Virus record (IMG/VR): IMGVR_UViG_3300020042_001345 | Location: 1-52,880 of that record | Reading direction: 5' to 3' (one strand) | From: a virus | Lineage: Duplodnaviria; Caudoviricetes | Length of the DNA stretch: 52,880 bases | Part shown: positions 1 to 52,880 of the stretch, piece by piece | How the letters are laid out: the number at the start of each line of letters is the position of its first letter | How positions within the stretch are numbered: the first letter of the stretch is position 1 | Position numbers and translations under genes: made by a program | The notes under the pieces: model-generated | Seen by the model: only the letters and a program-made list of their open reading frames with translations | Told to the model about the DNA's origin: nothing | Database searches by the model: none

Positions 1-121
1 TATGTAGCTGTTGAGTATGCCCGTAAGGAACACGCCCGCTGCGTGGAAATTGTCAAAGATATGAACCGCAATGTTGGCGAAGCCTTAGACAACCAACGAC
101 CAAAATAAAAAAGCCCCCCGT
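1..121. repeat. Terminal direct repeat, left copy (circular assembly overlap)
   Basis: 1-121 is identical to 52760-52880. It cuts through a CDS and a terminator. Confidence 0.95.
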
Positions 122-130
122 AAGGGGGGC
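102..130 (-). terminator. Rho-independent terminator ending the late operon, at the convergence with the plus-strand operon
   Basis: GCCCCCC-GTAA-GGGGGGC stem (113-130) followed on the minus strand by TTTTTTATTTT. Confidence 0.85.
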
Positions 131-162
131 GAAGAAGGAGAGCGGCAACTACTCCTAATAAA

Positions 163-1992
163 TCATTGTTCCTCGTTTGGCTGTGCATCTCTCAACAAAA
201 ACTTTCCTCCTTCATACAATATGCCCGCGCCCGCACCAAGCGCACCAAGGCCTTTCACACGCTTCAAAGTCTTACCCGCTGGGGGTACAATCATAGCGCC
301 CGCAGCGCCAGCTTCTAGCGCTTTTATAACGCCCTCGCTAGTGTCGCCAGCCTTGAAACGCGCCAATGCTTCCTGATAGCTCATTACCCCAAGAGCGCCT
401 GCGGCTCCGCCAACAACGGTTCTAGGCAACGCACCTATTTTTGCCGACCTATAGCCAGCAACATCAAGAGGTCGAGTCAAAGCACTTGGCTGTTCATTTG
501 CCCGCGCCAACTTGCGACGAGCAATTTCAGCATCGGCTTCAGCTTTAGTTGCCGCACGCTGCAAAGGACGCGCCTGTGTTAACTGCCCAGTAATAGCGTT
601 ATGCCGTTGACCAGCCTGCGAACGCTGTTGACGTAAATTTTCTAATTCAACCTCATGGGAAAGGCGTTCCATTTCCAACTGACGCGCCTGCATATCTTGC
701 ATCATACGAGCCTCTTCGGCTCGACGATTTAATTCTGCTTGATTTTCATTAGCACGTCGCTCTTCATCAGCCTGACGTTCTGCAACAGTCTCTGGAGGAA
801 GCGCTAACTGTACGCCGCCCTCAGTACGAGCAAGACCGTAATCTTGTAGGCCAAGACGTTTTTGACGTTCACGCGCTGCCATGTCGGCGTCAATGATGGC
901 TTGACCGCCTCGCTCATTGTCTGCCCGCATATTAAGTGCACGGTTAGCGACGGCTTCTGGTACGTCATCAGCCATTGAACGAATCCAATTTACCGCACCA
1001 GCGTCGCCTGCTTTTGTGCGCGAAGGAACAGGTGGAGCAGGTGGTGGCGTAGCCGTATCCGCTAAAGGAGCAGCCCGTGGTAAGCCGCGTAGACGAGCCT
1101 CAGCAAGACGCTGCTCATTTCTAAGGTAATCAAGGTTGCCCTTACTTTGTTGGAAATCGCTTTCAAGATTTTGTACGCCCTGTGGCACAAACTGTTGCAC
1201 ATTACGGCGAGCCAATTCCAACTTGTCTTGAGCCGTTAGGTTTGCCTCTTGAGCTTTACCTGTATCAATCTTTACAGGCATTTCAGGGTTTGTCAGTGGT
1301 GGCAAAAATAAGTTTGCAGCCGCGCCAGCAACACCGCCAACGTAAGGGTCTGTACCGTAATCAACATCAGGCTCTGTCGTTGTTGTGTTTTCATCGACAG
1401 AAGCCGCACGCACCTTATTTGCTAAAGGAACACCACTTGAAAATGGGTCATTAGGGTTTTCTTTTGGCGACCCTTCTGAATTTTGAGCATTAATTAAACC
1501 AGTCTCTTTGTCGTCATCTAAATTAAAGTTTTTGGAAATACGCAAAGAGTAGTTGCGAGTTTCTTCTGGCAACGAAAGAATTGCCTTATCTGGGTCTGTC
1601 TCGTATGACTTAATAAAAGTTGATACAGCCTTCGGACTTGCGTTGTACAGAGCAACAGCAGTGCGAGGGCTTTTGTATTGCGTCAGCAAATCTTTAAGAA
1701 TAAAAACGCCACCCTTGATATTGCTGTCCTCATTGGTAGGGTCAATATCAAGATTAAACTTCTTGTTATATATATTTGCAGTATCAGGCATGACTTGCAT
1801 TAAGCCCACTGCACCAGCAGGGGACTTCAATACCTTGTCCCCACTGTAATGAGAAAACTTACCGCCCGTCTCAGCTTCAGCAATAGCAATTACTAATTCA
1901 GGGTTGACGCCTTGACGCTCTGCCTCCGTAGCAAGTTTAATTATTACTTCTTGCTGAGATTTTGAAAGAGCATTAAATTTTTTCTCGTCCAT
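163..1992 (-). CDS. Internal virion/ejection protein with N-terminal lytic transglycosylase (SLT) domain
   Basis: SLT motifs AIAEAETGG (catalytic Glu), GAVGLMQVMPDTA and ALYNA, then a coiled-coil and a Gly/Ala-rich C-terminus. Last gene of the virion operon. Confidence 0.85.
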   Translation of the reverse strand: MDEKKFNALSKSQQEVIIKLATEAERQGVNPELVIAIAEAETGGKFSHYSGDKVLKSPAGAVGLMQVMPDTANIYNKKFNLDIDPTNEDSNIKGGVFILKDLLTQYKSPRTAVALYNASPKAVSTFIKSYETDPDKAILSLPEETRNYSLRISKNFNLDDDKETGLINAQNSEGSPKENPNDPFSSGVPLANKVRAASVDENTTTTEPDVDYGTDPYVGGVAGAAANLFLPPLTNPEMPVKIDTGKAQEANLTAQDKLELARRNVQQFVPQGVQNLESDFQQSKGNLDYLRNEQRLAEARLRGLPRAAPLADTATPPPAPPVPSRTKAGDAGAVNWIRSMADDVPEAVANRALNMRADNERGGQAIIDADMAARERQKRLGLQDYGLARTEGGVQLALPPETVAERQADEERRANENQAELNRRAEEARMMQDMQARQLEMERLSHEVELENLRQQRSQAGQRHNAITGQLTQARPLQRAATKAEADAEIARRKLARANEQPSALTRPLDVAGYRSAKIGALPRTVVGGAAGALGVMSYQEALARFKAGDTSEGVIKALEAGAAGAMIVPPAGKTLKRVKGLGALGAGAGILYEGGKFLLRDAQPNEEQ

Positions 1993-1993
1993 G

Positions 1994-3787
1994 CTATTGA
2001 CTCCTGCTTTCTCTTTGCAAGCGCTTCAAGCGTTCAGAATAAGTTTCACCTCTTGGAGTCGTGGTAGATGAAGACGCTGGTGGTGAAGAATTATTTTTAG
2101 GCGATGTTCTAAATGTATCCGCATTCTTTTCACGCATCTCATTAAGAGTGCGCACATAGTTACCTTGAAGTTCTTTAAACTCTGGGTTGTTTTGCTGAAA
2201 ATATGTAAATGACCTGTTAGGATTATCTTCTTGAAATTTAGACCACAACTGTGCCGAACGAGAGTCGTAACGAGCGCGTTGAATCATTGCCTCTGACTTG
2301 AGTGCCAACACTTTAGCTGAGTCGGTAGGAAGCAAACCAATAGCAGCGTACAACTGACCTTCTGTTTTGTCTGTTGCGCCCTCACCGGGGGTTCTTGCCA
2401 TCTTGCGCATTTCTGCCGTAATTGCCGATTGCTTTTGTTGGAATATTTGCAACGCAGCAATATCATCTTTGGTCAATTTATATTCTTTGTTTCCTTGTAA
2501 CGCAACACGAACAGGCAAGTTTATTCTTACACTCATTGGGCCAACACCTACATCTGCGCCCTGTTCAACAGCACGCAAGACAGCATCTCTGACTGTTGCG
2601 TTTTGCATTAAGTTAAATGCTTTAGTATTTGAATCAGTCAGACTCAAAACGTCAGTAGCCAACGCTTCCATGTTCTGAGCGTTTTCGCCGCGAGAAAGAA
2701 CCGCGTTTCCACGGTCTTCAGATGCTTTAGCGCGAATTTTCTGCGTCTCAACCATTTGTTCTTTTTCTGCATCCAACTCTGATTGACTTTTAGAACTAGG
2801 AATTGGTTCTGATTGCGCACCATCTTTAACAATCTTACGACCACGAACTTGCTCAGGGTCAAGCCATCCTTTACTGTCATAAAATTTGAGTAATTCTTGC
2901 TCGTCACCAGAAGCCATATATTTATCAAGGGCAGATTGGTATAGCCTCCTGTCTGCATAAGTCATGTCTCGTTCAGTGCGAGTGCCGCGAGGAACAACTT
3001 TGCTTGTGGTCTGCTGCAATTTCTCTTGGTCAACACCTAACCGCTCTCGGTCAATGCGATTCTTTTCTTCGCCTTCTTGAGACTTACGAATTTCTTGAAG
3101 CGCTGGCAACATCTTTGGAGCAACTCGATTAGCTAACAACAAAATCTCATCGGTAATTTTTATGCCACCTTGACGTGCCGCAGCTAACACTTGTTGTGGA
3201 TTAGGGGCGGTTGCAGCGTCAACAGGCGAAGTAGCGCCGGGTACTCTTAATTGACCGCTTGGTGTTGTTACAGCGCCAGCCGCAGGGGGTGGGGCGCTAG
3301 ACTTAGGGCCACCTAGCAACTGACTTACGAATTGGTCGCCACCAAGTTGCTGACGGAATTCCATCTCTTTACCAGCAAGTTCAAGTTCTAGCTTTTGATT
3401 TTCACGCTCCCGTAGTAATTGTTTTTCAGCCGCCTCACTAGCACCTTCAGCCGCATAACCCAACGATTCACCAAAAGAACCAGTCTTTGTAGGGCGAAAA
3501 AAACCTGCCGAAGTTGCCATTAAAACAGGGTCGAACAATTGGTTTTTGCGAGTGTCTAACCCTGCGCGTAAACGCAGAAGAGTGTTATTCATTGCCTCGC
3601 GTTGGTCGCCAAGCTCGTCAACAACCGTTTCTTTTAACCCAGTCGGTTTTGATTTGCTTATCTCTTCTAGGTTCTCAGCTTGAATTGCGCCCGCATCAAA
3701 CTTACTTCCAGCTTGCACAGGAGATTTTGCTTGAGGCGGTTTAGCTTGAGAAGAAGACGCTTGCGCTAACGGGCTAGGGATTGCCAT
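1994..3787 (-). CDS. Putative ejection (DNA transfer) protein
   Basis: 597 aa, helical and Q/E/A-rich, with PTKTGSFGESLG segment. Located in the ejection block. Confidence 0.6.
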   Translation of the reverse strand: MAIPSPLAQASSSQAKPPQAKSPVQAGSKFDAGAIQAENLEEISKSKPTGLKETVVDELGDQREAMNNTLLRLRAGLDTRKNQLFDPVLMATSAGFFRPTKTGSFGESLGYAAEGASEAAEKQLLRERENQKLELELAGKEMEFRQQLGGDQFVSQLLGGPKSSAPPPAAGAVTTPSGQLRVPGATSPVDAATAPNPQQVLAAARQGGIKITDEILLLANRVAPKMLPALQEIRKSQEGEEKNRIDRERLGVDQEKLQQTTSKVVPRGTRTERDMTYADRRLYQSALDKYMASGDEQELLKFYDSKGWLDPEQVRGRKIVKDGAQSEPIPSSKSQSELDAEKEQMVETQKIRAKASEDRGNAVLSRGENAQNMEALATDVLSLTDSNTKAFNLMQNATVRDAVLRAVEQGADVGVGPMSVRINLPVRVALQGNKEYKLTKDDIAALQIFQQKQSAITAEMRKMARTPGEGATDKTEGQLYAAIGLLPTDSAKVLALKSEAMIQRARYDSRSAQLWSKFQEDNPNRSFTYFQQNNPEFKELQGNYVRTLNEMREKNADTFRTSPKNNSSPPASSSTTTPRGETYSERLKRLQRESRSQ

Positions 3788-3790
3788 TCT

Positions 3791-4816
3791 TTACCTCACT
3801 AAGTAGCCATCGGCATCGTAAAAATTTCCGTTACCGTCGTGATATTCTGAACCAGATGGAGCCATACCGCCATCAGCCAATCGAACACCACCTCCATGCG
3901 CTTTATTAATTACGCCGCCATTGGCAATAGGCTTGCCGCCTCTATCGTAATAAGCTCTTCTAGCATTTGCTTCTGCAATTGATGCAGCTTGCGCCTCAGT
4001 ATCTGGATAAAGCGAAGCAACCAATGTACCCAAACCGCTAATTTGAGACAGCGGACTGAGTCCATACTGTTCTGAGCCAGTTGTTTGCGTAACCGTACCC
4101 TGCGGGATGATATAACCCTGCATAAGTTTTGCGTACTGTTGTGCTTGCGCCATTGGGTAGTCAAGCAGCTTCTGACCTTGTGACTGCTGTTGAGCGCCAT
4201 AGTCAGACATAGTCTTCAAACCCGCCGTACCTAGCTGTTGTTGCTCTTGGCCTAAATTAGTAAACCCTTGACCCGCAGATAAGGCGCGAGACAAATCAGT
4301 CTGCGCTTGCGTGCCAGCGGTTGTATATCCTTGCTGTAGCGCCTGCATTTGCTTGCCTATCAAGTCGGCTTGGATGTCGCGCAAAGCGTTGCCAGTAACT
4401 TGCTGTTGACGACGCGAACCAAATTGACCAGAACCAACAGCCGCCGCACCAAGGTTTGGCAGAATATTCTCTTGAATATTCCGATTACTCAAGCGACCCA
4501 TCTCGTTCACCACACTTGAGGTGTACGGATTCATGTAGTCAGCAATGACATCAGGAACGGTTGTAGCACCCGCCTCGCCTAGTAATTGAGAAGCTGCACC
4601 CAACGACCCAGCGCCAGCAAACGCAACGTCTGGAGCCATCTGGAAGGCTTGCTGTTGCAGTGGACTGAATCCAGCAATACCACCCTGTTGAACAGCGTTC
4701 TGCCCTAAGTTGGCAATGTCTTGCAAATAATTGGTATAAAACTCTGGAGCCGTCTGTTGGGCTTCCGTCGTCTTGGTTAGTGCGGGTAGCGGGTCACCCT
4801 GAAATAAGCCAGCCAT
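3791..4816 (-). CDS. Putative ejection/pilot protein (P22 gp7-like position)
   Basis: Gln/Gly/Ala-rich with YMNPY and GQFGSRRQ segments typical of podovirus pilot proteins. C-terminal xAxGG motifs. Confidence 0.65.
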   Translation of the reverse strand: MAGLFQGDPLPALTKTTEAQQTAPEFYTNYLQDIANLGQNAVQQGGIAGFSPLQQQAFQMAPDVAFAGAGSLGAASQLLGEAGATTVPDVIADYMNPYTSSVVNEMGRLSNRNIQENILPNLGAAAVGSGQFGSRRQQQVTGNALRDIQADLIGKQMQALQQGYTTAGTQAQTDLSRALSAGQGFTNLGQEQQQLGTAGLKTMSDYGAQQQSQGQKLLDYPMAQAQQYAKLMQGYIIPQGTVTQTTGSEQYGLSPLSQISGLGTLVASLYPDTEAQAASIAEANARRAYYDRGGKPIANGGVINKAHGGGVRLADGGMAPSGSEYHDGNGNFYDADGYLVR

Positions 4817-4820
4817 TTTT

Positions 4821-7394
4821 TTATCCTTTCAGGTATGAAGTCAACGCCTTGGTTTTTGGCGGTATCTTGTTCAAAGGAGCGGAGCGCTTATGAGCGCGAA
4901 TACCCTCGCGGAACTTATCCAAAGCCTGTGCGCCTGCTTTAGTTGAGCCGTTGCCAATCTGCGCAACCGTCTCAGCGTCAATTACATATTCACCGTCAGC
5001 AAGCATTGCAGGTATGTCGTCAGACTGACCGTCGCCTTCTCCATGTACCGCAGAGCCGTTACGGAAGTCCATACGGCCTTCAACCATAGGGACATTAGAA
5101 ACATGAGGCAATCCACCCTTACGCATTGGTGGAGGCATACCCTGCTGTTGCGGCATCATGCCCTGCTGAGGCATCCCTTGTGGATTCTGTTGCATCATTT
5201 GTGGTGGCATCTGCTGCGGCAATCCTTGCTGTTGTGCTTGCTGAGGAGGCTTTTGCTGTCCAACTTGAGTCATCATTTCAGGCGAATTCATCGGAGGCTG
5301 TGGGCGCATACCCAAGTTTGCCAAGATGTCTGCGGGCTGACCAAACGTGTAGTAAGACGATACAGGCGTAGCCATTGACGATAAGCCACCAGACGCCATT
5401 TTTGGAGTAGTTGTGTCCGTTGGTTTAGTGTCGTCAACTGGCTCATAACCATAGTCGCCTTCATTGACAGGGTTGTAGCCCGGTGCATTTAAGTTACGCA
5501 ACAACTCTTCATTTGGTGTGTATTCACCAAGGTCAGTGCCGTAGTCTTCATAACCAACATATCGGGTTGGGCCAATACCAAAATCGGTTGTGCGTGGGTT
5601 GATAAGACCAACCTTTGACATATCCAGACCTTGGTTTTGCGCACCAGTACCACCACTAAAATCTTGACCAAGTAATGTAGCAATCAATGCGCCAGCGCCA
5701 GCAGCCCCAGCGGTTGTGCCTAACGCGCCAGTAATGCCACTTAATGCATCACTGCCTAATTTATAAACAGTGTCATAACCTTTTGATAGCGTACTTCCAA
5801 GTTTCTCATACCCAGAACGCTCACCACTACCTGCGGATTGAATTGGGTCGTAAATTAATTCGTCGCCCTGATAATATTGTCCTGAAGGGCTAATAAGAGT
5901 TCCGTCAGAAAAAAAGCGCCAACCATAGTCATCGTCACCAACTTCTGCTGGGTTTTCTACTTCAGTAACAAAATCGTTTGAATTACTAGCTGAGTTAGAA
6001 GCCATAGCTACTGGCGTATCTCTCTTGACCATGTCGGATGTATCAAATGTCTGCCCAACATATTTATCTTGAACTTCGCGGGAAATTTCGTAGCCCATGT
6101 CATCAACGGTTACATAATCTCCATTGGAGTCGTAACCACTAAAGGTTCCATCTTCGTTATCAACATAGCCGCCTCCTACATAGTTAGCTACACCGCCTTT
6201 TTTCATCATAGTAATTAATCCCCCGCGCTTCCAATCGTAGTCACCATAGTCATAATTACCATAGTCTGTATAGTCTGTATCGTTGCCATAATCAATGTAA
6301 TCAATCTCATCTGGCAGTGGCTGGTCTTCTGTTAATGACGCCCAATATTCGTCATAGTCAAAATCGGTTGACCAATTACCATCTGCATCAGCAGTCCAAG
6401 TTGCGCCAGTATCTTTGTCAGTCCAAGTGTTATCTACAAAAGCAGGTTCTTCATCAAAAATCGTTCCATCAGAATTAGCATACAAAATATAGTCGCCGTT
6501 AGAATCTACTGTATAAATGTTTCCATAATCATCTTGAAAATATTGCGGTTCATTTGTAGCTTGACCAGATTCGTCGGTCGAATCTTCATTAGGGGCAGGA
6601 CTCTCGTCAACCTCAGCAGCACGATAAAGCTCATACGTTCCATCTGGCATAACTTTAAATACGTTGCCCAAAGAGTCTGTTGTGTATTCCACATTAAAGT
6701 CATCATCACCCAAACCAGTTGCAGGAACCTTGTCAGGATTTACAGGAAAATCATCATCACCCAAACCAGTTGTTTTATCTTTATCTACTGGCTCATCATC
6801 TTTTAGAGGAAAAGTTTGCCCTTTATCTACTGGAGTCTTAGGTGTTGTTGGGTTTACTGGTGGTTTAGGTGGAGTAACAGGTTTTGTTGAATTATTAAAA
6901 GGAGGAGTTTTTGTATCAGTAACAGGAAGTTTTTGTTTGGGAACGACAGGAGTCTTTCCACCAGAAACAATAGGCTTAGTAACTGACGTTACAGGCTTTG
7001 TTGGGTTTGCTTTATTTATTTTGTCAATAATGGCTTTTGTTCCAGCACCAAGCGCAGCGCCTGTGAGCGCATTTAAAACTTTGCCTGAAGCTGTAGTTTT
7101 ACTAGCTGTGTTTGTAAGTTTAGGCTTAGTTATTCCAGAAGTAGGCGTAGTTATTGATGTCTTAGTGCTAGGCGTCTTAGTAGTAATTGCAGGTGTTTTT
7201 GGTGTAGTTGTTGTAGTTGTAGTAGTTGGCTTCGTTGTAGAAGTTGGCTTTGTTGTAGAAGTTGTTGTATTTTTACCATTACTAATATTTGGGTTTTTAC
7301 TTAAACTTTGAATAATGCTGCTCAAAGGAGCGCGGTCAAGCGCCCCCGCATCAGGAATTTGTTTGTTTGACGTGCGCTTTTTTAGAATAGCCAT
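4821..7394 (-). CDS. Putative internal virion protein, low complexity, with C-terminal SDDIPAML-GEYV domain
   Basis: T/K/P-rich N-terminus, acidic D/Y-rich middle, Q/P/M-rich linker, then VHGEGDGQSDDIPAMLADGEYVIDAETVAQIG. Confidence 0.6.
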   Translation of the reverse strand: MAILKKRTSNKQIPDAGALDRAPLSSIIQSLSKNPNISNGKNTTTSTTKPTSTTKPTTTTTTTTPKTPAITTKTPSTKTSITTPTSGITKPKLTNTASKTTASGKVLNALTGAALGAGTKAIIDKINKANPTKPVTSVTKPIVSGGKTPVVPKQKLPVTDTKTPPFNNSTKPVTPPKPPVNPTTPKTPVDKGQTFPLKDDEPVDKDKTTGLGDDDFPVNPDKVPATGLGDDDFNVEYTTDSLGNVFKVMPDGTYELYRAAEVDESPAPNEDSTDESGQATNEPQYFQDDYGNIYTVDSNGDYILYANSDGTIFDEEPAFVDNTWTDKDTGATWTADADGNWSTDFDYDEYWASLTEDQPLPDEIDYIDYGNDTDYTDYGNYDYGDYDWKRGGLITMMKKGGVANYVGGGYVDNEDGTFSGYDSNGDYVTVDDMGYEISREVQDKYVGQTFDTSDMVKRDTPVAMASNSASNSNDFVTEVENPAEVGDDDYGWRFFSDGTLISPSGQYYQGDELIYDPIQSAGSGERSGYEKLGSTLSKGYDTVYKLGSDALSGITGALGTTAGAAGAGALIATLLGQDFSGGTGAQNQGLDMSKVGLINPRTTDFGIGPTRYVGYEDYGTDLGEYTPNEELLRNLNAPGYNPVNEGDYGYEPVDDTKPTDTTTPKMASGGLSSMATPVSSYYTFGQPADILANLGMRPQPPMNSPEMMTQVGQQKPPQQAQQQGLPQQMPPQMMQQNPQGMPQQGMMPQQQGMPPPMRKGGLPHVSNVPMVEGRMDFRNGSAVHGEGDGQSDDIPAMLADGEYVIDAETVAQIGNGSTKAGAQALDKFREGIRAHKRSAPLNKIPPKTKALTSYLKG

Positions 7395-7397
7395 TTC

Positions 7398-9134
7398 TTA
7401 TCCTGACTTTTTAAGCATTGAAGTTAAACTCGCAATATCGCTTACTGGCGTTAAGTTTGCGGAACTTGATAATTTTTGAGCTGGCGCAGGCTGAGGCGCT
7501 TTTTGAATTGGCGTCAACTTAGCCACATCCATTTTTATTGGCGGAGGCGTTGGTCTTTTAGGCGCTGCTTTTGCCATCTGTAAACCACTCTTAGGAGGGG
7601 CAACAGGTCTACGAGGAACAGGTTTTTTACCTACTTTAAGCGTAGACTTAATTAAGTTTGCAACATTCGCTACAACAGGTTTTGTAATGTCGTTAGTTTT
7701 TAAACCTAAAGAATCAGCCATCTTTTGAGCAGCGTCTTTTACAGACATTGCATTTAACCCACCCTCTGGTTGCTCGGTAGGTAAATCCGATGTCAATAAA
7801 TTGGCAGCAATTGGCGCTTCAGTAATAGGTAAATCAGACTTAACTTCTGCTCTTGCAACGTCAAGGTCTTGCGCAGCATCGGAAGCAATAGCTAAAGCGC
7901 CTTTAGGTTGTCCTGCTTTCTCTTTTTCGGCATCACTAGTAGACGCATAAATATCTAAAACATCACTTGGCAAAACTTCTTCATCAGTTGCCGCAGCAAC
8001 CTCAATAGGTTCATTAGCATCAGCTAAAACAGTTGTGTCAATATTTACATCTTCGTTTGTATCTTGATTTGTATCTTTGCCAAGCAAGTCATAAAAATTT
8101 TCTACAGTATCTGCCTCTGGAGCATTAGCTAATACATTGTCAGACAATACAGAAATATCTGAAACAGCAGTCTCACCGCTAGTATCTTGACTAGTAGCGT
8201 CTGTATTGTCAGCCAAAACATCAGTCAAACTAGGTGTAGTTTCTTCTGATTTGGCATCAGCCATGCCATCAAATCCAAGATTTGAAACAGCAACCTGATT
8301 AACAAGTTCGTCAGGAATGCCTGCGCCTTCTGCTGTGCTTTCAACCGCATCTGCAATTAAACTGTCCTCACCATCTTCTTTACCCCATTGAGTTATGGCA
8401 GATTTAAACTGTTCATCAATACTTGCGTTTAAAGAACGTGCGCCATAATCAACTCCAGAACCAACAGCGCTGTTAGTAAATGATGTGATGAAGTCGCCTC
8501 TGCCTGTAACTTCAGAAGTTAAGCCAGTGGAGAAAGCCCTTGTTCCTGCGTTATATACAGCAGTGGCATCTCGTAAATCCAAACCATTATTCTGCGCCAT
8601 TGCAATTACATCAGGCTTAACGTAACTAGCAACCTCGCCAACTCCACCAGAAATCATGCCACCAGTAAAACCGCCAGCAAATCCGTCGTTAAAATCACCG
8701 CCCCTAACTTCAGAAATTGTCCCGTTAACAAAACCTTTGCTGATTGAATCGCTTGCAACTCGCGAAAATGTTTCGTTCATACCAGCATTAATAAATGATG
8801 AATTCACAGTAGAAGACAGAGCATTTCCAACTTGGGGTGCGTAATATGCTGTGCCTGCTGACAAAGCAATATCTTCAAGGTCACCACCGCGTGCCGCAGT
8901 AATTGCAGCCATTGTTACCGCTGGAGGAATGCCAACAAAACTACCAGCCATAGACAGAAGCGTTGGAAGTGGGTCATCAATTACAGCTTGAACAGTATCG
9001 GCAACAGTTTCAACGACGTTTTCAACAAAACGACCAACCTGTTCAACAGCTTCGCCAACAGATTCAACAACGTCTTCAACGACGTTTACAACTGCATCGA
9101 CAACGCCTTTGACGGCTTTGACTACTGCTGCCAT
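7398..9134 (-). CDS. Putative ejection protein with amphipathic Val-rich N-terminus
   Basis: MAAVVKAVKGVVDAVVNVVEDVVESVGEAV heptad-like repeat, Gly/Ala-rich hydrophobic segment, acidic middle. Confidence 0.55.
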   Translation of the reverse strand: MAAVVKAVKGVVDAVVNVVEDVVESVGEAVEQVGRFVENVVETVADTVQAVIDDPLPTLLSMAGSFVGIPPAVTMAAITAARGGDLEDIALSAGTAYYAPQVGNALSSTVNSSFINAGMNETFSRVASDSISKGFVNGTISEVRGGDFNDGFAGGFTGGMISGGVGEVASYVKPDVIAMAQNNGLDLRDATAVYNAGTRAFSTGLTSEVTGRGDFITSFTNSAVGSGVDYGARSLNASIDEQFKSAITQWGKEDGEDSLIADAVESTAEGAGIPDELVNQVAVSNLGFDGMADAKSEETTPSLTDVLADNTDATSQDTSGETAVSDISVLSDNVLANAPEADTVENFYDLLGKDTNQDTNEDVNIDTTVLADANEPIEVAAATDEEVLPSDVLDIYASTSDAEKEKAGQPKGALAIASDAAQDLDVARAEVKSDLPITEAPIAANLLTSDLPTEQPEGGLNAMSVKDAAQKMADSLGLKTNDITKPVVANVANLIKSTLKVGKKPVPRRPVAPPKSGLQMAKAAPKRPTPPPIKMDVAKLTPIQKAPQPAPAQKLSSSANLTPVSDIASLTSMLKKSG

Positions 9135-9136
9135 GA

Positions 9137-9580
9137 TTATTTCCTCTCAGCCCGCTTTGGCCCTAACTTGACCGTGACACGGAAACCATTTCCTATTCTT
9201 ACGGCTTTGTATCCCATGCCCTCTTGCGGAGGATTACGACCAATAGCCTTAAAAATATTCATAATCGTTGGGTCTTCAAACTCACTTATAAGCGTATCAA
9301 AACCCATCTTGTACGCGGCTTGAATAAAAGCATATGAACTCTCTAGGTAGTTGCGGGCAGTATCTGCATTCAATGCACGAAAGACGCCCATTCGCCCTTC
9401 GGCGTTGTGAACAATAAAAAGAGTGTTGCCTTCGCGGAGAATAGAAGTACCCGGCATATTCATCTCTTTAACCAGAGCAGCGTAAACTGTTGACGCAGGA
9501 TGTTGAGATTTAGTCTCTTGAGCCGCAATCATTACAATTGCTTCTTGCCCAAGTTTTTTCTCTTTGCTATCAACTAACAT
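9137..9580 (-). CDS. Hypothetical protein; candidate GNAT-like acyltransferase by position
   Basis: 147 aa, alpha/beta pattern, TGATG-coupled to the ketosynthase stop. Sits where podoviruses often carry a small GNAT-like gene before the ejection genes. No clear acyl-CoA motif seen. Confidence 0.35.
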   Translation of the reverse strand: MLVDSKEKKLGQEAIVMIAAQETKSQHPASTVYAALVKEMNMPGTSILREGNTLFIVHNAEGRMGVFRALNADTARNYLESSYAFIQAAYKMGFDTLISEFEDPTIMNIFKAIGRNPPQEGMGYKAVRIGNGFRVTVKLGPKRAERK

Positions 9581-10689
9581 CACATCCCCTTAAAAATTGC
9601 AGCGGAATAGATGTTGCCCATTCCAGCCGCCAGACTCATTATCAAGCCATCAGGTGGTGTTGTCGATTCCGAAAGGAATACCGAATCGGTTTCGGTTCGA
9701 TTTTCAATCGCTGGAACAACACCAGACTTAATATCGTCTAATAGTAAAAGCGTCTCAAGCAGCCCGCTACTGCCCATCGTATGACCAATTTTCTGCTTAT
9801 ACGAGGTTGCAACGAATGCTTTTAGCGTTTGGGTCAAAGCGTTCTTTTCAGCTTTGTTGTTGGACGCTGTTCCAGTGCCGTGGGTTTTCACTATTTTAAT
9901 CTCATCTGGGGATACATTGCCATAGTGCATAGCACCTTCAATGGCTTTAATAAAGCCCTCACCGTCTTCACACTGCCCAATTGCGTTTGTTGAGCGCTCT
10001 GAGGCGCTATACGCACCAACCAAACGAGCATGGGGAGTAATGCTTTGCTCTTCCGCGACAGAGTGGGACTCAAACACCGCTAAAGCGGCTCCCTGACCAA
10101 CACGGAACCCAAAGTTAACCGAATCAAAAGCGGATGGCTTTATGCCCAAATCTTCTTGTTTTTGGGTAAGTACAGCCTTGGCGTCACCAAAAAACTCTAA
10201 AACTGCGTTTGAGACACCATCCTCAACCGTTAACACAATGACGCGCTCATAGTCATAAAAGTCGATAAGGTTGACTACATCCATCATTACTTTAAGGCTT
10301 GAGGCGCAGGCGCTAGCATCGGTTGTGACCATATCCATATCGCCACAGGACTGGGCAATTCGACCTGCGTAGACCTGCGTCAACGTAAATGGCAAGAACC
10401 TGTAGTTGTAGGTCAAGCGGGAGTTGTACTCGCGTTGATTGAGGCCAGCAAAGTGTGCGTTGCCGCCCGCAAGGATAAACGCCGTTTTACCTACAGGGTT
10501 CTCTCGAAGGTAAGCAAGCAACTCGGGGTCAAGCACCTTTTCCGCCAACTTGTGGGGTACATAAACCAAACCAGACTTTACTCGGTTGTAAGTATCTGGG
10601 AACCAATTCACCTTTTGTGGATAGACAATGTCGTCAAGTAACTCAACATTTTCAGTCGAAGCGGTGCGGTAGTGTGTAAGATAAATCAT
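9580..10689 (-). CDS. fabF: Beta-ketoacyl-ACP synthase (FabB/FabF family)
   Basis: SACASS (catalytic Cys), HGTGT (His), YKQKIGHTMG (Lys, His) and AFD..GFRVGQGAALAVFE. ATG at 10689 overlaps the ACP stop (ATGA), with GAGG upstream. Confidence 0.92.
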   Translation of the reverse strand: MIYLTHYRTASTENVELLDDIVYPQKVNWFPDTYNRVKSGLVYVPHKLAEKVLDPELLAYLRENPVGKTAFILAGGNAHFAGLNQREYNSRLTYNYRFLPFTLTQVYAGRIAQSCGDMDMVTTDASACASSLKVMMDVVNLIDFYDYERVIVLTVEDGVSNAVLEFFGDAKAVLTQKQEDLGIKPSAFDSVNFGFRVGQGAALAVFESHSVAEEQSITPHARLVGAYSASERSTNAIGQCEDGEGFIKAIEGAMHYGNVSPDEIKIVKTHGTGTASNNKAEKNALTQTLKAFVATSYKQKIGHTMGSSGLLETLLLLDDIKSGVVPAIENRTETDSVFLSESTTPPDGLIMSLAAGMGNIYSAAIFKGM

Positions 10690-10967
10690 CTGCACACCTC
10701 TTTGACTTCTTCCATTGATGCTGGCTCTTTAGTTTTGTTTGCCATAACTAGGTCGTGCAATTCCTGAACAGACGCTGGCGACCATTCTTTGCTATCGTCA
10801 TCGGCAATACCATAGAGTTCATCAAAATACATAAGCATGACCAAGCCATCTAGGCTGTCCAGACCAATGTCCTCAAGTTTATCTTCCATCGCGTTAGCAA
10901 AGGCAACTACAGTGTGCGCAGGTCGAGCGACCTTTGACACATAATTAAATATGTCTAAGAAGTTCAT
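10686..10967 (-). CDS. acpP: Acyl carrier protein
   Basis: 93 aa and acidic. LEDIGLDSLD phosphopantetheine site (Ser38), followed by FDELYGI and SVQEL helices. Confidence 0.88.
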   Translation of the reverse strand: MNFLDIFNYVSKVARPAHTVVAFANAMEDKLEDIGLDSLDGLVMLMYFDELYGIADDDSKEWSPASVQELHDLVMANKTKEPASMEEVKEVCR

Positions 10968-11224
10968 GTTGCCGTGTCCTCTGTTGGTTGATTGACTGCT
11001 CCGACTAGTGCTGTTGCCCAGTCTTGCCAGTTCTCATATATATAGGGGCTAGGAATGCCTTCATTTACAAAAAGGTCGATAGCCTTTAAACCTGCTGCCC
11101 ACTGCTTCCACTCCTCTTCGGGAGTATTTATTGATAGCTGTTGCGCCGCATAAGCCTCGCACATAAGACTCGTCCAAGAGTCCCATGTGTGATAACGAGG
11201 GTCATATACAAGCGCAAGTGCCAT
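10964..11224 (-). CDS. Small Trp-rich hypothetical protein of the virion module
   Basis: 86 aa. Starts 1 nt after the nozzle stop and has an ATGA overlap with the ACP gene. Confidence 0.6.
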   Translation of the reverse strand: MALALVYDPRYHTWDSWTSLMCEAYAAQQLSINTPEEEWKQWAAGLKAIDLFVNEGIPSPYIYENWQDWATALVGAVNQPTEDTAT

Positions 11225-11225
11225 G

Positions 11226-13478
11226 TTAATTTCCGAATGGTCTGACGTCTCCTAGCGTTACGCTTAACAGCACCTTACCCATTTGATAGTCACCGCCTTG
11301 AATGTTGCTTGTGAAACGTAGACGTATTTCACGCCTTTGTTGACGCATATCAATCTTGCCTGTTTCTGGAGTAAAAACATAAGGGTCTGAAATTACATCA
11401 GCAGATTGTGCGTAAGGACGACCAGTAACTTGCAACGTCATTTCTTCTTGCTGAATAAAGTCAGGCTCAACTCGCTCTAAGTTCACCCAAAAATTGTCGC
11501 CAATCGGCGCAGTTTGTGCAGGGCCGCCCGCTACAAAACCTAAATCGCTTGTTTGAAAATAACTTTCTATTGCATCAGCGGATTCGTCAATAACTTCGTC
11601 CGTTCCAATTTCGTGTTGCCACAAAATAATTTGACCAGCCACAGTTTCAAAGTTTGCAGTCTCAATCACCGTTGCTGTTGCGTTTGCAGACAAAGTCAGA
11701 CTCAAACCAGAAAACGACATGGTTCCTGATACAGCCCCACTGTTGACCACAGACAAAGTAATGGTCGTTCCCGCAATAATGGTCACAACAGCGCCCACGC
11801 CAATGCCAGTTCCTACAACGGATTGATTTAAAACTATGCCTGTTGCACTATTTACTACAATAGTGCTTGCCCCAGAAGTGCCAGTTGCCGTTGGTGATGC
11901 CGCATTTGGAGCAATCAAAGACACCAATGCCCCAGAAGGTATGCTTGTAGATACAACTTGCTGACCTACAGCAATTAAATTGTTTGGGGAAATTGTGATA
12001 ACGGCATTTGCATTCGTTGTTGAGATTGATGCAGAGAAAATAACCTCCTGCTCACTCAATGTTGCACCAGCATTGATGGGGTAATGGAACACTTGAGAAA
12101 AGAACCCAGCAGTGCGACGAGCGCCTAAAGCCTCGCCTGCGTCATACCAGCAGTCTTCCCGCACGTTGTATATGATGCAATCGTTGCACTCTTCTGAATT
12201 ACCAGAAGGAAAAAACCACCAAATCTCGCCAAAACGAGGAACCTTATTAACAAAGACTTTTTGTTGTTGAGCGTAGTTTAAATTGTCAAAAAAGTAGTTT
12301 TGATTAAACGTGTTCTTGATTTCCTTGACCACGCCGTTGTATAGCAGGAAACGGTCAACGCCAATCCAGTAATAAATTCCGTCATACTCAATAACGCATT
12401 GACTAGACATGATTGACGACTGACTTGAGATAATGTCATAGCGCCAGTAAAAAGTTTCTGGAGAGCCTGATATGGTTACCGTAGTAGGTGTATATGAAAC
12501 ACGAATCAATGAATCAAGCGACCAAAACAAACCAGATGGTGCGTTTGAACCACCGCGAACTGGCAAGCCTTTTACAATTTTTGTAGAGGATACGTTTGTT
12601 TCATTGGAGTCAGGCCCGTTCCAATCAAATGGGTCTCCAGCAACACAATTCTTGATTAAACCATTGTCTCCATACACAAAAACGTATGGGTGCAAAACCA
12701 CTACACCACCAGCAACTTCAATAGTGTCACCTGTTGGGGTTGTTCCATTAGTGTCTGTAAGCGGAGACAAAGTAGTGCCATTGATGTTTCCAGCCAAAAC
12801 TGGGGTCACCGTTGTCTGGTCAATTTGCTCTAAGTTACGACCAGCGTGCGCCAATAGCAATTGGTTTCCAGAACCCTGAGCGTCAAACGTAGAATCAAAT
12901 TGCCATAGGTTTAAATCGCTTGCCGTAAAAGTTGTGATTGTGTTAACTTTAATTGAGAATCCAGAACCCGCGCCACCAAGATTGGTGTTTGATGCGCTTA
13001 ATGTATTGCCAATAACGTAATTATTACCATAACTTGTAAGAGTCACAGAGGTCACGGCTCCACCAGATACAACAATGGTGGCTTTTGCACCAGAACCAGA
13101 ACCTCCAGTTAGCGGTACAGCCGTATAAGTGGCGTTTACATAACTAGAGCCACCAACAAGCGTGTTTAGAGTTAAGGCTCTTCCTGTAAAAGTAAATTGA
13201 TTAACACCAGAACCTATGCCAAGGTTATTGATGTTGACAACCTCAAGACCGTTGTTATACCCGTTAAAAACTGAGTTGATACCATCAACCGAGTTTACAT
13301 AGATGCCGCGAGAGTATCCGTTTGCATTACTGACAATTGCGCGGTAGCCACCCACTTTTCTTGGGCGACCACGTTGAAAGCGTACCCAACGAGCGTCCGT
13401 GTAGAAATTCATGTCAAAGATAGTTCCATCGCGCTGGACACCGGGTAACGTGTCAATCGTGAAGACTTTTTTGACCAT
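11226..13478 (-). CDS. Tail nozzle / packaged-DNA stabilization protein (P22 gp10 or T7 gp12-like)
   Basis: 750 aa, beta-rich, with WVRFQRGRPRKVGG, YWIGVDRFLLYNG and FGEIWWFFP segments. Thr/Gly-rich insertions. Position before the ejection genes. Confidence 0.7.
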   Translation of the reverse strand: MVKKVFTIDTLPGVQRDGTIFDMNFYTDARWVRFQRGRPRKVGGYRAIVSNANGYSRGIYVNSVDGINSVFNGYNNGLEVVNINNLGIGSGVNQFTFTGRALTLNTLVGGSSYVNATYTAVPLTGGSGSGAKATIVVSGGAVTSVTLTSYGNNYVIGNTLSASNTNLGGAGSGFSIKVNTITTFTASDLNLWQFDSTFDAQGSGNQLLLAHAGRNLEQIDQTTVTPVLAGNINGTTLSPLTDTNGTTPTGDTIEVAGGVVVLHPYVFVYGDNGLIKNCVAGDPFDWNGPDSNETNVSSTKIVKGLPVRGGSNAPSGLFWSLDSLIRVSYTPTTVTISGSPETFYWRYDIISSQSSIMSSQCVIEYDGIYYWIGVDRFLLYNGVVKEIKNTFNQNYFFDNLNYAQQQKVFVNKVPRFGEIWWFFPSGNSEECNDCIIYNVREDCWYDAGEALGARRTAGFFSQVFHYPINAGATLSEQEVIFSASISTTNANAVITISPNNLIAVGQQVVSTSIPSGALVSLIAPNAASPTATGTSGASTIVVNSATGIVLNQSVVGTGIGVGAVVTIIAGTTITLSVVNSGAVSGTMSFSGLSLTLSANATATVIETANFETVAGQIILWQHEIGTDEVIDESADAIESYFQTSDLGFVAGGPAQTAPIGDNFWVNLERVEPDFIQQEEMTLQVTGRPYAQSADVISDPYVFTPETGKIDMRQQRREIRLRFTSNIQGGDYQMGKVLLSVTLGDVRPFGN

Positions 13479-14743
13479 TAGAATGTACCGCCAGAAATTC
13501 CACTAGTAAAGGTTCCCGTAGTTCCAGATACCGCACCAGTAAATGCTCCAGCACCAACAATAGCTAAACCAGAAGCAGAAACTGTTGAACGCAAAACACC
13601 AAGAATAGAAATATTAAACTCACCAGAAGCCGCACGGTACACGCCCGTTGTGGTTTCTGATGAAAAGTTCAATGAAGGCGCTCCAACAGAGCCATTGTTC
13701 AAACTAATGTTTGAAGAACCCGCCAAAATTGTATTGGCGTTAAACAAATTAACTGAATCACAAACCAATGTGACTTGAGTTCCTGTTGTTAAAACCGCAG
13801 TACCGCCAGAACCCGTTGTAATTGTGACGGTGTAAGCGCCTGATGTTGCGTTGATAATGTAGTAGACCTGAACCGTTGACGGGACAACAATTGTGACGTT
13901 GCCTGTCAAAGTCCCTGTGTACTTCTGAATCACGTTTGAGGCTTCAGACGCCGTCAAGGTGTAAGAACCAGAAGTTACAGCTTTACTTAACTGAGTAAAA
14001 GCAAATTGTGTATTCCGACCCAAGCCAACCGTATAGAACTGTGAGCCGCTACAAACAATGATGCAAGAATCTGCGGGTTGTAAAGCAATTGACGTAGAAC
14101 CGTTTACCAAGTTACCGCTAGTTCCAGTTACCGTTAAAGCGCCAGTTCCACTGTTGCGAACAAACATAAACCAATTGTCGGCAAGCGTTGATGCCAATGA
14201 CAGGGTCAGCGTTCCTGCGCCACCAGTCCACACATAGGTGCTAGAACGGTCTGTTGCCAACGCTGTGTAGCTAGAAGAAAAAGTTGTGACTGGCTGGCTT
14301 TGATTGAGCGTCTGACCAATTGCTAGCAAACCATATCCAGCAAGTGTTGCCGCATCTTGACCAGAAGAGCCAATACCAAAAGCAATGATGCCCCAAACAC
14401 CTTCTTCAGTACCGTTGTCGGTAATGTAGATGTACTGCGCCTCACCTACCAACACGGTCACAATCGTGTTAATCCCCGCATAGTCCATGACGTCAAAATC
14501 TTCACCACCTATATTGCGAATCAATGCGTCTTGCCCTACCGAAGCCTGATTTGCAGGAGGCATCCACAACTCAGAAACCCCAGTTGTGGTGACCTCCATG
14601 ATACGAGCGGCGGCATCATTGGTTGTAGACCCGTTAATAGGCCATTCCAATTGAAGGGTTGTATTTGCTATTGAAATCTCGCGATACGAGACGTCAGTCG
14701 GTTGAATGACGTTGCCTGTGAAAGGGGAGTTAAATGACGACAT
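13478..14743 (-). CDS. Putative tail structural/fibre protein
   Basis: Thr/Ser/Gly-rich beta protein with NGSVGAPSLNF..TTTGVY segment and C-terminal GGTF. Confidence 0.6.
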   Translation of the reverse strand: MSSFNSPFTGNVIQPTDVSYREISIANTTLQLEWPINGSTTNDAAARIMEVTTTGVSELWMPPANQASVGQDALIRNIGGEDFDVMDYAGINTIVTVLVGEAQYIYITDNGTEEGVWGIIAFGIGSSGQDAATLAGYGLLAIGQTLNQSQPVTTFSSSYTALATDRSSTYVWTGGAGTLTLSLASTLADNWFMFVRNSGTGALTVTGTSGNLVNGSTSIALQPADSCIIVCSGSQFYTVGLGRNTQFAFTQLSKAVTSGSYTLTASEASNVIQKYTGTLTGNVTIVVPSTVQVYYIINATSGAYTVTITTGSGGTAVLTTGTQVTLVCDSVNLFNANTILAGSSNISLNNGSVGAPSLNFSSETTTGVYRAASGEFNISILGVLRSTVSASGLAIVGAGAFTGAVSGTTGTFTSGISGGTF

Positions 14744-14745
14744 GA

Positions 14746-15381
14746 TTAGGTATCCAATACAGTTGCTTGGCGGTCACCAATTCTTTGCAAGTCCTCAGCT
14801 TTTAGTGTCTGAATGATTTGGTCATAGTTTTGTTGCCACATAGGCATACGCTCATCATTCTTAATGTAGGGCATAGCTTGCAGCAAAGACCCATACAGCA
14901 AAGCCTGTGGGGCGTAGATGGTGAACCAATTCGTTTGGTTGGAGGAATCCAGCGGTTGAAGTCGCTCGTAGTACAGAACTTCAAAATCATACGCAACATC
15001 AGGAGACGGGGCGACTAGCCAATGGGTGTAATCGTAGTCGCCGTAATAAACAGGTGCGCCAGTTGCCGTGGCATCTGGGGCGTACTCACGCAGGTATTCG
15101 TACTTGCGAAGCAATACAGGCTGTTTTTCGCCAGCTACGGTAACATTGAAAGAAACGGTTTTGTGCCAACGAGCAGGCTTGTCTATGATAGGTTGACCTA
15201 TCACCATCGCAGAGGTTTGTACTGTTAGGTTGCCAAGGAATTTAATTTGGCTGGCAATGATTTGCTCTGCCAACATAATGAACAAAGGAATTTTGGCAAG
15301 CGTATCGGCATCAGTTCGGTCAAGGTAAGACTGAATGTTCTCGACCAATGAGTCGTAAGTCATTACCGATGCGGTCGTCAT
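14746..15381 (-). CDS. Head-tail adaptor protein
   Basis: MTYDSL..IQSYLDR, IPLFIMLAE, APSPD..Y, TNW...APQALLYGSL pattern of podovirus adaptors. Confidence 0.7.
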   Translation of the reverse strand: MTTASVMTYDSLVENIQSYLDRTDADTLAKIPLFIMLAEQIIASQIKFLGNLTVQTSAMVIGQPIIDKPARWHKTVSFNVTVAGEKQPVLLRKYEYLREYAPDATATGAPVYYGDYDYTHWLVAPSPDVAYDFEVLYYERLQPLDSSNQTNWFTIYAPQALLYGSLLQAMPYIKNDERMPMWQQNYDQIIQTLKAEDLQRIGDRQATVLDT

Positions 15382-15395
15382 TCTGAGGCTCCTTA

Positions 15396-15737
15396 TTATC
15401 CAACATTACGCTCAAAATGAGGGCAGTCAACCAAAGATTTGAAATTGCCGCCCCAGCGATTTTTGGGGTTTAAAGTCTCCCAGTAAGCACCTAACGGCGC
15501 TAGAATGCTCTTGTCCCATATTATCTTCCCATCCTTGAAGAAATTCAAGTCGATGGCACAGCGCTTGAGGTGAATAGAATTAAGGGTTTTGGAGCGTCCT
15601 GTCTTTACATAAATTGCCTGTTGCTCAGGTGTACGGGCTAACTCACCGCCAGTAACTACAAAACCTTGTTCTGTAGCATATTGAATTAACTTACAAGCAT
15701 CCAATAAAAAAGCAGCCTGTTCTTTACTTAGGCTCAT
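15396..15737 (-). CDS. Endolysin, M15 family Zn peptidase
   Basis: R-TPEQQ, S-x-H-x6-D (SIHLKRCAIDL) and WGGNF...DCPHFE motifs. Confidence 0.85.
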   Translation of the reverse strand: MSLSKEQAAFLLDACKLIQYATEQGFVVTGGELARTPEQQAIYVKTGRSKTLNSIHLKRCAIDLNFFKDGKIIWDKSILAPLGAYWETLNPKNRWGGNFKSLVDCPHFERNVG

Positions 15738-16248
15738 TTTTTTTGCTCCGCATCTCCATTACTTTTTCTACCGTGCGACCGCCAAAGTACGCAGTCATCA
15801 CCAACATACCCCATTGGCCTAGCAAGGTGACATAGGCTTCAGCAATTCTGTATCCACCACCATCTAACAAAGCAAAAATGGTATATGCACCTAATAAATA
15901 AATTAATGTCATCGGGCGAATATTCTTGGACAACCAAGAGTCGGAAGACATATCAGCCTCCCAGCGTTTGGTGACGTTATTATCTTCAGCCACCTTTGCA
16001 GTAAGCAACGCCTGTAACTCTTCTTGTTCTAAACGAGCCTTTTCAATACCCAACTCAAGAAGGCGCTCTTCATGGTCATACTGAAGCTGACGCAACTTGG
16101 CAACGTCTTCAGGAGTTGGATTGTCTGGAATTTTTATTCCAAGAGTGTTCTCAACAACTTCTTTGCCTTTTGCTTGAATTGCAGAAGACAAAAGACCCAA
16201 GCCATTAGAAGCAAGGGTCGTTAGAAGGGAGGCGACTATTGGAATCAT
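15724..16248 (-). CDS. Holin (3TM holin-like)
   Basis: WLSKNIRP, two C-terminal TM helices and YFGGRTVEK. Overlaps the endolysin gene. Confidence 0.75.
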   Translation of the reverse strand: MIPIVASLLTTLASNGLGLLSSAIQAKGKEVVENTLGIKIPDNPTPEDVAKLRQLQYDHEERLLELGIEKARLEQEELQALLTAKVAEDNNVTKRWEADMSSDSWLSKNIRPMTLIYLLGAYTIFALLDGGGYRIAEAYVTLLGQWGMLVMTAYFGGRTVEKVMEMRSKKNEPK

Positions 16249-16254
16249 TTAATG

Positions 16255-16452
16255 TCAAACTCCAAAAAATTTCTTTAAAAATTCAGCGGCAACACCCGGC
16301 CCCATCAACACAGCCAAAATAACTACATACAAGAGATACTCTATCTTGGTCATACGCTTAGAGCCTTCATCAAACCTTTTTTGTATGCCAATGTATCGTT
16401 CAGCGCAAACAGCCTCATGCACTGACAAACGTGTATCGGTATCCTCAACCAT
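16255..16452 (-). CDS. Small membrane protein (XhlA/holin-like)
   Basis: LSVHEAVCAERY coiled-coil plus one C-terminal TM helix. Adjacent to the lysis genes. Confidence 0.6.
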   Translation of the reverse strand: MVEDTDTRLSVHEAVCAERYIGIQKRFDEGSKRMTKIEYLLYVVILAVLMGPGVAAEFLKKFFGV

Positions 16453-16612
16453 TTGCGACCTCAGGCTCTACAGTGTTAGCCGCCTGTATCTGCGGTATAG
16501 CCTGATTATGAATAGATTGGATAAGTTGGAATGAATGAGTGTACGGAAGCTGACCCAAAGCAGTCAGCAACTCATTAACCTCGTCGATGGTAAATTTAAG
16601 ATTGATGTTCAT
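16445..16612 (-). CDS. Small hypothetical protein (55 aa, not in ORF track), possible fibre chaperone
   Basis: MNINLKFTIDEVNELLTALGQLPY...EVANG. AAGGTGG upstream; stop overlaps the next gene. Confidence 0.7.
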   Translation of the reverse strand: MNINLKFTIDEVNELLTALGQLPYTHSFQLIQSIHNQAIPQIQAANTVEPEVANG

Positions 16613-16622
16613 AGCTACCACC

Positions 16623-16994
16623 TTATGCAGTTTGAACTGCTACCCAAGATGTTGTAGCTTCATCCCATGTATAAGGATTTTCCATCGTTGCGTCTGTTGG
16701 CATTGGGGTAGAGGGCTGCCACTTAGCATCGGCATCTAGCGTCCAACTTGGATATGGCTGTGGAGGAGCAAACGCATCTATGTCTGCGTAATACTTGTAG
16801 CCAATGCCAGCGTAGTTCTTACGCATGTTGCCATTGTAACTAGTCTGTTTCCATGTGCCGCCAAGTACACGTTCACAGAACGCAGTACCTATGTATTCTT
16901 TTTCAACGCCGTGAGCGTCAGCCGTGTCCTTGTTGTCCACTACGATTACACGCAGTACAACATTGTTGCTATCTAATTCAGCAAAATGTGCCAT
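16623..16994 (-). CDS. Tail-fibre-associated protein
   Basis: MAHFAELD.NNVV.RVIVV, WKQTSYN, RKNYAGIG, PQPYPSW and YTWDE..SW pattern, seen next to Gly-rich fibre genes. Confidence 0.6.
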   Translation of the reverse strand: MAHFAELDSNNVVLRVIVVDNKDTADAHGVEKEYIGTAFCERVLGGTWKQTSYNGNMRKNYAGIGYKYYADIDAFAPPQPYPSWTLDADAKWQPSTPMPTDATMENPYTWDEATTSWVAVQTA

Positions 16995-17602
16995 TACTCT
17001 TCTCCTAAATGAAGTCCGGTCAGACTCTCGTCCGAACCAATGTACCCTTTTACAAAGGTGTTAAACGAAATACTGATACGAGTTCCATCGTCCTTCTTGG
17101 TTTGAACCATGTGCGTCAAGTTGGATGGAAAGATAATCAAGTCCCCAGCACCAACATCAAACCACCAGCTTTCACTATTCCAATGGTTCCAGTTTTCTGT
17201 TGGAATCTTGATGCGCTCGTAACCATCTTTGTAGAAATAAATTCTGTCTGTCTCTTTGTTCGCCTGCGGGTAGAACACACCAGAGATAATGCTGTTTGGG
17301 TGAGCATGTTTATGATGATACTGACCCGGCTCTGTGTAGTTAGACCACGACTGCGTAATGTATGGTGTTACGTCAAACTGTGGCGCGTGTACTGACTTGA
17401 AATACTCCAGCATCGCGTCTTCTATAAATTCACGTATTTCTGTCATCTCAACAGACTTCAGCAGCTTTCTGTTTTCGCTAGTGGTATTACCTTCGTTTGG
17501 GTAACGCACTTGTTCTTTGATGAACAGCAATTCTTGTTCAGTCAGCTCACGACCGAGCTGAGAAAAACCTACCGCTGTGGGGAATAGGTTAGTTATGTTC
17601 AT
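16994..17602 (-). CDS. Putative 2OG-Fe(II) oxygenase (TIGR02466-like)
   Basis: HHKHAHPNSIISGVFY (HxH), LIIFPSNLTHMV (distal His) and RISISFN (2OG-binding Arg). Confidence 0.85.
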   Translation of the reverse strand: MNITNLFPTAVGFSQLGRELTEQELLFIKEQVRYPNEGNTTSENRKLLKSVEMTEIREFIEDAMLEYFKSVHAPQFDVTPYITQSWSNYTEPGQYHHKHAHPNSIISGVFYPQANKETDRIYFYKDGYERIKIPTENWNHWNSESWWFDVGAGDLIIFPSNLTHMVQTKKDDGTRISISFNTFVKGYIGSDESLTGLHLGEE

Positions 17603-17853
17603 GCGACTGCCTTATCGTATATCTCTTGCTGACCACGCATTTTGTCTATTTGCTCTTGAGTCCAAATCGTGTTGATGCTGTCCTCAAACTCTTTTATCTT
17701 TTCCATTGTATCTAGCACTTCTTCCATGCTTGGACACGGGCGTGGGTCTTCCCATCGTGTAAACATGGTGTTGCTGATTTCCCACTTAGCGCCGGGGCGC
17801 AGTAAGTGCATAGCTGTGTCGATACCGTAAAGTTGATAATGTTTAGTGTCCAT
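17599..17853 (-). CDS. Small tail-associated protein (XkdW-like)
   Basis: AMHLLRPGAKW...WEDPRPCPS pattern. Follows the Gly-rich fibre genes. Confidence 0.5.
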   Translation of the reverse strand: MDTKHYQLYGIDTAMHLLRPGAKWEISNTMFTRWEDPRPCPSMEEVLDTMEKIKEFEDSINTIWTQEQIDKMRGQQEIYDKAVA

Positions 17854-17857
17854 AAAA

Positions 17858-19561
17858 TTAATAGTTTAGTTTAAGAATAACTACGCCTGAGCCGCCTGCG
17901 CCTCCATTATTGTTTGGGTCTGCTGATGCGCCACCACCACCACCGCCTGTATTAGCTGCGCCAGCGGAACCTGATTTTGTTGTGCTATTAAATACACCAG
18001 CATTTCCTCCACCACCCGAACCGCCAGCACCACCACCAGACGAAGGAGTGCCACTACCAGTAAAAATACAGCCGCCACCGCCACCAGCATACATTACAGA
18101 TTGACCAGAAATAGCTGAAGAAAAACCATCGCCGCCATTTCCACCTACAAGAGAAGTTCCACTAACTCCAACAGCACTAGCACCACCACCGCCACCCGCT
18201 CCATAATTGGGTGTACTTGTTGACCCAGACCCACCGTTATTACCTTGTGATGGTGACACTGCTGGAGTATTACCTAAACCAATTGGGCCAGCGCCACCGC
18301 CAGAGCCTTTTCCACCACCGCCAGAGCCACCATTACCAGCATCAGTTGCAGGAGAAGCTGTTCCACCAGAACCGCGACCGCCGCCATCTGCTGTTATGGT
18401 ATAAAAAGTTGATGGGCCACCATTAGCCGTAGTTGCTCCCCCACCATCAACAGTAATTGTTGACGTATTTCCAGACGTTACCGCATAAGCAGTACCTGTT
18501 CTAAAACCGCCTGCGCCACCTCCACCACCACACCAGTTTGAAGTAAAAGCTGCACCGCCACCACCACCGCCACCAACAACCAAGTAATCCACGCTAACAA
18601 CACCAGCAGGTATCGTATATGACTGTGTAGATGTAAAGGTAACAGAGCTAATAACAGGGGCTACGTATTTGATGATGACTATACCGCTGCCGCCTGCGCC
18701 GCCAAGACCGTTACTTTCTCTTCCGCCACCGCCACCACTACCAGTATTTACCGTTCCGGCAGTACCATTTGCTGTTGCAGAACCACCGCCAGTTCCACCA
18801 ATTCCAGACCCGCCAGCACCGCCACTACCTGCTGGAGAGCGGCTATCTGCGCCGCCACCTCCGCCACCAGCGTAAGTTACAGATGGGCCTGTAATTGTTG
18901 ATGTTTGTCCAGCGCCGCCTGCGCCGCCACTATTGCCACTATCGGGATTACCAACTGCTGATGCGCCGCCACCTCCACCTGCACCTCCAGCACTGCTACT
19001 ACCGCCAGCAAAACCCTGCACAGCATTAGAATCAGGAGGGCTTGATGAAGCAGGAGTATTTCCAACGCCACCAGTTCTAGGAGCGACACTCCCTGAACCA
19101 CCACCAGAACCACCAGCAGTAGGAATAGTTAAATAATTTCCTCCGCGTCCACCACCAGCAGAACTAATAGTAGAAAAAACAGAATTAACCCCAATTGTGC
19201 CAACAGCGCCGCCAGCAGTAGTACCACTTCCACCAGCACCAACGGCAATAGCGTATGTAGTGCCCGGAACAACAGTAAATGCAGTGCCCGTCCTAAACCC
19301 ACCCGCACCGCCCCCGCCAGCTATATCAGAAGAACCTCCACCTCCACCAGCAACTACTAAGTAATCCACCTGCGTAACACCAGCAGGTGCAGTCCAGTAG
19401 CCAGAAGCAGTAAAGCTCTGTGAGACAGTCGAGCCGATACCGGGCCACACGCCTGATTTAATAGCTTGCAAGGCTTGATTTAGCGTCCAGATACCTGACG
19501 CTTGCGTGGTTGATATTGTTACCGGAGCCTTGGTGATAATCCGACCGGGATAATTACTCAT
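17858..19561 (-). CDS. Glycine-rich tail fibre/receptor-binding protein with two Gly-rich modules
   Basis: Two modules, each VDYLVV(A/G)GGGGG...GGGGAGGFRTG...GSG(I/V)VI.K. Confidence 0.75.
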   Translation of the reverse strand: MSNYPGRIITKAPVTISTTQASGIWTLNQALQAIKSGVWPGIGSTVSQSFTASGYWTAPAGVTQVDYLVVAGGGGGSSDIAGGGGAGGFRTGTAFTVVPGTTYAIAVGAGGSGTTAGGAVGTIGVNSVFSTISSAGGGRGGNYLTIPTAGGSGGGSGSVAPRTGGVGNTPASSSPPDSNAVQGFAGGSSSAGGAGGGGGASAVGNPDSGNSGGAGGAGQTSTITGPSVTYAGGGGGGADSRSPAGSGGAGGSGIGGTGGGSATANGTAGTVNTGSGGGGGRESNGLGGAGGSGIVIIKYVAPVISSVTFTSTQSYTIPAGVVSVDYLVVGGGGGGGAAFTSNWCGGGGGAGGFRTGTAYAVTSGNTSTITVDGGGATTANGGPSTFYTITADGGGRGSGGTASPATDAGNGGSGGGGKGSGGGAGPIGLGNTPAVSPSQGNNGGSGSTSTPNYGAGGGGGASAVGVSGTSLVGGNGGDGFSSAISGQSVMYAGGGGGCIFTGSGTPSSGGGAGGSGGGGNAGVFNSTTKSGSAGAANTGGGGGGASADPNNNGGAGGSGVVILKLNY

Positions 19562-19569
19562 CGTTCACC

Positions 19570-21309
19570 TTAACCATTAAATTTTAGGATAACAATACCG
19601 GAACCACCATTGCCACCAATACCAGCATTACCTGATGGAGAATCTGGGTATGTTCCGCCGCCACCACCAGCACCTAAACCATTAACTCCAGCCGCACCTG
19701 CTGCAAGAGCGCCAGAACCACCTGCACCTCCGCCGCCTGCACCGCCAGCGCCAGCAGTAGCAGTAAATGGGCCAGCCCCACTTCCACCACCTCCGCCACC
19801 GGCATACGTTATAGATGTGCCATATATAGATGATGCTGTACCAGCACCACCAGCACCAGATGCCCCGCCAGCTCCTGCGGTTCCAGCAGAAGTAGCCCCG
19901 CCACCCCCTCCTACTGCATATGGACTACTCCCTGATGAACTTCCACCCGCAGTACCTTGCACAGCATTAGAATCAGGAGGGCTTGATGAGGCAGGAGTAT
20001 TGCCAGCTCCACCGGGTTGTCCCCCTCCTGAGTGTCCACCTCCACCACCCGAACCGCCAGCAACTCCAGCCTGTTGAGCGCCGCCTACAGCAATACCTCC
20101 ACCACCCCCGCCGCCAGCAGATGTAATTGAACTAAAGGTAGAATTCCCACCACTTACGCCAGCAGCTAAACTTCCTGAAGCACCAGCGCCACCTGCACCA
20201 ACAGCAATAGTGTATGTAGCGCCAGCAGTAACAGCTAGTGAAGTACCTGTTCTAAAACCACCAGCACCACCTCCGCCACCACTTCTAGCGCCACCACCGC
20301 CACCAGCAACAACTAAGTAATCAACGCTGTTAATGCCGTTAGGTATTTGAAATGTGGTTGTAGAAGTAAAACGAAGAACATTGCCAACAACTCTTGGTAC
20401 TGTGTATCTAAGGATGACTATGCCTGAGCCGCCTGCGCCAGAACTTGACGCTGCGCCATTTGATGCACCACCTCCTCCGCCTGACCCAGTGTTTTGAACC
20501 CCATTTTCACCAACATTAGTTGTGACATTTGAACCATTTCCACCAACACCAGACCCACCAATTCCAGCGGTTCCTGGGCCTGATGCAGTATAAGTACCGC
20601 CGCCACCACCACCAGAATAATAAATTCCAGAACCGGATATAGAAGAAGCAAGTCCTGACCCACCATTTCCTCCAGATGTACCTGTTCCATTGCCACCTGC
20701 TGCACCAGCGCCACCGCCGCCGCCGCCGCCGTAATTTATTGCAGCATCTTTTCCTAAACCTCCATTATTTCCTTGGCTTGGTGTAGTTGCAGGAGTATTA
20801 CCTGCTCCACCAGCAGCATCGCCACGACTTCCTGCGGCTGTACCTCCTCCACCACAACCGCCATCCTTACCAACTACTGAAGCCACTGTGCTTGCAAATC
20901 CCCCACCACCACCACCAGTAGAAGTAATAGATGCTGGCGAACCAATTGAAGAATTAGTGCCGTTATTACTAGTCGTTCCAGCGGCAACAAAAGCTCCACC
21001 TGCGCCAACAGTAATTGTGTATGAATTTCCGGGTGTAACAGCCAACCCAGAGGCAGCAAGAAAACCGCCGCCACCACCACCTCCACCACCTCCCACACCG
21101 GGTCTACCTGCAGCACCAGATGCGCCGCCAGCTACCACCAAATACTCAACTTGCGTAACGCCAACAGGACATACCCACGTATCTGTAAACGTAAATACTT
21201 GAGAGACAGTTGTGCCGTAGAGAGGAAGACTCCCAAGCGTCCAGATGCCAGAAAACCCCGAAGGCGAATTGGCACTTATTATCTGACCGGGATAACCATG
21301 AATTGCCAT
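19570..21309 (-). CDS. Glycine-rich tail fibre/receptor-binding protein, paralog of 17858..19561
   Basis: Same two-module design and a shared YPG.II...SGIWTL N-terminus. Confidence 0.75.
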   Translation of the reverse strand: MAIHGYPGQIISANSPSGFSGIWTLGSLPLYGTTVSQVFTFTDTWVCPVGVTQVEYLVVAGGASGAAGRPGVGGGGGGGGGGFLAASGLAVTPGNSYTITVGAGGAFVAAGTTSNNGTNSSIGSPASITSTGGGGGGFASTVASVVGKDGGCGGGGTAAGSRGDAAGGAGNTPATTPSQGNNGGLGKDAAINYGGGGGGGAGAAGGNGTGTSGGNGGSGLASSISGSGIYYSGGGGGGTYTASGPGTAGIGGSGVGGNGSNVTTNVGENGVQNTGSGGGGGASNGAASSSGAGGSGIVILRYTVPRVVGNVLRFTSTTTFQIPNGINSVDYLVVAGGGGGARSGGGGGAGGFRTGTSLAVTAGATYTIAVGAGGAGASGSLAAGVSGGNSTFSSITSAGGGGGGGIAVGGAQQAGVAGGSGGGGGHSGGGQPGGAGNTPASSSPPDSNAVQGTAGGSSSGSSPYAVGGGGGATSAGTAGAGGASGAGGAGTASSIYGTSITYAGGGGGGSGAGPFTATAGAGGAGGGGAGGSGALAAGAAGVNGLGAGGGGGTYPDSPSGNAGIGGNGGSGIVILKFNG

Positions 21310-21318
21310 AGCAACCCC

Positions 21319-21714
21319 TTAAGTTATATCTTCGTAGCTTATTGAGTAGGTAATCCCACTAGCTGTACCAGACGTTACAGAAATACTTGTGCCTTCTTCT
21401 AAGTAAATCGCTGTAGTTTTATCCGTAACGATTAACGAAGCGTCAGCAGGTACAGATACTGTACTTACGATTGGATACGCAGTACCGCCAGCAGGAGCAG
21501 AGCCTTGAGCAACTGCACCGTTTGTGTAGAGAGACACCGTAGTATCTACAGCAGCGGAACCATTCACGTTAGCAGCAACAATCTGGTTAATTTTAAAAAC
21601 TTTGCCAGACGAAGCCGCATTAGGTAACAGAACCACCGCAGCAGTACCAGATGGGGTGTAGTACGTAGTCTTACCATAAATGGAAGTGACTGCAACAATA
21701 TTGGGGTTTGCCAT
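21319..21714 (-). CDS. Virion structural protein
   Basis: MANPNIV...KVFKINQI...VPADASL...IYLEEG...SYEDI beta-sandwich pattern. AAGGAG RBS. Confidence 0.6.
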   Translation of the reverse strand: MANPNIVAVTSIYGKTTYYTPSGTAAVVLLPNAASSGKVFKINQIVAANVNGSAAVDTTVSLYTNGAVAQGSAPAGGTAYPIVSTVSVPADASLIVTDKTTAIYLEEGTSISVTSGTASGITYSISYEDIT

Positions 21715-21743
21715 AATGGCTCCTTAAAATCCAAAAATAAAAA

Positions 21744-22379
21744 TTAGAAGCCAAAAATCATCGCCATAGCGATAGATTTGCCTGTAGTGATGCCGCCTGA
21801 TGCCGCAGCCCATGTGGGTGCGCTTGCACCATTACTTGTTAATACATATCCTACAGTTCCAGCAGCAGTAAACGCATACGCAGTGCCTGTTCCGTAAGGT
21901 ACAGCGCCAGCGGTAGGGGCTGATGTGCCGTTCGTGCCGCCGTTAGCAATTGGCAAAGTACCAGTCACACCAGTAGTTAATGGTAAGCCAGTGGCGTTAG
22001 TCAAAGTTCCTGATGTGGGCGTACCTAAAATTGGTGTAACTAGCGTAGGAGACGTACTCAAAACAACGTTACCAGAGCCAGTGCTGGATGTAACTCCAGT
22101 ACCGCCGTTAGCTACAGCTAAGGTGCCTGCAACAGTTACTACGCCTGTAGTGGCTGTACTAGGCGTTAACCCAGTGGTGCCAAACGAAATAGAATTAACA
22201 TTGGTAACCGCAGCTTTAGTAGCAATTATCTGAACAGCGCCAGCATTGTCCTTGTAATACAGCTTGCCATCAATAATATTGATAGCCAATTCGCCATTGA
22301 CAAGGTTTCCTGCCGTTGGGGCAGCAGATGCCGTTGTGCTGTAATAAAGTGAAATTGGCGTGTAGGTTGCTTGTGCCAT
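21744..22379 (-). CDS. Tail fibre component (Mtd N-terminal-like anchor)
   Basis: P...L.NGELAIN..DGKLYYKD, L(A/P)(V/I)ANGGT repeats, GYVLTSNG, and C-terminal AMAMIFGF. Confidence 0.65.
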   Translation of the reverse strand: MAQATYTPISLYYSTTASAAPTAGNLVNGELAINIIDGKLYYKDNAGAVQIIATKAAVTNVNSISFGTTGLTPSTATTGVVTVAGTLAVANGGTGVTSSTGSGNVVLSTSPTLVTPILGTPTSGTLTNATGLPLTTGVTGTLPIANGGTNGTSAPTAGAVPYGTGTAYAFTAAGTVGYVLTSNGASAPTWAAASGGITTGKSIAMAMIFGF

Positions 22380-22389
22380 AATTTATTCC

Positions 22390-22860
22390 TTAAAAAGTCC
22401 CGCCAGTAATGTAATTCCATGCTGGCACAGATGCTCCTGCAATCAATACCTGCCCCTGTGTGCCATTAGAGATACTTGATACTGCAACCGTGCCGACAAT
22501 AGTTTTTAGACTGCCAGTAGTGTCATACGCCCCATCTGTCGTCCAAGTATCTCCAACTTGCAACGTAACTTTAACGATTGTTCTTAGCGTACTGTTGTTG
22601 TTATAGCTAACAGTTAGTGTAACAGCCGCAGTATCTCTATTTTCTATAGTGATAGTCTTAACAGTCCTGCGCGTAGAAGCAGCAGGAGCAGCAACTAAAG
22701 TAACTGACGAAGTACCATTTAAAGCGCCATCGTTAGCGCCTTCTGTAAAAGTCGTGCCATTATTATCGGCGTAAGCAGACGTAAAATCAGGGTTGGTTGT
22801 AGCCGCAGCCCCTGACATAGCTACTACAATTGATTTTGTGATTGCGTCAAGGATTAACAT
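22390..22860 (-). CDS. Virion structural protein
   Basis: Thr-rich beta protein ending GGTF. ATG at 22860 has AGGA upstream and avoids overlap with the upstream gene. Confidence 0.55.
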   Translation of the reverse strand: MLILDAITKSIVVAMSGAAATTNPDFTSAYADNNGTTFTEGANDGALNGTSSVTLVAAPAASTRRTVKTITIENRDTAAVTLTVSYNNNSTLRTIVKVTLQVGDTWTTDGAYDTTGSLKTIVGTVAVSSISNGTQGQVLIAGASVPAWNYITGGTF

Positions 22861-22868
22861 ATTTTTTC

Positions 22869-24731
22869 CTAAGAAATAAACCAAGCGAACGCATTAGCCT
22901 GAGATGATGAGCCGCCACCTGATGCCTGCCATGCTGCTGTGGTTCCATTAGATGTTAAAACATACCCATTAGAACCAATCCCAAGCCTTGTGGCGCTATT
23001 TGTTCCATTCCCTATTATAATGTCGCCAGTAGTAGTGATGGGAGACAAAGCGTTGAACGCGGTCGCCGCTGTAGTCTGGCCTGTACCGCCTTGCGCTATT
23101 GTTACAGCCGTACCTACATCAAGCATCCTGACCCACGAACTACTGTGAGCAAAGTACATTGCTCCGTCGGCATGGCTGTGAGCCAAAGCTCCGTGATAAG
23201 TAGCTGCAGACGGAAAAGCCGCTTGATTGGCATAGTAAAACGGAATAACCGACCCAACTTGTGGAGCAGTAATCGCACCAGTGTCAGAGACTGTGACCAG
23301 ACTATTTTGTACAAGTTTTCCAGTGGTGTTGTCAAACCTTGTAATTGCATTGTCCGTAGCAGAGGCTGGGCCAACTACATCGCCAGCGCCAGAACCTGAT
23401 GAATTAATTGTTTGGTTAGGCCAAGTTCCTGAAACAGTAATGTTAGTGCCAGCAACTATTGAAGGGGTGGCTGTTCCCGTTCCACCGCTGGCAACGGCTA
23501 ATGTACCTGCAAGAGTAATAGTCCCGCTTGATGTGATTGGGCCACCAGATGTTGTTAATCCAGTTGTGCCACCAGATACTGCAACGCTAGTGACAGTTCC
23601 TGCACCAGAGCCGTTTGCCGCCGATGTAAGTCGCCCTTGGGCATCTACAGTAATGTTTGCTGCAGTGTATGAGCCTGCAACCACTGCCGTATTAGCAAGA
23701 GAGATAGTACCTGTGGAAGTGATTGGGCCACCCGTAAGACCAGTCCCTGTAGCCACGGAGGTAACGCCAGAGCCACCCGTACTAAGAGTTGTCCAAGCGC
23801 CGTTGATGTAGCCCTCAAGCAAGCCAATGGTTGTGTTGTAGCGAATAGTTCCATTGGTGGTTGCGCCCCTTTGCCCAGTGGTTCCTGCGGGGATAACAAC
23901 GCCTCCAGTACCGGGGATTGTTGGGTCGCTAGTAATTGAAATAGTAGGAGTGGTAGTGCTATTAACAACCGTTATTTGGTTTGCAGTGCCTATTACATTA
24001 GTAACAGAGCCACCCCCAGAACCAAAAGTTGCCCAACCACCGTTTTGATAAAACTCAAAATTTGCATTGTCTGTGTTGTAGCGAATTACACCATTAACAC
24101 TTAATCTTTGGGCTGACGTTCCAGAAGGAACTTGAGTACCGCCAGTACCGGGAATTATTGGATTGCTAGAAATTCCAATCGTTGGAGACCCACTTACCGC
24201 ATTCCCATTAGTAACCGCAATTTCATTTGTTGTTCCAAGAATTGACGTTGCCGAAACGCCGCCAGCAGTCGTAATAGTCACCAAGCCATTTGCGCTAACA
24301 TTCGCAAAGTTTAAAACTTGACCAGACAAAGCAATAGCTGGATTACCAGAAATGCCATCGCCATTAGTAATTGATAGCCCATTACTAGTAACCGTTATAG
24401 TACGGTTTGTAATGGCTGTAGAAGACGTTTTTACCTGAAAGCCAGTACCAGAGTTCACCAAGGACAATAAAGCTCCTGTAGTGCTTATATTAAAAAGTCC
24501 TTGAGCGCCGCCATCGGTAATTGCTAAACCATTTGTTACGCCTACATACCGACTATTTGCCAGTTGAGGTGTTTGTGTAACCGTCAAATAGCTATAAGTT
24601 TGAACAGGTGAACCAGCAAGCGCCGCAGTCGTAGTTTGTACTGTTACCCCGTTTTGGACAATAGGAACCGCCTCAGTGCCTGTAATAGCACCAGCGGCTG
24701 GAAGCTGAGTAATCGTGACTTGTGCTGACAT
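22869..24731 (-). CDS. Tail fibre protein
   Basis: ITQLPAA N-terminus, two IPGTGG..PxGT.QR...G.IRYNT repeats, GTGLTGGPITSTGTI repeats. Confidence 0.75.
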   Translation of the reverse strand: MSAQVTITQLPAAGAITGTEAVPIVQNGVTVQTTTAALAGSPVQTYSYLTVTQTPQLANSRYVGVTNGLAITDGGAQGLFNISTTGALLSLVNSGTGFQVKTSSTAITNRTITVTSNGLSITNGDGISGNPAIALSGQVLNFANVSANGLVTITTAGGVSATSILGTTNEIAVTNGNAVSGSPTIGISSNPIIPGTGGTQVPSGTSAQRLSVNGVIRYNTDNANFEFYQNGGWATFGSGGGSVTNVIGTANQITVVNSTTTPTISITSDPTIPGTGGVVIPAGTTGQRGATTNGTIRYNTTIGLLEGYINGAWTTLSTGGSGVTSVATGTGLTGGPITSTGTISLANTAVVAGSYTAANITVDAQGRLTSAANGSGAGTVTSVAVSGGTTGLTTSGGPITSSGTITLAGTLAVASGGTGTATPSIVAGTNITVSGTWPNQTINSSGSGAGDVVGPASATDNAITRFDNTTGKLVQNSLVTVSDTGAITAPQVGSVIPFYYANQAAFPSAATYHGALAHSHADGAMYFAHSSSWVRMLDVGTAVTIAQGGTGQTTAATAFNALSPITTTGDIIIGNGTNSATRLGIGSNGYVLTSNGTTAAWQASGGGSSSQANAFAWFIS

Positions 24732-25091
24732 TTATGTACTCGTATTGTCTGGAGGGTTCGGTGCAATTGTGTCCTTGTTCCCTGTATTAGTAGGAGTTTG
24801 AGTATTTTGTTCGGTCGAAATTTGGAACTGGCTTGTCCCACCAGTCATTAAGAAATTATCGTTAGCCGCAACACTCACATCAGGACGTGCAAACCGAAGG
24901 TTAATCCTTTCGGTTTTTCGCGCCGCCAAGCGGTATGGGTCAAGGGTGTCCCAACATCCATCTCCACAGACACGAAGGCCGGGGGAATTACCATCAGGTC
25001 TCAGATTCACATACGGTTTCTTCATCTTGCATCTATCGCATACCGCGATAGCAAGTGAAGTCAATCCCGTTGTGTCTAAGAAAATAGGCAT
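24732..25091 (-). CDS. Hypothetical virion-module protein with putative Zn-binding Cys motifs
   Basis: AVCDRC...LRVCGDGCWD. Confidence 0.55.
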   Translation of the reverse strand: MPIFLDTTGLTSLAIAVCDRCKMKKPYVNLRPDGNSPGLRVCGDGCWDTLDPYRLAARKTERINLRFARPDVSVAANDNFLMTGGTSQFQISTEQNTQTPTNTGNKDTIAPNPPDNTST

Positions 25092-25094
25092 CTA

Positions 25095-26165
25095 TTACCT
25101 TGTATAGACGGAAATGTTAGGGGCAAAATAAATCGGCGACTTGTCGCGCTCTTCCTGCTCCGCTTCGTACAAATACTTTTCAGCCATCTTTTCTAGATAG
25201 CCAACCCTATCCATTGGAACTTGAGGCATCTCAAGGCTCATACGGTGAGCCAGCATGAACACTACAGCCTCATACCAACGCTGAGGAATTTGTAATTCGT
25301 TAGTCAAAGAACCTACATCCATGATTTGGGTGGAATACCACACCGTCATTTGCACGAAGGCATTGCTAGGGGTAGGCCATAAATAAAGCGTAGGGTTTGG
25401 AATAGTGCGGTCAAACCAAAATTGAAATGGTTGGTTTGCTGTGAAATTCTTGTTTGGCAGGTTGGTGTAGTCATCGCGGTTCAAACGCGACATCATCACT
25501 TCAGTGCTGTTATTACCGATATACCACTCGCGCAGGGCAAGAGTAGTGCCTCCAGAGGCAACAATGCGGTAAAAGGGAACACTTTGCCCCGGGTCAATAT
25601 CTGTCCACACCCATGTATTGTCGGTTACAGCAATCGCCCCAAGGTTTTGCAACGTGGTGTACGTCACCCCATCAGACGAGTATTGAAGCGCAATATTCCA
25701 CGTCGCCGACCCACCACCAGAAATGTAGGGCAGGAACCCAATAGAACCCGCATAAATTGGGTTTGTCGTGCCGTAATTGACCGTAAAGTTGCCGTTTGCC
25801 GAAGCCTGCTGAGTAAAGGTATCAACGTCGCCATCGTAAAGATTTGCAACAGTTCCGCCAGCAGAAGAGGTATACGCCCCATCAGGGCGGTTCAATGTAC
25901 GATATAGCACGTTTAGCGTGTCTACAGCGCCATCAGGCAGGGTATAGCGGTATTTGTTAGGGGTCAGACCAATGACCTCCTTGCTGATGCACCAGTATTG
26001 AATGCCGCGGTTGATGAGGTTAGAAAGAAGAAACCCAAGGGACTGACGAGCAGACAAAACTTGCTCAGAAGTCAGCTCTTCAGCTAACTTTCCGCACCGA
26101 CGAGCGCCGTGGTCAATCAAAGTTTGCACATTAACTGTTTGACCGTAGGTGTCCGAGTACGCCAT
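25095..26165 (-). CDS. Head-tail connector/adaptor protein with inserted beta-sandwich
   Basis: ARQSL..L..L.NRG...W N-terminus and Y..LPNK...QP.QFWFDR...LWPTP...IPQRWYEA C-terminus. Central discoidin-like insert (LQYSSDG.T.T, FYRIV). Confidence 0.6.
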   Translation of the reverse strand: MAYSDTYGQTVNVQTLIDHGARRCGKLAEELTSEQVLSARQSLGFLLSNLINRGIQYWCISKEVIGLTPNKYRYTLPDGAVDTLNVLYRTLNRPDGAYTSSAGGTVANLYDGDVDTFTQQASANGNFTVNYGTTNPIYAGSIGFLPYISGGGSATWNIALQYSSDGVTYTTLQNLGAIAVTDNTWVWTDIDPGQSVPFYRIVASGGTTLALREWYIGNNSTEVMMSRLNRDDYTNLPNKNFTANQPFQFWFDRTIPNPTLYLWPTPSNAFVQMTVWYSTQIMDVGSLTNELQIPQRWYEAVVFMLAHRMSLEMPQVPMDRVGYLEKMAEKYLYEAEQEERDKSPIYFAPNISVYTR

Positions 26166-26173
26166 TTTTTAAC

Positions 26174-26488
26174 CTACCATCTTGGTGAAGATTTGTTTTT
26201 TGACGAAGTATTAACTTTGCAATCATTAAGATTGATTGCGCCGCCTTTGGCTTTTCCCGAAGCCGCTTTTTTTTGAGCGGCTCTTTCCATAGCCCTCTTT
26301 CTCATTGCATTAGCCATGTCATCCATCTCTATTGCTTCGGGAGACCTATTGTCTATTTGAGCTTGTTTGATGGCATCCATTTCTTCGCCAGTAACGGTGA
26401 CGCCGTTAGAGTTATAAATAGTTCCCGGCTTATCGTCAGCCGACCGACTTTTCATAAACTGGTCATACTTAGACGTACTATCCGCCAT
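26174..26488 (-). CDS. Hypothetical basic protein
   Basis: GGAG RBS before ATG 26488. Contains KAKGG and ends SSPRW. Confidence 0.6.
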   Translation of the reverse strand: MADSTSKYDQFMKSRSADDKPGTIYNSNGVTVTGEEMDAIKQAQIDNRSPEAIEMDDMANAMRKRAMERAAQKKAASGKAKGGAINLNDCKVNTSSKNKSSPRW

Positions 26489-26499
26489 AATTTTCTCCA

Positions 26500-26883
26500 T
26501 TACCAGCCGGGACATTTCCACCGTTTTAGCGATGCTTTAGCCCTTGGAGCATCACCACTTGCATGTTCAACCACTCCTGACATTCTCGCGCAAAAACTGT
26601 CTTTACGCGACCCTCCTTGTGGTTGCGGAGCCTTTAAATTACTACCTGTTTCTTTGTTGTACTTAGCTCGACCTTTTGCAGTCAAACCAGCGCCTTGCTC
26701 AACTGATAGTTTCTCACCGCGACCAACGGCAAGACTTGGCCCACCTTCTTTAAACTTTTTCCCCTTATCAGCTTTAGCAAACTCTTTGCCGACTTTTTGA
26801 GGGATTCCAACTTTTTTGGCAAACGCAGGATTGTGCGCAACCGCTTGCATCAAATTGTGTTGGGAAGATGATTTGCTAGGCAT
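26500..26883 (-). CDS. Basic two-domain protein (C-terminal part DUF6321-like)
   Basis: MPSKS..QHNLM.AVAHNP.FAKKVGIP domain joined by FKEGG to GLTAKGRAKYN...RKDSFCARM...SLKRWKC. Confidence 0.6.
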   Translation of the reverse strand: MPSKSSSQHNLMQAVAHNPAFAKKVGIPQKVGKEFAKADKGKKFKEGGPSLAVGRGEKLSVEQGAGLTAKGRAKYNKETGSNLKAPQPQGGSRKDSFCARMSGVVEHASGDAPRAKASLKRWKCPGW

Positions 26884-26885
26884 AG

Positions 26886-27095
26886 TTACCAACAAGATTT
26901 TTTAGCAGCACCGCCAGTTTTTTTCTTGGCAGTTTTTGCAGACTCTACAAAGTCTTGTTTTGTTGGCGCACCCTTGCTACCAGTTTTGCGCATCTTTTCG
27001 CCAGAGCCTTCAGCAATTCTCTCGCGTTTTGCATTAATATTTGCATACAATCCGCCTCCTTTAAATTTACTTTTGGTAGGTGATTTGCTTGGCAT
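26886..27095 (-). CDS. Small basic hypothetical protein
   Basis: GLYANINAKRERI..GSGEKMRK.GSKGAPT, flanked by FKGGG and KKTGG. Confidence 0.65.
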   Translation of the reverse strand: MPSKSPTKSKFKGGGLYANINAKRERIAEGSGEKMRKTGSKGAPTKQDFVESAKTAKKKTGGAAKKSCW

Positions 27096-27499
27096 TATGC
27101 GTACCCCTTAGTCATTTCTAAGATGCACCAGTAAGTGTCACCAGAAGATGCGTCAGCCGTACTAAACACAATGTCACCAGTGACACCTGCACCGCCGTTG
27201 TTAGTAATACCACCAAAACCGTTCATATCTAGCGTCTGAGTAGCACCGGGCGAGGACAGGTAAAACGGCACATCCGTTGCAGCGTCCCAAAGCATTCTGA
27301 CTTCCATGCCGTGACTAGCAATGTAAATTTTGGTGACCGTTACTCTGGTGCAAGTTTGACCAGAGGCGCTTGGGTTTAACGCAGAAACATCCACTTTTAA
27401 AACAGCAGTTTCACCAGTGCCATCACTGATGTTTGTAAATTTCATGATAGCCGTGCGCTCGTTATCAAAAAGCGTTTGACTTGTGACTGCATCAGCCAT
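27095..27499 (-). CDS. Putative virion structural protein
   Basis: MADAVTSQT..D.ER.AIMKFTNISDGTGE.AV.KVDVSAL. GGAGAG RBS before ATG 27499. Confidence 0.6.
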   Translation of the reverse strand: MADAVTSQTLFDNERTAIMKFTNISDGTGETAVLKVDVSALNPSASGQTCTRVTVTKIYIASHGMEVRMLWDAATDVPFYLSSPGATQTLDMNGFGGITNNGGAGVTGDIVFSTADASSGDTYWCILEMTKGYA

Positions 27500-27516
27500 A
27501 TTTCTCTCCAATTAGA

Positions 27517-27538
27517 GGTGGGAGCCGAAGCCCCCACC
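27517..27538 (-). terminator. Stable cUUCGg hairpin (weak terminator or mRNA stabiliser)
   Basis: GGTGGGGGC-TTCG-GCTCCCACC between two genes. The U-tract is poor. Confidence 0.55.
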
Positions 27539-27543
27539 CATAC

Positions 27544-28770
27544 TTAACAAGCACTACCGCCGCGTTTTTTAGATACCGTAACTGACTGTTTGCTTTTTGT
27601 AACACGAGGGCCGGGTTCATTCATTGAACGTAAACCCAAACCTTTCATGTACAAATCGCCATACTCATCAGCAAAGTCGCTAGCTTCTTTAACAATCTTG
27701 CTATTACGAACCTTATCGTACATTTCTTTTGCCATGCTCAAAGGATTCATTGCATCCTCTAATTCACGACCGTACTTTGCGGCTTTATCATAATCAGCGG
27801 TAGACTTATCCATCTCTTTATCAGACACGGAACCACCACCAGCCATCTTCTGATACTTGCTGTAGACCTCGTTGGATTGTGCTTTAGCCGATTTCATAGC
27901 GGGCGCATTTTCCTTACCAAATGTCTTCATTAGATTACCCTCAGCAGGGGTGACCTTGCCACCTTTTTTGAAAGTACCAGCATTACGATTAGTACTTACA
28001 GGAGACGATGGTTTTTTAGCGCCTTGAGGCATCGCGACGGCACGACCTGAATTAACAGTTCCCCCCGTCGCGTAGGCTTTTTTTGAGGATTTGCCTCCCG
28101 ACTTAAAGCCACCAGCATTACCCATTTTGGCGCCACCAGTAGCCATCCCACCCATTTTCATGGAAGAATTTTTCATCATGTTACCGTTAGGCATCATGTG
28201 CATACCACCGCCACCCATCATAGCTTTGCCGCCTTTTTTCATCTTGCCTTTGCCATCAGCCGCAAAGTCAGGAACCATCTTCCCATCCTTCTCAACCATT
28301 GACATACCGCCGTCTTTGTAGCCACCAGTCTTCAGACCTTTATGTCCTTTGCTAGCAGGCTTGGACTCGTGAGACTTCAGTTCTTTCTCAAGACCCTTCA
28401 TCTTCGACATTTCAGCCTTGTGCGTTGCTTTAGACTCGCCGCCTCCAGCTTTGCCACCTTTTTTCATTGGTGACATACCCATTGCTGGGCTAGAAGGCGT
28501 CATTGCAGGCTTCTTAGCCATCATCGACTTACGACGTGAAGCCATCGAAGGCTTCATAGGGGCGCGAACAGGAGCGTTCACAGCAGGACGACCAACCAAA
28601 GCAGGAGTGCCAGACATCATGTCCATAGCACCACCGCCCATAGCCATCTTCTTGTGACCAGCTTCCGCTTTACCACCCTTTTTCATGTTGACGTGACCAC
28701 CTTTTTTGAGTTTTAACTCAACAGTTGGCTCCGTGGTCTCCATCTTCACCATTGGTTTAAATTGACCCAT
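27544..28770 (-). CDS. Lys/Met/Gly-rich basic protein with an array of MKKGG-type motifs
   Basis: AAGGAG RBS before ATG 28770 (MGQFKP). 13 copies of [MYFL][AK]xGG. Confidence 0.75.
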   Translation of the reverse strand: MGQFKPMVKMETTEPTVELKLKKGGHVNMKKGGKAEAGHKKMAMGGGAMDMMSGTPALVGRPAVNAPVRAPMKPSMASRRKSMMAKKPAMTPSSPAMGMSPMKKGGKAGGGESKATHKAEMSKMKGLEKELKSHESKPASKGHKGLKTGGYKDGGMSMVEKDGKMVPDFAADGKGKMKKGGKAMMGGGGMHMMPNGNMMKNSSMKMGGMATGGAKMGNAGGFKSGGKSSKKAYATGGTVNSGRAVAMPQGAKKPSSPVSTNRNAGTFKKGGKVTPAEGNLMKTFGKENAPAMKSAKAQSNEVYSKYQKMAGGGSVSDKEMDKSTADYDKAAKYGRELEDAMNPLSMAKEMYDKVRNSKIVKEASDFADEYGDLYMKGLGLRSMNEPGPRVTKSKQSVTVSKKRGGSAC

Positions 28771-28780
28771 GTTGTTCTCC

Positions 28781-29758
28781 TTATGCTTGTGTGACGCCAA
28801 GAGCGCCAATACGGGTTGCATTAGGGCCTGCCGCAATTGCTGGTAGGGCTATTCCCATCACAAGACGCTTGATGCCGTCTGCCGCCGAGGAAGGTGTGTA
28901 CGTTCCGCGAACATCACCAGTGGTGGTGGTAGCCGTCAAAGTAGCGGCGGCAACAAAAGTACCAGCGTCTTCTGCTAAGGTGCTGTTCCAGCCAGCGCGG
29001 GTAATGTATCCAGCATCAGTAATGCGCAGTGGCGCACCTAAGATGTCTGTTGTACCTACCGCAACGGTTACCACGCTTGCGCCAGAAGAGACAACACTGG
29101 CAATTTGGTAAAAGGCTTTCTTACCACTGACAGTAGTAGACGCCACTGTTCCTGTTGCAATTACCTCGCTCATAGCTTGACCGTAATAGTCGTAACCAGA
29201 CACAGTAATGTTGACAGTAGTTGGACTACCAGCGCCTGTGGTTGTAGAAACAGCACGAGGGCAGTCAAGTTGCAAGCCTGTTGCACCGCCTGCAATCGTG
29301 GTGGATGTAACACCAGCACCTGCGGCAAGCGTGAGCGTGGTAGCAGTTGTAATAACAGCGGCAACAATGTTAGTTGTCAACTTTGCTTGTGGAACAACGT
29401 CCCAAACATAAAGACGACCTAGTGGGCCTACACCTACGCTCATTGGGGATGGGTTTTGCAACAAAGCGTTGCCTGAACCAATGATGGTGGCGCTTGCTAC
29501 AGTTTGTGATGCGCTTACGGTGTAAGTACCTATACCGCCAGAACCAGTACCAAAAGCAGTAATATAAGTTCCATTGGTGAGTGACGTTGAACTGTCAATG
29601 AACATACCAACAGTAATTGGGTCACCAGAAAGCATAGCGGTGACAGTTAATGTGGTTGTAGCAATTGAGCCAGTAAAAGTTGAAACAGCAGGGTAAGCGT
29701 CCATACCTTGAACGGTAATAGCTGAACCCAAAAATAGGTCATCTGAAAATTGGGGCAT
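28781..29758 (-). CDS. Putative capsid decoration/minor head protein
   Basis: Thr/Ala/Gly-rich beta protein directly after the major capsid gene. AAGGAG RBS. Confidence 0.55.
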
Positions 29759-29790
29759 CGTCTGCTCCTTGAAAAGTTTGACGAATGAAT

Positions 29791-29824
29791 AAACAAAAAA
29801 GGGGCTGGGTTTTATCCCAACCCC
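29791..29824 (-). terminator. Rho-independent terminator after the major capsid gene
   Basis: GGGGTTGGG-ATAAAA-CCCAGCCCC followed by TTTTTTGTTT on the minus strand. Confidence 0.85.
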
Positions 29825-29833
29825 TGTGGCGCT

Positions 29834-30748
29834 TTAAACGCCCGGTGTGCCGTAAACGGCGCGTGGGTCAGTGAAGCCCACTTGGTAACGCTCGGTAGCC
29901 TTATAGCGCATGGAGTCGGTTTCAAAATCGCCTTCCATAGTCTTTTCTAGCTTACGACGCATCAACAACTTCATGCCTTCTGGAGCATCAGTCTGCACCC
30001 AGAATGCGGTTGAAGAAGTCAAACGTGACAGAACAGCAGCGCCTTCGTCAAGCAAGCCAATTGACTTGATTGGGTTGACGTCGTTGTTGCCTGTACCAGC
30101 GCGAAGAACTGATTTCAACAGAACCTCAGCTTGGAAGACATTGCCGGGAGCCACAATCAATTGACGTGGAACCAAACGAATCTTCTTGCCATTGTTGTCC
30201 ACAGCTTGACGAATCTGAATCAACATCTGCTCAAGCGATGTTTGGGACAGATTAGCGGCTGTAGTCAGCAAATTGCTGAATGTACCGTTGACGATTGGAT
30301 GTGAAGCACTATTCAAAGCAACGCCATCACCACCGGGGAAGGCCGAGTTGAACGCACGGTTCAACACGTTAGCCGACAGTGTTTCTTTAGTCTCAATCAA
30401 AGACTGAGCCAAGTGACGAGCGTAAACCTGACCGATACGGATATGGTCGCCATCTTCAACCAGCACTTTGGTCAACGCGAAGGCCAAGCCAAACACGTTA
30501 TAAACATAGCGCTGCAAGAAAAGAACACCACCCTGCTGATACGATACTGGAGTACCGTCAGGCAGTTGAGGTGCTGCGCCAAAACCATAAAGGACTGGCT
30601 CTTCGTGATAGTTGCGTGGAATACCTTCTTGTTCGCGGAAAACACGCGACCATTCGTCGGTACGTTGGTCATAGACTCCATCAAAGCATTCGTTAAGAAT
30701 TGGCTCAACGATACTTCTAAAGTCCGTACTGCGCATTGGGGCTGCCAT
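29834..30748 (-). CDS. Major capsid protein (Mu gpT-like HK97 fold)
   Basis: GFGAAP..PDG, GGDGVAL.S.SHP, LIVAP and DFETDSMRYKATERY..GFTDPR motifs. Strong RBS and downstream terminator. Confidence 0.85.
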   Translation of the reverse strand: MAAPMRSTDFRSIVEPILNECFDGVYDQRTDEWSRVFREQEGIPRNYHEEPVLYGFGAAPQLPDGTPVSYQQGGVLFLQRYVYNVFGLAFALTKVLVEDGDHIRIGQVYARHLAQSLIETKETLSANVLNRAFNSAFPGGDGVALNSASHPIVNGTFSNLLTTAANLSQTSLEQMLIQIRQAVDNNGKKIRLVPRQLIVAPGNVFQAEVLLKSVLRAGTGNNDVNPIKSIGLLDEGAAVLSRLTSSTAFWVQTDAPEGMKLLMRRKLEKTMEGDFETDSMRYKATERYQVGFTDPRAVYGTPGV

Positions 30749-30760
30749 TATTTATTCTCC

Positions 30761-31333
30761 TTAGATAGCGTTAATGGTGGCGACATACTGGCTACGGCTC
30801 ACTTGAACCTGAACCACAGTGTATGCATCACCAAATGCGTTATCAACAGCAGGCGTCAAACCAATGATTCGCAAATCACCAACAGCACCTGAACCCACCA
30901 AACTTGAAGAGATGGTGCATTGCGACAGACCAGTAGTTGTTGAACCAGCAGAAATGTTGCTAAAGTTTGCTTGGTCACCAATAGCGGTTTGAGCCAAACT
31001 ACCATCAGCCTGAATGTCGTAAACGATATTAGGGTCAGAGTAGTAGTAAGTCACTTCGGAACCAGTTTGATATGCAGTGTTTGCAATCCACTGGTTGCTT
31101 ACAAGACGACGACCAGTAAGGTCGGTGAACTCGTGACCAGCGAAAGCACCTTGAAAGGCGCTACCAGCAGTAGCAGCAATGACGTTACCGCTTGTGTTCA
31201 GTGCTACAGGCTGACCTTTTAAAATGCCAGTGTTGTAGGCTGAAGCAATACCGTTAGGCAAAGCAACCGCTCTGTCCAAACCAGATGGATGGAAAGACGG
31301 ACGCAGACCAAACGGAGCATTGATAGAAGACAT
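30761..31333 (-). CDS. Capsid cement/decoration protein
   Basis: APFGLRP N-terminus, DPNIVY.IQADG and GSTTTGLS. Immediately upstream of the capsid gene. Confidence 0.6.
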   Translation of the reverse strand: MSSINAPFGLRPSFHPSGLDRAVALPNGIASAYNTGILKGQPVALNTSGNVIAATAGSAFQGAFAGHEFTDLTGRRLVSNQWIANTAYQTGSEVTYYYSDPNIVYDIQADGSLAQTAIGDQANFSNISAGSTTTGLSQCTISSSLVGSGAVGDLRIIGLTPAVDNAFGDAYTVVQVQVSRSQYVATINAI

Positions 31334-31363
31334 AGTCTTACTCCTAATGTTCAGTTAAATACC

Positions 31364-31903
31364 CTACCCCGAAAAATGTGGAGCAGGAATCGGTTTGTCA
31401 ATGTCATTAATCCCATCGCCTTCAATCTGACCGAGGCTTCTGCCTCGACTATCACGCGCAACATTTTGCTCCGCTTGAAGGCGAATTTTGTTCGCTTCTT
31501 CCATCGGCGCATCATGGTGAAAATGAGTCATAACTTCTTGGTACAAATCCATAGGGATTTTGTACAAAAGCATCTCATTACACGCAATATAACCTTCATG
31601 CTCTCCAGCTTTTACACGGTTATTTCGCATATCAGGTAACTCATCCGCTTTCACGGGAACGTACCCTAATCGAATCCGTTTATCTATGCTGTCGTAACTG
31701 TTAGTTGTCGATAACCAGCAACAATGCCATCCCTTCATATCAGGAACAGTGGGCAATGCACTTTGTGTCCATTCGTCTTTCCACATCTTTCGACGCTCAT
31801 CTGACGATGCCATTTTGTCCTCTGGAGCCTCGCGAATCGTGTCGCGACTTCCGCGGTTTTCGCGGTCTCCAGCATTCAAATTTTTCTTTAAACGAGAATC
31901 CAT
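31364..31903 (-). CDS. Conserved head-module protein
   Basis: LP.VP...GW...WL, R.RLGYVPV and MLLYKIP. Located between scaffold and capsid genes. Confidence 0.6.
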   Translation of the reverse strand: MDSRLKKNLNAGDRENRGSRDTIREAPEDKMASSDERRKMWKDEWTQSALPTVPDMKGWHCCWLSTTNSYDSIDKRIRLGYVPVKADELPDMRNNRVKAGEHEGYIACNEMLLYKIPMDLYQEVMTHFHHDAPMEEANKIRLQAEQNVARDSRGRSLGQIEGDGINDIDKPIPAPHFSG

Positions 31904-31914
31904 TTTATTACTCC

Positions 31915-32880
31915 TTAACCGTTATTGTTGCGTGCTTCCAAGGCGTAGCGTCGAATCATCTTCGCTCGTTTCTCAGCGTCATCCCACATACCTGCATCTT
32001 TCATAGCCCTCACCTGTTCGGGTGATAAAGTAAACGAATTACTTTTGCCATTAGTTGATGCTGATTCGCGGCCTGAACTTGTCACTGCACTTCGTGGTCT
32101 AGAGCGCGGTCTCTCGTCTTCCTCTTCAGTATACCTGTGCGGAACAACTCTTTGCAAGCGCCTGTCAAGCTCTTCCCAATACTCAGCCGTTTTAGGGTCG
32201 TAACCCTCTTCCGCTAGTATTGAATCCTCATTTAAAGCGCGTCGTGAGTCGGCATCTTTTCCATTCGGGTCATACCAAGGATTGTTTGCCATCCAGTTGT
32301 TTGCATGACGCTGTAGTTGGGGGTCTGGAGCCTGAATAGTGCGCTGCTTTTGAGGAGCAACAGCACGCTTCTTCAGGTTTGCCAGCGCTTCCGCCTGACG
32401 GCGTGCCTCAAACCACATTTCCTGCGCAGAAGTCAATAATTCACCGTTGCCAGTCGATGTGGCTTCGGAAATCTTCTGTTTTGCGAACAAAATGCGATTA
32501 TCTTGGTCTTCAATTGCCTTATCTAAGCGGGCAAGGTCACTTCCATGCGATTTGCGCTCTAAAACGGACAATCTTTCAAGCAATTGCTGGTTTTGACGCT
32601 CCAAAAGTGTCAATTTGACGTCTTTTTCGGTCGAAACCTGCTTGTGATACTCCTTGCGACGCTGTCTTTTGAGTCGCTTTTGCTCTCTGAGAGCCTCTGC
32701 GTCCTCATCTACAGAGCCACCAACCACCATTTCTTTCTGTCTAGCACGGTCATCGGCTTCGTCGGAGTCGTCATCTTGCTGCGGCTCAGGAGAGGGGATA
32801 CTGGCAGGCAACTCGATGGTTGCCGAGCCGTCTTTCTCTTCCTGAATGACGATTACATCTGGGTCTTGTTCTGTACTCAT
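31915..32880 (-). CDS. Capsid scaffolding protein
   Basis: Acidic N-terminus, long coiled-coil, W..NNPWY, YWEELDRRL and LSPEQV...K..G C-terminus. Confidence 0.7.
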   Translation of the reverse strand: MSTEQDPDVIVIQEEKDGSATIELPASIPSPEPQQDDDSDEADDRARQKEMVVGGSVDEDAEALREQKRLKRQRRKEYHKQVSTEKDVKLTLLERQNQQLLERLSVLERKSHGSDLARLDKAIEDQDNRILFAKQKISEATSTGNGELLTSAQEMWFEARRQAEALANLKKRAVAPQKQRTIQAPDPQLQRHANNWMANNPWYDPNGKDADSRRALNEDSILAEEGYDPKTAEYWEELDRRLQRVVPHRYTEEEDERPRSRPRSAVTSSGRESASTNGKSNSFTLSPEQVRAMKDAGMWDDAEKRAKMIRRYALEARNNNG

Positions 32881-33305
32881 ACGAATGCCCTCACTTCAAG
32901 TGGGTTACCAGTAATTTTGGCAATCACTTCGTGGTCATTCAGCACCATGAACTCGACGTTGTCGTCTTCTCCATGTGGTACTGACCAGCGGTCGCCAGTC
33001 CATTTAGGCACACGAAGGAAGTCCCCCTCGTTACACCATATGCCCTCGACCCAAGGTTCCATCGTGTCGCGTTTTTTGAACGCTAATGGCCCCATTGCAA
33101 TCACTTTGGCGACGGGATTTTGCGCCCGTTCAGTGTCGCGAGTCTCTTCAGGCAGGATAATCCCCGATTCGGTCATTCGTTTCTTGGCTTTGCGCAGTTG
33201 TACTAATACTCTTGCACCAAGGGGAATCGCACCGGGGTCTACAAGAGGAAATGCATCCTCTAAATCAGCGGCATTACCCGCTACCGTGCTATCAGTCATC
33301 TTCAT
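32877..33305 (-). CDS. groES: Co-chaperonin GroES-like protein
   Basis: PLGARVLV, TESGIILP mobile loop, KVIAMGP, EGDF and LNDHEVIA. Start may be 33299. Confidence 0.85.
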   Translation of the reverse strand: MKMTDSTVAGNAADLEDAFPLVDPGAIPLGARVLVQLRKAKKRMTESGIILPEETRDTERAQNPVAKVIAMGPLAFKKRDTMEPWVEGIWCNEGDFLRVPKWTGDRWSVPHGEDDNVEFMVLNDHEVIAKITGNPLEVRAFV

Positions 33306-33474
33306 CTTCTCTCAAAAGGTGGTTAAGAATTTCAAGGGACGCTTCAAGTCCAAGATTTTCTCCGACTAGACGTTGGTATGCGTTGTAGTCTGGCGCATTT
33401 CCATGTGCCAAACCACCCGCAATCTCAGCCTGACGCGCTTTTACAGCGCTGATAAAGTCGGAAAGAATCTTCAT
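33292..33474 (-). CDS. Small head-module hypothetical protein
   Basis: 60 aa, helical, with DYNAYQRLVGE..GL. Overlaps both neighbours. Confidence 0.65.
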   Translation of the reverse strand: MKILSDFISAVKARQAEIAGGLAHGNAPDYNAYQRLVGENLGLEASLEILNHLLREDEDD

Positions 33475-33650
33475 GCGTTAGACTTATCCACGCCCTTGTT
33501 TTGGGAAAAATTACCGTGGTCGCTGTTAGCCTCTGGCATAGTCGCTGTTGAATTCTCTTTTAATGATTCGCCTGTAACCCAAGCGCCAGCACCAATGCGG
33601 GTTTTCTGACGCACTTGTTCTGATTGATACTCTTTAGTTTCTTTTTCCAT
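33471..33650 (-). CDS. Small hypothetical protein (59 aa, not in ORF track)
   Basis: MEKETKEYQSEQVRQK...KSNA. AGGAG RBS and ATGA overlap with the next gene. Confidence 0.65.
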   Translation of the reverse strand: MEKETKEYQSEQVRQKTRIGAGAWVTGESLKENSTATMPEANSDHGNFSQNKGVDKSNA

Positions 33651-33651
33651 G

Positions 33652-36165
33652 TCATGCTCCTAAGTTGCGTTGTGTGGACTGATTAAGTTTGATTGCAGTA
33701 TCTTCCTGCTCCTTACGCAGCTTGACCTCGTCCACGGTCAACTCTGCGGTCTTAATACGCTCGGTAGTCAAGTTGTTTTCGGCGTTCATAGCCACCTTGG
33801 CATCCCTGTCTTGAGCTTTTTCTTGTTGGCCTGCTTGGAACTTCTGAGTGTCGAGTGCCAGCTTTGCTTGGTCTGATGCGGCACGGCGCTGAGTCTCTGC
33901 CATAGACGCCTGCAATACAGCCTGAGCCTCGCCTTCCATTGGAGGTGGCTGCGGCTTGAACTGTTGCATCAGTTGTCCTAACTGCTCTAGCGCAGGCAAA
34001 ACGCCTTGGAATACCTGCTTGGTATCCAAGCTGACGTGGTCTGACGCCACCGCAATAGCGCGGTCGATTTCCTTGGCAATCTTGCTGTCCTCGTACTTGC
34101 CCATCTTGACGTCACCAGCAGCCAAGACGTAGCCCTGCACCTGTTGGGTGTACCAGAGCATCATGTGCTGCTTGATATGCTCTAGTGCCTGTGGAATAAA
34201 CTTCGGTGCAATCAAACGGTTGGAACCTAGCATCGGGTCAAGAGCAAACGTCAGGTGCGTCTGGATGTGCGCAAGGTGGTCTTGACGTGGATAAGCAAAC
34301 GCTGGCTTACCTAGCGACATTGCGCTGTTCTCGTCTGCCGCGTTTAACTCTGCGGGTTTACCCGTATTAGGCATTAGTTCGTTGACGTTCGGAACCTTCA
34401 ACTGCCTGAGCATACGGCTCACTACAGCACGCTGGTCAAAAATCTGCGGGAACTGTGCAGACAACTGCATGACTGACTGCATCTGCGCAACACGCTGTGT
34501 TTCAGAGAAGATGTGCGGGTCGCTGACAGGAACCACGTCACTGTTACGTTTAAAGTCTGAGCGCTTGATAGCCAATTCGGCAACGATGTCACCCTTGCGT
34601 TGCTCGTCTAAGTGCCAGCGGTTAATACGTCCAAGAACGTGCAGCACGCGGCGCTGGGCATCATGCAAGCGTGAGTGAATAGACGAGAAAACTACTGCGC
34701 CTTGCTCAATCAATGCCTGCGTTGTACCTACTGGCATATTGCTGTTAGCGTCTGCAATCTTCTCTTCGGCGGTAGTTACCACGCCTTTAGCCTGATTTGT
34801 CAGCCAGCCTAGCAACTCAAACAGCACAGGCGAAGGTGGGTTGAATGGCATAGGCATCGCAATCTTGCGAATGTCATCTACACCAATACCGCCTTCAATC
34901 TCGGTGACCTGCGTAATCTCAACTTGGTCTGACTGACCAGACACTTTTGCACCCTTGAGTTTTAACATAGTCAAGGAGTTATTAACGTGCGCAGTATCTA
35001 GCAAAGCTCGTAGTGAACCCGTAGCGGCGGCAGATAAGCCACCGATAAGGTGAGGTAGTCCAATGGCGTATGCGCCACGCCAAGGGATAAACTTAAACTC
35101 AATAATCCAATCCAACTTCGTAAAGGTTTCGTCGCCCTCTTCCCAGTTGCGATACAGACCAAGTACCTTGTTGTCTAGTTCGTCAATCATCAGGATGTAG
35201 GGCGCGTTTTCTCCTTTAGTGCGCTCATCGTCATCAAGGTCAAGCCAAGTGTAAATGTGGTACACGCGGCGCAATCCGTCTTCACCGTCTTGGAACTGCT
35301 TGCCCTCAATCTTGGCGTTGGCTTTTTCAGCCGCAGTCTGCTCAGGCTCTGACGTGGTGCGAATAAAGTTGATGTCGCGGTACAAGCCACGGTCAATACG
35401 TTGCTTGAACTCCCACTCACTAATGTCCTGCTGTTCCGTTACACGCTGCGAGGTATAGAAGTTAGCGGAAGCAAAGGGGAGCAAGATGTTATCAATGGCG
35501 ACGAACTCAGCGCAGGGTCGGCGCTTTTTATCATCGAACCACAGTTTCATAAACTGCGAACCACCTAACGGCAACTGAGTGAGCATTTGCTCTTGCTCGT
35601 CCCTAAACTCTTCAATCTGCTCGGTCAACTGCCAGTTCATGTAGTCGCGCTTGCGCTCGGCTATCTCAGTCTTCTCGTCTGTTACCTCGCCAATAATCTT
35701 AGTCTTGGCTGGGCCATCAGGTGGAAACATCTCCTTGATTGCGCGGGAAGCAAAGTCTACACACGCTTCAGCCATCATTGGGTGAACTACCTTTGAGGCT
35801 CCAAGGAACTGAGCGCCTCCCGGGGCATCGTCGCCCATGCCTGTACGGCGGAGACCTTCTTCGTATTGCTTGTCGCGCTTCTTGCGTGCTTGGCGGTCGT
35901 TGTCAATCAACTCGATGTAGCGCATAGCCAGCGATTCCAACTCACGCACGCTGATAAGTTCCTCAGCCAAGTTAGCGTAGAAGTCCTCATCTTCGGCTGG
36001 GCCTTTGAAGTCTGCAAGACTTACCACGGCAGAACCGTCTGGCAACTCCTCAACATCAGGCTCCTCACCGGGCAGCATATCCACCTCAGCGCCACCCTCA
36101 TCCGTCATGCGGATACCATCAATGAAGCGGTCTTCATCAGGGCCAATCGGATAATCTGTTGCCAT
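33652..36165 (-). CDS. Portal protein
   Basis: 837 aa with GASKVVHP..AEACVDF, DYMNWQLTE and PVGTT.AL.EQG. C-terminal coiled-coil barrel. Located between terminase and scaffold. Confidence 0.85.
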   Translation of the reverse strand: MATDYPIGPDEDRFIDGIRMTDEGGAEVDMLPGEEPDVEELPDGSAVVSLADFKGPAEDEDFYANLAEELISVRELESLAMRYIELIDNDRQARKKRDKQYEEGLRRTGMGDDAPGGAQFLGASKVVHPMMAEACVDFASRAIKEMFPPDGPAKTKIIGEVTDEKTEIAERKRDYMNWQLTEQIEEFRDEQEQMLTQLPLGGSQFMKLWFDDKKRRPCAEFVAIDNILLPFASANFYTSQRVTEQQDISEWEFKQRIDRGLYRDINFIRTTSEPEQTAAEKANAKIEGKQFQDGEDGLRRVYHIYTWLDLDDDERTKGENAPYILMIDELDNKVLGLYRNWEEGDETFTKLDWIIEFKFIPWRGAYAIGLPHLIGGLSAAATGSLRALLDTAHVNNSLTMLKLKGAKVSGQSDQVEITQVTEIEGGIGVDDIRKIAMPMPFNPPSPVLFELLGWLTNQAKGVVTTAEEKIADANSNMPVGTTQALIEQGAVVFSSIHSRLHDAQRRVLHVLGRINRWHLDEQRKGDIVAELAIKRSDFKRNSDVVPVSDPHIFSETQRVAQMQSVMQLSAQFPQIFDQRAVVSRMLRQLKVPNVNELMPNTGKPAELNAADENSAMSLGKPAFAYPRQDHLAHIQTHLTFALDPMLGSNRLIAPKFIPQALEHIKQHMMLWYTQQVQGYVLAAGDVKMGKYEDSKIAKEIDRAIAVASDHVSLDTKQVFQGVLPALEQLGQLMQQFKPQPPPMEGEAQAVLQASMAETQRRAASDQAKLALDTQKFQAGQQEKAQDRDAKVAMNAENNLTTERIKTAELTVDEVKLRKEQEDTAIKLNQSTQRNLGA

Positions 36166-36174
36166 GTCTAATCC

Positions 36175-39100
36175 TTATCGTGACAGCGCGGTCAATCCGC
36201 CAAGTCGTTTCTTTGGTTCTTTTGCCATACCAGTTAACTTCGACAACTTTTTTGCGCCCTTCTTAATTAATCCTGCTGGCGCAAGAATACCTGCCGTAAT
36301 CTCGGCAAGCGGGAACTCGTTGTCGCCTATTGCGCCAGACTCCCTCAACGCATCAAGGTATCGCTCACTACCAAGCCAAGGTTTCTCAGAAGAAAGGTTG
36401 ACTGGGTAGCGTGTGCTGCTAAGTCCAGCGTCAACGCCCATCAATCCTAAGTTGATTAAGTCAGGGATACCTCCAAGGAACTGAGCGCCCGTGCGTAGAG
36501 CAAAGTCTTTCGCTCCGCCTGCGGTTGTCAATTGACTAGCCTCTTGCGCAACTTGTTCTTTTGCAAGTTTGTACAATTTGGGCGCGTTGCGCTTGATGTT
36601 TGCCCAGTCCTTCTCGGTAAGCGCTGGCTCACGGCGTGCGTCTTCCGATGGCTCAGACAGGTCAACAGCTATGCCACCACCGTCGAAGTGTTGGGCGTCC
36701 TTCCATTGAATAGTCTTGAACGCACCGCCGCCTTCGGCTTTCTTCTTTTCCTTGGGCTTTTTTTCTTTTGCCAGCAAGTCAGGAGCCGCAACACCCATTG
36801 CCGCAGCGATTGCCGCGTTCTTACGGAACGGGTCAAACGCCGCAAAGCGTGAGCGCACGTTGTCTGGGTTCATGCTAATTGTGTGTTCGCCGCCAATGTT
36901 CAATTGGGGATTCATAAATTGTGGCGTGTGGCGTATTTCATCAACATCAAAGTGCTGCATAAAGTCGCCAGCGGCTACGCCTCCTGAAACCATGTCGCCG
37001 CTATATGGGTCATACAAAATAGCGTCGTTACCTTCTTTTTTAATTGTATTGAACAAATCACGCGCAGGAACTTTGCCTTCTTCGTCAGCATAATCCAACA
37101 TAAATTCTCTTATTGGATTTGTCTCACCACCCATTTCATCGTACTCTTTTAAAGCCCTGTTAAATCTTGGAGTGCTAGGTGTATCCACATACATATCAGA
37201 GGCTTCGTCGTATCTCTCAAACGGGCCAACCATATGCGGATTAGATTCTGGCTTGTCGAGGTGGATTGGCTTGTCTGACCTGACCTTCAGCGGATACACA
37301 ACGCCAATGTTGTCAGCGTTAACTGTGTTCCCCAGAATGATTTGCTGTTGGCGCGGAGTTAAAGCCTCGTCCTTCATACGTTGGTGCGTTCTGCGCCAGT
37401 CTTTTTCTAAATCATCCATGCCTCTATTAACTTTTCCTGCAACGTCCGCTCCGTAAATGCTTGCGTAGTTTTCGCTGGCATCTTTTGGAGAATCAGTTGA
37501 GTAGACGCCTCTGCCTGCGTGACTTTCGGTGGAGGCTCTGTTGGAGTCAAACTTTTTGATGTCGTGAACCGAACCGTGATAAGTGTCCTTGTCAAAGCCC
37601 ATCGCCTTCGCTCGTTGCGCTGGCGTATTGTTCGCAGGCAAGCCCAAACCACCCTTAGCTGGTGGTAACGCGGCACGCTCCTGAGCCAGCCTTAACGCCT
37701 CATCTTGAGGAGCCATCAACACCTTGCCAACTTTCTTTGCGCCCTCTAACAAGTTGCCAAACTTACCGCCCTTAGCCATTGCTATACCGCCATGAGCCTT
37801 AGTAATGTCAGGGTCGTTGATGTCGTATGTGCCACGGTTGCCTATAGCTGATTTGATTTGGGTAGGATTAAACGCAATAAAATCTTCCCCAATTTCGACA
37901 CCGTCATACCCACCTTTTTTTGCCAACTCCATAATCTTTTGACGGTTGTTGTCAAATAGCGTGCCTTCATTAAATTTTGTATCCAATCCTAACGCAATAG
38001 CATTTTTTGGGGTTATTACCAATGGATTCTTTAGACTTAAATGAACTGGCATTACATTAGCGCCAATCCTTGTGCCTCCAAATTCGTATGGGTCTTGGGC
38101 GGCATAAATTGAGGCTGTTTGAGGATTAGATGTAAAAAACATACCTTCTTTATCCATCCCATAATTTTCTCCAGCCTTAGATGAGTCAAAGGCAGTTATA
38201 TCCTTGTTTGTTCCATGATAGACGCGCTGCTTAACTTTGCTTGATTCAAGAAATTTTTGTTTGTTAGTTTCTTTTAAATCATTTATGAATTCAGCGTGAC
38301 CAATATCTTCTTGACCGCCACGTCTAGAAATATAGAACTTTGCAATATCTTCAGGGCTATACCCATAACTCAATCCATATTGAATAGAATTTTGAGCATC
38401 CATTAATCTTTGAACATCTTCTTTTGTTTTGCCAGCGTGTACAGTTCCCATTTTGTCGTCATGTACGCTCAACCCAGATTTCTTTAGATTTTTTACAAAA
38501 TCACCCATTTCATATTCTTCAGAAAATGGATGGCCCATGTTTATATCAAACCTAGTAGCAGAAATTTTTCTGTCTTTTAAATCACGAAAATCTTCTTTGG
38601 ATGTTCGTGCTTGATGTATTTGACCCTTATTTGCCATTTGCTTAAATTCATCAACAGACATATTTGGATTAAGCGCAGAAATATTTTTATTTTTTAATTC
38701 TGCTTCCATTTTGGCTTGTTGTGCAGCTTTCCTCGCAGCCATCTCAGCAGCCACAGCCTTCTGTGGGTCTTCAGTCCCAGTAGGTAGCTTAGTCAGCACG
38801 TCCATTACCTTCTTCGCGCCTTTGACTAGCTTGCCACCATCCGCCATAAACTCTAGCTTTTTGAAGGCTCCGCCTCCGTCAGCCATGCCAAGTCGGGCGT
38901 CGATAGCTGCCTGCAATCTAGCGTCAGCCGCCTCAATGTCAACCGCGCCACCCTTAGCCATACGCTTCTCAATAGCCGCGGCTAGTCGCTCGTCCGCCGC
39001 CTTGATGTCTACAGCCCCGCCTTTCTTGTACTCACCTTCTTTAATCTTCAGGTCAGCAAGACGGCGTTGCTCCATAAGCCTGTTCAGCCATTCGTCATCA

Positions 39101-40248
39101 GCATATTGAATTGGGTGGGCGCGAGAGAAAGAGTAGTAGTCACCTGACTCTGGTTGACTTAGCAACCGACGGCGGTCGAAATGGGTTTGGAACACATCCT
39201 TATAATCTGCGGGTACATCTAGCTTGCCAGCAACCTTACCCGCCATTGCGACAGGGTAGTCAGATGGAATGTTTGGCTGCTCGATAATACGCCCTGTAGT
39301 ATCCATACGCGCCAGTCTAAAACCAGTCTGATTGGTTGGGACATCAAGCAACTCAGGCTCAATGATAGCCTTGCGAGTGGCAGGCACATCAGGAAAGCCC
39401 ATTGCTTGGAAGTTCTCTTTGCCCATCGTTCCTAACAACTTGGTGCGGGCAATACCATTGCTTTTGTCGAGCAACATTGTTTGAGCATCAGGGCTAAGAA
39501 TACCGGGCCAATCTGGAATGGCAGGGAACTCCTTCGTACCCTCCCGCATCGCTCGGTCAAACTCTTGCGCTGACTTCTTAGTAATCTTGCTATACGGCAA
39601 CTGCTGAAGCAGGGCGTTAGTTCCCATTATGTTGAAGTCGGTATTGGTTCCAGACCCAGCAGTGTAGATGCCATAGACAGGGCGACCATCCGCGCCTGCA
39701 CGTTCAGCCTGACGACCTAGCGCGGTAACTCGACTAAGCCCAGACTCCCATGCGGCTGACTCTTCTGGGTCAAGGCGATTGTAGTTGGCGTCCATGTAGC
39801 GTGGGCCTGCGGTCAGCCTTACGGGCGTTTCAAGTTCGTTCTCGCCAACGTGGGTCAGGTATCGACCACCAGCGGCTCGGTCGCCAACCAATGGGAATAG
39901 TGCCGCCTCCTCTTTGACTAACTGCTCAGGCGTGATAATGCCGATGTCTGGAGGGTTGAACTTAGGGTCAGCCACCGTGGTGGCGTGCATACCTGTTACT
40001 GGCTTAGACAGCTTGATGCCACCGCCGACTGGGTGATACAGACCTAGCGCCTCGTTCGCCTTCTTGTTACGCGCAGGCAGGTTAGCCATCTGCTCTGCAA
40101 CCTGCGCATTCTTGGCGGCACGGGCAGCAGCCTCTTGCTCATGAGCGACGCGCCCTGCGGCTCGGATTGCGTTCAAGGCTCCCTCGTCATCGTTAGCAAG
40201 CAGCATCTTGCCAACCTTACCGAGTCCACCTAGTAGTTTCTTTGCCAT
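36175..40248 (-). CDS. Large multidomain (polyvalent-like) protein with two ADP-ribosyltransferase-like modules
   Basis: VYHGT..FD..GMFFTS...NVMPVHL.LKNP...GYDG...NPTQIKSA and TYHGS..FD..GVYST...VYPL...NPDNVRSRFA resemble ART-PolyVal domains. Confidence 0.7.
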   Translation of the reverse strand: MAKKLLGGLGKVGKMLLANDDEGALNAIRAAGRVAHEQEAAARAAKNAQVAEQMANLPARNKKANEALGLYHPVGGGIKLSKPVTGMHATTVADPKFNPPDIGIITPEQLVKEEAALFPLVGDRAAGGRYLTHVGENELETPVRLTAGPRYMDANYNRLDPEESAAWESGLSRVTALGRQAERAGADGRPVYGIYTAGSGTNTDFNIMGTNALLQQLPYSKITKKSAQEFDRAMREGTKEFPAIPDWPGILSPDAQTMLLDKSNGIARTKLLGTMGKENFQAMGFPDVPATRKAIIEPELLDVPTNQTGFRLARMDTTGRIIEQPNIPSDYPVAMAGKVAGKLDVPADYKDVFQTHFDRRRLLSQPESGDYYSFSRAHPIQYADDEWLNRLMEQRRLADLKIKEGEYKKGGAVDIKAADERLAAAIEKRMAKGGAVDIEAADARLQAAIDARLGMADGGGAFKKLEFMADGGKLVKGAKKVMDVLTKLPTGTEDPQKAVAAEMAARKAAQQAKMEAELKNKNISALNPNMSVDEFKQMANKGQIHQARTSKEDFRDLKDRKISATRFDINMGHPFSEEYEMGDFVKNLKKSGLSVHDDKMGTVHAGKTKEDVQRLMDAQNSIQYGLSYGYSPEDIAKFYISRRGGQEDIGHAEFINDLKETNKQKFLESSKVKQRVYHGTNKDITAFDSSKAGENYGMDKEGMFFTSNPQTASIYAAQDPYEFGGTRIGANVMPVHLSLKNPLVITPKNAIALGLDTKFNEGTLFDNNRQKIMELAKKGGYDGVEIGEDFIAFNPTQIKSAIGNRGTYDINDPDITKAHGGIAMAKGGKFGNLLEGAKKVGKVLMAPQDEALRLAQERAALPPAKGGLGLPANNTPAQRAKAMGFDKDTYHGSVHDIKKFDSNRASTESHAGRGVYSTDSPKDASENYASIYGADVAGKVNRGMDDLEKDWRRTHQRMKDEALTPRQQQIILGNTVNADNIGVVYPLKVRSDKPIHLDKPESNPHMVGPFERYDEASDMYVDTPSTPRFNRALKEYDEMGGETNPIREFMLDYADEEGKVPARDLFNTIKKEGNDAILYDPYSGDMVSGGVAAGDFMQHFDVDEIRHTPQFMNPQLNIGGEHTISMNPDNVRSRFAAFDPFRKNAAIAAAMGVAAPDLLAKEKKPKEKKKAEGGGAFKTIQWKDAQHFDGGGIAVDLSEPSEDARREPALTEKDWANIKRNAPKLYKLAKEQVAQEASQLTTAGGAKDFALRTGAQFLGGIPDLINLGLMGVDAGLSSTRYPVNLSSEKPWLGSERYLDALRESGAIGDNEFPLAEITAGILAPAGLIKKGAKKLSKLTGMAKEPKKRLGGLTALSR

Positions 40249-40251
40249 GAT

Positions 40252-41664
40252 TTACACCGCGTATGGGTTGACCCGCTCTTTGCGGGTATAAGCATAGTCG
40301 TCATCGTCGTCATCATACCGAGGCTCAGGGTTGATGTCGAGGAAGCCCATATCCTTCATTAAGCGAATCGCTTGCGTCGCACTGTCAACGTAGTCGTCGT
40401 GCGTCGAGTCAGGGAAGCTGCATATCTGGGACAGGAAGCCCTCGCACCAGTCCTTCACATAGCCCTTGCGCACGCTGCTCTCAGGTAGCCAGACGCGCCC
40501 AGTGGCGAAGATAGAGGCGGTAATCTGGAGCCGCTGCATCTTGTCAGCCTTGCCGGGGTTATATCCCCTTACAGGCAAGTGAGCCGCCCGCAGTTCCTGA
40601 ATGAGTGAGATGCCAGCCGCCTTGTCCTCCACGAGTATCAGGTCAGGGCGCTTCATGTCCTTGCCCTCGCCATACGAGACGCGCCACTCTTCTAACACTT
40701 TGGGCTTCAACAGCGGGAACGTCAGGTGTTCAGCCCAGCAGTCAATGAGCAAGACAGACATCGGGCCATCAAGAGGCTTGAAGACTCCCCATGTTGTCAT
40801 AGCCGTTGGGTCGTTGTACTCCTTGTCACTGAACGCGCAGTCATACGACTGGACAATGAACTCAAACTTAGGGAAGGGCTTATCGTGAGGGTACAGCTTG
40901 AACATATCGCGAGAGACGACCTTGCCGTCCTCTAGGTCAACTAGTAAACCCATGACCTCCTGCTCATATAGCTTGCTGCCCTTGTACTGCTCTAACTGGT
41001 TCTTGAACGTGGGCGCTAGGTTGGCAGCGTTCTCGTAGGTGGAGGCGCGGTCAATCACCACGTCGTCACCCTCGCGGCCTACCAAGTCAACAATCAGGTC
41101 TTTGGGCTTGGGTGTTGTCGTCACAATGACGCGAGGCGCATCACCTAGACGCAGGCCAAACATCATCATGTCCCACGCCTCCTGCGGATACTGGAACGCA
41201 GCCAACTCGTCACACCATGCGAAGTGGAACTGTGGGCCACGCAGGCGCTCATACGAGTCGCCACTAATGCCGCGAATGATAGAGCCGTTGGACAGCTTAA
41301 TTTGGTGGTCTTGCTTATTGTAGTCAACCACAAGGTTGTCAGGTATGCAGGCGAGGAGGCCAGACTCGCCCTCAAAGCAGGTGAACTTGATGTCGTTAGA
41401 CGTCGGGGCTAGGACTAGGCAGCGGCTCTTTGGGTGCGTCCACGCCCACCACCACAACGCCTCGGCGGCGCTCCGAGTCTTGCCTGCGCCACGCCCTGCC
41501 AGCATCATCCATACGGTGTAGTCATGCTCTAGGGGTGGCGGTATCTGATACCTATGGGCGCTAGACACCCAAGTGGCGTGCGCTATATATGCAATGCGGT
41601 CATGCTCGGAGCGGGCGTTAAACTCCGCCTGCACCTCTGGGTCTGACATCAAGTCAGCCAGCAC
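40252..41664 (-). CDS. terL: Terminase large subunit
   Basis: Walker A AGRGAGKTR, LRGPQ, Walker B WCDELA, coupling motif TTTP, nuclease SYDCA and HDDYVD. Confidence 0.95.
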   Translation of the reverse strand: MLADLMSDPEVQAEFNARSEHDRIAYIAHATWVSSAHRYQIPPPLEHDYTVWMMLAGRGAGKTRSAAEALWWWAWTHPKSRCLVLAPTSNDIKFTCFEGESGLLACIPDNLVVDYNKQDHQIKLSNGSIIRGISGDSYERLRGPQFHFAWCDELAAFQYPQEAWDMMMFGLRLGDAPRVIVTTTPKPKDLIVDLVGREGDDVVIDRASTYENAANLAPTFKNQLEQYKGSKLYEQEVMGLLVDLEDGKVVSRDMFKLYPHDKPFPKFEFIVQSYDCAFSDKEYNDPTAMTTWGVFKPLDGPMSVLLIDCWAEHLTFPLLKPKVLEEWRVSYGEGKDMKRPDLILVEDKAAGISLIQELRAAHLPVRGYNPGKADKMQRLQITASIFATGRVWLPESSVRKGYVKDWCEGFLSQICSFPDSTHDDYVDSATQAIRLMKDMGFLDINPEPRYDDDDDDYAYTRKERVNPYAV

Positions 41665-42193
41665 GCTTGTTCATCTCCATGTTCTTAATGACATCAAGGA
41701 ACTTGTTCGCGTTCATGTCCTCAGTCTTGATAGCTGCGCCGTCCTCCACGCCCTCCAGCGCCACGCGCTCACCATACTTGCGAGGCTTCAGCTTGGCGGC
41801 TGTCCACTTGCGAGCCTCGATGCGCTGCTTCTGCCACGCTATATAGGTGTGGTCAAGGGTAGTGCGTCCCTTGTCATCAGTGTACTCAGGGGGCATCTCG
41901 TCAGCAATTGCAAGGATTTCGTCAGCGTTGGTGTCAGCCTGCTCTTCGCGTGCGCGTGTGTACATATCGCAGAAGAGGGGGAACCGAATCAACCAACGAT
42001 AAATAGTTGCAACGTGAGGGAGGTGTTGGTCAGCGCATATACGTACTAATGGCTCACCGTGAGTAATACGCCAGCATATCTCGTCTGCTATATCTTCTGT
42101 GTACTCTACAGGTCTATGAGCAGGTCTTGGTATTTGCGGGGCGGCAGGCTTCCCCTTGGCGGCTTTAGCTGGCTTCTTGGCGGTTTCTGGCAT
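41654..42193 (-). CDS. terS: Terminase small subunit (Sf6/P22-like)
   Basis: RPVEYT..IADEIC..I..GE.L..IC....P...TIYRWL HTH and RKWTAAKLKPRKYG. Start uncertain (42193, or 42262 in the track). Confidence 0.9.
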   Translation of the reverse strand: MPETAKKPAKAAKGKPAAPQIPRPAHRPVEYTEDIADEICWRITHGEPLVRICADQHLPHVATIYRWLIRFPLFCDMYTRAREEQADTNADEILAIADEMPPEYTDDKGRTTLDHTYIAWQKQRIEARKWTAAKLKPRKYGERVALEGVEDGAAIKTEDMNANKFLDVIKNMEMNKRAG

Positions 42194-42329
42194 AACCCAT
42201 AATCCCCATATATGGAGTGAACGAATGAACGTAGTGTATTCGATTCGCTTTCGGTTCGCCAACTGTAAAGTTATTCTGGGGAGACTGTAAACTTATTCGG
42301 GTTGTTAGTTCAGTGAAACCGACTCGGTT

Positions 42330-42497
42330 TTATTTCGCTTTCGATTCGTCACAGAGTCGCTTGACATATGCGCTGACATCTTGTTTTGCGCACTCTTTCT
42401 CGTCTAACTCAAAGTCAGGAACCCAAACCATTAAAACCAAAACCATGAGGAACATTATACTAATTGCAGCCTTTTCAAACAAGGTTTCTTCTCTCAT
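42330..42497 (-). CDS. Small single-TM protein (55 aa, not in ORF track)
   Basis: MREETLFEKAAISIMFLMVLVLMVWVP... ATGA overlap with the upstream gene. Confidence 0.6.
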   Translation of the reverse strand: MREETLFEKAAISIMFLMVLVLMVWVPDFELDEKECAKQDVSAYVKRLCDESKAK

Positions 42498-42772
42498 GTG
42501 TTCTTCTCCTTTAGCTTTGCTTCAATTGCTTTCGCGTACTCAATTTCTTCTTCAGTTCGACCATCGTTTAAATATCTTTCTTCATCCGTCAGCCCTACCC
42601 ATTCGCGCTTTGGCGGCGCTGTGTAAAGCGGTTGCGGATTAAACACGGCATCTTGCGGCTTCTTTCGGAAGTACACATTGCCTACCGCTGATAGGTGCAT
42701 CCACGCTACTGGCTCCGGCTGCGGCAACCCTGACCACAAAGGCCAGCCGTCAATGGTTGGCTCAGGCTTCAT
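42494..42772 (-). CDS. Hypothetical phage protein
   Basis: EPVAW...PLYTAPP.REWVGLTDEE...AKAIEAKLKEKN pattern typical of proteobacterial phage early genes. Confidence 0.7.
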   Translation of the reverse strand: MKPEPTIDGWPLWSGLPQPEPVAWMHLSAVGNVYFRKKPQDAVFNPQPLYTAPPKREWVGLTDEERYLNDGRTEEEIEYAKAIEAKLKEKNT

Positions 42773-43029
42773 ACTTCCTCCACGGTCACGCGGTACTTAG
42801 TCCCATTACGGTCTTCAACTAAGATAGTTTTCTTTGTGCTGGCAAACGCGCCCGACTTAGTCAAATCGTACTGTGGCTTGCTCACGCTAGACAGCAGCTT
42901 CTCTGTGTCGTTAGCCTTCAGTTCCTTGCTAATTGTGTGCGCAATGTAATCGCAGTACACAACGTAGGATTTAGGCAAGTTGTCAAAGAACTTGCCAACG
43001 ATAGTGTCCATAGTGTCAAAGTAGTTCAT
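42769..43029 (-). CDS. Hypothetical protein
   Basis: 86 aa with ATGA overlaps on both sides. Confidence 0.65.
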   Translation of the reverse strand: MNYFDTMDTIVGKFFDNLPKSYVVYCDYIAHTISKELKANDTEKLLSSVSKPQYDLTKSGAFASTKKTILVEDRNGTKYRVTVEEV

Positions 43030-43253
43030 GATTCCTCCGAGTAACGTGCTTCAAACATTGAGTCAAGACGGTCTTCTTCGCGGCGCTCAAACTTCCAGTC
43101 TAGGTCTGGGATTGACGAGAAACTCTCTGGAACATGGCACTCTGGGCAAAGGTCAATCTTGCCATCGCTTGCGCCTGTGTTGTCGTTAACAGTCTCAATC
43201 TCGTCTTCTTCAAAGATATGCTTGCAGCAATCGCACTTGTAGTATTTAGTCAT
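43026..43253 (-). CDS. Zn-ribbon protein
   Basis: CDCC...CPEC. ATG 43253 preceded by AAGGAAAGCGAA. Confidence 0.65.
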   Translation of the reverse strand: MTKYYKCDCCKHIFEEDEIETVNDNTGASDGKIDLCPECHVPESFSSIPDLDWKFERREEDRLDSMFEARYSEES

Positions 43254-43296
43254 TTCGCTTTCCTTCGCTGTAATTGGGGGCAAAGCCCCCGTTGAT

Positions 43297-43491
43297 TTAT
43301 TTATTAGCTTGACGCTGCAAAAACAAAAACAATTTACTTTTGGAACATTTCACACAACGCTGCTCTTCTGGTAATGCTAAAAATTGTGCAGCAGGTACAG
43401 TCATATGCTCTCCACGCAAACCGCCACCACTACGACCTGATTGGCAAGTTGGGCCAAAACGTACTGTGTGAAGCAAGTGGTCTTTACGCAT
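43297..43491 (-). CDS. Small Cys/His-containing hypothetical protein
   Basis: H...C...CVKC. First gene after the promoter at 43526-43576; AAGGA RBS. Confidence 0.6.
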   Translation of the reverse strand: MRKDHLLHTVRFGPTCQSGRSGGGLRGEHMTVPAAQFLALPEEQRCVKCSKSKLFLFLQRQANK

Positions 43492-43525
43492 TTTGTTTTC
43501 CTTCGCTTTTGACTGACTATGCGGT

Positions 43526-43595
43526 TTGCTGTGTCAGTAATGTAATTCTAAGTTAAACGATTTGGGGGTGTCAACCCCCTTTTGCAAATATTTTT
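43526..43595 (-). promoter_or_regulatory. Sigma70-type early promoter, copy 1
   Basis: TTGACA-18 nt-TAGAAT with an AT-rich UP-like tract. 42 of 51 nt identical to 44230-44280. Confidence 0.75.
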
Positions 43596-43779
43596 AACTA
43601 TTTTCTAGTTTGTTTACGAGTACGCCAACATTGTCACCATCGGCTTTTAAATGCTGTAACAATTCTTTTAATGTAAAAGTGTTATCAGGATATTTTTGGA
43701 TGTAACTTTCAATTTCGTGCAGGACGTAATTGAAACCGTCGTTGAAACCACCGATGTATTCTGTTTGTAGATTTTCCAT
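43594..43779 (-). CDS. Hypothetical protein
   Basis: MENLQTEYIGGFNDG... ATG 43779 lies downstream of an intergenic hairpin. Confidence 0.6.
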   Translation of the reverse strand: MENLQTEYIGGFNDGFNYVLHEIESYIQKYPDNTFTLKELLQHLKADGDNVGVLVNKLENS

Positions 43780-43826
43780 ATTCAATTCGCTTTCGTTTTG
43801 GTTGCGGGGGCTTTCGCCCCCTTTGT

Positions 43827-43901
43827 TTAATCTGCCCGTGAGCCTGCGTAACATTCAATGCCATGCTTGTTTAGTACCGCAGCAAAGGCTTCAGCGCCCT
43901 C
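43827..43901 (-). pseudogene. Start-less C-terminal gene remnant
   Basis: EGAEAFAAVLNKHGIECYAGSRAD* lies in frame directly after the TAA of 43902..44195. Confidence 0.5.
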
Positions 43902-44195
43902 TTAACGTGAAGTTACTTTGACGCTGAACACAGCGGATGTCTTTGTGTATGTAGCTAACTGCTCCGCAGTTACACCAATATCAGCACACAAAGTCTTGTA
44001 GTCAACAACAGAACGATTAGATTCCATGTAAGTAGCTTTGAAGAGATTGCCCTCTACTACCTTTGCGCCGCCTAAACTAGCGCTGTCTTTGATGCTGTCT
44101 TTGATTGCGTCAGCTTGCTTAGTCAGGTCAGCAATTTGAGCCAAGAGGTTGCCGAGTGTGTCTACTGATGTCAGTTGGATGTCGTTTGATTTCAT
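43902..44195 (-). CDS. Hypothetical early protein with coiled-coil N-terminus
   Basis: VDTLGNLLAQIADLTKQADAIKD...EGNLFKA. First gene after promoter copy 2. Confidence 0.7.
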   Translation of the reverse strand: MKSNDIQLTSVDTLGNLLAQIADLTKQADAIKDSIKDSASLGGAKVVEGNLFKATYMESNRSVVDYKTLCADIGVTAEQLATYTKTSAVFSVKVTSR

Positions 44196-44229
44196 GATTC
44201 GCTTTCGTTGGTTACCTGACTTAGCACCA

Positions 44230-44310
44230 TTGCTGTGTCAGTGGTGTAACTTTAACTTAAACGATTTATCGCTGTCAACCATCTTTTTAAAAATATTTAA
44301 AATATTTTTT
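44230..44310 (-). promoter_or_regulatory. Sigma70-type early promoter, copy 2
   Basis: TTGACA-18 nt-TAAAGT with an upstream A/T tract. Repeat of 43526-43576. Confidence 0.75.
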
Positions 44311-44328
44311 AAGGAGTTTATTGTGTTG

Positions 44329-45066
44329 CTATTTTGCAACTATATCTTGTTCCGCTATATGGCAGAAGATGGAGCACTCAATGTTAGGTTCCTGTGGGTA
44401 ATTCCCATCTACGGGCTTGAGTTCATCTAAGTATCGGTCTTTGAAAATAGTCTGCTTCTTGAGCCGCTCTAGCTTTGCCATGCGGTCAAATTGCTCAGGA
44501 AAATCCACTTTAATCTTGTTCCAGTACCCCATGCCACCTTTAACGCAGCCAATGCAGTTGTTATTGAGGTATCCCAGCTTGTACATCTCTGGCAACTCAA
44601 TACCAGCGTTTTGAAGCATAGCTAAACAATCAATCTTGCCTAAGCCCTTGTCAATAAGCGGAACCCAAACGTCAACCTCATTGTTGGCATCAATAAATCG
44701 GTCATAGCGCTGTTGTTCCTCTGCCGTATAACCAAATACCTGACGGTCGCCAACTTGCTCATAGCGTTGACGCACCTGCTTTTTAAGCAAACGAGTACAT
44801 GGGGCGGCTCCCCTAATATTCATTGCGCTAGTCTTAAACGTTTCGTAAATAGAACGCTTGTAGTAATCATTGCCAAGAATAACAATCTCTTGCCCAAACC
44901 ACTTCTCACACTCCGCAAGAAATCGCTTGTTATCGGGATGTTCCTCCATGACTTCGGTGTAAGCAATAACCAGAAGCAACTTGCCTGCGTTCTCCGCAAT
45001 AGCCAGTTTGGTGGCAACAGCACTAGCCGCGCCACAGCTAAACCAGCAAACAATTCTTTTTGTCAT
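44329..45066 (-). CDS. PAPS reductase-like (PP-loop) protein with Cys motifs
   Basis: VCWFSCGAASAVA (degenerate PP-loop), CTRLLK, NNCIGCVKGG.GYW and C-terminal CSIFC. Confidence 0.75.
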   Translation of the reverse strand: MTKRIVCWFSCGAASAVATKLAIAENAGKLLLVIAYTEVMEEHPDNKRFLAECEKWFGQEIVILGNDYYKRSIYETFKTSAMNIRGAAPCTRLLKKQVRQRYEQVGDRQVFGYTAEEQQRYDRFIDANNEVDVWVPLIDKGLGKIDCLAMLQNAGIELPEMYKLGYLNNNCIGCVKGGMGYWNKIKVDFPEQFDRMAKLERLKKQTIFKDRYLDELKPVDGNYPQEPNIECSIFCHIAEQDIVAK

Positions 45067-45353
45067 GCCTCTACCCCTAATAGTTCTAAAGTTTCTTTGA
45101 GGAGGTCAGCCTCATCGTAGCCATAGTGCTTAACGAACCCCTTAGTCCCAAGGCCATGCAATCCCGTAGCGCCTCTATGATGCTCAGGGCAGAGCGGTAT
45201 AACGCTCATGTGGCTAGAACGCCCCCAGCCCCCCGCCAAGCGCCTTGGATGGTGCAACTCCGCAGGCGTACCTTCATACCCCATCCGCCTGCATACAGCG
45301 CAACCTAGTTCTGATACAGCGCTCATGTGTTTCTTTTCCTTCAATGTAGTCAA
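45063..45353 (-). CDS. Ref-like / HNH-type nuclease
   Basis: LGCAVC...AELHH...VIPLCPEHH...GLH pattern. Confidence 0.75.
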   Translation of the reverse strand: MTTLKEKKHMSAVSELGCAVCRRMGYEGTPAELHHPRRLAGGWGRSSHMSVIPLCPEHHRGATGLHGLGTKGFVKHYGYDEADLLKETLELLGVEA

Positions 45354-45404
45354 GCGTCTTCCTCCTTAAAATAACTAATCTTGGCTTCGGCTGGTGTGTA
45401 TTCT

Positions 45405-45551
45405 TTATCCATTGCCCTTTTCCTCGGCTTCAAGTTCACGCAGGTCATTAGCTGCATCAGATACGCCATGCCAATCGCATCTAGCTATCATGACGTGCAT
45501 ATATTCAATCAAAATATTTCTTTGTGTTTCGTAATCTGAATAATCTTTCAT
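45405..45551 (-). CDS. Small hypothetical protein (48 aa)
   Basis: MKDYSDY...DWHGVSDAANDLRELE. ATGA overlap with 45548..45697. Confidence 0.65.
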   Translation of the reverse strand: MKDYSDYETQRNILIEYMHVMIARCDWHGVSDAANDLRELEAEEKGNG

Positions 45552-45697
45552 ATAGCTTTCTCCCAATAAAGTTCTAACCAATCTTCGTATGCAGCCCAGC
45601 ACATAAGCCAGTCCCAACTGCGTCGGTGGTCGTTTATTTGATAATAAAATTCTGCTAGCTGCAAGCAAGTTTCTTTTGGCGGTGGCTTTGAATTCAT
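45548..45697 (-). CDS. Small Trp-rich hypothetical protein (49 aa, not in ORF track)
   Basis: MNSKPPPKETCLQLAEFYY...WEKAI. GGGGAAG upstream and ATGA overlap downstream. Confidence 0.6.
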   Translation of the reverse strand: MNSKPPPKETCLQLAEFYYQINDHRRSWDWLMCWAAYEDWLELYWEKAI

Positions 45698-45708
45698 CGC
45701 TTCCCCGT

Positions 45709-46047
45709 TTATTCATTGGGTTCTTTTTTAAGCTGCCCAATACGCAAGCCTGCCTCAAACCCAGCAAGGTAGGCACGGCGCTCAATCCAAAATTGGTTTG
45801 GGTGGTGGCTATGTTCCCATTCATTAAAAGAATCAACGCTAGTCTCCGCCAAAATAATTTTTCGTTTACGCCAGCCCACTGCTTGGTTGTCTGATTTTGC
45901 TGTCATCGTAATTTTCCACATTGAATAAAACAAAAAAAACAAACCGACACCAAACAAGACATTGTTGTGGATAGCCCATCCAGAAGCCCAGCAAAATACC
46001 CATGCTAAGCCGTGGAGGACACCCCATTCAAAAGTATTAAAACGCAT
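45709..46047 (-). CDS. Membrane protein with two N-terminal TM segments
   Basis: Hydrophobic WGVLHGLAWVFCW and VLFGVGLFFLFYSMW segments. Confidence 0.6.
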   Translation of the reverse strand: MRFNTFEWGVLHGLAWVFCWASGWAIHNNVLFGVGLFFLFYSMWKITMTAKSDNQAVGWRKRKIILAETSVDSFNEWEHSHHPNQFWIERRAYLAGFEAGLRIGQLKKEPNE

Positions 46048-46309
46048 ACTTGTTTGAACAAATAACGTCTAACACTACGTCAGCGGTATAACCGTTGACT
46101 AAGCGCTTTCCATACACAAGACGCGGGCGCAAGCCAACCTCTTGGCAATCTTTGATAGCATCAATCTGCTCACCCCTACTCAACGGCTGAATTTTCTTGT
46201 CCATGACTAAGTCTTGATATGTAACCATAGGTCGGTATTCCGCCACTTTAGGGGAAGAACATCCAGCCAACGTGCTGACCACGCATATTGCAATAAAAAT
46301 CTTTTTCAT
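46037..46309 (-). CDS. Lipoprotein
   Basis: MKK, hydrophobic core and LAGC lipobox. Two further Cys. Confidence 0.8.
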   Translation of the reverse strand: MKKIFIAICVVSTLAGCSSPKVAEYRPMVTYQDLVMDKKIQPLSRGEQIDAIKDCQEVGLRPRLVYGKRLVNGYTADVVLDVICSNKYAF

Positions 46310-46638
46310 ATAGTTGCCTTTCCTTCTGCTCTGTTATTTGCTTGCTCTGTACGCCAAATTTCGACACGCAACTCTGCGGCTGTTATGTCCCACTTTAGCT
46401 TCTCTTCTATTTCAACTGCGGCTTGCAATCCCTTCAACAACTCGACCATCTCAGGGTGGGCATATGCTTCACGTTCCTGCGCCCCGATAGCGGTCTCCAT
46501 ACTTCTCTTCATCAAGATACCCTTTAGGCTCTTGCGGTAATGCTCGATATAGGAACGCTCCGCTTTAGCTTTAGCAAATAACGCAGCGTGCTTCAAAATA
46601 TAATCCACAGCTTTATGTGGGTCTCTTTCTTCACTCAT
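46306..46638 (-). CDS. Conserved helical protein (possibly UvsY-like)
   Basis: AKAKAER.YIEHYRKS...AQEREAYAHP...IWRTEQAN.R. Function inferred weakly. Confidence 0.5.
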   Translation of the reverse strand: MSEERDPHKAVDYILKHAALFAKAKAERSYIEHYRKSLKGILMKRSMETAIGAQEREAYAHPEMVELLKGLQAAVEIEEKLKWDITAAELRVEIWRTEQANNRAEGKATI

Positions 46639-46768
46639 AAAACACCCTTCCTTTTTTTATGCGGATTCGTCTAATTACCAGAACCACAAATACAGCAACA
46701 CAAACCCAAAACATAAATCCAGACATAGCCATGAATGTCCAGAAAAAATCTCCGAAAGAATCAAACAT
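46631..46768 (-). CDS. Small single-TM protein (45 aa, not in ORF track)
   Basis: MFDSFGDFFWTFMAMSGFMFWVCVAVFVVLVIRRIRIKK. GAGGAG RBS. Confidence 0.65.
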   Translation of the reverse strand: MFDSFGDFFWTFMAMSGFMFWVCVAVFVVLVIRRIRIKKGRVFYE

Positions 46769-46888
46769 CTACTCCTCTCCTATGTGTGTACTGAGCCAAT
46801 AATACGAAACCAAAAAAATAATACATACCCACGCAACAATACCCGTCACCATTAAAAACAAAGAACCGATATTTACTATGACTTCCAT
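46769..46888 (-). CDS. Small single-TM protein (39 aa, not in ORF track)
   Basis: MEVIVNIGSLFLMVTGIVAWVCIIFLVSYYW. TGATG coupling. Confidence 0.6.
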   Translation of the reverse strand: MEVIVNIGSLFLMVTGIVAWVCIIFLVSYYWLSTHIGEE

Positions 46889-47061
46889 CACCCACCCCCT
46901 TCTTTAATAAAATCCTTACGCACATCAATCATTGTTTGAGCCTGCTCAAACGCCTCGTAAGCAATATCTATTTTTGTTTTGCCTGCTTTAATTGGTTTTT
47001 GCATTAATCCCATCAACGCAAACATTGCATAGATGTCAATCAGGTCTGGTTCAACATTCAT
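46888..47061 (-). CDS. Small hypothetical protein (57 aa, not in ORF track)
   Basis: LIDIYAMFALMGLM...IAYEAFEQAQTMIDVR resembles the common RDYFAxxAMxG..AY..ADAML phage family. ATGA overlap. Confidence 0.65.
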   Translation of the reverse strand: MNVEPDLIDIYAMFALMGLMQKPIKAGKTKIDIAYEAFEQAQTMIDVRKDFIKEGGG

Positions 47062-47180
47062 TTGCGTGCCTTCTCTTTCTCAGCAAGGTAATGCGTAACG
47101 TGGTCATGCAACATATCAATCAATGGAGGTTCCCCCGTAAATAAAAAGTAAACCACAACTAATGAAATAATCCAATTCAT
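47058..47180 (-). CDS. Small membrane/secreted peptide (40 aa, not in ORF track)
   Basis: MNWIISLVVVYFLFTGEPP. ATGA overlaps on both sides. Confidence 0.6.
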   Translation of the reverse strand: MNWIISLVVVYFLFTGEPPLIDMLHDHVTHYLAEKEKARK

Positions 47181-47524
47181 AAAATCCCCTCTATAGTTAC
47201 TTTGACCATACCGCCAACCTCATCTGCCCAGTACACGCGCAGGTCTTCTATCAAAGCGTCATCTTGCATAACACCAGCGTGAGCCATTGAGTCAAGCAAC
47301 GCCTTTAAAAGATTATCCAAATCACGGCGACGGCGGTCTGGTCGAAAGCATTCAATCTCTACCTTTACCGCATAGTCAATATGTTTGTTGGCACGCTGTA
47401 TCAATACTTGGTCTGAAACTGTTTTACGGTACTCACGCCCCCTTGCACTAATAATAGTTCGACCATTAAAGTTGCGCCAATATGTATTGACGGTTGGAGG
47501 CCACGGCAATGTAAGCTCAATCAT
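47177..47524 (-). CDS. rusA: RusA Holliday junction resolvase
   Basis: LPWPPTVN.YW, PDRRRRDLDNLLKALLD and DDALI. Confidence 0.92.
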   Translation of the reverse strand: MIELTLPWPPTVNTYWRNFNGRTIISARGREYRKTVSDQVLIQRANKHIDYAVKVEIECFRPDRRRRDLDNLLKALLDSMAHAGVMQDDALIEDLRVYWADEVGGMVKVTIEGIL

Positions 47525-47739
47525 TGCAAAGTATTTCTGGTTTCAGCAAGTGAAGATAGTTGTAAGCTCATCAACTCATCACGATGTAAACTTACTTGTA
47601 TATACAATGCGTGCAAATTCTCAATACCTTTTTGCATTCTTTCTAATTCATTAGCTGCTTGCAAAATAACTTCTTTGGGGCAGTATTCATGATTCAAACG
47701 CAAATCTTCAATTAATAATTTAATTTTGTAATCATTCAT
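47521..47739 (-). CDS. Hypothetical protein
   Basis: LIEDLR...QAANELER. ATG 47739 forms an ATGA overlap. Confidence 0.6.
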   Translation of the reverse strand: MNDYKIKLLIEDLRLNHEYCPKEVILQAANELERMQKGIENLHALYIQVSLHRDELMSLQLSSLAETRNTLQ

Positions 47740-47978
47740 TTCCACTCTCCTTGATTTCCTCGGTTGCCCTTTGCCCATTGGTCTCTAACATCTTCCTCAA
47801 GTCGCGACTTGGGATGAAGTTCATTCCATCCTTTGTAATACTTCCCAAACTCGTTACTGTAACCGTGGAGCCAACGGTGTGCGCTATCGCGATTTTCAAT
47901 CCGCATTGCGATAACGTGTCGAACGAGACAGCGGTGACGATGTTCATCTTCCCCCTCGCCTTCTTCAAAGACATTCAA
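47736..47978 (-). CDS. Hypothetical protein downstream of the helicase
   Basis: EHRHRCLVR...LEEDVRDQWAKGNRG..GEW. Overlaps both neighbours by 4 nt. Confidence 0.65.
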   Translation of the reverse strand: MNVFEEGEGEDEHRHRCLVRHVIAMRIENRDSAHRWLHGYSNEFGKYYKGWNELHPKSRLEEDVRDQWAKGNRGNQGEWK

Positions 47979-48976
47979 AACCTTCCACCACTATCAAAAG
48001 CCATCGGTATCGAATCGTGATTCTCTACAAATTGTTGACTGTCTTTTAAATACCAAAGCGAATACCAATCTTCAGACTCACCATTGCGTTGCTTCTCACA
48101 CATTAAATAAGCATCTGGAATCATCATGTCAACGGTTCCGTTCTGCGCTTCATGCTCTTTCTTTTTATTACGCCAAACCATTAACACGTTATCTACTTGG
48201 TCGCTGATTGAGCCTGAACCTTTAATGTCATTCTTGTTTGGTTTTATTTCTTCGCTTTGTAACTTGCGGATGTGATGAATCAAATGCACATGGACATTGT
48301 GGTCACGCGCTAACGACGTCAACTCATCAACAAAATATTTCTGTGCGTTGTAGTCGTCCTCACCTGATACGCACTTCATAAGCGAGTCAATGAAGATATG
48401 CTGAACGCCTAGCTCAATTGCGCTGTAGCGTGATACAGCAATAACCTGCTGCGCTGTTACTGTCCCCTGCTGGTCATACAGCCAAAGATTTGCGTGAGCA
48501 AAATTTCTCATGCGTAAAATCAATGCAGTCAGATACCGACCCTTCTCAACGTAACGCGGCGCATCAATGTTTTCGCCTGCAAACTGACGAAGCATACGAA
48601 ACAACGTGCGCTTAGGTTTCATCTCAAACGATGCAATCATTACCTTCTGACCTTGCTTGATTAGACCCATCGCAATCTGACCAGTCACCATTGACTTGCC
48701 ACCACCATTGCCGCCTGCGTATAAAGTCACCTCGCCTGCACGGTATTGAAAGCCTGCGTGAGTCTTTGACCACGGCATAGTCTGATAAGCCTCAACTACT
48801 GGGCTGGCAATCTCAGCTTCAATCTCATCTAAGAACTCGCCTGCGCCCTTGACCTTCTGCGCAACATCATTAGCCTTGAGGTACTTCTCAAAATCTACCT
48901 CGTCAGGTCGAACGATACGAATGCGACGAGCCTCGTCTAATTCCTGCGCTCTTTTTTGTATGTCAGACGTTTGCAT
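47975..48976 (-). CDS. SF4 replicative helicase (DnaB/T7 gp4-like), no TOPRIM domain
   Basis: GEVTLYAGGNGGGKS (Walker A), SFEM, IFIDSL, HHIRK, IKGSGSISDQVDNV and KQRNG. Confidence 0.9.
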   Translation of the reverse strand: MQTSDIQKRAQELDEARRIRIVRPDEVDFEKYLKANDVAQKVKGAGEFLDEIEAEIASPVVEAYQTMPWSKTHAGFQYRAGEVTLYAGGNGGGKSMVTGQIAMGLIKQGQKVMIASFEMKPKRTLFRMLRQFAGENIDAPRYVEKGRYLTALILRMRNFAHANLWLYDQQGTVTAQQVIAVSRYSAIELGVQHIFIDSLMKCVSGEDDYNAQKYFVDELTSLARDHNVHVHLIHHIRKLQSEEIKPNKNDIKGSGSISDQVDNVLMVWRNKKKEHEAQNGTVDMMIPDAYLMCEKQRNGESEDWYSLWYLKDSQQFVENHDSIPMAFDSGGRF

Positions 48977-49397
48977 ATTTAATTGCCTCTTCAATTCGCT
49001 TTTGGGATAACTTCATTCGCTCTCTGTCGGTCTCGCTTAACTTCTTGCCTTGGCTCAAGTCATAAGCACATACGGATACTAGTAGCGCCTCAAACGAAAT
49101 AATTCGCATCAGGTCGCTGGCATAAAATGCAGGCTTCATACTCTTCTTGCCTTCGACTGGATACTCGCGGCGCTTATCGTCTGGCGGAAACAAGTCAGTC
49201 AAGTCCATGCCAAGCGCCTGCACAATCATCAATGCCTCGCAACCTGCAAAGCAGTGAATTAATACGCGCCCATCTTCCGTCTCACGGATTGAAAGGGAAG
49301 GGCCTTTGTCATTGTGCGCAGGACAACAAGCCGTCCAAGAACCATTGCGCCCCTTAACCTTAGTCAACATACCCAACATCTTTTCAACAGGTGTCAT
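48963..49397 (-). CDS. Primase-type Zn-binding domain protein
   Basis: ACCPAHNDKGPSLSI...LIHCFAGC...DLF. Confidence 0.8.
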   Translation of the reverse strand: MTPVEKMLGMLTKVKGRNGSWTACCPAHNDKGPSLSIRETEDGRVLIHCFAGCEALMIVQALGMDLTDLFPPDDKRREYPVEGKKSMKPAFYASDLMRIISFEALLVSVCAYDLSQGKKLSETDRERMKLSQKRIEEAIKYANV

Positions 49398-50059
49398 ATC
49401 ACCCTCCTGCCAATTGAAACCGAATCGGTTGCTGAGTCATCTTCCCAGCGCTTTTGATTAATGAACGTAAGCGGCGCAGGCTCGAACCCAGAAATCCACT
49501 GCTCAGAAGCCTTTAAACGGGTCACCACGGCGTTTATTTTGTCGGCTAAGGGGTCTAGTGCTTGACGCTCCCATTTCGCCTTACAGGCGTTTTTAGCGAC
49601 TTTGCGTTTTGACGTAGGCCAGTTGTTCCAAAACTCCTCAAACCGCGATGCAGTCGGTAAAACCGACGTAATGGTTTTTATATTCTTCTTCTGTATCTGT
49701 ATCTTCTTAGGGTTATTGTTCGCTTTCGTTTCGGTTTTCGATTCGCTTTTCAACGGTCTGCCGCCTCGCTTTCCAAGCTGTCGATTATTCTCAACTTGAT
49801 GTTGATACTTCGCAATTTCGACATGACAACGATGGTTGTAATACCCATTTTCGGTATGTTCAAAGAACTCATTCAAAACCGATTCGGTTATGTCTAAGTC
49901 TAGGCGTATTTTTCTCGCAACCGATTCGGTATCGAGTGGGATAGCCTTCTCGCTCATGTAGTACAAATCAAGCAGGCGTCGGTACGCCAAATCCTCAGCA
50001 TCTGACAGGTGAACTGTGTGCGTAAGGTAATCACCGATGTGAAATTTGTACCATATCAT
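49394..50059 (-). CDS. YdaU/DUF1376-family replication initiator-like protein
   Basis: WYKFHIGDY..T.HL...EDLAYRRLLDLYY, GKRGGRP and FEEFW..WP...TFINQKRWED. Confidence 0.85.
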   Translation of the reverse strand: MIWYKFHIGDYLTHTVHLSDAEDLAYRRLLDLYYMSEKAIPLDTESVARKIRLDLDITESVLNEFFEHTENGYYNHRCHVEIAKYQHQVENNRQLGKRGGRPLKSESKTETKANNNPKKIQIQKKNIKTITSVLPTASRFEEFWNNWPTSKRKVAKNACKAKWERQALDPLADKINAVVTRLKASEQWISGFEPAPLTFINQKRWEDDSATDSVSIGRRVI

Positions 50060-50271
50060 TTCGCTGTCTTTCCAAATATGTCAGGACGCAATTCCGCCCT
50101 CTTCACTTTCCTACCTGTATGCAACTCAATGTCGCGGGCTAGTTCTGGGCTAGGTAGTTCTCGCCCCGTAACAATCAATGAAAACCACGTTTTACTAATG
50201 CCTAACTTTCGAGCAAAAGCAGTCATCGACCCCCTTGGCTTGTCCTTAAAATATTCTTGTAGTGTCATCAC
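50056..50271 (-). CDS. Cro/YdaS-like HTH regulator
   Basis: FARKLGISKTW...PSPELA..IE..TG..V.R.ELRPDIFG. Confidence 0.85.
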   Translation of the reverse strand: MMTLQEYFKDKPRGSMTAFARKLGISKTWFSLIVTGRELPSPELARDIELHTGRKVKRAELRPDIFGKTAK

Positions 50272-50372
50272 ATTCCTTTCTTGATTAAGTGGATATTACA
50301 CGAAATAAAAATTATGTACAACGCCAAATTAAACATGATAAACTAAGACCTGTTTAACTCGAAAGCGAACTT
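50272..50372. promoter_or_regulatory. Divergent control region
   Basis: AT-rich gap between divergent genes. Inverted TTAAACA...TGTTTAA, and TTAAAC also occurs in both early promoters. Confidence 0.6.
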
Positions 50373-50558
50373 ATGGACAACGAATATGAAATGCATCAAC
50401 TGATGCTTGAGCGGCAGCAAAGGCTTGAGGAGGCGCTAGAACGGGCTGAGACAGGCATTGCAACACACGAAGACTGGGACATCATCCGTTATGAATGTGG
50501 GTTGCCCAAGAAACGACCTATAGTAACTTTAGAAACTTTATCAATTAGGAGCGAATGA
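50373..50558 (+). CDS. Hypothetical protein
   Basis: 61 aa, first gene of the plus-strand operon, overlapping the next gene. Confidence 0.7.
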   Translation: MDNEYEMHQLMLERQQRLEEALERAETGIATHEDWDIIRYECGLPKKRPIVTLETLSIRSE

Positions 50559-51214
50559 TGGCTTTAATAGCGAAAGAAAGCGGCGGCGGCGGTGGAGACT
50601 TCACCCCAGTGCCGCAAGGGATGCATCTTGCGCGGTGCTACCGAGTTGTTGACTTAGGAACCCAAGAGTCAACGTACCTTGGAACGGTCAAGCATCTACC
50701 CAAGGTTATGTTGCAGTTTGAGGTACACGGCGAAGATGACGACGGCAACCCAATTGTTACCGCCAAGGGCGAACCTATGTCTATCAGCAAGAACTTTACG
50801 CTGTCGTTAGCGGAAATGGCAACGCTGCGCAAAGACCTGCAAACATGGCGCGGGCGCGAGTTTACCCCCGAAGAGTTGCGCGGCTTTGAACTCAAGAACG
50901 TGCTAGGCGCGTGGGCAATGATTTCGGTTATCAAGGCTATGGGAAACAATGGCAAGGAGTACACCAACATTGCAGCGATTATGTCTGTGCCACCAGCTAT
51001 TAGAAAAACTGGAATACCTCAAGGTCATAACGACCTGAAACTGTTTTCTATTGATGAGCCTGACATGGAGTTGTTTAACAGCTTTAGCAACGGCTTGAGA
51101 GAAAAAATCCAGAAGTCTCCAGAGTGGCAGGCGCGAGGTGGCTCAAGCGCTCCAGTAACCGCTAAGGCAGCTTCTAGCGACTCTGATGACATGGACGACG
51201 ACATTCCTTTTTGA
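50555..51214 (+). CDS. Single-stranded DNA-binding-like protein
   Basis: G.HLARCYRVVDLGTQ, LRKDL..WRG and acidic C-terminal DDDIPF tail. Confidence 0.75.
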   Translation: MMALIAKESGGGGGDFTPVPQGMHLARCYRVVDLGTQESTYLGTVKHLPKVMLQFEVHGEDDDGNPIVTAKGEPMSISKNFTLSLAEMATLRKDLQTWRGREFTPEELRGFELKNVLGAWAMISVIKAMGNNGKEYTNIAAIMSVPPAIRKTGIPQGHNDLKLFSIDEPDMELFNSFSNGLREKIQKSPEWQARGGSSAPVTAKAASSDSDDMDDDIPF

Positions 51215-51216
51215 TA

Positions 51217-51594
51217 ATGAGGTTGATGCGTAATCAGCACGCGACGCACGTTGATTTCTTTCAGTTCAAAGGATTGATTGAAACCAACCCGAAAGCGACT
51301 CCCTGCAACATCGACATGGTTTTTGAGCGCAAGTGCAAATTCTTTGTTGGAGAGTGGAAGCGGGAGGGTGAGGGCATAAGCCAAGGACAGGGTTTGCTAC
51401 TGCGCAATCTGGCAAAGCAACCTCAGTTCACTGTAATCATTATCCAAGGCAACACGGACGGTGACACGGTAGTTGAGAAGTTTGAGCAACTCTGCTCAGA
51501 CGGTCGTTTCAGAGTGCGTGGCAAGTCTTTTGACGACCTCAAGAAATTTGTCACGCGCTGGTACAACTGGGCAGATGCCCAAGAATTTTCTTAG
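51217..51594 (+). CDS. Putative PD-(D/E)xK-fold nuclease
   Basis: NIDMVFER...VGEWK (D...ExK) and GQ..LL segment. Confidence 0.55.
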   Translation: MRLMRNQHATHVDFFQFKGLIETNPKATPCNIDMVFERKCKFFVGEWKREGEGISQGQGLLLRNLAKQPQFTVIIIQGNTDGDTVVEKFEQLCSDGRFRVRGKSFDDLKKFVTRWYNWADAQEFS

Positions 51595-51602
51595 GAGAAA
51601 AA

Positions 51603-51866
51603 ATGTCAAAAAGAATTGTGATTGATATTGCAGTTGATGAGTTTGAGTTTGTAAAAGAAGCCATTTCTTTTAAAGCTCGTCACTTAATTGATTATTTAGA
51701 TGTTTGTAAAAAAACCGCTGAAAAGCCAAAAGAGGCATTTGATGATGGCAGAGTAAGTTCAACCATTGCAGCGGCTATTGAGCATTTTGCAACAATTGAA
51801 AAACCTACCCCTAAACGTCGTGGTCGCCCACCCCTTAATAAAACAGCGAAGAGAACACGCAAATGA
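51603..51866 (+). CDS. Hypothetical protein with AT-hook-like tail
   Basis: AGGAG RBS and C-terminal PKRRGRPP. Confidence 0.65.
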   Translation: MSKRIVIDIAVDEFEFVKEAISFKARHLIDYLDVCKKTAEKPKEAFDDGRVSSTIAAAIEHFATIEKPTPKRRGRPPLNKTAKRTRK

Positions 51867-52636
51867 CTTTAACCACCCCAACAATTCGCGCAAGCGAAAG
51901 CAACCACTGGTACACCCGCGACGGCGTACCGCAATACACTGTGCCATCTAAGAAGGACGGGTCACCACGCAATACTACCCTTAGAGACGCACGCACAATG
52001 AACCTAATACCCTCCGTGACCACGGTGCTAGGTGTTTGTGCTAAACCAGCGCTTCTGGCGTGGTTGCAACAGCAGGTATTGCTTGCCGCGTTAACCCTTC
52101 CCCGCCGCCCCGACGAGCCTGAAAAGGAATATATCGACCGAATCATCAATGATTCCAAGGAGCAGGGTCGCTCGGCGGCGGATGCGGGAACTGACATCCA
52201 TGCATCTATCCAAGGCTACTATGAAGGCAAATCCACAGGAAAACATCAAGAGTCCGTTACAGCTTGTTCTAAAGCAGTCTATGACCACTTTGCCGAGCAA
52301 GATTGGATTTCCGAGCGTTCGTTTGCACATGACCTTGGTTTTGGAGGGAAATGCGATTTGTTTTCTGGAGACGGAGAAGGCGTCGTCATTGACATCAAAA
52401 CCAAAGAGTTCTCAGACCCCACTAAGGTCGATGGATACGACGAACACCTTATGCAACTCTCCGCCTACCGAGTCGGTCTAGGCATACCCAAGGCACGCTG
52501 TGCCAACGTCTTTGTATCTCGTAGCGTTCCAAACCTTGCAGTAGTAAAAGAGTGGAGCGCAGAAGACCTTGACCGCGGCTGGGAAATGTTTACCCACCTT
52601 CTATACTTTTGGCAACTTAAAAACTCTCACAAATAA
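51863..52636 (+). CDS. PD-(D/E)xK exonuclease
   Basis: PSVTTVL, GTDIH, SE, GGKCDL, IDIKT and QLSAY motifs. Confidence 0.85.
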   Translation: MTLTTPTIRASESNHWYTRDGVPQYTVPSKKDGSPRNTTLRDARTMNLIPSVTTVLGVCAKPALLAWLQQQVLLAALTLPRRPDEPEKEYIDRIINDSKEQGRSAADAGTDIHASIQGYYEGKSTGKHQESVTACSKAVYDHFAEQDWISERSFAHDLGFGGKCDLFSGDGEGVVIDIKTKEFSDPTKVDGYDEHLMQLSAYRVGLGIPKARCANVFVSRSVPNLAVVKEWSAEDLDRGWEMFTHLLYFWQLKNSHK

Positions 52637-52645
52637 GGATTGAAA

Positions 52646-52867
52646 ATGTTAAGTGAAGACATCGTCAAGCAAATCTTTTTTCAAAGCGACCGCCCTCGTA
52701 AAGACCCGCTTATGGCAGACGAGGTAGACATCTTGCAATTTGCTCACAACATTGAGTTGTATGTAGCTGTTGAGTATGCCCGTAAGGAACACGCCCGCTG
52801 CGTGGAAATTGTCAAAGATATGAACCGCAATGTTGGCGAAGCCTTAGACAACCAACGACCAAAATAA
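52646..52867 (+). CDS. Hypothetical protein
   Basis: AAGGA RBS, FAHNIE and EHARCVEIV. Ends at the junction terminator. Confidence 0.65.
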   Translation: MLSEDIVKQIFFQSDRPRKDPLMADEVDILQFAHNIELYVAVEYARKEHARCVEIVKDMNRNVGEALDNQRPK

Positions 52868-52880
52868 AAAAGCCCCCCGT
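52760..52880. repeat. Terminal direct repeat, right copy
   Basis: Identical to 1-121. Confidence 0.95.

Follow-up and report, generated by a model that had tools for sequence, protein, structure and literature searches.

The complete genome of a freshwater podophage (52.9 kb) carries, in a restricted set of its proteins, a genuine short linear motif under selection at the protein level, with Phi-[K/A/R]-x-G-G-x-[V/A/I] as its fuller form. This motif, which appears to be previously undescribed, is found in three settings: at the joint between shuffling modules, as a C-terminal tag ([K/R]3-GG plus a short tail) and in dense arrays. The proteins that carry it are most likely kept in the head and ejected with the DNA, and we favour, with a probability of about 0.4, the reading that it is an uncleaved docking or hinge motif of these internal, ejected proteins.

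An initial annotation of the window (the whole stretch of 52,880 nucleotides) had reported a recurrent pentapeptide in at least seven otherwise unrelated late proteins, to be checked against shuffled controls in this proteome and its relatives. All the instances listed are present. Using a strict pattern, [MYFLK][AK]xGG, fixed post hoc from this same genome, and composition-matched shuffles (2000 per set) as controls, 34 copies were counted against 5.5 (whole-protein shuffle) or 6.6 (30-residue local shuffle) expected; none of the 2000 shuffles reached 34. The copies are confined to seven proteins (the 408-aa basic protein, the 1357-aa ART-PolyVal polyvalent protein, three small basic modular proteins and two ejection-type proteins) and to two Gly-rich fibres (32-34% Gly), which hold 4 of the 34. 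When the fibres and the 408-aa protein were set aside, 15 copies remained against 3.3-4.1 expected, a number again matched in 0 of 2000 shuffles. The 408-aa protein by itself holds 15 copies (about 1 expected), the 1357-aa protein 7 (0.6-0.9 expected) and the three small proteins together 4 (0.2-0.3 expected); the 857-aa and 341-aa proteins are individually weak, with two copies each, matched in 26-78 of 2000 shuffles. No strict copy occurs in the other 11,568 residues of the proteome, about 2 being expected, and the regex scan found none in capsid, portal or terminase, as had been noticed before. Four further complete relatives contain 16-22 motifs against about 5 expected, in the same protein classes; being kin of this phage they are incompletely independent, so that motif counts across them are not independent events. 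The motif context accounts for 24% of GG sites in polyvalent proteins (6.4% expected) and for 5% (5.7% expected) in control proteins (portal, adaptor, decoration).

A degenerate pattern that was defined after looking, with 4 of 34 copies in Gly-rich fibres and two carriers individually weak, might reflect no more than chance or the composition of Gly/Lys-rich proteins. This explanation was rejected, its probability being close to nil: local shuffles never match the counts (0/2000), the enrichment replicates in relatives, the control class lacks it, and the positions of the copies are conserved. The motif glycines are encoded by a mixture of GGC and GGT, in 10 different codon pairs, which places selection on the protein and counts against a DNA-level recombination signal. 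A hydrophobic residue occupies position +2 after GG at 150 of 201 sites in polyvalent proteins, indicating that the prime side of the motif is conserved too.

Table 1. Motif-bearing proteins and their elements, with positions in the window.
Feature	Position	Strand	Description
341-aa protein	3794..4816	-	weak match to DNA ejection protein family (phrog_4287, E=0.003)
Tail array of 341-aa protein, residues 290-317	3866..3949	-	YDRGG, IANGG, KAHGG, LADGG; 8-residue spacing
857-aa ejection or tape-measure-like protein	4824..7394	-	C-terminus matches tape-measure PHROGs and PDB tape-measure chains
C-terminal element MRKGG...GDGQSDDIPAMLADGEYV, tape-measure-type unit of 857-aa protein	4824..5126	-	kept in relatives
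104-aa basic protein	26177..26488	-	KAKGG79
127-aa basic protein	26503..26883	-	module A, FKEGG44, DUF6321; phrog_16759 and PF19846
69-aa basic protein	26889..27095	-	module B between FKGGG11 and KKTGG58; tail ..SCW; phrog_16028
408-aa basic protein, pI 10.1	27547..28770	-	main carrier, 15 strict motif copies
C-terminal tag KKRGGSAC of 408-aa protein	27547..27570	-	from family tail comparison
Disordered region of 408-aa protein, residues 21-271	27958..28710	-	13 strict copies; AlphaFold2 disorder
1357-aa polyvalent protein	36178..40248	-	ART-PolyVal at residues 675-807 (Pfam E=9e-27)
C-terminal tag PKKRLGGLTALSR of 1357-aa polyvalent protein	36178..36216	-	basic-GG-L tail
Linker 3 of 1357-aa protein, residues 1170-1191	36676..36741	-	KAEGG, FDGGG ahead of C-terminal domain
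Linker 2 of 1357-aa protein, residues 817-828	37765..37800	-	KAHGG, MAKGG immediately after ART domain
Linker array 1 of 1357-aa protein, residues 407-472	38833..39030	-	YKKGG, MAKGG, MADGG, MADGG around 23-, 25- and 13-residue units

Two proteins have dense arrays, the 408-aa protein and, in its tail, the 341-aa protein. For the 408-aa protein 13 copies had first been counted; the strict pattern gives 15, of which 13 lie in its disordered region. The protein matches no Pfam or PHROG family and has at least 4960 homologues in metagenomes, all unnamed. Among 62 homologues each carries 5-15 copies, and the logo of their 1026 GG sites shows Y/M/L/F at -3 and K/A at -2. At 10 of the 15 sites no fewer than 82% of homologues conserve GG, and identity within the family is higher in motif residues (0.61) than in spacers (0.46) or in the C-terminal domain (0.25). 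AlphaFold2, run with the 62-sequence alignment, predicted disorder across the motif stretches (pLDDT <50). Basic-GG lies within the last 12 residues in 53 of 55 unique family tails. A terminal Cys is present in 48 of the same 55 tails. From gene position, basic charge and the PHROG labels of relatives, we infer that the 408-aa and small basic proteins are located inside the virion.

Module joints bearing the motif occur in the polyvalent effector proteins and in the small basic proteins built of modules A, B, C, D and E. The 1357-aa protein contains the copies originally described (YKKGG407, MAKGG430 and 824, MADGG455 and 468, KAHGG817, KAEGG1170, FDGGG1187). It combines several unrelated effector-type domains, among them ART-PolyVal and a second ART-like region (Pfam), and is encoded with virion genes, as the polyvalent definition has it. 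Its relatives have PcfJ, DUF7178, LPD23 and ParB_N domains in shuffled order, and the gene adjoins the portal gene. The cassette of linker array 1 (23-25-13/14 residues) joins different domains in these relatives, linker 2 is the point where homology to relatives stops, and at linker 3 the HSPs to relatives L002, L004 and L005 begin at residues 1170-1171. Overall, 21% of mosaic breakpoints lie within 10 aa of a motif, against 6.7% at random. Of 44 polyvalent proteins, 31 have the motif within 40 aa of the C-terminus and only 5 within 40 residues of the N-terminus. The basic-GG-L tail follows differing last domains, so that the tag is independent of the domain that precedes it.

The copies first noted in the small proteins were likewise recovered (Table 1), FKEGG44 sitting between the phrog_16759 part and DUF6321 of the 127-aa protein; the 104-aa protein has only 4 homologues among 80 loci. 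The small modules exist both as separate genes and in fused forms, and in relatives 61 of 64 junctions between shuffled modules carry the motif. Together with the breakpoints of the polyvalent proteins, these joints bear out the earlier impression that the motif clusters at segment junctions. In distant phages the motif is missing after both module A and DUF6321, which indicates that it is dispensable for the function of those modules.

Such observations also suit a passive flexible linker lacking specific recognition, a lineage-specific "linker dialect" spread by cassette copying during domain shuffling, in which Gly-Gly would be kept merely for flexibility and Lys/Ala for solubility. The 23-25-13 residue cassette in several polyvalent proteins, the position of the motif in disordered segments, its absence from the same modules in distant phages and also from the related phages CRP-901 and RLK would all follow. 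We nevertheless consider a purely passive role unlikely, as it leaves unaccounted for the conserved hydrophobics at -3 and +2, the terminal copies, which have nothing to link, the 13 copies in 250 domain-free residues of the 408-aa protein, better conserved than its folded part, and the invariant copy in a tape-measure-type unit shared from lambda to this phage. The mixed codons, here too, oppose a recombination signal in the DNA.

The invariant copy belongs to the 857-aa protein, in which WKRGG388, MKKGG397, MASGG666 and MRKGG757 are all present as first reported, as are IANGG297, KAHGG305 and LADGG313 in the 341-aa protein; 38 of the 40 unique tails listed for homologues of the latter keep 2-4 copies. 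Where the conserved C-terminal domain of the 857-aa protein begins, an invariant GG is accompanied by Phi at -3 in every one of the 25 relatives aligned. The element aligns with FATGG..GEFV of lambda gpH, phmmer matched the C-terminus to Douge gp16 and JBD30 gp46, and gp066c of Caulobacter phage RLK has MARGG-GPGTGRSDSI..GEYV. The 857-aa protein alone shows the tape-measure arrangement, Phi-A/K-x-GG followed within about 10-35 residues by G-x-G..S-D-x-I-P-A..G-E-[F/Y]-V; SD.IPA..GE[FY]V is absent after the motif copies of the 408-aa, polyvalent, small and 341-aa proteins. An older tape-measure/ejection unit is the probable source of the lineage-specific copies. The consensus of the 408-aa family, YATGGxVDSGxPVAMP, bears only a faint resemblance to the downstream element. 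AlphaFold2 models of the unit (25 sequences; mean pLDDT 54.7, mostly helices) were too poor for fold comparison, and Pfam gave no match to the S24 family in it, which bears on the idea of a LexA/S24 self-cleaving module.

More than 590 viral contigs share the capsid protein of this phage. The closest isolates are Caulobacter phages; RLK, whose capsid protein is 76% identical, jointly lacks the 408-aa protein, the polyvalent protein and the small modules, and a single strict motif was found across 34 coding sequences around its head genes. We count this joint absence in favour of the docking or hinge reading, together with the domain-independent basic-GG tag, the conserved +2 hydrophobic and the failure to find a protease. 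According to this reading the motif would not be cut. The Gly-Gly turn with its flanking hydrophobic residues would act as a flexible knuckle, by means of which chains of small domains may be packed away and passed through the portal-tail channel. The same knuckle could double as a multivalent docking handle, recognised by a single partner that the carriers share when they are incorporated or ejected. Multivalent binding would fit arrays whose copies stand 5-8 residues apart and vary in number. Part of the recurrence consists of copied linker cassettes, which we count against docking.

A different possibility, to which we give somewhat less credit, is that the motifs are proteolytic sites. The polyvalent and small modular proteins would then be cut at or after Gly-Gly, the terminal tags removed and the 408-aa protein converted into many short basic peptides, by a host protease, an enzyme of an unrecognised family or a self-catalysed cut. 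A motif exactly at the joints of modules also found as separate genes (61/64), tails of 3-20 residues past the terminal copies and a position in accessible disorder (AlphaFold2) are also expected of a polyprotein with cleavage sites. The T4 gp21 sites in internal proteins and Alt and the adenovirus (M/L/I)XGG sites provide an analogy. Cutting in Gly-rich joints by an unknown or unusual protease also has phage precedent: in lambda gpH a cut falls near FATGG733, within the Gly-rich C-terminal region (PMC12617516), and processing is proven at the Gly-rich junction of TP901-1 Tal (PMC11409707). Moreover, in the lambda tail genes a JAB/NlpC peptidase adjoins a Ub-like protein whose C-terminal glycine is conserved (PMC1779556).

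The enzyme searches argue against cutting. Pfam revealed no prohead protease in 50 window proteins, the sole peptidase being of the M15 cell-wall type, and neither did PHROGs on 30 proteins or Atlas leads for the 179- and 190-aa proteins. When all six frames of the complete genome were searched with the HMMs PF02902, PF03412, PF14464 and PF00877 (C48/Ulp, C39, JAB and NlpC/P60), there were 0 matches at E<=1. Domain scans showed no peptidase, embedded MPTase included, in any of 44 polyvalent relatives, and among the relatives compared no enzyme-sized gene shares the distribution of the motif set. Back-to-back conserved copies 5-8 residues apart would be odd for cleavage sites, Pro immediately follows GG in the common A-C module junctions, the hydrophobic residue is one position farther from GG than in LXGG-type sites, and the capsid protein has no motif site. 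The initial annotation had proposed a shared signal for proteolytic maturation and/or cargo loading, which is partly supported: the boundary position, the probable internal or ejected carriers and the C-terminal tags speak for it, while the missing protease and the close spacing of copies weigh against its proteolytic half. That the Gly-Gly joints are true maturation sites, processed by self-cleavage, by a peptidase of a new family or by an enzyme recruited from the host, we regard as rather doubtful. If they were, polyvalent proteins would be polyproteins releasing separate effectors, fused A-B-C proteins would yield small basic DNA-associated modules, the 408-aa precursor would give about 15 short basic peptides, as in adenovirus core-protein maturation or polyubiquitin, and the same chemistry would account for gpH cleavage beside FATGG.

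It had further been suggested that Gly-Gly cleavage could expose N-terminal glycines as plausible acceptors for an ACP/ketosynthase module. More broadly, the exposed glycine or an adjacent lysine could be acylated by the phage ketosynthase/ACP, or the motif modified by a 2OG-Fe(II) oxygenase. The window does encode a ketosynthase (9580-10695, Pfam), an ACP-like 93-aa protein with a DSLD motif and, in the structural region, a 2OG-Fe(II) oxygenase, and the Cys end of nearly all 408-aa family proteins can be counted for an acceptor. The suggestion fails on distribution, however: the ketosynthase, the ACP-like protein and their neighbour are present in only 2 of 5 motif-bearing relatives (missing in 3), and tblastn detected the oxygenase in 0 of 5. 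No acyltransferase was found, the scheme presupposes a cleavage that is itself putative, and at most sites a cut after GG would leave a residue other than glycine at the new N-terminus (A, E or L at +1 in 105/201). Modification is thus highly improbable.

Signals for loading or injecting phage head proteins are largely unknown outside T4 and phiKZ-like phages, and for polyvalent effectors only an embedded peptidase has been proposed so far. Here one short motif links polyvalent effectors, an abundant unnamed family, DUF6321-type small basic proteins and ejection proteins of a widespread freshwater podophage lineage, and connects them to the Gly-rich end of tape-measure proteins. Whichever reading is true, it provides a sequence handle for predicting phage virion cargo, a defined set of sites for mass spectrometry and possibly a tag or joint that could be transferred to foreign proteins to load them into capsids.

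Several known systems can be compared. T4 has capsid-targeting sequences and gp21 (L/I-x-E) sites in internal proteins, Alt and scaffold. As in such prohead-type systems (T4 gp21, phiKZ gp175), a short site is common to proteins thought to be head-internal and injected, an ADP-ribosyltransferase included, and is absent from terminase and tail. T4, however, has a dedicated prohead protease and N-terminal signals, whereas here no protease was found and the motif is internal or C-terminal and unrelated in sequence. Gly-Gly is cleaved at adenain (M/L/I)XGG-X sites, LXGG sites of deubiquitinases, polyubiquitin and double-glycine leaders, where likewise a hydrophobic residue and then Gly-Gly end each unit of a multi-unit precursor. 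In those sites the hydrophobic residue is one position closer to GG; here it is the fifth before the putative cut, with K/A at the fourth, the six-frame searches gave no clan CE (C48), C39 or JAB peptidase and the modules are not beta-grasp. Encapsulin cargo-loading peptides are, like the tag described here (31/44 polyvalent proteins, 53/55 tails of the 408-aa family), short, C-terminal and independent of the cargo domain, and serve an HK97-fold shell; GGL-T-A-L-S-R gives us the impression of resembling LTVGSLRR-type tags. They differ in that binding of the present tag to the capsid protein is only putative.

The Tal protein of TP901-1/Tuc2009 also has a Gly-rich motif at the structural/catalytic junction of a processed virion protein, but as a single poly-Gly/Ser run, NGGGNSGGGD, in one tail protein and not as a shared Phi-K-x-GG (PMC11409707). 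The 1357-aa protein and its relatives are polyvalent proteins of the kind that Iyer et al. 2017 describe from phages and conjugative elements, having ART-PolyVal, PcfJ, LPD23 and ParB in shuffled order by the portal (PMC5512222). These authors propose processing by an embedded zincin-like MPTase, a domain absent from the 44 relatives scanned here, and the words "linker", "glycine" and "low-complexity" do not occur in their main text (PMC5512222). Tape measures (lambda gpH, Douge gp16, JBD30 gp46) share the unit that begins with the copy at residue 757 of the 857-aa protein. In lambda gpH, cleavage falls within the Gly-rich C-terminal region, with site and enzyme still open after 50 years; FATGG733 and YATGG778 lie in the cleaved-off part, in agreement with the initial annotation (PMC12617516). 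A tape measure has 1-3 copies of the unit, which the structures from lambda, JBD30 and Douge leave unresolved, whereas here its five-residue head has spread without the downstream part to the 408-aa array, polyvalent linkers, small modules and C-terminal tags.

The strict motif [MYFLK][AK]xGG was present 34 times in the 15,977 amino acids encoded by the window, which is a complete virus record of 52,880 bp with direct terminal repeats (completeness estimate 100%). Shuffling of whole proteins led to an expectation of 5.5 copies and shuffling in 30-residue blocks to 6.6, and 34 copies were reached in none of 2000 shuffles. The 408-aa protein carried 15 strict copies (about one expected), the 1357-aa polyvalent protein seven (0.6-0.9 expected) and the three small basic proteins together four (0.2-0.3 expected). 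The 857- and 341-aa proteins carried two copies each, a number equalled by 26 to 78 of 2000 shuffles, and their enrichment is weak when they are taken singly. Four of the 34 copies belonged to two fibre proteins with 32-34% glycine and are compositional, while the remaining 11,568 amino acids contained none, about two being expected. Every instance listed in the initial annotation was found, and its observation of a pentapeptide recurring in late proteins is confirmed, with an excess stronger than was visible from the sequence alone. As the strict pattern had been defined on the window genome itself, it was therefore tested in other genomes and proteins. Four complete relatives, whose capsid proteins are 93-98% identical and whose accessory proteins are far more divergent, contained 16-22 copies in the same protein classes (about five expected). 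At 1026 non-overlapping GG sites from 62 unique homologues of the 408-aa protein, position -3 was Y, M, L or F in 70% and position -2 was K or A in 70%. A hydrophobic residue at -3 combined with K, A or R at -2 was found at 24% of the 552 GG sites of 44 polyvalent proteins (6.4% expected), whereas 171 control portal, adaptor and decoration proteins from the same loci gave 5% (5.7% expected). Since V, A or I was preferred at +2 after the glycines (150 of 201 sites in polyvalent proteins), the fuller motif can be written Phi-[K/A/R]-x-G-G-x-[V/A/I], Phi being hydrophobic. A recombination signal at the DNA level was ruled out, as the motif glycine codons were mixed, with 10 different codon pairs.

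The late genes of the window are on the minus strand and are listed with neighbouring features in the table. Relatives of the capsid protein are encoded on at least 593 viral contigs and, judged by this protein, the phage is a member of a very common freshwater group. Its capsid protein is 76% identical to that of Caulobacter phages RW/RLK and 41% identical to that of the more distant HTVC023P-type pelagiphages. The Cpn10/GroES-like gene is kept in Caulobacter phage RLK, CRP-901, HTVC023P, DSL-LC04 and MW202785. The 190-aa protein gave only a weak lead towards a cement protein (Atlas, score 0.84). In one relative (L054:42-1583; G004 32506-34761) the large terminase is 751 aa long, matches Intein_splicing and probably contains an intein.

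Late genes and neighbouring features of the window, in the order of the late genes
Feature	Coordinates	Strand	Remarks
Small and large terminase		-	start of the late gene order
1357-aa polyvalent protein	36178-40248	-	ART-PolyVal domain; after terminase
Portal		-	after the 1357-aa gene
60-aa protein	33292-33474		acidic, helical; directly downstream of the portal gene
Cpn10/GroES-like protein	32877-33305	-	between portal and scaffold-like genes
Scaffold-like protein, 321 aa		-	charged; after GroES-like gene
179- and 190-aa proteins		-	between scaffold-like and capsid genes
Major capsid protein		-	Phage_capsid_4
325-aa protein		-	Ala/Thr/Gly-rich; between capsid and 408-aa genes
408-aa protein	27547-28770	-	main motif carrier
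134-aa protein		-	after the 408-aa gene
Small basic proteins, 69, 127 and 104 aa	26177-27095	-	after the 134-aa gene
SU10-type adaptor, then tail and fibre genes		-
Two fibre proteins, 567 and 579 aa	17858-21309		32-34% glycine; phrog_2295; beside oxygenase
Second small protein	17599-17853		faint PP-binding_2 match, E=0.049
2OG-Fe(II) oxygenase	16994-17602		PF13759
ACP-like protein, 93 aa	10686-10967		DSLD motif; among tail and ejection genes
Ketosynthase, FabF/B-like	9580-10695		among tail and ejection genes
578-, 857-, 341-, 597- and 609-aa proteins		-	last block
857-aa protein	4824-7394	-	last block; C-terminus matches tape-measure families
341-aa protein	3794-4816	-	last block; DNA ejection protein family, weak match
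609-aa protein		-	last block; SLT transglycosylase domain

The interval between terminase and portal encodes, in relatives, mosaic proteins in which the same domains appear in varying order. The N-terminal polyvalent domain of the window is C-terminal in locus L073, and its ART domain is N-terminal in loci L056 and L051. The initial annotation had placed the motif at domain boundaries, and this holds for the polyvalent breakpoints: 21.2% of 1217 internal BLAST match ends, which are mutually dependent and come from a set of 45 that included one terminase-intein reading frame (L054_42_1586), fell no more than 10 residues from a strict motif, versus 6.7% at random (maximum of 200 randomisations, 8.5%). 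The median distance from match end to motif was 57, versus 127 at random. In six proteins, different domains are joined by a conserved linker cassette, made of units of about 23, 25 and 13 residues that each end in the motif. The motif also occurred within 40 residues of the C-terminus in 31 of 44 polyvalent proteins (about 15% expected at the given motif density) and within the first 40 residues in only five; the terminase-intein frame was excluded from these counts and from those of GG context. The typical tail reads [K/R]3-GG-L-x-x-[LM]-[ST]-[RK], regardless of the preceding domain. Complex prediction for such a tail with the capsid protein gave a score of 0.00 in one run without controls, which is uninformative either way.

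The small basic proteins are modular as well. Across 80 capsid-anchored loci, 72 unique proteins were made of five small modules, namely A (MPSKS.., phrog_16759), B (phrog_16028), C (DUF6321), D and E. Their architectures were A-C (19), C (13), A-B-C (12), A (7), A-B (5), A-D (5) and E-C (3), with two each of A-E-C, E-B, B and B-C. The relaxed motif occupied 61 of the 64 junctions between adjacent modules, so that its placement between distinct segments was borne out here too; the three remaining junctions carried HKDGG, MGDGG or AKEGG. When the modules are split between genes the break falls at the joint, and the motif with a short tail often stays on the upstream protein (..GACW, ..CCW, ..KSCW; GG in 14 of 21 tails). 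Small module proteins finish in ..CW, ..CCW or ..CPGW. Beyond the lineage, module A was found without the motif after it in 201phi2-1 gp383, PBECO4 gp454 and Rhizobium phage RHph_TM27A, and among cyanophage DUF6321 fusions KKKGG was near the boundary in S-CRM01 only. CRP-901 had no strict copy in 9319 aa and MW202785 had one. DUF6321 occurs in 568 phage records, covering T4-like and T7-like cyanophages, pelagiphages and others, and was near terminase genes in three of five records fetched. Module A stands at the head of annotated virion structural proteins in jumbo phages such as PBECO4.

The 408-aa protein is basic (pI 10.1). AlphaFold2, run on a 62-sequence alignment, predicted disorder for residues 1-270, helices at 275-377 and then a disordered tail; 13 of the motif copies are in the first, disordered region. 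A folded beta-roll-like repeat was rejected, as the model predicted disorder and no solenoid. Of 8000 candidates scored, at least 4960 matched the family, which has neither a Pfam domain nor a name, at E<=0.001. Sixty-four full-length homologues contained 5-15 strict copies, and at 10 of the 15 window sites GG was retained in at least 82% of 61 homologues. Identity within the family was 0.61 at motif residues, 0.46 in spacers and 0.25 in the helical part. Basic-GG was present in the final 12 residues of 53 of 55 unique tails, and the very last residue was Cys in 48 of the 55 (..KKRGGxAC; 27547-27570 in the window, homologues in loci L002-L081), for which a disulfide, a metal or a modification are possibilities.

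The initial annotation had suggested proteolytic maturation or loading into the head. In favour of cleavage, the motif joints separate modules that are also found standing alone, short tails follow the terminal copies, and the sites are in regions predicted to be disordered. Gly-rich joints are reported to be cut in lambda gpH (PMC12617516) and in TP901-1 Tal, where NGGGNSGGGD precedes the catalytic domain (PMC11409707). Among lambda tail genes, a JAB/NlpC peptidase adjoins a Ub-like protein that has glycine at its C-terminus (PMC1779556). However, Pfam detected only an M15 cell-wall peptidase among 50 window proteins, PHROGs no protease among 30, and the Atlas leads likewise none. A peptidase domain was found in none of 44 polyvalent proteins, a set that included the terminase-intein frame (Terminase_6N, Terminase_6C and intein matches). 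When the whole genome was searched in six frames with HMMs of Prok-JAB, NlpC/P60, C39 and C48, none matched at E<=1, whereas control genomes responded. No enzyme-sized gene tracked the motif across five motif-bearing and two motif-lacking genomes; the genes that did were those of the 60-aa acidic protein, the 408-aa protein and, for its N-terminus only, a 211-aa protein. Copies 5-8 residues apart that are each conserved, as in LKTGGYKDGG, MKMGGMATGG and the 341-aa protein with its 8-residue spacing, make poor sense as cut sites. The common A-C joint has Pro after GG, and the hydrophobic residue is one position farther from GG than in LXGG-type sites. We consider it rather unlikely that the motif copies are cleavage sites.

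A further suggestion, that cleavage would expose glycines as acceptors for the ketosynthase/ACP module, fared poorly and is given little weight: these genes were present in only two of five motif-bearing relatives, and a cut after GG would expose Ala, Glu or Leu rather than Gly at 105 of 201 polyvalent sites. The 2OG-Fe(II) oxygenase, detected by tblastn in none of seven relatives compared, could be a hydroxylase of the collagen-like fibres.

We tentatively favour, with a probability of about 0.4, a motif that stays uncleaved and serves internal, ejected proteins as a hinge and for docking. Cleavage ranks second and a passive inherited linker, which we regard as improbable, third, mainly because no protease was found and because of the tandem arrays. 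A shared docking motif would fit the restriction to one protein set, the C-terminal tags that do not depend on the domain, and the multivalent arrays. The motif-bearing set appears to travel together, with the lineage of Caulobacter phage RLK as the one comparison. RLK has homologues of the portal, GroES-like, scaffold-like, 179-, 190-aa, adaptor, 857- and 341-aa proteins but none of the 408-aa protein, of the small modules or of any polyvalent protein. Its 34 coding sequences around the head genes contain one strict copy, and the tape-measure-type copy is kept. The motif proteins are likewise missing from the other nearest isolates, Caulobacter phages RW, KcrB and GB2A. The 60-aa protein is the only small gene product with the phyletic pattern of the set (5/5 motif-bearing, 0/2 motif-lacking genomes); it may partner the basic proteins, or else be too divergent for detection. 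An earlier description of the motif was not found in the literature searched, which covered capsid targeting sequences as well as Gly-rich motifs of tape measures, and nothing was found on DUF6321. The main text of the polyvalent-protein paper (PMC5512222) contains no linker or glycine terms; supplements, such as its alignments, could show such linkers.

The ejection proteins connect the motif with other phages. In the 857-aa protein, the copy at 757 begins the only strongly conserved part, between a variable Pro/Gln/Met-rich sequence and an invariant GDGQSDDIPAMLADGE[Y/F]V; GG was invariant and -3 was M, Y, F or L in all 25 aligned relatives, picked from 83 for diversity. Homologues of the 341-aa protein had 2-4 copies at 8-residue spacing in the last 50 residues (38 of 40 unique tails among those listed). 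The 341-aa protein ends in YD-like repeats (..DGNGNFYDADGYLV; window 3794-3865), several YD-like D-G-x-Y/F units occupy the middle of the 857-aa protein (window 5700-6600), and its long N-terminal region is Thr/Pro-rich. Giant proteins of 2261 and 2672 aa in two related genomes (G003 4691-11476; G005 42290-50308) terminate in a tape-measure-type unit and have no further strict copies; ejection genes may be fused or replaced there. The 119-residue C-terminus of the 857-aa protein was poorly modelled by AlphaFold2 (pLDDT 54.7), and a LexA/S24-like self-cleaving domain, considered from G-x-S-D-S-[IM]..G-[DE]-[FY]-V, gave no Pfam S24 match.

This C-terminal unit matched tape-measure PHROGs and, among PDB sequences, mycobacteriophage Douge gp16 twice (YAGGG/YANGG-FLSG-x-GTGRSDSM..NGEF) and Pseudomonas phage JBD30 gp46 (FASGG-HIKGPGTGTSDSIP); the motif region is not resolved in the JBD30 (PMC11445458) or Douge (PMC13033339) structures. 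The RLK homologue is compact, MARGG-YAVKGPGTGRSDSI..DGEYV, and ends in ..RYMDGGRV. The FATGG/YATGG motifs that the initial annotation gave for lambda gpH were confirmed: FATGG733 is followed by ..GIVHRGEFV, and YATGG778 and MRDGG842 are also present. PMC12617516 describes the exact site and enzyme of gpH cleavage as not established, and only residues 818-849 of the cleaved fragment as resolved, bound to gpI. RLK gp066c (L196) and lambda H (L082; ..QMRDGGLFSGGGR) share M-[RD]-D-G-G shortly before the stop, a stretch that in lambda H is within the part seen bound to gpI. Copy 757 thus forms part of a unit that is old and widespread. The lineage-specific copies may have been derived from this tape-measure unit, as hinted by ..AYATGGxVDSGxPVAMP.. 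in the 408-aa family consensus.
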